Positions 1 through 64,000 of a DNA stretch of 64,000 nt are shown here, in pieces. The position numbers and the translations under genes were made by a program. The notes beneath the pieces are model-generated. The model searched no databases, was not told the DNA's origin, and saw nothing but the letters and a program-made list of their open reading frames with translations. The stretch's first letter is position 1, and each line of letters opens with the position of its first letter. Source of the stretch: Chiloscyllium plagiosum (taxonomy: Eukaryota); NCBI RefSeq assembly GCF_004010195.1, contig NC_057748.1, positions 17,346,885-17,410,884 of the forward strand. The letters run 5' to 3'.

Positions 1-1098
1 TCCTGATGGACTCGGCAAATGGCTGTATGCAGCACACAAACAAGGCAGGAGTGAGGGGGCAGCCCTGCCTGACTCCAGATCTGACTGGGAAGCTATCTGA
101 TTCCCACCCGTTGATTGAGACTGCACTGACAATGTTGGTGTAGTGCAGTCTGATCCAATTGCAGATTCCCTCCCCAAAGCCCATTTTGGAGAGAACATCT
201 CTCATATACGTGTGTGATATCCTGTCAAAGGCTTTCTCCTGGTCCAGGCTGATCAGGCAGGTGTCCAACCCTCTGTCCTGCACGTAGGCGATCGTATCCC
301 CGAGGAGTGCGAGACTCTCAGCGGTACAGCACGGGTTTGGTCAGGGTGGATCATCGATCCTAGCAGACCTGACCCGGTTGGCGATGACCTTTGACAAGAT
401 TTTGTAGTCTGTGTTTAACAGTGAGATTGGTCTCCAATTTTTGAGTTCCTCCCTCTCCCCCTTCTGCTTGTAGATGAGGGTGATGATGCCTTTCCTCATG
501 GATTCATTCATGGTACCTGCCCGAAGCATACTGACATACACCTCCAGCAGGTCCTGGCCAATCAAGTCCCGCAGAGCGGAATAGAGCTCGACCGGTAAGC
601 TGTCGCTTCCGGGAGTTTTATTCTTTTTGAAGGACTCGAGGGCCTTGGTCAGCTTGTCCAGAGATAGCGGCTGGTCCAGCCTCTCCCGTGTTCTGTCGTC
701 TAAGACCTCCGTGATAGAGGACAGGAACGACTGGGAGGCCGCGCTGTCGGTCGGCTTCGCGTCATACAGACTGGCGTAGAAGGATTTACTGATCCTCATG
801 ATGTCAGCCTGAGATGACGTTATCGAGCCATCTTCATCCTTCAGGCTGCTGAGCACAGAGCTCTCTTTGTGCACCTTCTGAAAGAAGAAATGTGAGCACG
901 TTTCATCCTGCTCCACCGAGCGGACCCTGGATCGGAAGATTATCTTGGAGGCCTCCGAGGCAAAGAGCGAGGCTTGTTGGCCCTTCACCTCCTTGAGGTC
1001 CTCCGTGACACCGACCCCCATCGTCTGCAGCAGGAGCAGGTTCTGCATACTTTCCTGGAGCTGGGACAGTTTTCCCTGCCTCTCTCTCGCCTCCTGTC
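1..1098 (-). mobile_element. L1/Tx1-clade LINE ORF2 fragment (linker + reverse transcriptase), frame-disrupted, runs off the window start
   Basis: ORF 341..1048 has SRVRSVEQDETCSHFFF, KTPGSDSLPVELY and KNWRPISLLNTDYKILSKVIANRV. The minus strand of 1-260 reads LDQEKAFDRISH...SGVRQGCPLTPALF (non-LTR RT motifs). Confidence 0.85.
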
Positions 1099-1779
1099 AC
1101 TGGCGATGATATGTAATTGCATTTGTAGCCATCAGATGGAGGTATGGTGCCAGTTTCTCAAGTCTATTCCATTGTTGGTTTGGTGCACAGCACATTTTGG
1201 TCACTAATTGCATGAAACGCCGTGATTAATTCATGTTTATTAGTAAAAATAACCATCATTTTCTAATATGGTTGCTTCAGATCTAGGGGAACAGGGCAGA
1301 AAAGTTAACTTGAGGTCAAAGACCAGCTAGGGTCACCATTGGATCAAACTGGATAGGCTACAGTGCAGAGCCTGAGGGCCTTTGTGGCACTGTGGTAGTG
1401 CCCCTGCCTCTGAGCCGGGAGGTATGGATTCCGTAAGAAATAGCAACAGGAAGCAGGCTGTTCGGCCATTCAATAGGATCATGGCTGATCCCATAATCCT
1501 AACAAAGAAAAACAAGGGATGCTGGAAATCAGGAGCTAAAACGGAAATTGTTGGAGAAACTCAGCAGGTCAGGCAGCACCTGTGGAGAGAGAAGCAGAGT
1601 TGATGGTTCATCAGAACAAGTGTTCCCAAACAGGTTTTGTCAAATTCAGGGCCTGATAAAATTACCTCTGTTTCTCTCTCCACAGATGCAGCCAGCGCTG
1701 CTGAGCTTCTCCAGCACTTTCTGGTTTTATTTCACATTCCCAGCAGCCACACTTCCTGCTTTTAGTGAAGGGCGGGACC

Positions 1780-2440
1780 AGAGCGCAGGGGCGGGGCTAG
1801 AGGCTCGGGGCGGGGCTCGAGACGCGGTGGGCGGGGCTAGAGAACGGGCCTGGCCACGGTTCCCGGAGCGGGGAGAGCGGCGCAGGGCGGGGCTAGAAAT
1901 CGGGGCGGGGCTAAAGGTACTGGGACGGGGCTCGAGACACAGGAGCGGGGCTGGAGACACTGGGGCGGAGCTTCAGGCACTGGGCGGAGCTACAGGCACT
2001 GGGGCGGAGCTTCAGGTATTGGGGCGGAGCTACAGGCACTGGGGCGGAGCTGGAGACACTGGGGTGGAGCTACAGGCACTGGGGCGGAGCTGGAACCACT
2101 GGGGCGGAGCTGGAGACACTAAGGCGGATCAAGAGATACTGGAGCGGAGCGGGGCTCGTGGCACATGGGCGGGGCTGGGGAATGTGGGACGGGAGCAGAG
2201 ATACTGGAGCGAGCCCCTGGTTAATGGGGCGGTACTCGAGACACAGGGGCGGGGCTAGAAACACGGAGGTGTGGCTAAAGACTTAGAGGTGGGAATTGGG
2301 CTTGACAGGCGAAAATATTGGGTTGAGCACGTGGCTGCATAATAAAGGGGCGGGGCAGAGATGTCAGATTTGGCACGCGGCTCGGAGCCGATGGGCGGAG
2401 CTATGGTTTGGAAGGCGGGGTTAGAGATTTGGAGGCGGGA
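1780..2440 (+). repeat. GC-rich minisatellite, ~20-bp unit (GAGCTACAGGCACTGGGGCG / GAGCTGGAGACACTGGGGCG), rich in GGGGCGG boxes
   Basis: About 8-9 regular 20-bp units at ~1950-2125, with degenerate GGGGCGGGGCT copies on both sides. Confidence 0.85.
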
Positions 2441-2509
2441 CTGAATGTCAAAGAGGGATACATCCTTCAGATTCCTTGGGACCCCCCAAAACCCTCCACG
2501 GAGCTTTGA

Positions 2510-3105
2510 CGCATATTCATTATCCTCCCCTGACCTCAAACGCGGGGATGAGGCCGAACGGTCCATCCTCAGGAAAGGGCTCACGTTCATGCCCCTGAGC
2601 TCCCACCTCAACAAATTCCACACCCGCCACAACGTGGAGCTCCTCTTCTGCCACCTCTGCCCTTGTGTCTTCTTCTTTGACAAATCTCCCTCTGAGGACC
2701 CTTTCTCCCACCTCCAACCTTCCTCCTCCACTTGGTCATCCCCTGCCGGCCTCATGCCCACCCTAGACCTCTTCATTGCTGACTGCCGAAGTGACATTGG
2801 CCACCTCAATTTCTCCACCATCCTCACCCACTCCAACCTCACCCCCTCCAAACGTGCAGCGCTCCACTCTCTCCACACCAATCCCCGTTTCACCGTCAAA
2901 CCTGCTGACAAAGGCTTTATCGCAGACGCTGAACGCCAACTCTCTGGCACCACATCCTCCCTCCCCCTTGACTTCACCGCGACCCATCAGGCTAAAATCA
3001 CTCAGATTGTCTGTGCCCTCATTGCCTCCGGTGGTCTCCTCGCACTGCCTGGTTCTACATGCTCCCCAGGATCCACAAGCCCAACTACCCAGACCGACCC
3101 ATTTT
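2510..3105 (+). mobile_element. Penelope-like retroelement fragment (region N-terminal to RT)
   Basis: ORF 2445..3167: LRKGLTFMP...SNLTPSKRAALHSL...TVKPADKG, the motif pattern of vertebrate Penelope-like ORFs; internally deleted. Confidence 0.75.
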
Positions 3106-3239
3106 CCCGAGATAACTTAAGGTTTTATAAAAACAAGGGTGTCATCTCAGCTCAGAGAGTGCATTAAAGGTGTGAGGTTAAGAGTTTGTCTGTGTTCCAA
3201 AGATGAAAGACATAACAGCAATCGAGGTTTGTTCAATGT

Positions 3240-3550
3240 CTTTTCCCGGGGTGAGGGAGTCCAGAACTAGAGAGCATAGGTTTAGGGTGAGTGGGGAAAG
3301 ATTTAAAACGGACCTGAGGGGCATTTTTTTCGTACAGAGGGCTGTGCGTGTATGAAATGAGCTGCCTGAGAAAGTAGTGGAGGCTGGTACAATTACAACA
3401 GTTATAAGGCATCTGGATGGGTAAATGAATAGGAAGGTTTTAGAGGGATGTGGGCCATGCGCTGGCAAATGGGACTAGGTTAGGTTAGGTCCTAACTGGT
3501 CAGCATGGACGGGTTGGACCGAAGGGTCTGATTCCATGCTGTGCATCTCT
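3240..3550 (+). mobile_element. CR1/HER1-type LINE 3' fragment
   Basis: Encodes FPGVRESRTREHRFRV-type CR1 C-terminus plus the 3' tail (gggttggaccgaagggtctg) shared with other copies in the window. Confidence 0.8.
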
Positions 3551-3719
3551 TTAATCCAAATAGCATCAGTGTAGTTAACTGTGATTTTTTGCTATAAATA
3601 TGATCCTATTCCATTAGTTACTGGTGAAGGAGCAGCACTGAGAAAGCTAGTGCTTCCTAATCAACCTGTTGGACTATAACCTGATGTGTGATTTTTAACA
3701 CTGTCAGTAATGTTGGTGG

Positions 3720-4220
3720 TGGGCGGGGTCTCTGGAACGTGCATGTTTTGGGGGCGGGTCTGAGGGGAAGGGGGTGTCACTGCGAGTGACGTTCTAGTAG
3801 GGGCGAGGTCTGCTGGCCTGAGGTTCTGGGGGTGGAGCTGTCAACCGAGGGGGCGGGGCGGAGCGGGACGGTTTGTGACGACGCTGAGGGGGGGGGCGGC
3901 GCGGTCTGAGGGGTGGTGAGAATTGCCTCATTTGGGGGGACCCCTCTGAGGCGGGCGGTTGGGTGTCGGTGCGCGCGCGGTAAGCGGCCGTCGAGAGCCC
4001 GGTACCGAAGAACAGGAAAGAAACACGTTGCTGACATGGACACGCCACCACATCCCGTCAAACTTTACGTCTACGACCTTTCCCGGGGGCTGGCCCGACA
4101 GTTTAGCCCGATCATGCTCGGTGAGCTGAGTAAAATGGTTGCCGGGGAGATGAGGGTGGCAAGGCGGGCAGCAGCGGCAACTCGAGGTCGGGGATCGGGT
4201 AACCTTTACTAGGCCGCAAC
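3720..4220 (+). promoter_or_regulatory. DESI1: CpG island / promoter and 5'UTR of DESI1
   Basis: Sharp rise in GC and CpG content with several GGGCGG boxes around the DESI1 ATG at 4036. Confidence 0.75.
4036..4120 (+). CDS. DESI1: Desumoylating isopeptidase 1, coding exon 1 (MDTPPHPVKLYVYDLSRGLARQFSPIML-G)
   Basis: Matches the PPPDE-family N-terminus VKLYVYDLS; GT donor (G/gtgagc) at 4121; 85 nt, phase 1. Confidence 0.95.
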
Positions 4221-5535
4221 TTTTTTCCAAGACTGTGAAATGTTCCACCTTATTTTATTAAATATTCATACCGACTGCAAAGTTAAGCCTTGCATTACTG
4301 AGGGAGTTTTGTAGGAGGCGATGGATAAGTTGGTGAAATGGATTTAAATTTGATGTTGTAACTTGTTTTCAAATCATGTTGTCATGATTTTGAATTGAAA
4401 CTAATAATTCTTGCATGGCAATATTAATGTCTTTGGTACCTTTTGAAAATTCACTTATCCCATTTCTGGTGTTTAATTTTGTCTTTTCTGAATTCCTGCT
4501 CGACTTCCAGCACTTTTTACCTCTTTGAAAGTCAAGGTTATCCAGCAACTTTGGTTTGGCCTCCAGCTGCTAGTAGTTTTCCTGAAAGGCTGAATTTTGA
4601 AATGGTTTTATCTGAAGAGGGTAACAGAAGAGCCAGTGCCTTGATGAAGACTCTTGGTTTGAACTGTTTTGCTTAATTCTGGAAGTTTCTGGCTTGTATA
4701 GGTGCACTTTAGGGACCAGAAACAAATCTTTGGCCTACTTTTCTATCTTAATAAAATCACACACAAGGGAACAAAATCCTCCTGTGCCTGACCCAAAAAT
4801 CCAGTTTTCTGTTATGTTATGAGCAGAACTGGAACACAAGCTTGGAGATGGCCTTTGAGGCACCACTCCAGAGATTCAAGGGTGGAAGGTGACTTGTGTG
4901 ACCAATTTACAATTTCCTTGCCTGAGTGTTTGCAGCTGACTTGTGTATACAATATAGACATTGTGTTCAGTAACAATACATGACAAGAGGAACAGCTGTT
5001 TGTCCTAACTGATATTCCGCTCTTGACCATGGCAGTCCAAAGCTGTTTGTCTTTTTTCTTATTTCTGGATTGAGATGATGCTCTCTTTGTCCTTGCTGTT
5101 GACTACAATCTCTGTAGTTATCTGTAAATTGCTTTCAGCTGTTTGAGAGCTGAATCAGACTATTCTGCCCACCATGCCTGTGCCAGCTCTTGTTAAAAAA
5201 AAGTTCCTAAAATCCCACTTTACATCTTTTGAACTAGTCTTGAAAACGCTAGTGGATTGTGTTTTCATCCCTCACTGGTACAAGCACTTCCACATGAGAA
5301 GAGTGGCTCCTGTGGGAGGGTTGGATCTCTTCTGAAGCTGATGCTTTACAAATAAATTGAAATGAGATTGATTTTTGTTAACCATGGGAAAAATTGTGTT
5401 GATGTAGAAGCTTCGTCATTATCTTGTTGAATGCTGTGCAGCCCCTGAAGCTGAAGGCCTGCTCTTCCTACTCCCATGTTCCTCTCTGAGGAAAACGCAA
5501 GTACATGTGGGTTGCAGATCATCCATTACTTCCTT

Positions 5536-5698
5536 GATTAAAAATCACACAACACCAGGTTATAGTCCAATAGATTTAATTGGAAGCACACTAGCTTTCG
5601 GAGCAACGCTTCCAATTAAACCTGTTGGATTATAACCTGGTGTTGTGTGATTTTTAACTTTGTACACCCCAGTCCAACACCGGCACCTCCAATTCATG
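5536..5698. mobile_element. Short palindromic Penelope-related insertion (family B), 11-bp TSD ATTACTTCCTT
   Basis: Inverted arms taaaaatcacacaacaccaggttatagtccaa / ttggattataacctggtgttgtgtgattttta; TSD at 5525-5535 and 5699-5709; relatives at ~3620-3700, ~25795-26295 and 59005-59163. Confidence 0.7.
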
Positions 5699-6589
5699 AT
5701 TACTTCCTTCAAAGTCAGTGTAACAGATTCAAGGGACTGAATTGGATTTTCCATTGCACTGTTTTTTGAAAAAAAATCTGAATTCTATTCTTGCATTTTG
5801 CTGGTGATCTGACATTTAGGCCTACAAATTGCTGACTCATTATCCCACAGCCTTTGAACTTTTTCGATTTTCTGTCTTCAGAAGATCCTGACTAGTCATA
5901 ATGATTGTGAAGGGCCATTGGCCAAATGCATTCTGAGCACTGACACGAGCAAAGTTTGGTTTATTTTCCTTGATCAGTGCTTGCATTTGGTCTCGAAAAG
6001 AGAGCATTCGTATTAAGAGGTTGTAAATTCAATGCCGTGAAGTTCTAATCTCCAAGTTCAATCTTTCCAAATCTGTCACAGATCTGAATTCAGAACCCCA
6101 GATTAATGTTTGATGAGCATGGGGTTAAATACACCATGATAGATGGTGAAATTCGAATTCAGTGAAAAACTCACCTAACGGTGACCATCTGACACTATCA
6201 AATATCAAAGAAAATCCATCTGTTTCACTCGTGACCTTTACAGAAGGAAACCTGCTATCTTTAATTAGTCTGGCTGACACATGATTCCATATCAATAGTG
6301 ATTTGTTTGACTCTCCACCATCCTCTGGCCAATTAGAATGGGTAATACAACCAGTGGCATTCAAAAAAAGTCATTGTGGGCAAGTCAATTTAAATGACAA
6401 ATAGCAACAGGAAGGTTTTGTCATATCTCCCTTGTTATTGTTTGTAGTATTCTGTCTTCCTTGCATTCTCATTTTTCCAGATGAGATGGGGAAGTAGGCA
6501 GATAAGTGTTGTCATTCCAACCAGGACGTCCATTGCCAAAACTTGACAGTAACTCAGCAATTTCAGTCGCAAGGTGTATTTACATCATA

Positions 6590-6896
6590 TTCCTACAGTG
6601 TGGAAGCAGGCCATTTGGCCTATTAAGTCCAACTAACCCTCCAAAGAGCATCCCACTCTATCCCTGTAAGCTTGTATCTCCCGTGGCTAACCCACCTAGC
6701 CTGTACATCCCTGGACACAATGGACAACTTGGCATGGTCAATCCACCTAACCTGCACGTCTTTGGACTGTGGGAGGAAACCCACGCAGACACGGGGAGAA
6801 TGTGCAAACTCCACACACAGTTACCTGAGGGTGGAATTGAACCTGGGTCCCTGGCGCTGTGAGGCAGCAGTGCTAACCACTGTGCCACTGTGCTGC
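6590..6896 (-). mobile_element. HE1/V-SINE-type tRNA-derived SINE
   Basis: Reverse complement has the tRNA-like head (gtggttagcactgctgcctcacag...gggttcaattcc), central gtgtggagtttgcacattctccccgtgtctgcgtggg and a LINE-derived tail. Confidence 0.85.
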
Positions 6897-8543
6897 ACAC
6901 CAATGGAGAGCATTCCAGAGCTGAGGGCCACGCAGGAATGGTGGAGCGATTAAATAAGTGGCACACAAGAACAAGGATTAGAGTAAATATCCTTGGCACT
7001 CTGGAGCTGGTGAAATTAGTCAGAAGGGTGTGGACATGGAGGTATTGAAAATAATTTTAAAATCTAAACATTATTTGACGTGGAAGTGGTTGAAGAGTGA
7101 GCACAAGTGTTGAGAGATTTGGTGTGAATTTGGGTACAGGAACAGCATGAGCTTGAGTCGAGAGTGTAGTTGAGTGGCTGGCAAGGGGGCAATGGAATAC
7201 TGCAGTCGAGTTGAAAGAACCAAACAGGTGAGGATTTCAGTAGCAGATTAGCTGAAGCTCGGACAAGATGGAAATAGACAGTAAGAGCCACTTTTATGGA
7301 AGCTCATCTCAAACAATCCGATGTAATGGTTACAGGCTATCTGAATCTAGACAAGTGTCCTGAACGGATAAGGATGTTAGAGAAGCTGTGCATTTCAAGA
7401 TAGCAGAAGTTACATTTTTCTGACTTTGCTACCTTTACAGTAACCAACCTGGGGTGCATCAGCCACCTAAATGTCACCTATTTGTATTTCTTGAATTGCA
7501 TTGCTTGTCTGTTACTGAAACCTTTGTTAGCTCATACTCCACTATTGCAGTGCACTCTTCCTGGTCTCCCACATTCTAATCTCTGTAAACGTGATGTCAT
7601 CCAAAGCTCTGCCTGTCATTAACTCTCAGAAAATCCTACTCCTCTATCGTCTCTTTCTGCTCACTGGTCAAAATTGGCACCCAGTCTTAATTTTAAAATG
7701 AGCATCCCTGATTTCAAGACCCACCTGCCTCATAACTCACCTGACCTAATTCTGTAATTTAGTCCAGCCTCATATCTGTTTTCCTGATTCTAGATTCTTG
7801 TGCATTTTCAGTCAAAAATGCATTAACATTGGTGGCCATGACTTGAGTTACTCTGGTTCCATGCTTTACAATTCCCTTCATGTGTGTACAACATAAATAG
7901 GAGCAGGAGTGGTCATTTGGCCCCTCAAGCCTCGGAGGCCATTCAATGTACAACTGAGGGCGAATCTGCCCAGGCCTCAACTTCTATTCTTTGCTTCTGC
8001 CTATTCCTATTCTGCTTCCTATCTGGAAGCCAGTTCTCTATCTATGCCTGGCCCCAATTCCATGCACTTTAATTTTATATTCTGATCTCTTCTGTGGGAC
8101 CTTAGCTGAACGCTTTCTGAAAATCCAAGTAAACCGCATCCAATGCCCCTATCCCCCAACACCATCATCAACTCTACTAATTATAACCAAGAAAAATTCT
8201 AGTAGATTTGTTGAGCCTGGTTTTCCTTTTGTGGATCCATGTTCACAGTGATCTTGTTACTGTTTTCCAAGTGCTATGCTATTAAATATTTTATAATGGA
8301 CTTCAGTATTTTCCCACAACCGATGTTAGATTGACCATTAACAAGAACCATCCTGGGTCTGTTTGTGTTTCTCTTTATATCCAGAAGTGCTCTTGCAACA
8401 TCTGAATGTTGGTTTTCACTCCCCGCTCCCCATGTCAAGTCACTATGTAGCCAAGTGGATATTTGCATGTAAAGCCCATTAAGAGCAATGCAAACCATCA
8501 AAAGTGAGGTAGGGGGAGCGGCAAGTGGCTAACCAGGTCTGTT

Positions 8544-8861
8544 TTAGATTAGATTGCTTACAGTGTGGAAACAGGCCTTTCGGCCCAGCAAGTCCACACC
8601 AACCCGCCAAAGCGCAACTCACCCACACCCATTCCCCTATATTTACCCCTTCACCTAACACTACGGGCAATTTAGCATAGCCAATTCACCTAACCCGCAC
8701 GTTTTTGGACTGTGGGAGGAAACCGGAGCACCCGGAGGAAACCCATGCAGACACGGGGAGAATGTGCAAACTCCACACAGTCAGTCACCTGAGGCGGAAT
8801 TGAACCCAGGTCTCTGGTGCTGTGAGGCAGCAGTGCTAACCACTGTGCCACCATGCCGCCC
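8544..8861 (-). mobile_element. HE1/V-SINE-type SINE, full length
   Basis: Same consensus as other copies, with (AATCT)n tail. Confidence 0.88.
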
Positions 8862-9086
8862 ACTGCCACACAACTGAACGGCTTTCCCACCACTAAATCA
8901 CTGTGACTTTTTCTTTACCAATGCCACCAGTAAATCGCCCATGTTGCTGATTAGAAATTTACATGCAGCCTCCATTATGGGCAATGCAGACACAAGTATA
9001 TTGGGGGTGGGGTGGAGGGGATGGAGATGGAGGAGGAGGTGGAGGGTGGAAAAGTGTTAGGTATTTTTCCTGAAGTTTCACACACG

Positions 9087-9342
9087 TGATGCAATTCACT
9101 CTCTCACCAACTTCTGCAAACAGTTAGTTTATTAAAGCGTGTACCAGCTAGGTGACCCCCTTTGACCCTCTTTGCAGGTATGCCGAGTCGAGTCAGTGAG
9201 GCCCGAAACAAGGAAAACACATCCCCTTTATGCAGGTCAGTTGGCCATGCTTACAGATGCTCTGGCCGCTCCTTCATAGTCACATGCCACTCAAGACAAC
9301 CCCCCATTCACTCCCTCACAGTCACATGTTACCCCAGGTACA
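9087..9342 (-). mobile_element. Probable solo LTR
   Basis: Minus strand begins TGTA, ends CA, and has AATAAA ~40 nt from the end. Flanks ACACG / ATGCG fit a CpG-decayed 5-bp TSD ACGCG. Confidence 0.45.
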
Positions 9343-10377
9343 ATGCGAGGATGATATCAAGATAATATAAATGCCCTAATCTTGGGGAATCGCTGTGCAG
9401 ACTCTTTCCTGACTCAGCGATTTCCCCAAGACAATGTAGGTGTGAGGTGTCCTAGCTTCGGGGGATAGCTAGAAAGCATTTCTGAATGGAAGAGATTGAA
9501 TGAGAGTTTAATTTGGTAATAGTAGGAGGTTAGTAGTAAATGACTCTCATTGGAGTGGGGGTCATCTGCATTCCTGCTTGACTGTCATCGCCACCCACTT
9601 CCAGAATGTTCACTCAGTGCAGTTTAACTCTTTAATATTAATGTCCAGAGAGAGATTCTCATTAATCTTTTAACATTACAGAAGAGGGCAAAGTCAAAAT
9701 GGTTTCAGTGGGCTGAGTCTGTTTTGTATTAGTGGTGCTGGAAGAGCACAGCAGTTCAGGCAGCATCCAAGGAGCTTGTTTTCAAATCGACCTGTTCAGA
9801 AATGTTATAACATATTTCTGGGGCAGGTGAGGCGTTAACGCAGGCATTCTGACCCTGAGGTAGCGACACCACTGGTTTTGCTTTTATTTCTTTTTAATTA
9901 AACTGTTCCAGAGCTATCACATACCTCTGGAACAGAATGGGATTTGATCCTGGGCCTCTTGGCCCAAAGGTAGGGACACAACCATTGTGCCATAAGAGCC
10001 CGAGCTGGGTCTACTTTATTTATTTTATTTTGTACATCACGCTGCTCAGATATTATTACATATATGAAGAAGTTGGGGTCTTCAACTTGGGCTGCCTTGT
10101 TCAGGGATGACCACTGCACTTCGAGTGGATCTACTTGTATTTCTAATCAACTTGGTCAGGATGTGATTACATGCCTCTCAAACAGGTGGAGTTTGAACTG
10201 GAGCCTATGGGTCTAGTGGTAGTCCCTTTAATTGAAATTGTATTAACTAATCACAGGTCCTTCTTCTCTGGACTTCTGCATCTTTGCCTTTGAACTATAA
10301 ATTTCAAAATAAAGGTATGACAAATTACAATTGATTTTAAAACTCTCAAAAATATTCAGAGTCAGCTCTTTCTTCTT

Positions 10378-12783
10378 AGAGTCATAGAGATGTACAGCAT
10401 GGAAACAGACCCTTCGGTCCAACCCGTCCATGCTGACCAGATATCCCAACCCAATCTAGTCCCACCTGCCAGCACCTGGCCCATATCCCTCCAAACCCTT
10501 CCTATTCATATACCCATCCAAATGCCTCTTAAATGCTGTAATTGTACCAGCCNNNNNNNNNNNNNNNNNNNNNNNNNNNNNNNNNNNNNNNNNNNNNNNN
10601 NNNNNNNNNNNNNNNNNNNNNNNNNNNNNNNNNNNNNNNNNNNNNNNNNNNNNNNNNNNNNNNNNNNNNNNNNNNNNNNNNNNNNNNNNNNNNNNNNNNN
10701 NNNNNNNNNNNNNNNNNNNNNNNNNNNNNNNNNNNNNNNNNNNNNNNNNNNNNNNNNNNNNNNNNNNNNNNNNNNNNNNNNNNNNNNNNNNNNNNNNNNN
10801 NNNNNNNNNNNNNNNNNNNNNNNNNNNNNNNNNNNNNNNNNNNNNNNNNNNNNNNNNNNNNNNNNNNNNNNNNNNNNNNNNNNNNNNNNNNNNNNNNNNN
10901 NNNNNNNNNNNNNNNNNNNNNNNNNNNNNNNNNNNNNNNNNNNNNNNNNNNNNNNNNNNNNNNNNNNNNNNNNNNNNNNNNNNNNNNNNNNNNNNNNNNN
11001 NNNNNNNNNNNNNNNNNNNNNNNNNNNNNNNNNNNNNNNNNNNNNNNNNNNNNNNNNNNNNNNNNNNNNNNNNNNNNNNNNNNNNNNNNNNNNNNNNNNN
11101 NNNNNNNNNNNNNNNNNNNNNNNNNNNNNNNNNNNNNNNNNNNNNNNNNNNNNNNNNNNNNNNNNNNNNNNNNNNNNNNNNNNNNNNNNNNNNNNNNNNN
11201 NNNNNNNNNNNNNNNNNNNNNNNNNNNNNNNNNNNNNNNNNNNNNNNNNNNNNNNNNNNNNNNNNNNNNNNNNNNNNNNNNNNNNNNNNNNNNNNNNNNN
11301 NNNNNNNNNNNNNNNNNNNNNNNNNNNNNNNNNNNNNNNNNNNNNNNNNNNNNNNNNNNNNNNNNNNNNNNNNNNNNNNNNNNNNNNNNNNNNNNNNNNN
11401 NNNNNNNNNNNNNNNNNNNNNNNNNNNNNNNNNNNNNNNNNNNNNNNNNNNNNNNNNNNNNNNNNNNNNNNNNNNNNNNNNNNNNNCACCATGTTTGCCA
11501 ACCTCCAGTCTTCCGGCACCTCACCTGTGACTGTTGATGATACAAATATCTCAGCAAGAGGCCCAGCAATCACTTCTCTAGCTTCCCACAGAGCTCTCGG
11601 GTACACCTGATCAGGTTCTGGGGATTTATTCATCTTTAACCGTTTCAAGACATCTAGCAATTCCTCCTCTGTAATCTGGACATTTTGCGAGATATCGCCA
11701 TCTATTTCCCTACAGTCTATATCTTCCATATCCTTTTCCACAGTAAATACTGATGCAAAATATTCATTTAGTATCTCCCCCATTTTCTGTGGCTCCACGC
11801 AAAGGCCGCCTTGCTGATCTTTGAGGGGCCCTATTCTCTCTCTAGTTACCCTTTTGTCCTTAATATATTTGTGAAAACACTTTGGATTCTCCTTAAAGCT
11901 ATCTTATGTCCCCGTTTTGCCCTCCTGATTTCCCTCTTAAGTATACTCCTACTTCCTTTTTACTTTTCTAAGGATTCGCTCGATTTATCCTGTCTATACC
12001 TGACATATGCTTCCTTCTTTTTCTTAACCAAACCCTCAATTTCTTTAGTCATCCAGCATTCCCTATACCTACCAGCCTTCCCTTTCATCCTGACAGGAAT
12101 ATACTTTCTCTGGATTCTTGTTATCTCATTTCTGAAGGCTTCCCATTTTCCAGCCGTCCCTTTACCTACGAGCATCTGTCTCCAATCAACTTTCGAAAGT
12201 TTTTGCCTAACATCGTCAAAATTGGCTTTTCTCCAACTTAGAACTTCAATTTTTAGATCTGGTCTATCCTTTTCCATCACTATTTTAAAACAAATAGGAT
12301 TATGGTTGCTGGCCCCAAAGTGCTCCCCCACTGACACCTCAGTCACCTGCCCTGCCTTACTTCCCAAGAGTAGGTCAAGTTTTGCACCTTCGCTAGTAGG
12401 TACATCCACATACTGAATCAGAAAACTTTCTTGTACACACTTAAGAAATTCCTCTCCATCTAAACCTTTAACACTATGGCAGTCCCAGTCTACGTCTGGA
12501 AAGTTAAAATCCCCTACCATAACCACCCTATTATTCTTACAGATAGCTGAGATCTCCTTACAAGTTTGTTTCTCAATTTCCCTCTGACTATTGGGGGGTC
12601 TATAATACAATCCCAATAAGGTGATCATCCCTTTCTTATTTCTCAGTTCTACCCAAGTAACTTCCCTGGATGTATTTCCGGGAATATCCTCCCTTAGCAC
12701 AGCTGTAATGCTATCCCTTATCAAAAATGCCACTCCCCTCCTCTCTTGCCTCCCTTTCTATCTTTCCTGTAGCACTTGTATCC
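10378..12783 (-). mobile_element. CR1/HER1-type LINE (AP-endonuclease + RT), interrupted by N gap 10553-11486
   Basis: ORF 11960..12733: LGLYYRPPNS, VMVGDFNFP, LDLLL, SNHN (APE domain). ORF ending 11798: LNEYFASVFT, KSPEPDQVYPR, VPEDWRLAN. 3' tail at 10378-10552. Confidence 0.92.
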
Positions 12784-12937
12784 TGTTGTTGGAGTCCGTG
12801 TGCAAGTAGGAGTGAACAGCTGGACCTCTGAGTCAGAAAGATGGAATTATCGAAAAATTAACCATTTTTAGGAAAAAAGCAGACCATTTGATACATTATT
12901 CTCCTCAGCTCTGATACCATTGTCTCTCTTTAATTAT

Positions 12938-13063
12938 TCTTGAAGAAGGGCTTATGCCCGAAACGTCGATTCTCCTGTTCCTTGGATGCTGCCTGACCTG
13001 CTGCGCTTTTCCAGCAACACATTTTCAGCTCTGATCTCCAGCATCTACAGTCCTCACTTTCTC
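12938..13063 (+). mobile_element. Short Penelope-related insertion (family A) with hammerhead-like core, 14-bp TSD CTCTCTTTAATTAT
   Basis: tTGAAGA-AGGGC-TTAT-GCCC-GAAAC-GTC at 12940-12967; TSD at 12924-12937 and 13064-13077. Confidence 0.7.
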
Positions 13064-13968
13064 CTCTCTTTAATTATGCCTTGATCCTGTTCTGTCTCTG
13101 TATGTTCTTTTTTCTCTTGTCGACTGTCATCCTATTTTCTTCATTGCACCCACCTTATGGGCTTACTTGGCTGAAATGAGCTCCGTTAGATAAACACCTA
13201 CTCCAATAACGTTCTCTTCTAGTATTTGCAATCTCTTGAATTCATTGCTTGTCTCAGTCTTTCTCTCAGAATATTTAAGCTTTTGAAACACAGTATTCCC
13301 ATATCCAGTGTTACCTAAACTTTTCTTTTTTCCTGTTGTGACTGTATGAGACTTGTGAATTTCAGTGTCTGCTCATTGTGAGCAGGGTGGTTAAGGAGCT
13401 GAAACTGTGGTGAGGGCAGCACTGGGACAGAAATCACAAACTTCTGCTTCTGGCCTCTGAACCAATCACTGTAGGCCCTAATGTAACCCACATCCATGGC
13501 TGGGCTTGGAGCAGGATGTGATGCTAGGGAGAGGGGACTTTGAGAATCCTACCTCTTCAGTGTTTTTGAAAAATTTGAAGCAGGACTCAAGTTCACGAAT
13601 GATCCATTAGGCCATATTCAGTTTTTATTTAAAACCAGGGCTTTAATGAGGCTCCTCAGCTGCGTGGCAACCGTTGTTGGCTTGGAGCTCCTGACCCCAC
13701 CAATCGCCGTAACCCACAGTTTGGGATGCTGTGCCCTCATTACTTGCCTCCTGATTTAAACCATCACTTTATCAATCTTTCTTTCTTCCTTAATCTCCTG
13801 CTTAGTGGTTATGGTCCTTTACCCAAGTTAGTCAGTGCAAAGTAATCCCTAATTTGGTGTTTGATCAGAGTTTGCAGTATCTGAGTTAAAATCCAGCCTG
13901 CTAATTTTTGATCATCCTCACCTGCTGTTCTGACACTCACCCATCTTCTTTTGTTCTTCTCAAAACAG

Positions 13969-13990
13969 GAAAACAACTTGATGGAATATG
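13969..13990 (+). CDS. DESI1: DESI1 exon 2, 22-nt micro-exon (GKQLDGIW)
   Basis: Pyrimidine tract + cag acceptor, gtgagt donor; frame continues from exon 1. Confidence 0.93.
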
Positions 13991-14114
13991 GTGAGTTAAT
14001 CTGTGAAATTTCAAAACTAGTCTTTCACTTCAGCAATCAAAGAGTTGTATATTTTTGCATTAAAATAATTCTTGCACGTGTGTCTATTTAAATGTGAATT
14101 TGCTCCTCCTTCAG

Positions 14115-14184
14115 GCACACTGCAATAGTTGTCAACGGAGAGGAGTTCTTCTATGGGTCGGGTGGAATAGCTAATTGTCAGCCA
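14115..14184 (+). CDS. DESI1: DESI1 exon 3 (HTAIVVNGEEFFYGSGGIANCQP; catalytic His)
   Basis: 70 nt, AG/GT boundaries, completes the GIWHT catalytic His motif. Confidence 0.95.
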
Positions 14185-15671
14185 GTGAGTATTTTCTTTC
14201 TACTTTCTGAATGTTTTATCCATCCATACTTGCCTCATCTTCAACTGATTTCATGTTTGTGCATCAACCCTCCTCTTAAAGGGGTAAATGAAGCTGAATA
14301 CTAGCCAATGTAGCAATTCATTTTCAAAAGAAATTCTCATACAATCTACAAGCACAATTGGGAAAACCTATCTCCAGAATGGAATTGATTCTTGCCTTTG
14401 AATACTGTGATCATCATGTTTTCTGGAAATCCATCAAATGTCATCTTTGGGAGCATGTGACTTAGTAGGTCATTGTCCCTCGAGCTGGCTCAGCCGTTAA
14501 GGTCACAGATCACAAATTTCACCTACCCCCATCTATCCAAATCTATCTATGCCTTAAAAGTATCCACGATACTCTATGCAGTAGAGAGTTTCAAGTCCCT
14601 CGAGGAGAAAATTCCCTATTTCCATCTTAAATGAGAGATCCCTAATTTTTAAAGTGTGTTCCCCAGTTCTTATCTGACCCACAAAGAGAAGCATCCTTTC
14701 AGTTCTATCCTGATAATTCCAATCAGGGTTTTCTTTGAATGGGGTCACTTCTCATTCTTGTAAACTTCAATGAGAATAGGCCCAGCCTATCCAACCTTTT
14801 TCCTACAAAGATTACCCTATCCCAGGTATCAGTTGACTGAATCTTTTTTAAACTCCTTCTAACATGACCTGCTTTACAAGAAACTAAGGACATGGCCTTC
14901 ACACCCTCTTCTGGAATCTTGCTTGGCTGGTTGATCAGCTGCATAGGGAAAGCTAAGACTTAATTCTGGATAGTCCTCAAACAGGTGTCTTAGTTTGTAA
15001 AAGTGGCCTAAAGTTCCCTAAACCCCACCAACACAAACCAAATATTCACAATAATGCTGTTCATGCTCTCATTAACCTATTATGATCAAACTGAAATGCT
15101 AGGCATCAACTCTGTCTTTATAGCAGCTGTGGTGTTAATGATCACGTTTAGGAACCCTAACAGCATTGTGTCTATTTGCATCTCAAGTATTGCTGTGGTT
15201 CAAGAAGGCGGCTCACCGTTACCTTTTCGGGCACTGTTGGGGATGAGCAATAAACATTGGTCAAGCCAGCATCTCCCAAATCCTGAGAGAACAAGAACAA
15301 AAAAGTCCCCATTCACTTTCTTCTCCCTGATCTAGGGATGCTGAGTTAATTTAGCTGTTTCACTCGCTACAGTATCAGGGGAGCTAATATTTTGGTGATG
15401 TTCGTTGTAATGTCATCACTTGCATTGCTACATTCCTTTTGACTTCCATTCCTGATGAATTAAAGTCCTGATACCAACAATGCTAGAAGTATACTTGTGT
15501 TGTGTAATCTTCCCTAAATTACTGATTTGAGTGACCTATGTGGGAAGGACAGGAAATTTGACACTCACAACAAATTTATGATAATGGAATGTATTTAACC
15601 CAGTATCTGTATGATATTGTGGCCATTTTCTTTATTATAATAGTCTTGTGTTTCCTCTTTCTGTTCCCAAG

Positions 15672-15781
15672 GGAGGGACTTTACTTGGGCCACCTGACTC
15701 TGTCATTGATCTGGGGACAACTGAAGTGACTGAGGAGTTAATTATGGAATATTTATCCTCTCTAGGAGAGTCAGCATTCAG
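15672..15781 (+). CDS. DESI1: DESI1 exon 4 ([37 protein letters not shown])
   Basis: 110 nt, aag acceptor, gttagt donor, close to the mammalian DESI1 sequence. Confidence 0.95.
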
Positions 15782-16965
15782 GTTAGTTCCTCTTTGCAGT
15801 CTGTGCTTTTGCAGTGGGCCAACTTAATGCGTTGCCTAGAACTGAATGGCCAGAACGCCCATGTCTTTGGGGTCACGAGCAGGCATAAACAATGGCTGCA
15901 CTTTCATCTGTATATTAAATCTAGCAACTGTGCACATATCTTGTCAGGTATTTGTGCTGTAAGGACGTTTGTTGTAGAAAGTAGTATGTAATTGCATCTG
16001 CTGCCAATGGAGGCAATGTTGTACCAAAGGATGGCAGATAACATTAGTGAAAAAGACAATTTGTTTGTAGCCGCTGCCTCGTGCTGTGGAGGTCGTTCTG
16101 CAAGCACCACTGTAATTAGTTCATCTGTTTACAGTTTGTGTTTGAAGGGTATAGTGGGTGTGCGCTCTTCGGGCAAACTGAAGTTGTAACCTCTTGGGTT
16201 TGCTTAGTAGTAAACATTTGAGGCCTAGTTTCTCCTTATTACGATTGCAGTAATGTCTACTACATATGTGTCATGTTTTTAGTTCTATGTTGCATTTTAC
16301 TAGCATTCCAGTGAGGTCAAAGTGGAAATTTGTTTCTTCATCCTCTGATTTTTTTTTATCCAGATAAATTTTATCTACTGTATTGCCATTGTTTGTTGTC
16401 CTCTCAAAATATGTCACTTTTGTAATTTCTCCACATTGAGCTTCATGCCGTGTGTCTGCCTATTTCATCCAGAAATCAAAGCCATTTGGATTTGGATGTT
16501 GAGCGAAGGATGAATATTGGTGTGCTGTTCAAACAGTGCTGAGACAGCAGAGAAAGTCCTTGATTTAAAATGCCCACTCAATATCGTACTGCATATTTAT
16601 GTTAACCAATTATCTGATTTTATTCAATACACTGAGATTTCATCGACTTTTCATTAATATCTGGATGCATGCATTGATGCAATAAGAGGTGTGGAGTAAT
16701 TGCAAAACTATTTATTTAATGCAGTAAGCATTGATCAGGGTAAATATTCTCTCCTCCCTGAATCCACAGTGAAGGATGAGGGCTAGGATTGCACTGACTG
16801 GGAGTGTGATGGAGACAGAATCAATTGTGGCTTTAAGGGGAGGAATGTACACAACAATGACAAAGGGTTTTGAAGGGGACACGTGCAGGGACAACTGCTG
16901 AATGGTATTCCTTATTGTAGTGGTTGTGATTCTGTGACACCTCTCACTTTATCATTTTGTTGCAG

Positions 16966-17088
16966 GGGAGAGTGCTACAAATTGTTTGAACATAATTGCA
17001 ATACATTCAGTAACGAAGTTTCCCAATTCCTCACTGGGAAGAAGATTCCGTCGTATATCACTGACCTGCCTTCTGAGGTTTTATCAAC
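16966..17088 (+). CDS. DESI1: DESI1 exon 5 ([41 protein letters not shown]; catalytic Cys)
   Basis: 123 nt, HNCNTFS catalytic motif, AG/GT boundaries. Confidence 0.96.
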
Positions 17089-17229
17089 GTGAGTACATTT
17101 CCCACTGAGGTGTTAATCACTCTGCATACTTCGAAGGCATTGACCCATGTTGGGCTACTGCAAGAGTCTCTGCAGCATGACTACAAAGACCACAGTTCAT
17201 AGCCTTGACTTGTGATCTCTGCCCTTAAT

Positions 17230-17530
17230 GGCGGCACGGTGGCTGAATGGTTAGCACTGCTGCCTCACAGCACCAGGGTCTCAGGTTCGATTCCAGCCTC
17301 GGGTGACTGTCTGTGTGGAGTTTGCACATTCTCCCCGTGTCTGCGTGGGTTTGCTCCGGTTTCCTCCCACAGTGGGTAGGTCAGGTGAATTGGCCATGCT
17401 AAATTGCCCATAGTGCTAGGTGCATTAGTCAGAGGGAAATAGGTCTGGGTGGGTTACTCTTCGGAGGGTCAGTGTGGACTGGTTGGGCCAAAGGGCCTGT
17501 TTCCACACTGTAGGTAATCTAATCTAATCT
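17230..17530 (+). mobile_element. HE1/V-SINE-type SINE in DESI1 intron 5
   Basis: ggcggcacggtggctgaatggttagcactgctgcctcacag head through taatctaatctaatct tail. Confidence 0.88.
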
Positions 17531-18045
17531 TAATTTCTTTGGCCTTCATGGTCTAGGGAGGAACTGCCAGCCAGATTCCCAGGTGATTCCTGCTAGAAAG
17601 TATATGTACTAATCTCCTCCTGTAGGGAAGGAAATCCCATCTGGAAATCACACCGAGATGTGATTCCATACCCACAGCAGTGTGGCTGCCTCTTAACTGC
17701 CCTCTGAAATTGAAAGCCATGAATTCAAGGGCAATAAGGTTGGGTAGCAAATATAGTAAGATTCACATTCCATGAAATATTAAAAGGAGAAAAGCATCAT
17801 GGCAGAGTAGGAGCAGTTTTCCTTGGCGATCCCTCAGTTGAGTAACCCAGCAGCATCTGCTGCACTCACATTTAGCGATGGAGCCAGGGAATCGTTGGTG
17901 TTCACGGAATCCAATACCAGCAGAGGACAGGTTTCTTTGTAAGGAGGGGAAGGGCAAAAATGGAAAAAGAGACCTTTTTTTAAGAAAAGTGATATTTTTT
18001 TCTGTAATGACTAACATCTTTGTTCCTGTTTTATTTTTCCATCAG

Positions 18046-18136
18046 CCCTTTTGGCCAACTCATTAAGCCCATCCTGGACTCGGTTCAGATTCAGCCAGTG
18101 GGAGGAAGCAGCTTCAATGATCAGAATCCGAGTTAG
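18046..18136 (+). CDS. DESI1: DESI1 exon 6, coding part (PFGQLIKPILDSVQIQPVGGSSFNDQNPS*)
   Basis: Acceptor ttttccatcag; TAG at 18134-18136 followed by a second TAG. The six exons total 501 nt = 166 aa + stop. Confidence 0.94.
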
Positions 18137-21100
18137 TAGCTGCAGTCCAGAGAGCTGCTGACTGCAGGGACGTGTACAGTCACTGGCCTCACAGAACTAT
18201 ACAATGATTTTCCAAAAAACAAATCCCCTTCAAGCATCTTTCATCTCATATCTGACTTAACGTAGAACGTTAAAAAGTGGTAGAAATGCTTTTTTAAAAT
18301 CCATTTGAAACATGCATCTAATACAGATTGCACTGTAGAATTCAGTGCTTCTATCAGGTTGTTGTCAGCTCCCTTTTGTCAACTGTCTTTGAATAAGCTG
18401 TAGCAAGCAGCAGTCATGAGAGATTGATTCCTTGCTTCTTTCACAATGTATTTAGCCAGCCAGTACCCCTCCCACCCCCCCACCCTCCTCCTCCTCTTCT
18501 GAAAGAGGCCACCAGCATGGAGACCTTAAAGGTGTTTCCGTCATTGTTATGCCAACATCATTGCCAATGCATTGACCAATTCAAGGGGTAGTGTTTGCAG
18601 TGTTGTCAGGGTTTGTTTAGGGATAGCTATGTTGTATGTGGGAAGGAAAGATATACTTGAGTCACCTTGCTTTTCATATCATGCCATGGTCTGATGTGTG
18701 CACTTCAAATTGCTGCCTGCCCTAACCCAACTTCAGAATCCTCCCACATTCGGGAGGAGAGGATCTCGCCTGTTTTCACAGTCCAGTTCAACATGGTGGG
18801 AGGATTTCCCCTTGCTCAGCCTCCCATTCTGCTTCGGCTGACACCAGCTTCCACGTCCCTTTTCTTTCTGGCACTTGGCACTCAGCTGTGGCTTTAAGTG
18901 TCAATGAACCTTCTAGGGGCTGCACTCCGTTAGTAGCGTACTTCCCCAGGAGTATCGTGTATCTATCAGCACTCGGCTGCAATTGAAAGAGATGTTGGTT
19001 CGTTTTTTTTTCTTTCACCTGATCAAATCAGTAGATTAAACTTGAGCTGAAATCATGAGAGTCCCAGTTTCAGATTACTTCAGTCCACTTTGTTTCTTGC
19101 TGTAAATAGTTGCTCTGTCCATCCCCTTGCCCAGTATATGATACTGGGCAATGACTTCACAGGGGCAGCTGGTCACATATGGAATGGTGAGTGCAGACAG
19201 CTTGTTGGACTTCAGAGCCCTTGCTCCCAGACATGACACAATTCTTGCCATGTATCCCTATGTACGTATTTCTCCCCACAGCTACAGGCCAGCAGTCAGA
19301 AACATGAATCCTGGGTGGTGTACATACTCTGTCTCCCCTAATCCATGAGGTTGCACCTCTGCTTTTTTCACACCCATTCCATTTGTGACCAACTAATTCA
19401 CAACTTGGGGAATAAACCAGCTGTTTTCTGTACAGCTCAGTATTGGCCATCCCTGCTTTAATGTTTTAGACCAGGGGCTGCCCCAATGCCAATGGACAGA
19501 ACAGCCAGCTGCAAGGGTTCAAACTCCTCCAGCCTCTAGTTATCCCAGTGGTATGGATTATTACACCACAACCTCATCTAGTGCAGGATTGTCTAATATG
19601 TTGGCCAAAAAAGTGATCATTTGGCATTATTAGGTGTGGCCTCTATTCACAAGAGTTTGCAACGTAAATTCGAAAACTTTAACCTTTTTATCCAATTAAT
19701 TCTCATGGAGTGCAAGTGTTTTGGTTTGATTGTACTTCACTTTTTTGGTTCCTGAATGATGGCAGATGTTTGTTAAACAAGCCTATTGTGTGAGGTGTAT
19801 GTGAGGCTTCTTGTTCTAGCTGTAGCCAAACATGGCCAAAATGGTGTTGCTGTTGCCACTCCCTGTGTAATTAGGCAGCCTGACACAGGTAGTGGATAAT
19901 GCTGGATGCTCTCTTCCTTTCTCATGCTCTCAGTACATCAGTTTATTTATTGTTGCTCAGTAATGCCATGGTATTGCAATGGTGTGGGTTGGACAGGCAC
20001 CAAAAACACACTCAACTGAGAACATGATCCTGCAATCCTACTCATCTCCTTCCATTTCTTAACAATACACGTTCAGTTTCCCAGAATCAGGCAGGACTTT
20101 TTAATATTTCCAGCTACTGACAGTCGAGTCCACCCCAGTGGCCCAGCAGACTATGCTGCCTTGGGTTCTGGCAGTGAGTTTGCCATATTTGTAAATTTGT
20201 TAATATAGCAATCAGTTTGAACAAGTCAGCTACAAAATTCTCAAGTGCAGGGCAGGGTTTGAAAACTTATTATTGGTATGATATAAAAAGCTTTCCTGTA
20301 TTGGTGTAATTTTGTGGAAATTGGGAGCATGGTCTTGAACCCTTAATTGAGTAACTTCACCCAGTTGGATGCCATTTGCCATGGAAAATCATGTGCAGAG
20401 TATGAACCCCCAGCCCTTCAGCAGAACTATCTCAATGAGCCTAAACTTCAGTGAAATCTCAATGCAGCTTGGTTTAATAAAGTCTAATTATACTCATTAG
20501 CATTGTTTGGAAGTAAAGTTCTATAATTCTGTCTCAATTGAGCTGAAGGATTGGGAATTCAAATTGAGTTTAATATTAGAGATTTTCCGACTTGAAATGT
20601 TTTCTCTTTGTAACTTTGCTGTTGAGGGGTCAGGGACTGATCTAACTGCAAGCAGTGAAGCCAATTGTCAGCAGTTGGCATGGAATACGCAAACAAAAAT
20701 AATTGAGTGCAGTGCTGCAGTCTCTTGGTGACTTTTTCTGTCTTTTACCATGGCAACTGCAATCTTCAGAGCAAATCCAACTGCCCTGTTTTAATTTCCT
20801 GCCTCTGCAGGTTTGGCTGCTTGAGATGAGAACTTGCACAGTGATTTCTTTGGCGTTGTTCAACATCGTACAGTTCTGCCATTGTCTGAGTAGCATTAGG
20901 TGGTTTGGGTGTGGGGGGAGACACCAGAGGTTTTGAAAGTGGTTTTCATTTTTTGGGATGGGTGTGTCACTGGCAAGACCAGCATTTCATAGCCCTAATT
21001 GCACCAAAGCTGCCACCTTGTTCTGTTGTGGTCCATCAGTATCTGCTGCAGTTGGTTACAATTGGGTATTTGCTAGGCTATTTCAGAGGGCATTGAAGAC

Positions 21101-24100
21101 TTACCCATATTACTATTGGTCCACAATTGTACGACAGTCTGGTCAAGTAAGGACAACAGGCTTCCTTCCTATCTCATGCAGCAGGTAGATTTTTACGACA
21201 GTTGATAATTTCATGACCATGTTATGGAAACTGTTTTTAAATTATAGGTTTATTAATTGAATGCAACTTTTACCAGCCGCTGTTGGGATTTAAACCATTT
21301 TCCACAGAACATTAGGCCAATCCTCTGAATTACTTGTCCTGTGAATTTACCAGACTCATACAGCATGGAAACAGACCCTTCGGTCCAGCTAGTACATGCC
21401 GATCATGTTCCCAAACTAACTTCTCCTGAATTGTAACGCCCTGCTAATTATGTGCATATTGTTGAATTTCTTGATTTGAACATTTATTCCTTAATGTTTT
21501 ATTTGTTAGATCTTGAGTTTATTAATCCTTTTCTCTCCAGGTGTCAGTGCCACCAAGCATCACAGTTTGCCCATGCGTGACCGTCTCCCTGCCATTCCTC
21601 CCGTTCCTCCTTCGTATTTGCAAAGCAGATGAATTGGGCTGTTGAGGTTTTGCAGCTGAAGCCTCTGAGTCCATTGAGTTTTATTTTTCAGGTGGTTGCT
21701 TGCAATCTGTCAGCCTAGGTTTGAGTTTCATTATCAGCAGCTTCCTCAGTTGATGTTCTATCTTGACACTTCCCATGGAGCAGTGGGCAGATTCACAGGC
21801 TGATTAACGTGCTGTGGCGTAAGCACTCATTTCAAGGCCATAACCATCTTCACACCACTGAATTCCCACAGTGTGAGCAATGAGTGTGGGGTGGGGTCGA
21901 GCGAGAGAGAGAGAAAGCATCATTGAACTGCAGATCCACTGAAGCCTGTGCAATGTTCCCCACTCATCAGATATGTCTGGAGTAGGGTTTGAACCCTAAA
22001 CTTTATGACTCATGTGGGGTATTATTGTTAATGACTCCTTGAGGTGTACCAGAGCAATTGAGGAGGAATCCCAGTTTTGATCCCCTAACCTGTTTTTTTT
22101 TAATATATGCCCACAGTTGTTGTAGTTCTCCTTGTCCTTAAGCTGTGACTGAGGGACAATAACCAGCCAGGATTTACATTCTGAATTGTTGCGGTGTTTG
22201 TGTTTTGGGCATTAATCAGATTAAGCTGTACTGTATTGCTGCCTTGCGCCTCCAGCTCGGTAGTTTGTCAGCAGTGTCTGGCGCAATAAGGCTCAGCTGT
22301 CCTGGGTGACATGCAGATTGTGATGGGTGTCAGGAGCAGTCTGTTGCAGCGTGAGCTGGGACCTTAAGGAAAGACCTGAGAATTATCAAAGTGTGTTTGG
22401 CCCCTGCAGAACCAAAGGTGCTGCAGTAGTTGGTGGTGGTAGTTTTGGGGGGAGGGGAGGGGAGAGGAGAAATCAGAACTGACCTTAGGCTCCCAATTAG
22501 AAACTGTTACTGTTCTTCAGTTTTTTCTTTAGTTCACTGCAGGTCCTGCTCAGAAATGACTTGTCTTCCAGCAGAAGCATTGGCAAAAAAAACCCTCCAG
22601 AATGTCATCAGGACACCGTTTCCTCCTGTTAATGGAAAGTTATTTTGCTTTTTAAAAAGAAATTCGTTATTCAAGTGATCAGACGTTCAGTGTTGTTAAC
22701 GTCCAAGTACAAATTCAATGCTGAAAAACAACTTGTGATCAGATCATTCAAATTACTAACTTCAAATTAACAGTGGATTTAAGACCAGATATCAGCCTGT
22801 ATGGACATGGGTCTTATGTATTTGAATGTATTATTGTTTATCTTAGATATCTGTTTACAATATTTAAATATTGATGGATTTTAATGGATATGTAAATCAG
22901 GGAATTGTATTTTACCAACCTCTTCAATAATGGTTTATAAACGTAAGGCAAAAGAAGCATTGACTGGCACAGGATCCTAGTGCACATTCAAAACTCCTTG
23001 CCCATTTAAGCATCTGCCACATCACAGTTCAATTTATATGAAAACATGTCTTGTGTTTGTGCTTATTAATGTCAAAGTTTTTGTCTATTTAATATATGAA
23101 ATGTTTTACTTTGAAAAACTTTGCTTTTATTTAACTGATGATTCGTAAGGGTCCAGTTGCTCCAGCTTATTGCATGGTTGTTTTGTCTCTTTCTGTCTCT
23201 GTTGCTGTTAATTATATTGATGCTCAGCCAAGTTATTGGATGTAGCACCTCTCTTGAGCTTGCAGTGGTAATGTGCATGTTGCTAAATTGCATGGTTGCT
23301 TGTCACCGATTTCTTGCCATGATGGTTTAATTGTTAACTTTAAGGGGAGTGATCTTGCCATTGCATTACCTTGTTTGGAATGATTGGAAGGTTGCAAGCA
23401 TTGCCCACCTTGTTCTGATTCGAGGTACCATCTCTCAGCTGGTCATGAAGTGGCATGAGCAGGCATGTCACCCACATTTATTTTGGGAGGTTTGAAATGT
23501 TTATAGTCATGGAGTTGAAGACTTGACATCTGGCTTGGCGAATGGGAAATGTACCTCAACAAATGCAGTTGTGCACATCATAGTTAGGATGCCATCTTCA
23601 GCCTGCCTTCAGGTGGCTAGCAACAGCTTGTTCCTAATTTTGCATTTGCATTTATATTCCATAAAGCTATTGCCACAACCTCCTGTACTCTTGCTGTGCA
23701 CTAAGTGGGAAGTGTATTGAGTTGGTGAGTAACCACAGATTCTTTCCTGAGTTTTATTGTTTTACGTTTCCTCCATGGAATACACCTAATCCTTGCCTGC
23801 AGGTCAGGGTAGCACATTCGCAGCGAGGGACGGTTTGTCCTTTCCCTGGTCTTTTTAAGTGGTCCCAGTTTTTGCAGTTCTAATTGCTCCCACTAGAGGT
23901 TGCTGTAATGTCACTTCCAGCAACAATTGGTTCAGTGTGTAGACAACTCACTTGGAGGTTCTCCTGCCGTGGAACTTTGGTAGAGCACAATATGGAGCCC
24001 TGAGCTTTCCTGGCATAAAATGAGAACTGAGTTGGCACATACAAGTTCCTGAGCAGTTATGTTTGCCCGTCATTAAATCATTGGTCAAAACTTAGTTTTT

Positions 24101-25240
24101 TTTTAAAAAAACAAAAAAAATTGGTGCAAGAGAAAAATAAAAGAATACAGTTTTCCCCAGCACATTGGACTAAATCTACTGTGAAAACATGAACGTCTAT
24201 AGATGTGTCTGAAATATTAGTTAATAACCAATAAATAGGCAGCATTTTGGAGGTGGTTTTCTTCAACTGTCATCCTGTAATTACATTTTATTTGTGCTAA
24301 CATAGGAAATGAACACAATATTGGAATCAAATAAAAATTAGTGGGTGGTGATTGAATCATCAGCTAATCTCCAACAGTGCTTTTACATGTCCATGATTTC
24401 AGAAGAGTACCCATGCAGTAGACTACAGGATACCTGTTGATGTTCCCATGCATTTTTTAAAATGTTTAAATGATGTTTTAAATTTGCCATTCCTGTTCTT
24501 GATTCCCAACCCGTTTGGACCCAGCACCTGTGTGGTATCGCACTCCATTTGAGTTCATTTTGTAGTCATGTTTTCTGTCTAACTGAAGGGGATGTACAGA
24601 GGGAGGTACTTGGATTAATTGCCATTAGCCTGCATCTAATGGAAGGCCTCTATCCAATCCATCTATGAAGCAAGTAGTTTCAAAGCACAATTGAAGTTTG
24701 GGACTGTGGTCCTTTTGCAGGAACTGCCCAGTTTATCCATTTTCCTTACAGACAGAAGAGTGCAGGTAACTTACCTGTTATCTACATCCAATAGCACAAA
24801 TGGCACCCATCAGTCTTAGAGACCAGTTGCTGGGAGTCATCCTGACTGAACTTTGCTTTGTTGCCTTGCTTTGAGTGATCAGACCCCCTTCTGTCTTGAC
24901 ATGTTTGAGTTTTTAAGCTATGTGCATTCCATGTACCCTGAGAAGCAATCTGGTCCTGCTTTTCCAAGGCATTCTAAATGTTTTGCACAGTGTTTCTGTA
25001 ATAGTACAAACCATTTGCCAATTTGTCCCTTATGACCGGGCACATTTTAAACGAGTTGATTTTGTAAATTGTTTTGCTTTATTTAAAGTTAAATTGCACA
25101 AGATGCAATTGCTGCTGGCTCTTATTTTCGTTGATGAGAAAAGTTTTTAAAATGTTGCACAGCAAATGTTTCTGCAAGTTGTTTCATACATGTGTGTAGG
25201 TTCCATTTCAAATGCCAATAAAGATTTTTTTTAAACTTTC
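18137..25240 (+). other. DESI1: Probable long 3'UTR of DESI1, distal poly(A) signal AATAAA at 25217-25222
   Basis: ~7 kb nearly free of young SINE/LINE copies, U-rich toward the end; proximal AATAAA at 19411, 20476 and ~24135-24335. The extent is inferred. Confidence 0.55.
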
Positions 25241-25947
25241 AGTCTAATCTTTATGTTCTGTGAGACATTGGCCTGCTATTTAGTTAGTTAGTGCACTGCT
25301 GTATGTAGCAGGGTATGTATTTTCTGCAAACTTCCAGAAGACATTGAATCATGATCCACATAAGAGACTGTTTAACTAAGATTCAAACTTACGGAACTGA
25401 ACACTGTAAGTTGGGTCAACCGAGAGAAAGGGTAAGTCATGAGTGCACACTCTTTGGACTAAAGCTACTGGTGGTGATTCAAATGAACCTGTATCCAGGG
25501 CCTCAACTCTTCATAGCATCTTATTAATGGCTCAAAGTACAAATGTGAATTTTCTGACTAAATTCAGATTGGTAGTGGAGGCTGGGTTGTTGCTGTGTGA
25601 AATTGCACAATGTTGGTGGATTGAAATCCAACCATTGCACATTTTCAATGTGGGAACAGGTCCGTTTCAGTTTTGGCCCAGCCTTCAAAAGATGAAAAGC
25701 TAGAAACAATGACCCAGAGAGATTTAGGGATTCGACTCCAAAGATCACCAAAATGCAAGAACTGCAAAACCTGTTCACAACTGTTACTGGTGATGCTGAA
25801 ATGCCGGTGTTAGACTGGGGTGGACAAAATCAGGTTACAGTCTGACAGGTTGGTTTGAAATCGCCAGCTTTCAAAGCACTGCTCTTTCTTCAGGTGAAAT
25901 GGGGACTTCACCTAGTGAAGGAGTAGCACTCGGAAAGCTTGCAATAT

Positions 25948-26250
25948 GGGCGGTACAGTGGTTAGCACTGCTGCCTCACAGCGTCAGATACCCGGGTTCA
26001 ATTCCAGCCTCAGGCGACTGACTGTGTGTAGTCTCCCCGTGTCTGCGTGGATTTCCTCCGGGTGCTCTGGTTTCCTCCCACAATCAAAAATGTGTAGGTT
26101 AGGTGAATTGGCCATGCTAAATTTCCCGTAGTGTTAGGTGAAGGGGTAAATGTAGGGGAATGGGTCTGGGTGGGTTGCGCTTCAGTGGGTCGGTGTGGAC
26201 TTGTTGGGCCGAAGGGCCTGTTTTCACGCTAAGTAATCTAATCAAAAAAA
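25948..26250 (+). mobile_element. HE1/V-SINE-type SINE inserted into a family-B element
   Basis: SINE consensus; family-B sequence continues on both sides (25795-25945 and 26252-26295). Confidence 0.85.
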
Positions 26251-27157
26251 ATTCAGATAAACCAGTTGGACTATAACATGGTGTTGTGTGACTTCTGCCA
26301 ATTGTTAGTGGAACTTTGGCCTTTATAGCTAAGGGACTGATATATCCACAAGGAGGTATTTTTGCAGCTGCACAAAAACCTTGTGTTACTGCCACCAATT
26401 TGGTCCACACCAGCCAACCAGCCTGCCTGAGGAGTCCGAGTTACTAAACCAATTTACACTTTGACCTGTATGTTATGGATAGTGAGGGTTGAAGTTCCAG
26501 GCCATCATGTAGCTGACCAAGAATCTCTCTCACTCTAACCAGCTGCCATTAGTATGTCTAGATGACTCCTCTTCAGAGTTCTGATGAACAGTCATCTCGA
26601 CTTAAAGTTATCTTCACTCTCTACAGCCGCTGTGGTTTCCAGCATTTTTTATTTGTTTTCAGTACAGACTCGAGTATCTGCGGTGATTTGTCCCTGCCAT
26701 CAGTGTGTGTGTGTGTGTTGGGAGATCTGCAGGATGATAATATGTACATTTGGTATCTTATCCAGTTAGCTGGGGGTGGGGTTCAAATCTGAAACCTGTG
26801 TCTCAGGGACTGAAATGCCCCCTCCCAACTTGCTTTAAAAATATATGGATTTTTAAAATAGAGATTTTAGTTCAAGGGCCAATAATATTGAATGCTCCTC
26901 GTACCTGGAAAGAGGGGAAGGAAGTCTCCCAAAAACAAATTGTGCTAATTTTATTTGCTGGCTGCGATGAGTCATTGGGTTTGTGTAACTTGCCTGACCG
27001 TTGACTCTCGGGTGTGATGGAGAGAGAAACCACACAGCTCCCTCCCCTTCTGTTCCTCTGGCATGTGATCGCTGTCGTCAGTTCGAGGAGGGTGTCAGTT
27101 TCAGAATGCGGTGATCCCCGCGGATCCTGATGTGGTAGAGGGAAGGAGAGGAGGTTC

Positions 27158-27250
27158 ATGGAAGCTGGGGGGGATATGGCTGAGAGAGAGCCGGAGCCCC
27201 ACACTCTCTGCCTGTTTGATGTGGACGGCACTCTGACTGCAGCAAGACAG
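27158..27250 (+). CDS. PMM1: Phosphomannomutase 1, exon 1 (MEAGGDMAEREPEPHTLCLFDVDGTLTAARQ); alternative start at 27176
   Basis: HAD motif I FDVDGTLT; donor CAG/gtaagg at 27251. Confidence 0.93.
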
Positions 27251-27945
27251 GTAAGGGGGAAGGGGAAGGGGACCTTGTACAAGGTCAGTGCTGTGCTCTG
27301 CTCTCAGTCAGTTCACTTTGCTGCAATGTTAGTTAAAGCAAGTGTCTGTGTGTGTGTGAGAGAGAGAGAGAGAGCTCACCAGAATATGCCCCTCTGCTCA
27401 AACCCCTGTGCGCTCTCGATCAGAGACCAAAGTCCGCCTCCTTCAAGAGATCATTTTAAAAGGGCTATATCAGGACAGGGGCTGATATGAACGGCCCTTT
27501 AACAAACTGTTCGGTCTGGCTTTCCCCCTTGGTGGCAGGATACTGGGGAAAGGAGTAGTGTCCTGAATAATAACAGGGGGAGTTAGGAGGGCAAGTTGAA
27601 CAGGAGATTTGGGAATATACGCAATGTCAGAACAGAAGGGCTTGACTTTGAAGTGTTTTAAGACTATTAAAGGATTTAATAGATTTTCTCTCTCTCTCTC
27701 TCTCTCTCTATCAATTCTTTATCCTCTTGGGTTGGGGAGTCAAGAAGCTAAAATAGGGTTTGTCCAGGAAGCCCTGCCTCCAGGTTCATGGCTATGGGTA
27801 TCTGAGGCCCTCCTTGCCTCCCCCCTCCCCTGTAAAGCTTTTGATGATGTGCTCAAATCGATATTTGTAAAACTGCAATTGAATGTGTTTTGTTAAGGAA
27901 TTGTCATCTGATCCAGTCTGGATACAACGGGGAGCCTGGTGATTA

Positions 27946-28602
27946 CTCATGGAGTCAAAGAAATGTCCAGCACAGAAACAGACCCTTCGGTCCGACTTGT
28001 CTATGCTAACCAGATATCCTAAATTAATCCAGTCCCGTTTGCCAGCATTTGACCCATATCCCTCTTCAACCCTTCCTATTCATATACCCATCCAGATGCC
28101 TTTTAAATGTTGCAATTGTACCAGCCTCCACCACTTCCTCTGGCAGCTCATTCCACACGCAGCACCCTCTGTGTGGAAAAAGTTGCCCCTTAAGTCTCTT
28201 TTATGTCTTTCCCCTCTCACCCCAAACCTATGCCCTCTAGTTCTGGACTCCCTTATCCTGGGGAAAAGACCTTGCCTATTTATCCTATCCATGCCCCTCA
28301 TGATTTTACAAACCTCAATAAGATCACCCCTCAGCCTCCGACGCTCCAGGGAAAACAGCCCCAGCCTGTTCAACCTTTCCCTTTAGCCTCCAATCCTGGC
28401 AACATCCTAATTAATCTTTTCTGAACTCTTTCAAGTTTAACATCTTTCCTATGGCAGGGAATCCAGAATTGAACACAATATTCTAAAAGCGTCCTAACCA
28501 TTGTCCTGCAACATGACCTCCCAACTCCTATACCTGTTGCACTGACCAATAAGGGAAAGCCTACCCAATGCTGCCTTCAGTAGCCTGTCTACCTGCGACT
28601 CC
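27946..28602 (-). mobile_element. CR1/HER1-type LINE 3' fragment in PMM1 intron 1
   Basis: ORF 28080..28373: RLGLFSLERRRLRGDLIEVCKIMRG...RTRGH. Confidence 0.9.
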
Positions 28603-28629
28603 CAATGGTGTAAATACAGCAGGAGTGAC

Positions 28630-28998
28630 TCAGTCGGTTCACCTCTGAGGCAGAGCATCATGAGTTCAAGCCCCAGTTCCAGACACTTCAGTACAAAGGG
28701 CAGTCAGTACTGGGGGGGGGAGAGTGCTGCATTGTCAGGGGTGCACTCTCTCAGATGGAGCATGAAAGCTCTCTGGTATGAGAGAGAGAGAGAGAAAGTT
28801 CCTCATCTCTGAGAGAATGCATAGCTCTCAACAAATACCAGGTTGGGAAAAAAACTATCTGGTCCTTGTGGTGTGGGAGCTAACTGTGCAACACTTCTGC
28901 CCCGTTTCCTACAGCACAACTTTAAGATGCACGCCTTTGGTTGTAGTTAATCCTGGGATGTCCTGAGGCTGTCAAAGGCGCGAGATTAATTCAGATCT
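28630..28998 (+). mobile_element. Degenerate Deu-domain SINE (SacSINE1/AmnSINE-like)
   Basis: cagtactg...gagtgctgcattgtc, gtgggagct..ctgtgc...cgtttcctac and gggatgtcctgagg...aaaggcgc resemble the DeuSINE layout as recalled; not verified by search. Confidence 0.5.
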
Positions 28999-29211
28999 CT
29001 CTTGTAGTAATGGTGCGTGGGTTCCTGAGGTGACTCTGGCTCCCAATCACTTTCCTCAGCTGCTGTGGCCTCAGCCAAGGTCAGGCATTCCCGGCTGAAC
29101 TCTTCATGAGGCCAAGCCGACCCGAGCACCTGGGACAACCACCCGCCCCCGCCCCCACCCCCGAACACACACCCGGTTGAACTAGCCTCTCACCACCTTG
29201 TTCTCTTATAG

Positions 29212-29329
29212 AAAATCACGCCTGAGCTGGACGAGTTTTTCCAGCGGCTCCGGACCAAGGTGAAGATCGGTGTGGTGGGTGGCTCTGATTACATCAAGAT
29301 CGCGGAGCAGCTGGGGGAAGGAGAGGAAG
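29212..29329 (+). CDS. PMM1: PMM1 exon 2 ([39 protein letters not shown])
   Basis: 118 nt, AG/GT boundaries. GGSDYxKIAEQLGxGxEV and the exon length match PMM1 rather than PMM2; synteny with DESI1 and POLR3H agrees. Confidence 0.95.
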
Positions 29330-29549
29330 GTGAGGCCACTGGGCCACATGGGGGCGCTGGAGCAGGAGGCCTGGGTTCCCGTCGACGGGCCGTTCTCGCA
29401 CGTGGTCAGCCGCGAGCGGGTTTGCTGGGGTCCCTGCGCATGTGTCAGCCCTTCGTGGGAAACACTGCCCGGAAGTTCCCTTGGTGGATATCAGCTCCTT
29501 TGTGTGAGATAACTGGGCGTTACGATTATGCCAGGGCTAGGTGGTGGTT

Positions 29550-30078
29550 TTAGATTAGATTCCCTACAGTGTGGGAACAGGCCCTTCGGCCCAACCAGTC
29601 TACACCGACCCTCCGAACAGTAGCCCTGCCAGATCCATCTCCCTCTGACTAATGCACCTAACACTATGGGCAATTTTGGCGTAGCCAATTCACATGGTCT
29701 GCACATCTTTGGACTGTGGGAGGAAACCAGAGCACCCGGAGGAAACCTGCACGGACATGGGGAGAATGTGCAAACTCCACGCTGACAGTCACCCGAGGCT
29801 GGAATTGAACCTGGGAGCCTGGTGCTGTGAGGCAGCAGTGCTAACCACTGAGCCACCGTGCCGCCCCATGTTGGTGTCGCGTAGCCAATTCACCTGGTCT
29901 GCACATCTTTGGACTGTGGGAGGAAACCAGAGCACCCAGAGGAAACCTGCACGGACACGGGGAGAATGTGCAAACTCCACGCTGACAGTCACCCGAGGCT
30001 GGAATCGAACCTGGGAGCCTGGTGCTGTGAGGCAGCAGTGCTAACCACTGAGCCACCATGCCACCCCATGTTGGTGTC
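29550..30078 (-). mobile_element. HE1-type SINE with a 200-bp tandem duplication (29679-29878 / 29879-30078)
   Basis: Two near-identical 200-bp units, each including SINE head plus the flank ccccatgttggtgtcg. Confidence 0.88.
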
Positions 30079-30514
30079 GTGGTCATGTCCCAGGATAATA
30101 AACCACAGGCAGGTGGGACCCATTCAGTTTGGGATTATGGTCGACATGGACTGGTTGGACCCAAGGGTCTCTTTCCGTGCTGTATGACTAGTATCACTGA
30201 CGACGAGACATCTTCTGATTGTTATAAGGACCCATCTGGTTCACCAATGCCCTTGAGGGAGGGAAATCTGGCACCCTTACCCAGTCTGGCCTAGATGTGA
30301 CCCACAGTCATGTAATTGCCTCCTAATGATCCTTTGAAATGCCTCTAAGATGCCACTCAGTTCTAGGGGTGGGCAAGAAATGCTGCCTGGGCCGGTGATG
30401 GCCCGAGTCCCACAAATAAGTTGTTTCTTGGGTTCACAGTTGGTCCCTTTCTTCAGGCACCTCCCTGCTTTGGCTCTGAAACCGTGGAGGAGTGCGGTAA
30501 GCACCAGCCACCAC

Positions 30515-31192
30515 TGTGACCGTGTACCAGCAGTGCCAGTGCAGGCAGTGGCTCAGGAAGGCAGCTCACTACCACCTTTCCAGTGCAACCAGGGACGGGC
30601 AATAAACGACAGCCCACATTGCCAATTCACCCATCACAAGTCAATACAAAATGGACCTGGATGGAATGGCTCAGGATCTTGAAGGGGCGATACTAAATCC
30701 TCCTCTCTTTCTGTGACCGTGCCTGTCCTATCGAAGATGTGCAGGTTAGGATGGATTGCCCCATGCTGAATTAGGAGAAAGTGAGGACTTCAGATGCTGG
30801 AGATTAGAGTCAAAAGCGTGGTGCTGGAAAAGTCTGGCGCTTGATTGTAATCTTGTGACCGTGTACCAGCAGTGCCAGTGCAGGCAGTGGCTCAGGAAGG
30901 CAGCTCGCTACCACCTTTCCAGGGCAACTAGGGACGGGCAATAAACGACAGCCCACATTACCAATTCACCCATCACAAGTCAATACAAAATGGACCTGGA
31001 TGGAATGGCTCAGGATCTTGAAGGAGTGATACTAAATCCTCCTCTCTTTCTGTGACCGTGCCTGTCCTATCGAAGATGTGCAGGTTAGGATGGATTGCCC
31101 CATGCTGAATTAGGAGAAAGTGAGGACTTCAGATGCTGGAGATTAGAGTCAAAAGCGTGGTGCTGGAAAAGTCTGGCGCTTGATTGTAATCT
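30515..31192. repeat. 339-bp tandem duplication (30515-30853 / 30854-31192)
   Basis: Units start tgtgaccgtgtaccagcagtgcc and end cttgattgtaatct, with only a few substitutions. ORFs at 30756 and 31095 start identically, 339 nt apart. Confidence 0.92.
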
Positions 31193-31694
31193 CACCGTGA
31201 AGCCCCTTCCATGGAAGCCCACCTTGAAGAAGTTCTCCTCCTCCCTCTATCACTCAGCCCCCCCCCCCACCCACACACATGCCTGACGAAGAGCATATGC
31301 TTGAAACGTTGACTCTTCCTGCTCCTCAAATGCTGCCTGACCGGCTGTGCTTTTCCAGCACCACACTTTTTGACTCTGCCCATGTTAAATTGTCCATAGT
31401 GTCTAGGGATATGCAGGTGAAGGGGTTAGCTATTGGGAAACACAGGGTTACAGGGATTGGGACTGGGAGGGATGCTCTATGAAGGGTCAGTGCAGCCTTG
31501 ATAGGCTGAGTGGCCTCTTTCTGCACTGTAAGGGTCCTACGATCTGAGCACTGTGCCCCACGATTACATGGAGCTGAGGATTATCAGATGATCCATGATC
31601 TTAGTGAATGGCAGGCCAGATGCAGTGGGCTGAATGGCCTCCTTCTGCTCTTCTATCTTTACAATCTCACCCAGCTCTCCGTTCCTTTCCACAG

Positions 31695-31771
31695 TCATTC
31701 AGAAATTCGATTACGTCTTCGCCGAAAACGGAACAGTCCAGTACCGAGACGGAAAGTTCATCACAAAGGAG
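31695..31771 (+). CDS. PMM1: PMM1 exon 3 (VIQKFDYVFAENGTVQYRDGKFITKE)
   Basis: 77 nt, FDYVFAENG motif, AG/GT boundaries. Confidence 0.95.
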
Positions 31772-32931
31772 GTGGGTCCAGAAATCACCCAAGGTCACTT
31801 CACGGTCCAGACCAGGATCACACAGTTTTACGAATCCCAGGCAATGCATCGAGAACAAATTTAGAAACGCGATTTTAACCAACCTGTTTGGACATATTAT
31901 TACTCGCATGAAAAGGTTTGGAGAGAAAGATCAAATGGAATGGGGAAGAAGGCACACGGGGCCGAATGGCCTACTCCTGCTTCTTGTTTCTGTGTATTCA
32001 GGGCAGCTGGGATTGAATCTGCAGCCCCTGTCTCAGAGATAGGGGCATTACACTACGCCTCAGGACTGTCAGAATACTATGCGTCCGCTAAAGAGTGGGA
32101 CACGTTGAAATGTTTTGTTAGATTTGATTAGATTAGATTCCCTACAGTGTGGAAACAGGCCCTTCGGCCCAACAACCCCACACCGACCCTCGAAGAGTAA
32201 CTCACCCAGACCCATTTCCCTCTGACTAATTGACCGAACACTATGGGACAATTTAGCATGGCCAATTCACCTGATCAGGACACGAATGACAAATTTCAAA
32301 TCTCACAACCATTTGTACAACAGGGGAATGTGGTGAAGAGGAAAGTTTTTCACTCAAAGAGTTGCGAGGGATGTAGAGCAATGGAATGGCTTTAAGGCAG
32401 AGGTAGATTCCTGATTAAGGAGGGAGTATTATTTATCTCTTTATCCATCCACGGGATGAGGGTGTTGCTGGCTAAGCTTGCATTTATTTTCTTTTTTTTT
32501 TAAAAATCTCCCACACTACCGCCTAACTGCGGTAGTGCTTATTTTTTCCCAGCACCCATGTTGTGTGTGTGCACAGGTGTGAACATTCTTGGTTTTTTTT
32601 TCCTCCCTTTTTTTTCCCCATGGTGTGTGTGTGTGTAGGTGTGAGACACAGTGAGTTAATGAACTAGATGGGTTTTTCCAACAGTCGACAATGGGATTTA
32701 TGGTTATCATTAGTTTCTTAATTCCAGATTTTTTTTCAAATTCCTTGGCAGGATTTGAACCTGGGTCCCCAGACATTACCTGGGTCTCTGGATTAACAGT
32801 CCAGTGATAATACCAGTAGGCTGTCACTTCTGCTTCGGTGATTCAGTATTCTCAGTGATCTATTTGCCATACAGTAACAACATCTTCTATATTTGAGGTA
32901 ACATTCAACTGTTCCAGACTTCTACACATAT

Positions 32932-33384
32932 GCAAAGTTTGGGAGAAGATTTGTAGCTCGGGTGCTCGTTGTTGTGGTTCTGTTCGCCGAGCTGGGAATT
33001 TGTCTTGCAAACGTTTCGTCCCCTGTCTTGGCCGACTAGCCACGAAACGACACGACCAGCTATCCTTAGTAGCCACACACGCAGATGGGACAACACTACC
33101 ATTATAGGGCAAGCCAAACAGAGAACAGCCAGGGAATTCCTAGAGGCATGGCATTCATCCACAGACTCTATTAACAAACACATCGACCTGGACCCAATAT
33201 ACCGGCCACTACAGCGGACAGCTGGAACTGACAACCGGAAGCGGCAGAGACAGGCCACGATAAATGCCAGAGGAAACATCACAGAAGCGCTTCACAGGAG
33301 GCTCCCAAGCACTGAGGATGTCACCTAGACAGGGGACGAAACGTTTGCAACAAAAACTTCCAGCTCGGCGAACAGAACCACAAC
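32932..33384 (+). mobile_element. Penelope-like element 3' fragment (GIY-YIG C-terminus + pLTR) with inverted 5' pLTR piece
   Basis: WDNTTIIGQAKQRTAREFLEAWHS...INKHIDLDPIYRPL; 32970-33028 is the inverted copy of 33327-33384; hammerhead-like core at ~33312-33344. Confidence 0.85.
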
Positions 33385-34431
33385 TTCTGCATATATATCA
33401 CGGAGGGTGTCAGAGGCAAGAAAGTGGAGTTCAAACTGCACTCGGGTCAGCCGTGATCTTATTGAAGGTCGGAGCGGGCCTGAGGGGCTGAATGGCCTAC
33501 TCCTGCTCCTATCTCTTATGTTCTTAGCCCAGCAGAGTAGCCAACTCTAGTGGCCTGGAGTTTTTATCACATGACCCACTCCTGCCTGTAAATGCCTCAC
33601 CATTGGTCACCAGTGTGTCTGCCCTCATCCTTTTTCAGTCAGAAAGAAACACCTCCAATTTTGTCATCCAATTTTGATGACCGTTAAGGGCCTGTTTTCT
33701 CCGAACTGTCAGGAACATCAGTGTAGAATCTAGGAAAATAAAACAGAGGGCCAGCCACCATCTCGTGGGATAGTATAACGGGCTCGATGGGCCGAGTGGC
33801 TGTATTTCTGCTCCTATTTCTTACCCTCATACGGTATATATGAACCCCTGGAACGGCACAAAGACTGAAAATGGTTACAGCACAGGCCATTCAGCTCATT
33901 GTGACTGTGCCAGCTCTCAACAGCAGTTCGGAGCACCCTGCTCATTTCCTCTACTGCCCCGTGATTTCTCCCCCTCTCACCTGGTCCTTGTCCAGAATCG
34001 ATGATATCTGTCTCCTCCGAGCTGTTTCAGGCCATGTTTCCTGTTCCTAACCACTTACTACACAACAGCAAACTCTATCCCGCTCTACCCCAGGGTCACA
34101 GAGGCCCTTCGGTCCAACTCCTCCATGCCAACCAGAGTTCCCAACCTGAACTAGTCCCATTTGCCTGCGTTTTGCCCATATCCCTCTAAACCACTCATAT
34201 TCATGTACCTGTCCAAATGTCTTTTAAATGTCACTTGTGGTTCTTTTGCAAGTCCTGTGTTTCTCAATTCTCCACCAATGGCAGAGGCCTCTTCCTCAGG
34301 AGGTGATGGCCTGGTTGTATTTTGGCTGGACTCTGCTATAATCCAGAGCTCCAGGGAATGTCTGGGTACCTGAGTTTGAATCCTGACATGGCAGATGGTG
34401 GAATTGAATTCAGTAAATTCAATTCCACCAT

Positions 34432-34728
34432 CGGCACGGTGGTTAGCACTGCTGCCTCACAGCGCCAGAGACCCGGGTTCAATTCCCGCCTCAGGCGACT
34501 GCCTGTGTGGAGTTTGCACGTTCTCCCAGTGTCTGCGTGGGTTTCCTCCCACAGTCCAAAGATGTGCAGGTTAGGTGAATTGGCCATGCTAAATTGCCCA
34601 TAGTGTTAGGTAAGGGGTACATGTAGGGGTATGGGTGGGTTGCGCTTCGGCGGGGCGGTGTGGACTTGTTGGGCCGAAGGGCCTGTTTCCACACTGTAAG
34701 TAATCTAATCTAATCTAATCTAAAAAAA
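34432..34728 (+). mobile_element. HE1-type SINE inserted into an older tRNA-SINE (34300-34430 + 34730-34960)
   Basis: SINE consensus with (TAATC)n tail; the older family resumes on each side. Confidence 0.85.
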
Positions 34729-35176
34729 CAGGAATTACGAATCTAATGATGACAATGAATCCATTGTTGATTGTCAGGGGAGAGGAAACCCATCTAGTTC
34801 ACGAATACCCTTTCGGGAAGGAAGCTGCCTTCCTTACCTGGTCTCGGCCTACACGTGACTCCAGACCCACAGCAATGGGGTTGACACTTATCTGCCCTTT
34901 GGGCAATTAGAGGTGGATAATAAATCCTGGCCCAGTCAGTGACGCCCTTATCCCGTGAATGAAATTTTTAAAAATTTCTGCTTCCATCCCTCTTGATTTT
35001 GAACTCAATCAAATCTCCTCTCAACCTTCACCTCCCCCCCCCCCCCCACCCAAGCACAACCAGTCCAGCTATATAGTGAGTGTCAACATGAAGTGTGTAT
35101 ATTGCTCCAATTATAATCCACTGTCACCAAAGGAAATGAAATCTATAGGATACACCATCATAAATATATCTGTATG

Positions 35177-35850
35177 ATTAGATTAGATTCCCCACAGTGT
35201 GGAAACAGGCCCTTTGGCCCAACCAGTCCACACTGACCCTCTGAAGAGTAACCCACCCAGACCCATTTCCCTCTGACTAATGCACCTAACACTACGGGCA
35301 ATTTAGCGTGACCAATTCACCTGGTCTGCACATCTTTGGATTGTGGGAGGAAACCGGAGCACCCGGAGGTAACCCACGCTGACGCGTGCAAACTCCACAC
35401 AGACAGTCGCCCGGATAGGTGATTAGTGTAGATTCCATAGAGTGTCTCCCCATACAACACAGGAGCTGGACTGAGAGGGAAGCAGTCTGCTATCTGGATC
35501 CGTCTTGTATAAGATCCACATGCAGTGGTTAACATGGCTGCCGCACAGCGTCAGGGACCCAGGTTCGATTTCAGCCTTGGGTGACTGTGTGGAATTTGTA
35601 CATTCTCCACGTGTCTGCGTGGGTTTCCTGCGATTGCTCTGGTTTCCGCCCACAGTCCAAAGATTAGGAGGTTAGGTGGACTGGCCATGCTCAATTACCC
35701 ATTGCATGGAGGGATGTGTAGGCTAGATGGATTCGCCAGGGGAAATGCAGGATTACAGTGATAGGGTAGGGGGTCGGGTCTGGACAGGACGCTGTTCGGA
35801 TGGTTGCTGCAAACTGGATGGGCCAAATGTTCTCTCCCATAGGGATTCTC
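35177..35850. mobile_element. Two HE1-type SINEs in opposite orientation (35177-35412 minus; 35522-35850 plus)
   Basis: Consensus matches on each strand. Confidence 0.8.
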
Positions 35851-36489
35851 CTTCCCAATCAGAGGCAGCTCATGTGAATAGAAGAAAGGGTTGGGGGGGG
35901 GGGGAAGGGGGGGGTGGGGGGGGAGGCCATTTGGCCCATTGAACCTGTTCTTTCATTCAACACAATTCTGGTTATTTTGGGACGAGGTTTGGAAAATAGG
36001 GAGTTGTTGAAATCGAACGTGGAACCTGACCCAGGGCTGGGACGAGGAAGCAGGTTTCACTCGTTACCGACCAGAGGCATCGAGACTGAGGGAGTGGCAG
36101 ACATTAAAGATGAAACGGTCTGAGATGGTGGACACGGGGCAGGAGAAGCTTTGTGAGGAGCTGGGGCTCAGCCCCAGGTTTAGTGTGGAGACGGTGTGAA
36201 TATTCCCAAGGATGTTGGAGAGAGGGGGGAGACAGTGAGTTTGCTGAAGCAGTCTGGGACAGGGATTGAGGGGAGGGGAATCTGAAACATGTTGATATGG
36301 ATGGGGTCAGTGAAACGTGTGGCCAGGTGCTGCTTTGTCAGGATTTTGATGTTGAATCCGGAATCCGGGGAGAAAATGGACAAAACCCAACAGAGACCTG
36401 AAGGCGGGAATGTGTCTGGGAGAAGGAGGTGTTTCTGCAGAATCCTGAGGCACTGTGTTCTGTGTCCATATCCCTTTCTAACCAGTGTA

Positions 36490-36770
36490 CCCTCCCCTCC
36501 CCTCTCCCTCACCATCTTCCCATCTCCCTTCTCTGTCCTCCCTCCACCCCCCACTCACCTTTCCCACTACCCACTATCCTCCCCTCCTTGCTTCACCTTG
36601 CTTTCTCCATCCCTCCCTCCCTCCACTCACTCCCCCCACTCTCCCCCACCCCTCTCTCCCTCTCCTCCTTCCCCTCCCTCTCCTCCTCTCCCCTCCATAC
36701 ACACACACAAAACCCCCACCCTCCACCTGCCTCTCTCCTGTCCCCTCTGTTGTTTGTGTCCCTCCCTCAG
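36490..36770 (+). repeat. C/T-rich low-complexity tract upstream of PMM1 exon 4
   Basis: ~280 nt almost devoid of G. Confidence 0.85.
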
Positions 36771-36862
36771 GCTATTCAGAACCAGCTCGGTGAGGAGTTG
36801 CTGCAGGAGCTGATTAATTTCTGTCTGGGCTACATGGCTCTCATTAAACTGCCAAGGAAAAG
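36771..36862 (+). CDS. PMM1: PMM1 exon 4 (AIQNQLGEELLQELINFCLGYMALIKLPRKR)
   Basis: 92 nt, AG/GT boundaries, frame-consistent. Confidence 0.95.
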
Positions 36863-36879
36863 GTAACAATCCCCATGAC

Positions 36880-37075
36880 CCTGGGGCTGGGGCTGGAACT
36901 GGGGTCTGGGGCTAGGCTTGGGCTGGGGCCTGGGGCTGGGCTTGGGCTGGGGGCTGGGCCTGAGGCAGGGCCTGGGCTGTGCTTGGGGCTTGGGCCTGGG
37001 GGTGGGTCCAGGGATTGGTGCTGGGCCTGGGCCTGGGGCCGGAGCCAGGCTTGGGGCTGGGGATTGGGGATTGGC
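36880..37075 (+). repeat. Degenerate (GGGGCT)n / (GGGCCT)n tandem repeat downstream of PMM1 exon 4
   Basis: Visible 6-nt periodicity with many G3-G5 runs. Confidence 0.85.
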
Positions 37076-37235
37076 GGCAGGATGGGGCAGGAAGGGAGAG
37101 GGGTGAATGGACAGAGTGTGATTGGTGGAGCAGAGGGGGGAATTAATATGAATGGAAATTTGCAGGAATGGTGGAGGTGGGAGCTACTGGACAGGAATGC
37201 TTGCATTCACTCCTCCACAGTGGCTGAAGAATTTC

Positions 37236-37530
37236 AATTCCCGCCTCAGGTGACTGTCTGTGTGGAGTTTGCACATTCTCCCCGTGTCTGCGTGGGTTTT
37301 CCTCCGGGTGCTCCGGTTTCCTCCCACAGTCCAAAGACGTGCAGGTCGGGTGGATTGGCCATGCTAAATTGCCCGTGGTGTTCAGGGATGTGCAGGCTCG
37401 GTGGGTTAGCCATGGGAAATGCAGGGTTACAGGGATAAGGTAGGGGGAGTGGGTCTGGGTGGGATGCTCTTTGGAGGGTCAGTACTTGTTGATGGGCCAA
37501 ATGGCCTCTTTCTGCACTGTAGGGTTTCTA
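37236..37530 (+). mobile_element. HE1-type SINE, 5' truncated
   Basis: Consensus match starting at aattcccgcctcaggtgactgtctgtgtggagtttgcac. Confidence 0.82.
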
Positions 37531-37949
37531 TGAAATACTGACCCCTGTAGTTCGGTCTTCTCCCATCCCCCACTCTAACTGAGGACCTTGAGGTCCATCG
37601 AGCTGAGAATCCATCATTCTCTAGGGCTATGCCTCGACACCACTTCAATGGCTGTAAGGTCAGGCCGGTGTCAAGGGAGATAGTGGTGCAGTGACGTTAT
37701 CGCTTGTAATCCTGAGGCCCTGGGATAATGCTGTGGTGATGTGGGTTCAAATCCCAGCCCTGGCAGCTGGTTTCAACTCAACAAATAAACAAAATGAACC
37801 TGGAGTTGAAAACCCATCAGTCGCTCCTCCTGATTGTTGTCAAAACCTTCACTCTGAGAAATCTGGCCTACATCAGGCCCACAGCAATTCGTGGATTGGT
37901 AACTGTCCCTCTGAAATGGCAAAGGCAGTTAGGGATGGGACAACGCGTG

Positions 37950-38780
37950 GGATAGTGGGCCGAGGAGTGGCAGATGGAGTTTAATGCAGAGAAATGTGAG
38001 GTGTTGCATTTTGGATAAGATGAACCAGGGCAGAACTTAAGACAGTTAATGGTCGGGCCCTGGGGCGTGTTGTCGAACAGACAGACCCAGGGGTGCAGGT
38101 ACAGAGTTCCTTGAAAGTGGAGTCACAGGCAGACAGTGCAGTGAAGGAGGTGTTTGGCACGCTGGCCTTCATCGGTCAGAGCATTGAGTATAAGGGTTGG
38201 CACGTCCTGTTACAGCTGCACAAGACATTGGTGAGGTCACATTTGGGGTGTGCTGTACAAGTTCTGGTCGCCTAATATAGGGGAGATGCAATTAAACTGG
38301 AAAGGGGGCAAAAAAGATTTACAAGGATGTTACTGAGACTGAAGGCTTTGAGTTATAAGGAGAAGCTGGATAGGATGGGACATTTTTGCCTGGAGTGTAG
38401 GAGGCTGAGGGGTGACCTTTAGACAGGTTTATAAAATCATGATGTGAATGGATCGGATAAATAGACAAAGTTCTTTTCCCTGGGGTGGGGGAGCCAGAAC
38501 TAGAGGGCATAGGTTTAGGGTGAGAGGGGAAAGATATAAAAGGGACCTAAGGGGCAACTTTTACACACGGAGGGTGGTACGGGTATGGAATGAGCTGCCA
38601 GGGGAAGTGGTGGAGGCTGGTACAATTGCAACATTTAAAAGGCATTTGGACAGGTGCATGGATGGGGAAGGTTTAGAGGGATATGGGCCAAACACGGGCA
38701 CATGGCACTAGTTCAGTTTGGGAAACTGACAGGCATGGACGAGTTGGGCCGAAGGGCCTGTACCATGATCTAGGACTCTA
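37950..38780 (+). mobile_element. CR1/HER1-type LINE 3' fragment
   Basis: W-Q-M-E-F-N-A-E-K-C-E-V-L-H-F-G region through RTRGHRFRVRGERYKRDLRGNFYTRRVVRVWNELP. Confidence 0.9.
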
Positions 38781-39281
38781 CACATGCTGACCCTTGGCAA
38801 TGACACACCCATCCCAGAAAAGGATTGAACCAAAATACAAATGGAATTCTTCCCCTCACGTGCTCAGATTGACGTTAATCAGCCCTTTTGCCATCATTGG
38901 AGTTATTGTTTTATCCTGGATCCTGGTTAGTCAGAGCCGCACAACACAGACAAAGTCCTTCAGCCCGTCGGGTCTGTGCCAACCCAGCTACACGAGTGCC
39001 CCTTTGCTGTACTTGAATTTGAATGGTATTTCTGGCGCCCTCCCGGACATTTTGTAAATGTTGTGAGGTTTGCTGCCTCTATGGCCCTCCCTTCCGGGTG
39101 CCTGTGGCCCAGCAGGGATGGTGAGTGGTTGGCTTGGTGCTAGCCACTGGCTAAGCCAAGGTGGCCCTGTGTTTGGGCTCCAGCTCAGTCTCCGTGAGGC
39201 AGCTCGGGGGGCTCCAGGCCACTCATGGTCGATCAGCTGGATCCGGTTCTGACCTCACTGTGGGACATGTCTCTCTTTCAG

Positions 39282-39381
39282 GGGCACCTTTATCGAATTC
39301 CGGAATGGGATGCTGAATGTATCTCCCATCGGCCGGAGCTGCACCCTGGAGGAACGTATCGAGTTCTCCCGGATTGACAAG
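39282..39381 (+). CDS. PMM1: PMM1 exon 5 ([33 protein letters not shown]); exons 6-8 not found
   Basis: 100 nt, conserved PMM motif [20 protein letters not shown] boundaries. Confidence 0.96.
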
Positions 39382-39772
39382 GTAACCCTGGGGTGTGGGC
39401 TGTTGGGGAGTGGGGGCAGTAAGATCCTGCACCATTCAGCATGCGCTACCCTCCTGAATCCTCCCATGGGGGGAGGGGTAGGGGGCAGGAAGGGTAATTA
39501 GGGACGGGCAATAGATACTGGGCCCGGCCAACGATGCCCATGTCCCCAGCAACAGTGAACACCAGACACTGAGGTTCTTTTCCTGTGGAGGCCATTCAGC
39601 TTCTCAAGCCTGCTCTCCCTTCAGTGAGATGGCAGCATTTTCAGTCCTTCTAACACCCCGATTCTGTCATGGGTTTTAAGGCTGCAGGAAATGACCTGAG
39701 CACCAATCAAAGTTCTTTTTCCAGTGAACCTTCCCTCTTCAGGACCAAGGGTGACATGCTTCCCCCAACCCC

Positions 39773-40272
39773 NNNNNNNNNNNNNNNNNNNNNNNNNNNN
39801 NNNNNNNNNNNNNNNNNNNNNNNNNNNNNNNNNNNNNNNNNNNNNNNNNNNNNNNNNNNNNNNNNNNNNNNNNNNNNNNNNNNNNNNNNNNNNNNNNNNN
39901 NNNNNNNNNNNNNNNNNNNNNNNNNNNNNNNNNNNNNNNNNNNNNNNNNNNNNNNNNNNNNNNNNNNNNNNNNNNNNNNNNNNNNNNNNNNNNNNNNNNN
40001 NNNNNNNNNNNNNNNNNNNNNNNNNNNNNNNNNNNNNNNNNNNNNNNNNNNNNNNNNNNNNNNNNNNNNNNNNNNNNNNNNNNNNNNNNNNNNNNNNNNN
40101 NNNNNNNNNNNNNNNNNNNNNNNNNNNNNNNNNNNNNNNNNNNNNNNNNNNNNNNNNNNNNNNNNNNNNNNNNNNNNNNNNNNNNNNNNNNNNNNNNNNN
40201 NNNNNNNNNNNNNNNNNNNNNNNNNNNNNNNNNNNNNNNNNNNNNNNNNNNNNNNNNNNNNNNNNNNNNNNN
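39773..40272. other. Assembly gap of exactly 500 N (likely placeholder of unknown true size)
   Basis: Round-number N run; PMM1 exons 6-8 were not found in the sequenced DNA that follows. Confidence 0.85.
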
Positions 40273-40394
40273 GCTGATCTGATAATCCCCAACGCTGATT
40301 TCTTGCCTCAACCCAGAAGCTCTGAGTTCGTGTCCCACTTCCAGGGTTTCAAGAGCAAGGAGATGTGCTCATAATGAGGTCAAACAGGTACAGC

Positions 40395-40692
40395 ATCATA
40401 GGATCCCTGCAAGGGAGAAAGAGGCCATTCAGCCCAGCAAATGTGCTCCCACTCTCCAAAGAGCATCCCTCCACCCTATCCCCTATTTTCCCACCTAGCC
40501 TGCACACTATGGGTAATTTAGCATGGCCAATCCACCTAACCTGCACATCATTGGACTGTGGGAGGAAACCGGAGCACTCGGAGGAAACCCACGCAGACAC
40601 GGGGAGGATGTGCAAACTCCACACAGACAGTCGCCTGAGTCTGGAATCGAACCCAGGTCCCTGGTGCTGTGAGGCAGCAGCACCAACCACTG
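40395..40692 (-). mobile_element. HE1-type SINE
   Basis: Consensus match on the minus strand. Confidence 0.82.
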
Positions 40693-41019
40693 AAGGACCG
40701 TGCCAATGTCAGGCAGTAGGAAGGGGAGCGATTCCTGGTCCGTGCGATGGAAGGAATGTTGGGATCTCTACGTCATGCTCCACACTCCAACACGCACACT
40801 GAGCCAACGCCACAGGTACCATCTCCACAGCAACGGAGGGGTTGGGTAGGGCTATTATGATGACCGCCCCGTGTGGCATATCTGTTGACACCCTCTTGGC
40901 GAGGTGCGAGGTGTTAGGGGGAAGCCTGGTGTGAGGCGGACAATACAAAGAGGCCATTTGGCCCATCGGCAGCGTGCTAGCATGTGTCCTTCCTTCCGTC
41001 CTTGTTCCCAGGGCTGGGC

Positions 41020-41345
41020 GAGATGAAATAGACAAGGTCTTTTCCCCAGGGTGGGGCAGTCCATAACTAGGGTGAGAGGGGAAAGATTTAAAAGGGATGT
41101 AAGGGGCAACTTTTTTTCACACAGCGGGTGGTGCGTGTATGGAATGAGCTGTGAGAGGAAGTGGTGGAGGCTGGCACAATTACAGCAGCTAAAAGGCATC
41201 TGGATGGGTACATGAATAGGAAGGATTTAAGAGGGATATGGGCCAAGTGCTGGCAAACTGGACTAGATTAATTTCAGATATCTTGTTGGTATGGACAAGT
41301 TGGACCAAAGGGTCTGTTTCCGTGCTGTACATCTCTATGACTCTG
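41020..41345 (+). mobile_element. CR1/HER1-type LINE 3' end
   Basis: Same 3' sequence as other copies, ending atctctatgactct. Confidence 0.85.
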
Positions 41346-42058
41346 TCGTAAGGATTTACGGGTCCATAGTGAACCTGATTAGCTAGGTTAGCAAGTCCTG
41401 GCATGGGGCCCGAGCCTGCAGTTTCTGGTCCAGAGGTAGGGACATTACCCACAGTGCCCATGTGCTCTCCCTGTGTCAGTGTATTCCAAAACTAACCCCC
41501 TCTCTCCATTCAAGATCCTGACCATTTCTCATTGAAGAATTATGTAAATAACTCATTTGGGAATCACATGCCCCCTAGTGGCTGAAGCACAACTGATCAT
41601 GTTGCAGCAGTAAAAAAATAACAATTTGCATTTATGTAGCACCCTTTATTTAGAAACAGTCCCAATGTGCTTCATTGATGTGTGATGAGACAAAATTCGA
41701 CACCAACTGAAAAAAAGGATTTTGAGGGTGTCGACAGAGAGAGCGCTGACATGTTTCCAGTTGCTGGGAGAAATCTAAAACCTATGTCACAGTCTCACAA
41801 CAAGGTTTCTCCATTTACAATGTAGACGAGGATGAATTTGTTCTCCAAGAGGGTCGGGGGTCTTTGGAATTCTCTTCTCTTGAGAGCAATGGAGGCCAAG
41901 GCAGTGAAAATATTTTAGGCTGTGTTAGGCAAGGGGCTCAAGGGTTAAAGGCAGAGAGGCTGAGAAGGGGAGTTAAGGTCGTGATCAGATCAGCCATGAG
42001 CTTATCGAATGGCCTACCCCTTCCTCCTATTTCCTATGACCTTTTAAAGCGATATGAG

Positions 42059-42294
42059 TTAAATAACTCGATGCAGGCTGGCATCCCGTCACCAAGTCAC
42101 CTTTCATTTACACGCGCACAGTACATGACACTGATCCAGCCCCCTCAGAGCCAGTTCTCAGAGCAAACAGAACCTCTGACACTCCTGTTTCTATCTGTCA
42201 GCCAGGGCTCCCTGATAGGACCAGATTAACAGCCCCAATCAGGGAACTCATAGTCTATGAGGTCCAACTGGCTGCTCTTGTTGTAACCACTACA
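42059..42294 (-). mobile_element. Short solo-LTR-like repeat; relatives at ~44335-44520 (minus) and 55159-55356 (plus)
   Basis: Three copies share gtcagccagg..ccctgat..accagattaacagccccaatcagggaactcata. The plus copy runs TG...CA with AATAAA near the 3' end. Confidence 0.6.
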
Positions 42295-43229
42295 ATGAAG
42301 ACCACTGACTTAAAGCTAACCTTGCATACCTCATGCATGAGTATACCCAGAGGTGTTCTGTACAGTAAGTTCTCTTACAACACCATAGATTGGTTCCCAT
42401 ACGATCTCGCTTTATAAGAAAATCATGCAACACCAGCACTATATAAACTAATGGGGCTGGAATCATGTTATAATCCAGACCCAATCCCTTACCCTATTAC
42501 TTACATTTATCCCTGTCTAACGCACCTAACCTACACATCCCTGACACTATGGGCAAATTGGCCATGTTAAATTGCCCATAGTGTTCAGGGATGTGTAGGT
42601 TAGGTGCATTAGTCAGGGGTAAATATAAGGTAAATAGAACATAGAACACAGAACAATACAGCACAGAACAGGCCCTTTGGCCCTCTATGTTGTGCCGACC
42701 TGTGAACTAATCTAAGCCCATTCTTCTACACTATTCCATCATCATGTGCTGGGTAGGGGAATGGATCTAAGTGGGTTACTCTTTGGAGGGTCGGTGTGGA
42801 CTTGTTGGGTTGAAGGGCCTGTTTCCACACTGTAGGGATTCTATGATTCTAGGTAAGGAAAGTTCATTTTCTACAAATGTTGGTGTAAATTCAGCAATCG
42901 TGTTATAGCCAATTTGTGTTGTAGAAACATGTGCTATTGGAGACCCGCCTGTACCTCTGAGCTCTGCAATCTCTCACCATTCAGATAAAGTGCTTCACTT
43001 TTAATCCTCTTGCCCAAACCGGACAATTTCACATGTTCCCACATCATACTCATTATGTCATGGGCAGTCTCTGTGGCAGGAGCTGCCGAGGAGGACACTG
43101 AGCTGAGAAAGTCCTTGCTTAGGTGGTCTCTGTTTCCACAGTGTCTCTTTGTTAGCCAGCTGAGCTCTCCCCCTACAATGCCTGAAATAACACCCACAAA
43201 GGTCGGAATCCCGTCAACAAGTCATCCTT

Positions 43230-44325
43230 TAGAATCGTAGAATTGTACAGCACAGAAACATACTCTTTGGTACAACTTGTCCATGTTGACCAGATGTCCT
43301 AAATTAATCTAGTCCCATTTGCCAGCACTTTTTCTTTATTCATTCACAAGATAAGCCAGCATTTATTGCCTATCCCTAATTGCCCAGAGGGCAGTTAAGA
43401 GTCAACCACATTGTTGTGGGTCTGGAGTCACATGTAGGCCAGACTGGGTAAGGATGGCAATTTCCTTCCCTAAAGGACATTAGTGATCCCGATGGGTTTT
43501 TCTGACAATTGACAATGGATTCATGGTCATTATTAGATTCTTAATTCCTGATTTTTATTGAATTCAAATTCCACCAACTGCCGTGACAGGATTTGAACCC
43601 CGGTCCCCAGAATATTATCTGGGTCCCTGGATTAACAGTCCAGCGATACAAGCACTCAGCCATTGCCTCCCCCATATCCCTCCAAACCCTTCCTATTCGT
43701 GTACTCATCCAGGTGCCTTTTAAATGTTGTAACTGTACCAGCCTCCACTACTTCCTTGGGCAGTTCATTCCATACACGTACCACCCTCTGTGTGAAAACA
43801 TTGCCTCTTAGGTCCCTTTTAAATCTTTCCTCTCTCGCCTTAAACCTATGCCCTCCAGTTTTGGACTTCCCAACCCTGGGGAAAAAGATCTTGGCTATTC
43901 GCCCTATCCATGTCCCTCAGCTTTTATAAGGTCTCTCCTCAGCCTCCGATGCTCCAGGGAAAATAGCCCCAGCTTATTCAGCCTCTCCCTATAGCTCAAA
44001 CCCTCCAAACTAGCAACATCCTTGTAAAACATTTTTTTGCACTCTTCCAAATTTCACAACGTGTGTACTGTCATAGAGTCATAGAGATATACAGCATGGA
44101 AACAGACCCTTCAGTCCAACCCGTCCATGCCGACTAGATATCCCAACCCAATCTAGTCACACCTGCCAGCACCCGGCCCATATCGCTCCAAACCCTTCCT
44201 ATTCATATACCCATCCAAATGCCTCTTAACTGTTGCAAATGTTCCAGCCTCCACCACTTCCTCTGGCAGCTCATTCCATACACATACCATCCTCTGTGTG
44301 AAAAGGTTGCCCCTTAGGTCTCTTT
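43230..44325 (-). mobile_element. Cluster of CR1/HER1 3' fragments with a nested tRNA-SINE (43330-43670)
   Basis: Two CR1 tails (43230 and 44070); the second SINE family interrupts the first tail. Confidence 0.8.
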
Positions 44326-44589
44326 ATGTATAGCACATTATTTACATGTGAACAGTCCTTGAATATAGTTCTGCTGCATCAGAGATAGTTATCAGAGTGT
44401 CAGCATCTCTGACACCCCCCCTTGTAATCTGTCAGCCAGGACCCCCTGATTGTACCAGATTAACAGCCCCAATCAGGGAACTCATATTCCAAGCTGGCTG
44501 ACCTCATTACAATCACTACAAGTTCAAACTGTAAAATTTATTTCTATGACTTAAAATCTTTACAGAAAGCTCAATATTTGTGTAGGGAT

Positions 44590-44902
44590 AGCTTGAAACA
44601 GTTAATAAAGCATATCGTGTCCTCGGCTTTATTAATAGGGGCATTGAGTATAAGAGCAGGGAGGTGATGTTGAATTTGTATAAGTCACTTGTTAGGCCTC
44701 AGCAGGGGTTGTGGGCACCACATTACAGGATAGATGGGAATGCATCGGCAAGCTTGCAGAAGCAGCTTACAAGAATGGTTTCACGAATGAGAAACTTTAG
44801 TTGTGAAGTTCAATTTAAGTATATGGGACTGTTCTCCCTAGAGAGAAGGCGGTTGAGGGGAGATCTGACAGAGGCTTTCAAAATTGTGAGCAAGCTGGAT
44901 AG
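44590..44902 (+). mobile_element. CR1-type LINE fragment, host of the LTR element; continues at 51500-51745
   Basis: LYKSLVRPQ...GLFSLERRRLRGDLTEAFKIV...LDR, resuming after the TSD with DKL...RGHRFKV. Confidence 0.85.
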
Positions 44903-45494
44903 AGTTATGGACCAGGCCCCTCCCCCTCAAGAAGGCAGTCCAGACCCTAACTTTGCTCGTTGTTTTAAGCAAGTGTAAAGTGGATATTCCAAGAGTGATG
45001 CAGCTGGTCAAACCATTTTGTTTTAAACAAGAAAGAATTTATTTGCAAGATTACTGAATGAACCACAAACAAAAGAGAACACAATACAAGAATAACCTAA
45101 CCTCTCCAAAAACCCAACAGATTATCCCAACCTAATTATGCTGTTCCCAATACTTGCAATAATCCCCATAAACACCCCTTGGCACAAAAGGTAAAATCAA
45201 ATCCAGAGTCTTACAGCAGAGAAATCAGAGAGAGAGAGAGAGTGCCAGCCTAAACCTGCTTCTTTGGGTCCAGCAGCTTTAAAACACTACTGCTATAAAC
45301 TAAAACAAACCAGAGACAAGCTGAGCTGGGAGAACTGGCCACTTCCCTTTCATTGTACAAGTGTTTTCTTTTCAAAACCTTGAAAGCCTGTTGCCTGAGG
45401 CAGTATCTGTTAGCTATAATCAAACTGGCCCTAATCCTAGACTTTTCAGAGGCTGTATCTTTTAAGGACAACATAAGTGAGCAGCATTGTCACA
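44903..45494 (-). repeat. 3' LTR of the Gmr1-like element
   Basis: Aligns by eye to 50862-51495; on the minus strand starts TGTGAC immediately after the polypurine tract. Confidence 0.9.
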
Positions 45495-45574
45495 CCTCCC
45501 CCTCCCCTTAAAACAACCCATCAATATCCAAAGATGGCTTCATTTTAAAACCCCTTAATCTTATACTGTTACAA

Positions 45575-45740
45575 CAGAGGAGCCTCAATTGTCCGGCATT
45601 CAATTATCGGAATTTCGGATTATCCAAACAAGATCTCAAGGTCCCGATACATGGCTAAACTATTTTATCCAGCATTCCATTATTGGCATTAGATTAACTG
45701 AACAAACACTCGTGGCCTTTGGATAATCGAGGTCCCTCTG
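45575..45740. mobile_element. Tigger/pogo-like MITE inside the LTR element
   Basis: Imperfect TIRs cagaggagcctcaattgtcc / ggataatcgaggtccctctg, followed by TA. Confidence 0.7.
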
Positions 45741-46578
45741 TACTCTACAACACACATATACATTACATTAACTATAAACATGCAAACGTGCACAACTACA
45801 TTCTGTTCCAGTCTGGTGTACCCCTGCCATCGAACGCCTCCATTTCTCATCCAAGCCTGGACAATACATTGGCAATCAACATCCTCTCGTCCTGCCACTT
45901 GAACAATGTTCAAATTGAGCAGCTGTAACATCAAGTTCCATTTAACCAGAGTGGCATTTTGGTCCTTAAATTTCTCCACAAACTTCAATGGGCTATGATC
46001 AGTGTATATGATTGTCTCAGATACGTTACTGGTAACATAAACATGAAGTAACGCCTACATCAAGCTCAAAGTCTCCTTCTCAACCATCGAATATTTCTGC
46101 TGATGAACACCTGATAGGTCTTTCTAATTTCTCATCGTCTTCTTGCAAGAGCACAGCACCGACACCCACATCACTCACATCGATAGCCATCGTGAATGGT
46201 TTTGTTTAATTAAGAGTGGCTAATACTGAGGCAGTGGGTAACACAGCTTTCAGGCTGTCAAACACCTTCTGACAGTCCACTGTCTACTGAAACGTCTTGC
46301 CTTTCTTTAGCAATTCAGTGAGGGGAGTAGCCACACTGTTAACATCTGGTAAGAATTTTCGATAAAATCCACTCAATCCCTGGAACTGTAGTAATGCTCT
46401 TTTTGTCGATGGTATGGGAAATTCACCAATTACATTCATTTTTGCATCCCATGGGGCCATTTGTCCCTGCCCAATAGCATGGCCCAGAAAGGTGACTTGT
46501 AGCCATGTTTATCACCAAGCCCACCTTCTGAAGTTGATTGAACAATTCTGATAAATATTGCAGATGGTCCTCCATGTA

Positions 46579-47413
46579 CAGGGGAACCTAAATTATCCGA
46601 ACGAGGTGGGCGGGGACTATTTCATTGGGATAATCGAATATTCAGTTAATCGATTAAATGCCTTTCCTCTGGGGCTTGGAGTCCAANNNNNNNNNNNNNN
46701 NNNNNNNNNNNNNNNNNNNNNNNNNNNNNNNNNNNNNNNNNNNNNNNNNNNNNNNNNNNNNNNNNNNNNNNNNNNNNNNNNNNNNNNNNNNNNNNNNNNN
46801 NNNNNNNNNNNNNNNNNNNNNNNNNNNNNNNNNNNNNNNNNNNNNNNNNNNNNNNNNNNNNNNNNNNNNNNNNNNNNNNNNNNNNNNNNNNAGACACATA
46901 CACAGACAGACGCGCCCCCAACNNNNNNNNNNNNNNNNNNNNNNNNNNNNNNNNNNNNNNNNNNNNNNNNNNNNNNNNNNNNNNNNNNNNNNNNNNNNNN
47001 NNNNNNNNNNNNNNNNNNNNNNNNNNNNNNNNNNNNNNNNNNNNNNNNNNNNNNNNNNNNNNNNNNNNNNNNNNNNNNNNNNNNNNNNNNNNNNNNNNNN
47101 NNNNNNNNNNNTTTACCACAAACGTTTGACAGATTCCACATTTACCTTGTACAGGACAATGTTGAAGAGATTATCTGGGGAATTTGGGGTTTAGGTACAC
47201 ACCTGTGTAGAACTCCAGGGAGAGTGTGGGGGGAGAGAGAGAGGGCAGGAGGTCAGTCATTTGGAGACGGTGCCTGTTTAATTACTGTAAACAAAAGACA
47301 TGATCACTGTTGGAAAAACATCTTTGATGTAATGTTTCTATTGGGACCTTGAGATCTCCTTCGGATAATCCGATTTTTGGATAATTGGTATTCAGATAAT
47401 CGAGGTTCCACTG
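46579..47413. mobile_element. Tigger/pogo-like non-autonomous DNA transposon interrupting RT just after YIDD (contains N gaps)
   Basis: TA + caggggaacctaaattatccga ... tcagataatcgaggttccactg. The RT frame (DDLITFSQ / TW..DHLQ) rejoins across it. Confidence 0.75.
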
Positions 47414-50400
47414 TCTGACTAAAAGTTATCAGGTCATCGATATATACAGCACAGTTGGGTAATCCAGCAATTACCCTATTGGTCAGTTCTGAACTGTGGC
47501 TGGTGCATTTTTCATACCAAATGGCATGACTTTAAACCGATATAGTCCATTAGGCGTTTTGAAAGTTGAAATTGCCTTTGCTCTTTCTGATAAAGGTACC
47601 AGCCAGTATCCTCTGAGCAAGTCCAACTTAGAAATGTAAGTTGCTTGACCTACCTTTTCAACACAGTCTTCCAAACGCGGAATGGGATATGCATCAGCTT
47701 TTGTAATGGCGTTGACTTTGTGATAGTCTGCACATAACCATTGGGTACCGTTTGGTTTTGGCACCTTTACTATGGGTAAGCTCCAGTCACCGTAATTCAC
47801 TTTGATTATGCCATCTTGGAGCATGTGTTCAACCTCCTTTTGAACCTGTGTCAACTTTGGAAGGCTATGCCTATAAGGATGTTGCTTAATCAGAACAGTA
47901 TCTCCTATACCTACATTACACATAATTAGGTTAGTACTTCTCACTTATTCCTACATATCTCCCCATGTGATAGTAATAATTCAGGTCATTTCAATTTTCA
48001 TCGGGAAGGTAACTCAATAACTTATCCCAATTTTTGATAACTTCCTCATTGTTCAATTCAATTTGAGAAATGTCCAATTCACAATCCTCTGAACCTGGAT
48101 CTTCCCTCTGTGTTGTAACCAATAACCCAGTCTCCTTTGGCTTTCCTTCCCTGACAAAATACCTTTTGAGCAGATTCATAAGACACACTCTGTGAGATTT
48201 CTTCCTGTCTGGAGTCCTTCTCAAATAGTTCACCTCACTCGATTTCTTTTTGACTTGTTAAGGACCTTGCTTTTAAAGGTTCACCTATCACTGGAAGTAA
48301 CACTAACATCTTATCCCCAATAGCAAAGTTGCGAGTCTTTGATTTCTTGTATGCTTCCTGTTTCATTGTAGGCTGTGTGATATTTCTAAATGCTGTCTCG
48401 CCAACTCCCCCACTTTATTTAATTGTTCTCAAAATTTTAACACATAGTCCAAACATGTGGTCTCTGAATTCTGACTTGTCAATTTCTCCTTAATCAATTT
48501 TAATGGTCCTCTCACTTCATGCCAAAAACTAATCCAAATGGACTGCATTTGGTGCAAAAAGCAAAAAACCAAATTGATCTGATCGCAAAAAGCACAAATG
48601 GAATTCCCTTATCCCAAACATCAGGATAGTCCTGACAATAAATCCTCAACATGGTCTTTAATGTCTGATGCCACCTTTTGCGACTCTGGATGGTACACAG
48701 TAGATTTGAATTGTTTTATTCCTAAGCTGTCCATAACTTCCTTGAATAATTTTGGTGTAAAGTTTGACCTTTGATCTGATTGTATCTCTGTCGGTGAAAA
48801 ATTTGAGTAATTCCTCAACAATCCTTTTAGCTATGACATTGCACAATCTAGTCTAGTCAACACTTCCATTATTGTTAACAAATACTGGTTACCACTTTTT
48901 GTTTGAGGTAGAGGTCCTATGCAACTAATTTCGACTGTTGTAAAAGGTTCCTCAAATGCAGGGATAGGGATTAAAGGTGCGGGCTTTATTACTGCCTGTG
49001 GTTTTCCAATTACCCGACATGTCCGGCAAAATTCAACTATATCCAGGTCAGTAAAAATGATTTTGTATTTTAGCCTGAGTTTTTCTCACTCCTAAATGAC
49101 CCCTAGAGGTAACTCATAACACCTCCCTTCTGTAACCCACTAGTAATACAACTTGATGACCTTCTGCCCATTTCTCATCTGCCTGAATATGTGATGGTGT
49201 CCATTTCCTCATTAAGAAATCATTTTAAAGATAATAACATTCAGGGACACATTCAGACTCCTTTTCTGTGTACGCCTTTTGATACAATTGCTTTAAATGT
49301 TCCCCTTTCTGCTGTAACTCAGTTAATTTCTCTGAACTAAATATGTCTGCATTGTCATCTATCTGCTCCTGGTTTGTATCAACCATCTGATCAATTCCAC
49401 TTCAACTTCCTTATCTATACTCTTTGATCTGTTTTTCCTGTTTTAACTGGTGACTTTGTGACCCCGTTACCACACAGTCAGGAAAAATTCCTGGATATGC
49501 ATCCTCAATAGTTCAGTTGTCTGAGTTTCCACTGGCTTTTCAACCACAGTAGGCAGCACTCCTACCTGTGTACCAGCTGTATCATTAGCAAGGACAAACT
49601 GTACTCCCGGAGCTGAGCATTTGCCAGTACTCCTGCCATGACTTCTCCACTCTTCTGTGGACACTCTAACCTTACCTGACAGAATTGAGCACTTCTTGTC
49701 GCACCATGAATCCCAATTACTGGCACCTTTTCTGGCAGTAGTCCTTCAGAAGTACATATCACAGATTGGGAGGATCCTGTGACTCTTAATATTGCAACCA
49801 CTTTACCTGCTGCTCCTAGTCTATGTGAGTAAACTTTACGATTGCAGGTAAGTGGTTTAAGAAGATCTGGCACTCCCTCCGTAACCAACCTCTGACCAGC
49901 TTGTACATTCTGGTGTAGCTTTCTAACCTCCATTGTGCTTTCTGTTACCACTCCAACAAAATTCACTGGCGTTTCCTGTTTTCCACATCTGGCTTCTCAG
50001 TGATCTTCCTAACCCACCAACGCTGCGATTTCATGTGGCCTACTTAATTGCAGTGAAAACAGCAAAGCTTTTTAACTTCTCTTTCCCCTTCAGGGATTTC
50101 CTTTTTACCCTGTGGTAAGTTATCCTTTTGATCTTCACCGAGATCTATCTTTCCCTTTCCACGTGAGGATTCCTCTTTTCCCCAAGTTCCATCCCTAAAG
50201 GATTGAAATTGACTTTGGAAGCCAAATATTGATTTATGGAGCAATTTATAACCATCAGCCATTTCAGCTGCTAATCTTGCGGTTTTAACTCTCTGCTCTT
50301 CCACACGAGTTCTCATTACTTCAAGAAGTGAATTTTTGAACTCCTGCCTTAGTGCCAGTTTCTGAAGTTCAAACTCCATCTCTTTCTTCCTTTCCTCTCT

Positions 50401-50861
50401 CTCCTTTTCTTTCTCTTCTCTCTCTCTTCCACTTTTTGTTCTGTTAAAGCGATTTGTTCTTCTTCTCTTTCCTCTGCTTTTATTTGTAATTCAAACTGTT
50501 TCATTTCTGTTGCCCTTTCCTTGTCTTTCGCCTCTAACTCAAGTTGCTTCATTTGCAATTCCAGCAAATGTAAATGCTGAGCTACTGCTGTAATTATCTC
50601 TCCTTTCCTCACGGAGGGAGGCAGCTCCAGCTCCAGCCTGTCTGCTAATTCCAGCAGCTTGGCCTTCACCACTTTTTGCAAAAAACCCCAAAGCCATTTC
50701 TTCTACCCCAAGGAAACTCTCGGTGACTGGAAGAGACATTGCTATCCCAAGCACTGTTTAAACCAATCGAATTCAATGCCCTACCACTTGCTGCCTTTGA
50801 CTCTGGCAACCCTAATCCCAAATCCGAACTATAGAACAAATCCTGCAAAGAGCCCCCAGTC

Positions 50862-51495
50862 TGTTATGGACCAGGCCAGGACTCTCCAAACATTTCAAGA
50901 AGGTAGCCCAGACCCTAACTTTGCTCATTGTTTTAAGCAGGTGTAAAGTGGATATTCCAGGAGTGATGCAGCTGGTCAAACCTCTTAGTTTTAAACAAAA
51001 TTGAATTTATTTACCAGATTATGGAATGAAATACAAACGAATACAGAATAACTTAGCCTATCCAAAATGCCGACAGACAATCCCAACTTAATGTTGCTGT
51101 TCCCAATACTTGCAATAATCCCCATAAATGCCCCTTGGCACGAAAGGAAAAATCAAACACAGGGTCTTACAGGAGAGAAGTCAGAGAGAGAGAGAGAGAG
51201 CGTACCAGCCTAAACCTGCTTCTTTGGGTCCAGCAGCTTTAAAACACTACTGCTATAAACCAAAACAAACCAGAGACAAGCTGAGTTGGGAGAACTGGCC
51301 ACTCTCCTTTTATGGTACAAGTGTTTGTTTTCAAAAACTTGAAAGCCTGTTTCCTGAGGTAATATCTGTTAGCTGTAATCAAACTGGCTTTGAAACCCTT
51401 CAACTTAGACCTTTTGGAGTCTGTGTATTTTACGAGTTCTCTGAAAAAAGAAGTCAGGGACACCGTAACCTTGTTAATGGAGCAGCTTTGTCATA
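50862..51495 (-). repeat. 5' LTR of the Gmr1-like element
   Basis: On the minus strand ends CCATAACA, followed within 3 nt by the PBS. Confidence 0.9.
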
Positions 51496-51749
51496 ATAGG
51501 GACAAGCTGATCCTGCTCACAAGGAGAACAAGAATGAGAGGACACAGATTTAAAGTTATCTGCAAATGAAACAAGGGTGATGTGTTTAAAAAATGTTGTC
51601 ACACAGCGAGTAGCTAGGGTCTGGAATACACTGTCCGGAAATGTGTGGAGGCAGGTTCAATTGAGGTATTCAAGAGGGTCATTCAATGGTTATTTAGATA
51701 GAGATGTAGTGCAGGGATATCAGAAAAGGTAGGAGATTGGTACTAGTCT

Positions 51750-52383
51750 ATAAAGAACAAAGGACAAAGAACCTTACAGCACAGGCCCTCCAAGCCTGCA
51801 CCAATCCAGATCCTCTATCTAAACCTGCCACCTATTTTCTAAGGAACTGTATCCCTTTACTCCCTGCCCATTCATGTATCTGTCTAGATACATCTTAAAT
51901 GACGCTATCATTCTTGCCCCTAAAACTTCCGCTGGCAACACACCCATCACCACCTGCGTGAAGAACTTTCCATGTATACCTCCCCTAAACCTTTCCCCTT
52001 TTACTATGAACTCATGACCCGTAGTAATTGAGTCCCCATCTCTGGGAAAACGTTTCTTGCCATCCACCCTGTCTACACCTCTCATGATTTTGTAGATCCC
52101 AATCAGGTCCCGTCCTCCCCCTCCCCTCCCAACCTCCATCTTTCTAATGAAAATAATCCTAATCTGCTCAACCTCTCTTCATAGCTAGTGGCCTCCATTC
52201 CAGGAAACATCCTGGTGAACCTCCTCTGCACCCTCTCCAAAGCATCCACGTCCTTTTGGTAACGTAGCGACCAGAAATGTATTCCAAATGTGGCTGAACC
52301 AAATTTTTATACAACTCTTGTAACATGACCTGCCAACTCTTGTACTCAATACCCCGTCTGATGAAGGAAAGCATGCCATATGC
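51750..52383 (-). mobile_element. CR1-type LINE 3' fragment
   Basis: AYGMLSFIRRGIEYKSWQVM...LVQPHLEY; DLIGIYKIMRGVDRVD. Confidence 0.88.
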
Positions 52384-52739
52384 AAATAATACTCGTTTGA
52401 AGAGCAATGACGGACTGAATTCCCTCCTGGATCCTAACAATTCTCTGATCTTGTCTCTCCCTCTCTAGAATTTTCTCCTAGTCAGGTGTCCATCACTTTA
52501 CTCACTCACAGGGTGAAGCAATCAAGCACTGCACAGGGATCTGCGATCTGACTAACTTAGTCAAACACTACAGTCCTGGTGTATGCTCACTCCATCAGCA
52601 ACACACTCAACTCTTAAGTGAATGATGTCTGTGCTGACTTGGTCACTTCCATCAAAAGACAGCTCTAAACCCAAAAGCTTTTAGTATAGGGAAATGGCTG
52701 TGGTGTCACGACATTGTCTTTGCAAGTGAGAACAAATGA

Positions 52740-54120
52740 ACGTACAAACAAAGTGCAGACGTAGGCCATTCGGCCCCTCAAACCTGCTCTGTCAGGCAAT
52801 GAGATTGTGGCTGATCTGATTGGGACGGCCAATCCACACCTACCCCCTATAAGCTTTCATCCCCTTTGCTTAACACAAATTTATCTCCTGCTTTGACAAG
52901 ATTCTGCTTCCAGCAGCTTTTCAGGATGAACTTTTCAAAAAGAAAATGGCCACATTTCTGTTTTAAATGGATTTTTTTTTAAACAATGACCTGTCGTTTT
53001 AGTTTCTCTCCTCAGAGGAAACATCCTCTCCACATTCACCCTCTCAGCCCGTCCAGGAGTTTTATATCCGTCAATCAAGTCACCTTTTGTCCTTCTAAAC
53101 TCCAGCAGAAAGAAGCTTAGCCTGTCCACCCTCCCCCTCACGAGACAACCTTTCCTTTCCTAAGTATTAGTCGAGCAAGTCTTCTCTGAACTGCATCCAA
53201 TATTGGACTCACCTATGCCCTGTGTAACCGAGCCGCAACATCCCTACACTTGTATTCAGTTCCCCTCATTCTACTAGCTTTCCTAATTACTTGCTGTACC
53301 TGCATACTAACCTTCTGTGATTCATCTATGAGGGTATGCAGATCTGTTCTGTACCCCTGAGCTCTGATCTCTCACCATTTGGATAATAATGCTTCTTTTT
53401 AAACCTTCTTGCCAAAATGGACAATTTCACATTTTACTCAATTTACCAAATCTTTGCCCCCTCACTGAACCTATCCATATCCCGCCACAGCTTCCTCATA
53501 GGATCCCTGCAGTACAGATGGAGGCCATTTGGCCTATCAAGTCAGCAGTGACCTTCTGAAGACCATCCCATTCCCCACCCCATCCCTGCACTTAGCATAG
53601 AGTTGAAAAAGTGTGGCACTGGAAAAGCACGGGCAGCGTCCGACGAGCAGGAGAATTGATGTTTCGAGTATAAACTCTTCATCAATCCCGACGAAGGGTT
53701 TATGTCCAAAACATTGGCTCTCAGGTTGCTGCCTGACCTGCTGTACTTTTCCAGCACGACACTTTTCGACTCTGCATTTGGCATAGCCAATCCACCCTAA
53801 CCTGCACATCTTTGGACTACAGGAAGAAACTGAAGTACTCTGAAAATAAAACCCACACGGATGCAGGCAGAATGTGCAAACTCCACACAGATAGTCACCC
53901 AAGGCTGGAATCGAGCCCAGATCCTTGGTGCTGTGAGGCAGCCAACCACTGAGCCACCCACACCACTCATACTCTCCTCACACTGTACTTTCCCACTTAT
54001 CTTTGTGTCATCAGCAAATTTGGTAAACTTACCACCTACCCCTTCACCCAAGTCATTTAAACAATTTGTAAATAGTTGAGGTATCAGCACCAATCTCTAT
54101 GTCACACTGCTCATTACATC
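52740..54120 (-). mobile_element. Old CR1-type LINE fragment with nested HE1-type SINE (~53505-53960) and family-A element (~53597-53775)
   Basis: KFADDTKI (ORF 53797..54093); LEFRRTKGDLIDGYK (ORF 52935..53141). Confidence 0.75.
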
Positions 54121-54122
54121 TT

Positions 54123-54340
54123 CGAGGAGAAAGTGAGGACTGCAGATGCTGGAGATCAGAGCTGAAAATGTGTTGCTGGAAAAACGCAGCAGGTCAGGCA
54201 CATCCAAGGACAGGAGAATCGATGTTTCGGGCATAAGCCCTTCTTCAGGAAGAAGGGCTTATGCCCAAAACGTCGATTCTCCTGTTCCTTGGATGCTGCC
54301 TGACCTGCTGCGCTTTTCCAGCAACACATTTTCAGCTCAG
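54123..54340. mobile_element. Palindromic family-A element, 15-bp TSD TGCTCATTACATCTT
   Basis: ~90-bp inverted arms centred near 54245; TSD at 54108-54122 and 54341-54355; minus strand reads CTGAAGA-AGGGC-TTAT-GCCC-GAAAC. Confidence 0.8.
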
Positions 54341-54469
54341 TGCTCATTACATCTTGCCCAACCAATAAAAGTATCATTTATACTCTCGGTTTTCTGTTAG
54401 CCAGCCGGTCTTCTATCCAAATAAAAACCGAAAGAACTGTGGATGCTGTAAATCAGAAACACAACTGGA

Positions 54470-54800
54470 GCGGCCTGGTGGCTCAGTGGTCAGCCCTGTT
54501 GCCTCATGGGACTTGGGTTCAATTCTATCCTTGGGCAATTGTTTCTGTGGAGTTTGCACATTCTCCCTGTGTCTGCGTGGTTTTTCCTGGGGTGCTCCAG
54601 TTTCCTCCCACAGTCCAAAGATATGCAGGTTAGATGGATTGGCCATGCCAAATTGCCCATGGTGTCCAGAGATGTGGAGGTTTGGTTGGCTAGCCATGGG
54701 AAATAAAAGGTTACAGAGGTAGGGTGGAATGCTCTTTCGAGGGTTAGTTTAGACTTGATGGACTGAATGGCCTACTTCCACATTGTAGGGATCCTATGAT
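54470..54800 (+). mobile_element. HE1-type SINE (diverged)
   Basis: Consensus match. Confidence 0.8.
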
Positions 54801-55584
54801 TTCAAATACAGAAATTGCTGAAAAAGCTCAGCAATCTGTGGACAGCAATCAGAATTACTACTTAGGGTCAGGTGACCCTTCCTCAAATCTCAGTCTTCCA
54901 TCCATGCAACTATACGACCCACCACACCATGAGCTTGATTCTGTACAATGACCTGTGATGTAACACCTTATCAAATACTTTCTGGAAATCTAAGTGCAGT
55001 ATATCCACCTTGTTTGTGTCACCTCCTCAAACAACTCCAATAAATTGGTCAAATACGACTTTCCTTTGACAAGATAAAACGAAGATGGACATTGTCATCA
55101 CTTGGAGACCAGTCACTAGGGGCCATGACCTCCAAAGGCAGACTCTTTGGAAGAGCTTTGCAATGATTGTAATGAGATCAGCTTGGTGGACCTCATAGAA
55201 TATGAGTTCTCTGATTGGGGCTGTTAACCTGACTCAAACAGGGAGCCCTGGCTGACAGATAGAAACAGGACTGTCAGAGATATTGGAGTCAAGGACTACT
55301 CATGTGTAAATAAAGGGTGATTTGGATGGGATACTGGCCTCTGTGGAGTTATTTCAGAACTATAACTGCATTATTCTGAAATGGGTAAGATATACAGCAA
55401 CTCAACCTAAACTTAGCAAAGACCTGTTCTAGTGATCCTGTCCTGTTTAGAACTGTTGAGATTACAGTTGAGAGAGGAAAGGCTCAAAATACATGAGATG
55501 GGGAGGGGTGGCTGGGGGGGAGGGAACAACTGGAGAATAACCCCTCCGCAAGCCCCAAAGCAATAAGGAAAATACAACCATGGA

Positions 55585-55790
55585 GTGACCAATCACAGAG
55601 GAATCATTCCTCTACGCATACCCCCACATCATGAGAGAGACAGCATCAGCGAGGAGCTGTTTGTCCAATCACAGGCTGCATCTCTTGCCAGTGAACCTAT
55701 CAGCAATGAGAAACAACCAGCCTGTGATTGGTGCAGCAACTGTGACGGGAGGCAGAATAGCGCCGGGGTGGCTCTCAGCCAATCACGGAC
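55585..55790. promoter_or_regulatory. Cluster of four CCAATCAC(A/G)G boxes (candidate NF-Y promoter/enhancer)
   Basis: CCAAT at 55589, 55665 and 55779 (+) and ATTGG at 55727-55731, all within the same 10-mer context. Confidence 0.4.
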
Positions 55791-57167
55791 TTCAGGCAGT
55801 GTGATAGGTCAAGTCTGGGGTTGGGTGGGAAGGGGATGGTGTTGGTGGGAGAAGGGGCTATGACATGGAGGGGGTGAAGGACTTGGTGGTGGACAGGTTC
55901 TACTGCAGAGGACTCAAGTCCACAGCAAGAGATAGTGTAACCAGGGTGTCCAACAATCCTAGATTTTTCCAGGCTATCCCCTCAGTGATCTCATATCCAG
56001 GGATGTTAGTTGCTGGAATGCCCCCTGTCCTGTATTTTTGAAACTACAAATTGGAAATAATTGTGAATCTCCTGGAAGTGATGTGTAAAGATAATGAGCC
56101 CCACAATCTAGACAGCACTCTGTCCCACAAACCCCTCCCCCAACCTCTCCAATGATCCCATCATATGGACACCATCTCCCGCTCAGTGTCTCTTATTTCT
56201 TTCACCCTGGGCAGTGCTGGTGGACACACACACTGTGATGCTCGGAGCTAGGGATTCACTGTTGTAATAATTTTTTTCATTCTCTCATGGGACATAGCTA
56301 TTGCTGGCTGGGTCAGCATTTACTGGTTGCCCTTGAGAAGATGGGGGTGAGCTGCCTTCTTGAACCACAGTAGTCCACCTGCTGTGGGTTGACCCACAAT
56401 GCCCTTAGGGAGAGAATTCTAGAATTTTGATCCAGTGACAGTGAAGGAACAGGGATGTATTTCAAACACAGGATGGTGAGTGGTTTGGAGGGCAACCTGC
56501 AGGGGGTGGTGTTCCCATGTACCTGCTGCCCTTATCCTTCTAGATGGAAGTAGTTGTGGGTTTGGAAAGTACAGTCTCAGGATCTTTGCTGAATTTCTGT
56601 GGTGCATCTCATAGATAGTACAGACTGCTGCTACTAAGTGTCAGTGGAGAACAGAATGAATTCTTGTGGATCCAAGCAAGCAGCTTTGTCCTGGAAGATG
56701 TCAAGCTATTTGAGTGTTGGTGCAGCTGCACCTACCCAGGCAAGTGGGGAGTATTCCATCACACTCCTGACTTATGGCCTGGTGGACAGGTTGTGTGGAG
56801 TCAAGAGGTAAGTTACTCGCTGCAGTATTCCTAACCTCTGAACTGCTCTTGTAGTTACTGGATTGATAAGGCAAATCTCGCTGAGTTTATTAATTAATGG
56901 TAGCACCCCCCCGGATGTTGACAGTGGGGGATTCAGGGATGGTCAACATTGAATGTCAAAAGGCGATGGTTAGATAGCATCTTATTGGAGATGGTCATTG
57001 TCTGGCATTTCTGTGGTGTGAATGTTACTTGTCACTTTGTCAGCCCAAGCCTGGATTTTGTTCAGATCTTGTTGCATTTTAACATGGACAGATTCAGTAT
57101 CTGAGGAGTCGCAAATGGTGTTGAACATTGGACAATCATCAGTGAACACCCCACTTCTCACTTTATA

Positions 57168-57382
57168 TTTTTTCCCTCCCACACTCCCGCCTAACTGCGG
57201 TAGTGCTTATTTTTTCCCCAGCACCCATGTTGTGTGTGTGTGTGTGCAGGTGTGAGACACAGTGAGAGACACAAGGTGTACGAATCTTTATTCAATTTCT
57301 TCCACCAGGAAGCAAAGAAACACCCGAGTGGCCAGTGACAAGCAGTGCCCTTTACACCAAAGGGCAATGCTGTGTGATCAAA
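57168..57382 (-). mobile_element. 5'-truncated non-LTR retro-insertion (LINE 3'UTR type), 16-bp TSD; second copy at ~32485-32655
   Basis: TSD CACTTCTCACTTTATA at 57152-57167 and 57383-57398; AATAAA and A-rich end on the minus strand; terminal hairpin. Confidence 0.75.
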
Positions 57383-58165
57383 CACTTCTCACTTTATAAT
57401 GCATGAAAGGTTATTGATGAAGCAGCTGAAGATGGTTAGACTGAGGACACTGTCCTGAGGAACTCCTGCACAGACACCCTTGAGCTGAGATGACTGACCT
57501 CCAACAATCTTAACCATCTTCTTATGTGCGTGTATGCTTCCAACCAGTGGAGAGTTTGCCCCCGATTCTCATTGATTCCATTTTGCCAGGGCTCCTTGAT
57601 GCCACGCATAGACTAATGTGGTTTTGTTGTCAAGGGCTCTCACTCTCCCCTCCCCTCTGGAATTTAGCTCTTATGTCCATGTTTGAACCAAGGCTGTAAT
57701 GAGGTCAGTAGCTGACTGGCCCCGGCGGAACCCAAACTGGGTGCCACTGAGCAGGTTATTGCTGAACAGGTGCTGCTTAATAGCTCTGTTGGTGACACCT
57801 TCCATCACTTTACTGATGATGATGGGATGGTAGTTGGTCAGATTGGATTTGTACTGCTTTTTATGTACAGGACAGATCTGGACAATTTTCCACATTGCTG
57901 GGTAGATGCTGGTGTTACAACTGTACTCGGACAACTTGGCTCCGGGAGCAGCAAATTCTGGAGCACAAGTCTCCAGCCACAATATTATCAGGGTGCACAT
58001 TCTTTGCAATAGCTAGTGCTTCCAACCATCTCTTCATATCAGGTGGAGTGAATCGAATTGGCTGAAGTCTGGTGTCTGTAATGCTGGCGACCAATGGAGG
58101 AGCCCGAGATGGATCATCCACTCAGCACTTCTGACTGAAGATTGTCGTGAATGCTTCAGCCTTAT

Positions 58166-58788
58166 GAGATTAGATTACTTACAGTGTGGAAACACGCCCT
58201 TCGGCCCAACAAGTCCACACCGACCCACCGAAGCGCAACCCACCCAGACCCATTCCCTACATTTACCCCTTCACCTAACACTACGGGCAATTTAACATGG
58301 CCAATTCACCTAACCTGCACTTCTTTGGACTGTGGGAGGAAACCGGAGCACCCAGAGGAAAGCCACGCAGACACGGGGAGAATGTGCAAACTCCACACAG
58401 TCAGTCGCCTGAGGCAGGAATTGAACCCGGGTCTCTGGCGCTGTGAGGCAACAATGCTAACCACTGTGCCACCCACAAAAACTCTGCTTTCGCTCCACAG
58501 TTTGGAAACAGGCCCTTCGGTCCAACAAGTCCACACCGACCCTCCGGCGAGCAACCCAGATAGATCCATTCCCTTACATTTACCCCTGACTAATGCACCT
58601 AACACTACAGGCAATTTCCCATGGCCAATTCACCTGCACATCTCTGTTACTGTGGGAGGAAACCGGGGCACCCAGAGGAAACCCGCACAGACACGGGGAG
58701 AATGTGCAAACTCCACACAGACAGTCGCCATGAGGCTGGAATCGAACCTGGGACCCTGGCGCTGTGAGGCAGCAGTGCTAACCACTGC
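58166..58788 (-). mobile_element. Two adjacent HE1-type SINEs (58166-58472; 58494-58788)
   Basis: Two consecutive consensus matches on the minus strand. Confidence 0.87.
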
Positions 58789-59004
58789 CTACACTGAGCT
58801 TGTCCATCATTGAGGATTGGGATGTGTGTGGAGCTTCCTCCTGCAGTGACTTGTTTAATTTATCCACCACCATTCACGACTGGATGTGAGAGGGCTGTCG
58901 AGCTCAGATCTGACCCGCTGGTTGTGGGATCACTCAGCTCAACCACTTTGCATTTTCAATGTTCAACCCAAATGAAAAACATCACTTAGAAATAAAAATG
59001 ATTC

Positions 59005-59163
59005 GGAGATGCCGGTGTTGGACTGGGGTGACAAAGTTAAAAATCACACAACACCAGGTTATAATCCAACAGGTTTAATTGGAAACTAATGTGCTTCCGA
59101 AGCTGGTGTGCTTCCAATTAAACCTGTTGGACTATACCCTGGTGTTGTGTGATTTTTAACTTT
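59005..59163. mobile_element. Palindromic family-B element
   Basis: aaagttaaaaatcacacaacaccaggttataatccaacaggtttaattggaa / ttccaattaaacctgttggactataccctggtgttgtgtgatttttaacttt. Confidence 0.75.
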
Positions 59164-59309
59164 GAAAGGAAAAGGTTTGCTGGTTTTAGATTCTGTTGCT
59201 GTTGAATTAAGTTGTTTTGGTGTAAAGCCTGTCTGATTCTGTTTATTTGTCAGACAGACACCTCCCTCCTTGTCTGGGGTCTGACATCTTCCAGGTTGTC
59301 CAGGGGAGA

Positions 59310-59453
59310 GCTGTCGCAAACTGCGGTAAAGTCCAACGGCAAAGTTAACGGCCTGACCTTCTGCCGTAAAGTGGCATTCGCCCGCCGGCCCCCGACCGGC
59401 TGCCGTAAAGTGGATTTCGGCCGGTTGCAGGGATCGAATGGCAACGTGAAAAG
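59310..59453 (+). promoter_or_regulatory. POLR3H: Probable CpG-island promoter / non-coding first exon of POLR3H
   Basis: CpG-rich; candidate donor AAG/gttcgt at 59454. The coding exon has its own acceptor at 61073-61074, which implies an upstream UTR exon. Confidence 0.55.
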
Positions 59454-59458
59454 GTTCG

Positions 59459-59872
59459 TGGGAGCCGGGAGCCCGGGGGTGGGAGCCGGGGGCCCGGGGG
59501 TGGGGGCCCGGGGGTGGGNNNNNNNNNNNNNNNNNNNNNNNNNNNNNNNNNNNNNNNNNNNNNNNNNNNNNNNNNNNNNNNNNNNNNNNNNNNNNNNNNN
59601 NNNNNNNNNNNNNNNNNNNNNNNNNNNNNNNNNNNNNNNNNNNNNNNNNNNNNNNNNNNNNNNNNNNNNNNNNNNNNNNNNNNNNNNNNNNNNNNNNNNN
59701 NNNNNNNNNNNNNNNNNNNNNNNNNNNNNNNNNNNNNNNNNNNNNNNNNNNNNNNNNNNNNNNNNNNNNNNNNNNNNNNNNNNNGGGGGGACCCGGGGCC
59801 GGGGGGCCGGAGCCGGGGCCCGGGGGTGGGAGCGGGGGCCCGGGGGTCGGAGCCGGGGGCCTGGGGCCGGAG
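59459..59872 (+). repeat. G-rich degenerate tandem repeat (GGGAGCCGGGGGCCCGGGGGT-like) spanning N gap 59519-59784
   Basis: The same units are visible on both sides of the gap. Confidence 0.8.
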
Positions 59873-61099
59873 TAACTCTCTCCTGCTCGTACTCAGACCC
59901 TGAGCCTCATTCCTCCCTCCCACATCTTTGACTGACCTGAGCTTGTGGTAACTTCAATCAGTTTGTGGGGGACGTTTCTTGAAACTGCCAGTAAATCTGG
60001 GGCTGACCGCCAGCACATTGCCCAAAGCACCTCGTTCCGACTCGTCCTTTAGTGAATACATCTCAAACTCTGCAAAAGCTGCACTTGTGTAGCGCCTTTC
60101 AAGATCTCAGGGTAACCCCAAATGCTTCACATCCAATGAGATCCTCACCCCCGCCTCTTTGGTCTCAGCCTCAGCTCATTTGCTGCTGAAATCCTCATTT
60201 CTACCTTTACTCCAGTGCACTCCCAACTTATCACCCACATTGTACCTTTGTTCCTTTGAGTTTATCCAAAACTGCTGCTCCTTTCAACTTGCACTGAGTG
60301 TGTAAAGAGCAATGTGTTGTAAATCAGAAACAAAAACAGAAATTGCTGGAAAAGATCAGATCTGGTAGCATCCGTGGAGTGAAATCAGTGCTAAAGTTTC
60401 AGGTTGAGTGACCCTGCATTCCTTTTTTCCTATCACTCCTGTGCTTACTGACATCCAGATGGCTTTGGGGCAAGGAATGAATTCAATTAGGATGAGGTTT
60501 TTAAAATATTACATTTCTATGTGGCCTTGCCCTGCTTTCTACCTAATCCTCCCTAATGCCACAAACCTACGAGGTACCTGCACTTCTCCAGTTCTGACCC
60601 TTTGACGATCCCTGGTTTTAATCACTTCACTGTTGACGGCTGAGTCTTTAGGAGTCTGGGCCTCAACCACTCTCACCCGCACCCAAAGCCTCTCTGCCTC
60701 CCTCTATTCCTTTGAGACACCCCTGAAAGAATTTGGTCTCTTGTTCCAATATATCCTCAGTATCAAATTTTGTTTGGTAACTGCTCCTGCGAAGTGCCTT
60801 GGGACTTTTGCCATAATAAAGGTGCCAAATCAGTGCACGTAAGGTGGTCCTTTCCATAACGAGTTACATACATCTCACTCATTTGCCAGTGGTGCAGCTG
60901 GATGTACAGCGTAGTGTGACTTAAGTAGATTGTTGGTTAATCGCACCATGACTTAATCTTGTATATCGATAAGACTTTTTATCAATAGTCCTTGTTACTA
61001 TAGGAACTAACTTCCTGACTCTTGCTTTTCCCAATTATATGAACAATGTTTGAATGGTTTCTCCTCTTCCACAGTGTGTTGATCCTGCCTTCTCGCAGC

Positions 61100-61210
61100 A
61101 TGTTTGTCCTGGTGGAGATGGTGGATACTGTGCGGATCCCGCCCTGGCTTTTCGAAAGGAGGCTAAATGACGCCATAGCTGAAGAGCTGAACAAAAAACT
61201 GGCAAATAAG
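61100..61210 (+). CDS. POLR3H: RNA polymerase III subunit H (RPC8), first coding exon ([37 protein letters not shown])
   Basis: Near-identical to the vertebrate RPC8 N-terminus; 111 nt; donor AAG/gtggaa at 61211; acceptor ctcctcttccacag at 61074. The gene continues beyond the window. Confidence 0.95.
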
Positions 61211-61956
61211 GTGGAAAACCTCTTGTTAAAGCTGCAACCAGACTGATTCGCTTCCTGTCAGTTCTTTTGTTCTTTTATGGGTGTGGGTATTGCTGGGCAT
61301 TACCATCCCTAGTTGCCCTGGAGAAGGTGGTGGTGAGCTGCCTTGTTGAACTGCTGCTGTCCATTTGGTGTAGGGTGTTTGCTGTCAGGGAGTGAATTCC
61401 AGGATTTTGACCCACTGAAGGAACAGTGATATATTTCTATGTCAGGATGGAGGGGATGGTGAGTGGCTTGGAGGGAGAACTTGCAGGGGGTGGTGTTCCC
61501 CTGCATCTGCTACCCTTGTCCTTCTAGATGGTAATGGTCGTGGGTTTGGAAGGTGCTGTCAAAAGAGCCTGTGAGAGCACCTGATTCCATGTGGGACTTT
61601 GAAAGCTGACCTTGATGAGGTAGCAGTCAACATTGATTAAGTTAATGCAGTGGTTGTACATATGGAGTGCTGGATTGAATTTGACTGGGTGCCATACAGA
61701 GCTTTATTAAAAATATGAAAGCCCTTGAATTTGTGAGAAATGGCAGTGGAGTGTTCAGGCTATGGCAGCACAGAACCAAACAATTAGGCTCATCAAGATT
61801 AGATTAGATTCCCGACAGTGTGGAAACAGGCCATTCGGCCCAACAAGTCCACACCGACCCTCCAAAGACTAATCCACCCAGACCCATTCCCCTTCATTTA
61901 CCCCTGCCTAATGCCCCTAACACTCTGGGCAATTTAGCGTGGCCAATTCACCTAAC

Positions 61957-62680
61957 TCTGACTCTGCCACTCCCATAGGCAGCGTATTCCATGCCCCCAC
62001 CACTTGGAAGACTTGGAAGAGGGAGTCGAAGGGTGGGTCAGTAAATTTGCAGATGATACGAAGATTGGTGGAGTTGTGGATAGTGAGGAGGGCTGTTGTC
62101 GGCTGCAAAGGGACTTAGATATGATGCAGAGCTGGGCTGAAGAGTGGCAGATNNNNNNNNNNNNNNNNNNNNNNNNNNNNNNNNNNNNNNNNNNNNNNNN
62201 NNNNNNNNNNNNNNNNNNNNNNNNNNNNNNNNNNNNNNNNNNNNNNNNNNNNNNNNNNNNNNNNNNNNNNNNNNNNNNNNNNNNNNNNNNNNNNNNNNNN
62301 NNNNNNNNNNNNNNNNNNNNNNNNNNNNNNNNNNNNNNNNNNNNNNNNNNNNNNNNNNNNNNNNNNNNNNNNNNNNNNNNNNNNGAGTAGATAGAGTAGA
62401 CAGTCAGAAACTTTTTCCCCGGGTATAACAGAGTGTTACAAGGGGACATAAATTTAAGGTGAAGGGTGGAAGGTATAGGGGAGATGTCAGGGGTAGGTTC
62501 TTTACCCAGAGAGTGGTGGGGGCATGGAATGCGCTGCCTGTGGGAGTGGCAGAGTCAGAATCATTGGCGAACTTAAAGTGGCAATTGGATAGGTACATGG
62601 ATGGGTGCTTAAGCTAGGACAAATTTTGGGAACACCATCGTGGGCCGAAGGGCCTGTTCTGTGCTGTATTGTTCTATGTT
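61957..62680 (+). mobile_element. CR1-type LINE 3' fragment splitting an HE1-type SINE (61797-61956 + 62681-62840, minus)
   Basis: VSKFADDTKIGGVVDSEEGC..LQRDLD; the SINE resumes after the duplicated CTAAC. Confidence 0.85.
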
Positions 62681-62899
62681 CTAACCTGCACATCTTTGGA
62701 TTGTGGGAGGAAACCAGAGCACTTGGGGGAAACCTACACAGACACGGGGAGAATGTGCAAACTCCACACAGACAGTTACCTGAGATGGGAATCAAACCTG
62801 GGTCCCTGGTGCTGTGAGTTAGTGCTAACCACTGAGCCATTGTACTGTTCCATTGCGAGTAATCTGCCTGCAGAAAGCAAACTAAACACCTTCACTATC

Positions 62900-63850
62900 C
62901 TAGCTATCAGCAACTCCACTTTAAAGGAGCTATGAACCTGCACTCCAAGGTCTCTTTGTTCAGCATCACTTCCCAGGACCTTATCATTAAGTGTGTAATC
63001 CTGCCCTGATTTGCCTTTCCAAAATGCAGCACCTCACATTTATCTAAATTAAGCTCCATCTGCCACTCCTCAGCCCACTGGCCCATCTGATCAAGATCCT
63101 GCTGTACTCTGAGGTAACCTTCTTCACTGTCTACTACACCTCCAATTTTGGTGGCATCTGCAAACTTACTAACTCCTATGTTCACATCCAAATCATATAT
63201 ATAAATGACAAAAGGCGGTGCGCCGAGCACCGATCATCGTGGCACACCACTGGTTACTGGCCTCCAATCTGAAAAGTAACCCTTCATCTCTGTCTTCTAC
63301 CTTTGAGCCGGTTCTGTATCCAAATGGTAGTTCTCCCTGTATTCCATGTGATCTAACTTTGCTAACCAGTCTCCCATGAGAAACCTTGTTAAATGCTTTA
63401 CTGAAGTCCATATAAATCAATTCCACCAATCTGCTGTCATCAATTCCCTTTGTTGTTATTTCAAGATACTCAATGAAGTTTGAGAGACACAATTTCTCAT
63501 GGACAAAGCCATGTTGACTATCCCAAATCAGTCCTTGCCTATCCAAATAGATGTAAATCCTGTCCCTCAGCATTCCCTCCAACAACTTGCCCACCAGCAA
63601 TGTCAGACTCACTAGTCTATAGTTCCCTGGCTTTTCCTTACCACCTTTCTTAAATAGTGGTACCGTGTTATCCAAACTCCAGTCTTCCAGCACCTCATCT
63701 GTGGCTATCGATGATCCAAATATCTCAGCAAGGAGCCCAGCAATCTCTTCCCTAGTTTCCCAAAGAGTTTTAGAATACACCTGATCTTACATAACAATTT
63801 ATCCACTTGTATGCATTTTAAGGCGTCCAGCATCACCACCACCTCTGTAG
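62900..63850 (-). mobile_element. CR1/HER1-type LINE RT fragment
   Basis: PLFKKGGKEKPGNYRLVSLT...SQHGF...YMDFSKAFNKV; KFADATKIGG. Confidence 0.9.
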
Positions 63851-64000
63851 AACAATGACCTAGTCTCGGTGCAGAGAGTGGCATTCTGAGATTTTCAATG
63901 GTATGAACGTAGCTTAGGTCTGGACTTCAGAATGATAAAGATCAGGTTCTGAAGCTTAAAGTCCGATGCAGATACATGTGAAATGATGCACTTTGGGAGG

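Follow-up and report, generated by a model that had tools for sequence, protein, structure and literature searches.

Insertions and host genes in the window

The window, a 64,000-nucleotide stretch of the Chiloscyllium plagiosum genome, contains four short insertions with hammerhead-like cores, together with exons of two host genes (Table 1). A regex scan recovered all four cores claimed in an earlier note, two on each strand, with the letters given there, and the reading of the elements as retro-insertions with target-site duplications (TSDs) was borne out by the exact duplications at the 12938 and 54123 insertions. All of the insertions except the 12938 copy, three in total, are inverted pairs joined head to head, and the intact core is altered in all four, the 31283 core carrying C11.1>U and C17>U. 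In computed folds, the pairs at 53601..53773 and 54123..54340 each form one hairpin, at -81.6 and -166.2 kcal/mol, respectively. An Rfam scan of the window (E<=5) returned no hammerhead family and only hairpin-driven, miRNA-type matches with sub-gathering scores.

Table 1. Insertions, duplications and host exons in the window
Feature	Position	Strand	Remarks
Tail-only fragment, same family	9732..9775	-	No hammerhead core
TSD of the 12938 copy	12924..12937 (left), 13064-13077 (right)	.	Exact, 14 bp
Single-arm copy	12938..13063	+	126 bases; core (12940-12967, C3>U) and long tail of PLE pLTR; 92.9% identical to L158 5' pLTR
Exon, PF05903 (DESI-like)	16964..17092	+	Downstream of 12938 copy
Exons, PF03332 (PMM)	29230-29316, 31688-31768	+	Either side of 31283 copy
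Second copy of the 31112-31171 arm	30773..30832	-	Within local tandem duplication (30515-31192)
Duplication of second insertion	31099-31111 / 31379-31391		Decayed, 13 bp, 11/13 letters alike; read by eye
Second insertion, inverted arm	31112..31171	-	Long-tail end only
Second insertion, sense arm	31278..31378	+	Core 31283-31310 (older GAGC/GCTC subfamily) and short tail
Duplication of the old pair	53588-53600 / 53774-53786		Decayed, 13 bp, 11/13 letters alike; read by eye
Old head-to-head pair	53601..53773	-	Core 53658-53685 (-), C3>U and G16.2>A
TSD of the young pair	54108..54122 (left), 54341-54355 (right)	.	Exact, 15 bp
Young head-to-head pair	54123..54340	-	Long tail and short tail; core 54221-54248 (-), G16.2>A

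The placement of the insertions in introns holds for two of them: the 12938 copy is flanked by a DESI-like first exon (~4036) and the PF05903 exon, and the 31283 copy lies between the PF03332 exons. It may not extend to the copies at 53.6 kb and 54.2 kb, which lie past the last placed PMM exon (39280-39384); a tblastn search of the window and of the 40 kb that follow it found no later PMM exon. From synteny, the host genes are presumably DESI1 and PMM1 rather than their paralogs.

A coding Penelope-like parent element

The same ~130 bases that make up the short insertions form both pseudo-LTRs (pLTRs) of a ~3.1-kb Penelope-like element (PLE) with a reverse transcriptase (RT), a CX4CxxC linker and a GIY-YIG domain (locus L158, 93-96% identical), and the whole 126-base copy aligns with the pLTR of coding copies at 88-96%. 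In L158 the order is pLTR-ORF-pLTR, with a direct 173-bp repeat (90.8% alike) and cores 3,146 bp apart. L159, which has a direct 96-bp repeat, starts 3-4 bases ahead of CUGA and continues into the ORF, the upstream sequence of L024 and L027 encodes a GIY-YIG-end peptide, and L062 combines RT, endonuclease and hammerhead motifs in a single stretch. The DKG, YIDD and GIY-YIG-region motifs occur in that order in L158 and L062, that is, RT followed by a C-terminal GIY-YIG. Pfam matches to fragments (RVT_1, E 1.1e-3; GIY-YIG, E 5.2e-4) were both below the curated cut-offs, and two of the four fragments had no match. The CX4CxxC linker before GIY-YIG, read in both L158 and L061, fits Neptune or Nematis and does not separate them. 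No intact ORF was found among the copies examined, L158 itself carrying frameshifts.

The PLE origin proposed in the earlier note is upheld, the short copies matching the pLTRs of L158, an RT and GIY-YIG element. Its separate non-coding family is not, because every base of the short copies lies within the pLTR or tail of the coding element; an independent SINE-like family, likewise, would have no sequence of its own. Judged from sequence, the short insertions are the hammerhead-plus-tail end pieces of an abundant coding PLE.

Their suggested abundance is real. Counted as exact pattern matches, genome copy numbers fall from 97,186 for the tail through 33,364 for the 30-base core pattern, 3,052 and 1,015 to 74 for the ORF start. 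A reversed control of the core pattern gave 0 matches, so the cores are not due to chance.

Hammerhead architecture and the ends of the copies

The minimal type I hammerhead design with a palindromic stub is confirmed by the modal letters of 215 copies, which comprise CUGAnGA, GAAA and NUH, an extra base before stem II and G10.1-C11.1. The palindromic 15.2-16.2 stub reads ACGU in this family (family A) and AGCU in a second one (family B); two of the window copies have lost the palindrome through a G>A change. The candidate helix I has three pairs around a U-U mismatch, where the minimal PLE type has 4-5 pairs; in that form it is absent from the monomer's best computed fold, and its formation in the monomer costs 2.6 kcal/mol. 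Stem II is almost invariant (GGGC/GCCC) across the 215 copies, and the covariation previously attributed to it was overstated. One pair does covary (G-C to A-U), through one older subfamily (6 A-U against 0.4 expected). By contrast, decay accounts for GAGT/ACTC and GCTT: 2 of 100 copies have U-A as their fourth pair, against 1.7 expected from independent decay, and GAGT/ACTC was rejected as a compensatory change (Fisher p 0.67). G12 is altered in 39 of 215 copies, the same rate as neighbouring CpG bases, and nothing in the sequence therefore points to the intronic copies being working ribozymes.

The 3' ends form two clusters, about 90 and 125 bases past the first C of the core, which define a short and a long tail. 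Among 65 head-to-head pairs, 50 could be classified, and 45 of these join a long to a short tail where 25 were expected (p 2e-9). TSDs of at least 8 bp flank 38 of the 65 pairs, against 5 of 300 controls, but only 16 of 56 young single copies; they peak at 14-15 bp, and most copies are 90-220 bp long. The inversion points vary from copy to copy, which implies that the hairpins are not copied as units. Among the loci examined, copies are single or head-to-head, and there are no head-to-tail tandem arrays.

The 5' ends were counted in copies selected by their tails within the initial 2.6 Mb of a single contig. Both arms of each pair entered the count, 9 of 97 copies were left out because they bordered on N, and microhomology moves end positions by 1-3 bases. 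In this sample, 30 of 88 ends lie at -7 to -1 of the core (7.9% per base, where four bins off the core have 0.4-0.8%), 24 lie inside the core (0 to +11), a single one lies at the cleavage site (+27 to +29), and 24 copies read through past the core. Non-inverted copies alone retain the pile-up (12 of 42 ends, p 7e-7). With a single start at that site, cleavage-defined template ends are highly improbable.

The pile-up coincides with an initiator-like CATTC, 31-33 bases past a conserved TTTAT that stands at -35 to -37 in 60 of 73 long copies. CATTC is 95-100% conserved and the spacer between the two motifs varies; its conservation could equally reflect pairing, since the same letters make up the 5' strand of stem I. 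In family B, a canonical TATAAA lies at -38/-40, 12 of 30 ends fall at -11 to -1 and none at -12 to -70, and the pile-up carries ACAACCAC or ACAATCAC about 30 bases downstream of the TATAAA. The initiator match and the TATA spacing were judged against the usual consensus. A DPE match near +28 was unconvincing by eye, and in two single-arm cases, also read by eye, a candidate cap-derived G at the junction belongs to the target site. Sequencing run X21 gave no pile-up of molecule starts: 93% of 2,153 reads continue into unrelated sequence, and the loose ends at the -4 base are genomic junctions, as their flanks are mixed. A partial search of the published literature found no description of the family or of a 5' pile-up at the hammerhead.

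Origin of the short copies and comparison with known systems

The reading that we favour, at a probability of roughly 0.65, is that the insertions derive from the ends of a coding PLE with an endonuclease and that many of them start just before the hammerhead, probably because the RNA of the element begins there. Directed by the TATA-like TTTAT and the initiator-like TCATTCC, Pol II would begin 4 bases ahead of CUGA, and the hammerhead would make up the leading 32 bases of the transcript. The element protein would nick the two target strands at points about 15 bases from each other, with priming from two sites inside the tail; the anole element behaves in this way in vitro, both strands being extended and the template uncleaved (PMC11167929); the templates here are likely to be uncleaved too. 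Priming at the tail near the 5' end of the RNA would run off after 95-130 bases to give short copies, two such cDNAs could be joined into hairpins, and priming at the 3' tail would give longer, randomly truncated copies. The short copies, lacking the upstream TTTAT, would then probably decay neutrally, and the ribozyme would be constrained only in source elements. The ends within the core (24 of 88) are not explained by run-off alone. The hammerhead-at-start layout is not general, since transcription of Penelope in D. virilis starts before an intron, and the hammerhead comes only after that intron (PMC2377424, PMC4209133).

It is also conceivable, although unlikely, that the same parent produces the pile-up through its enzyme, either by RT stalling as it leaves a folded or dimerised hammerhead or by endonuclease trimming at the ATT of CATTC. 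The preference of the anole enzyme for ATT (PMC11167929), the position of the pile-up at the edge of stem I and the 24 ends within the core would suit such a process. However, the ends of family B accumulate at the same position with different letters and a TATA box upstream, stem I is weak, its formation costing energy in the monomer, the ends come after the stable stem II rather than before it, and 24 of 88 copies read straight through. Less probable still is a short non-coding retroelement of SINE or retrozyme type that propagates itself through mobilisation in trans, or in a softer form, promoter-bearing solo pLTRs that make short RNAs copied by the PLE protein. Short copies do far outnumber ORF-bearing ones, promoter-bearing solo ends are many (73 in the loci examined), and trans-mobilisation by pLTRs is described (PMC3846280). 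Against this stand the want of any sequence peculiar to the short copies, the lack of tandem arrays among the loci examined, inversion points that differ between copies and the missing TTTAT; the softer form cannot be told apart from the favoured reading by DNA alone.

We regard as highly improbable that hammerhead cleavage makes the template ends or that intronic copies cut host pre-mRNA. Retention of the intact core in 33,364 genomic copies, its persistence in source elements despite variation at N7, in loop II and at paired positions, and the sense orientation of two window copies in introns might be cited in its favour. Yet cleavage-site starts are almost absent, G12 behaves like any CpG base, all four window cores are mutated and two are held in hairpins, and hammerheads of the minimal PLE type show no activity on their own and little as dimers (PMC4209133) or depend on the protein (PMC11167929).

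Returning to transcription from the edge of the hammerhead, a fuller model falls slightly short of even odds. In this model for these vertebrate elements, a TATA/initiator promoter sets the RNA start on the 5' strand of stem I, which makes the hammerhead the first part to be transcribed, a single event in which a protein dimer acts at the two tail sites primes both target strands, ~100,000 stubs record the start site and twin-primed insertion, and the ribozyme acts as a cap-removing switch rather than in template processing. Because the stubs are so numerous, two points of the Penelope cycle become testable from sequence, namely the RNA start relative to the ribozyme and the origin of inverted ends that have a tail on one side only. 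With an RNA start 4 bases before the core, nothing but the capped first 32 bases could be lost by cleavage, which narrows the range of possible ribozyme roles.

As originally stated, the finding is ordinary: these are PLE ends with a published minimal hammerhead, and minimal hammerheads in pLTRs, inverted copies and tails have already been described. What goes beyond the literature examined is the 5' pile-up before the core, the CATTC/TTTAT spacing, the parallel in family B and the pairing of long with short tails. With endonuclease-bearing PLEs (PMC8557442, PMC3846280) the element shares an RT followed by a C-terminal GIY-YIG, direct pLTRs, heavy 5' truncation, an inverted copy at the 5' end, a 30-40 bp tail on one end and TSDs, but lengths of 90-220 bp predominate here and the 5' end has a preferred position. 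The CX2-5CxxC linker of Neptune and Nematis (PMC8557442) is matched, the clade being placed by motif only, and the TSD peak of 14-15 bp contrasts with the cases of 8-10 bp described for rotifers. Published minimal PLE hammerheads have in common with ours CUGAnGA, the extra base before stem II, G10.1-C11.1, the palindromic 15.2-16.2 without loop 3, a helix I that is probably short, mostly dispersed single copies of truncated PLEs and opposite-strand pairs; the available part of that account names no cartilaginous fish, and intact cores number at least 33,364 here against about 4,000-9,000 reported for coelacanth and frog.

The anole Poseidon element PAc (PMC11167929) likewise has two 3' end sites that define a tail, uses both target strands, and carries a hammerhead beside the ORF start with no ends at the cleavage site. 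However, it belongs to the Poseidon clade and its ORF starts at stem II, whereas about 40 bases separate the long tail from the likely start codon downstream of it here, and its main text contains neither a 5' pile-up nor an initiator at the hammerhead. Non-LTR retrozymes (bioRxiv 10.64898/2026.07.22.740005; PMC7229834), are reportedly also non-coding, hammerhead-bearing, PLE-related short animal repeats; they form tandem arrays in which every unit has its own hammerhead, whereas the copies described here are dispersed, single or head-to-head, and identical to pLTR ends.

Penelope-like parentage of the short insertions

The short hammerhead-plus-tail insertions (family A) almost certainly derive from a Penelope-like element (PLE). 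The first 30 genomic copies have their 3′ part in common but reach variable distances upstream, the longest extending into a peptide that resembles the end of a GIY-YIG domain, and pattern walking further upstream led to copies with reverse transcriptase (RT) and then endonuclease motifs in order. Pfam searches of fragments gave RVT_1 (E 1.1e-3) and GIY-YIG (E 5.2e-4), both under the cut-off, and no hit in two of four fragments. Before the GIY-YIG region lies a CX4CxxC motif, a linker type described as a mark of Neptune and Nematis in PMC8557442. One locus, L158, comprises an inverted truncated copy, a pseudo-LTR (pLTR; core plus long tail), a frameshifted ORF with a likely start codon ~40 bases past the long tail, and a 3′ end that carries a short tail and another core, the two cores lying 3,146 bp apart. 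Over 126 bases, the window copy at 12938-13063 shares 92.9% identity with the first pLTR of this locus, and over 91 bases 95.6% with the second. Thus, the link to PLEs proposed in the earlier note holds, whereas its separate non-coding family is not supported, because the same sequence forms the pLTRs.

The copies are as abundant as had been supposed: a 30-base core pattern matches exactly at 33,364 places in the genome of 3.56 Gb (reversed control, 0). Exact matches fall from 97,186 for a 33-base pattern behind the core (both arms of inverted pairs counted) to 3,052 for the endonuclease, 1,015 for the RT start and 74 for the ORF start; these ratios are rough, since each count uses its own pattern and N often interrupts long copies.

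Reading and a pattern scan confirmed all four hammerhead motifs of the window, and the 14-bp and 15-bp target site duplications (TSDs) are both exact; the remaining two insertions have 13-bp duplications, read by eye, with 11 of 13 letters identical. All but one of the four insertions are head-to-head pairs, and those at 53.6 and 54.2 kb are each predicted to fold into a single hairpin (-81.6 and -166.2 kcal/mol, respectively). The intronic location claimed for the family applies to two copies, one flanked by DESI-like exons and the other by PMM exons, both sense to the host gene; the 53.6-kb and 54.2-kb copies obtained no gene placement, and no PMM exon was found after window position 39384. 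Late PMM-family exon matches occur on the small contigs G000:C40401 and C95123. About 20 copies of a 200-350 bp interspersed repeat, which we take to be SINE-like, dominate the window, and the 31283 and 53.6-kb insertions appear nested within such copies.

Features of the window and the L158 locus
Feature	Location	Remark
PLE copy (L158)	G000:C2:9814000-9823000	full layout
Family B hairpin	window 5538-5706	
Family B hairpin	window 58989-59164	
Family B copy	window 25798-25893	
Family B copy	window 26258-26294	
Family B copy	window 3642-3706	
Diverged tail, further related family	window 1518-1587 (-)	~80% identity across 61 bases; core not observed
Local tandem duplication	window 30515-31192	repeats inverted arm of 31283 insertion plus flank
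Spacer between arms of 31283 insertion	window 31172-31277	~106 bases; no match to reference end
Interspersed repeat (examples)	window 6575-6900, 8541-8863, 58164-58788	

Ends of the copies and a putative RNA start

In the first 2.6 Mb of contig C1 (30 search loci and 40 fetched stretches), 97 copies were chosen by tail pattern alone; nine bounded by N were excluded, and the 5′ ends of the remaining 88 were mapped against nine natural long copies, one of which, serving as its own reference, was assigned -217 by hand. Counted from the first C of the core (position 0), 11 ends lie beyond -100, 10 at -100..-41, 3 at -40..-8 and 30 at -7..-1, followed by 24 at 0..+11, 7 at +12..26, 1 at the cleavage site (+27..29) and 2 at +30..43. 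Non-inverted copies alone gave 12 ends in 174 base-exposures versus 15 in 1,871 (p 7e-7).

The sequence TCATTCC, whose A occupies base -4, fits the initiator consensus, YYANWYY. Among 73 long copies, picked by sequence further upstream, a few of their loci overlapping and many from one subfamily, TTTAT stands 31-33 bases upstream of this A in 60, CATTC is 95-100% conserved and the spacer to TTTAT is variable. pLTRs are known to contain internal Pol II promoters (PMC2377424, PMC3846280). In sequencing run X21, the -4 base was the best-supported 5′-side loose end among those listed (107 reads), but its flanks were mixed, as dispersed copies within host transcripts would make them; no pile-up of starts was reported for that run. 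A single contig of run X1 (depth 4; L158:2464 to 2432) returns from the base just past the predicted cut to base -4, the two separated by one G; a tandem genomic copy could be its source.

Family B, a second hammerhead-plus-tail family with a 5-bp stem II and an AGCU palindrome (22,820 exact matches to its tail pattern), was examined after family A as a test of the 5′ pile-up. It shows the same pile-up: of 30 tail-selected copies, 12 start at -11..-1 and 8 farther upstream, with the stretch -12..-70 free of ends, and the other 10 start within the core or past it. Three of the four long copies examined have TATAAA at -38/-40. Two other minimal hammerhead variants (L166, L217), with GGGU/ACCY stem II, different loops and related tails behind, are further PLE families.

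The 3′ ends form two clusters, near +90 (short tail) and +125 (long tail). Among 65 head-to-head pairs from all loci, 50 were classifiable: 45 combine a long and a short tail (25 expected, p 2e-9), three are long-long and two short-short. TSDs of at least 8 bp flank 38 of the 65 (26 of them 14-17 bp) versus 5 of 300 random controls; of the young single copies, only 16/56 have such TSDs.

Transcription would begin at the 5′ edge of the hammerhead, short copies would be run-off products of priming at the tail near the 5′ end of the RNA, hairpins would arise when two cDNAs, primed at the two tail sites from opposite strands, are joined, and the template would not be made by cleavage. We give this whole account a probability of about 0.65. 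Stalling or endonuclease trimming could also pile up 5′ ends near the core, and we regard this as possible but doubtful. In D. virilis Penelope, helix I marks the end of an intron (PMC4209133), and one copy (L024:1463-1474) carries a splice-acceptor-like pyrimidine run ending in TAG ~27 bases upstream of the core, overlapping the TTTAT box; 5′ ends of the tail-selected copies do not cluster at such a site. A short family that copies itself would suit the abundance of short copies, but their sequence is that of the pLTRs, and we consider it improbable.

Decay of the hammerhead core

Every window core departs from the intact core at one or two positions, and an Rfam search of the window gave no hammerhead match. 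Core statistics rest on 215 copies that passed a 17-of-22 match filter, from 335 profile hits. Non-CpG variation, where frequent, falls mainly at N7 and loop II. Most copies have GGGC/GCCC as stem II; one pair covaries (A-U, 6 seen versus 0.4 expected), in copies of a single older subfamily, GAGC/GCTC (1,712 matches with a pattern in which two transitions are allowed as well). At the fourth pair, the first 100 of these matches have C-G 76, U-G 12, C-A 10 and U-A 2; since 1.7 U-A are expected under independence, GAGT/ACTC, offered earlier as a compensatory change, is decay, and the GCTT variant is CpG loss. The stem II covariation claimed earlier is thus confined to one pair of one subfamily, to which family B adds covariation between families, with AGCU instead of ACGU and a different stem II. 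Decay looks neutral: the 215 copies show no sign of constraint, with G12 changed in 39, G16.2 in 46 and G1.1 in 26. Hence, despite the sense orientation of both placed intronic copies, it is very unlikely that intronic copies work as ribozymes.

Comparison with known systems

The parent of family A, an EN+ PLE that carries a minimal hammerhead, is a new member of an already known kind of element. The modal core fits the minimal PLE hammerhead of PMC4209133, with its extra A ahead of stem II, G10.1-C11.1 and an ACGU palindrome, and without a loop 3. The definition of a retrozyme in bioRxiv 10.64898/2026.07.22.740005, which demands tandem units, does not cover family A. A literature search of main texts found neither family A nor a 5′ pile-up at the hammerhead described. 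The present analysis contributes the constant distance between TTTAT and CATTC, the test of TATAAA in family B, the count of long+short pairs and the linker motif.
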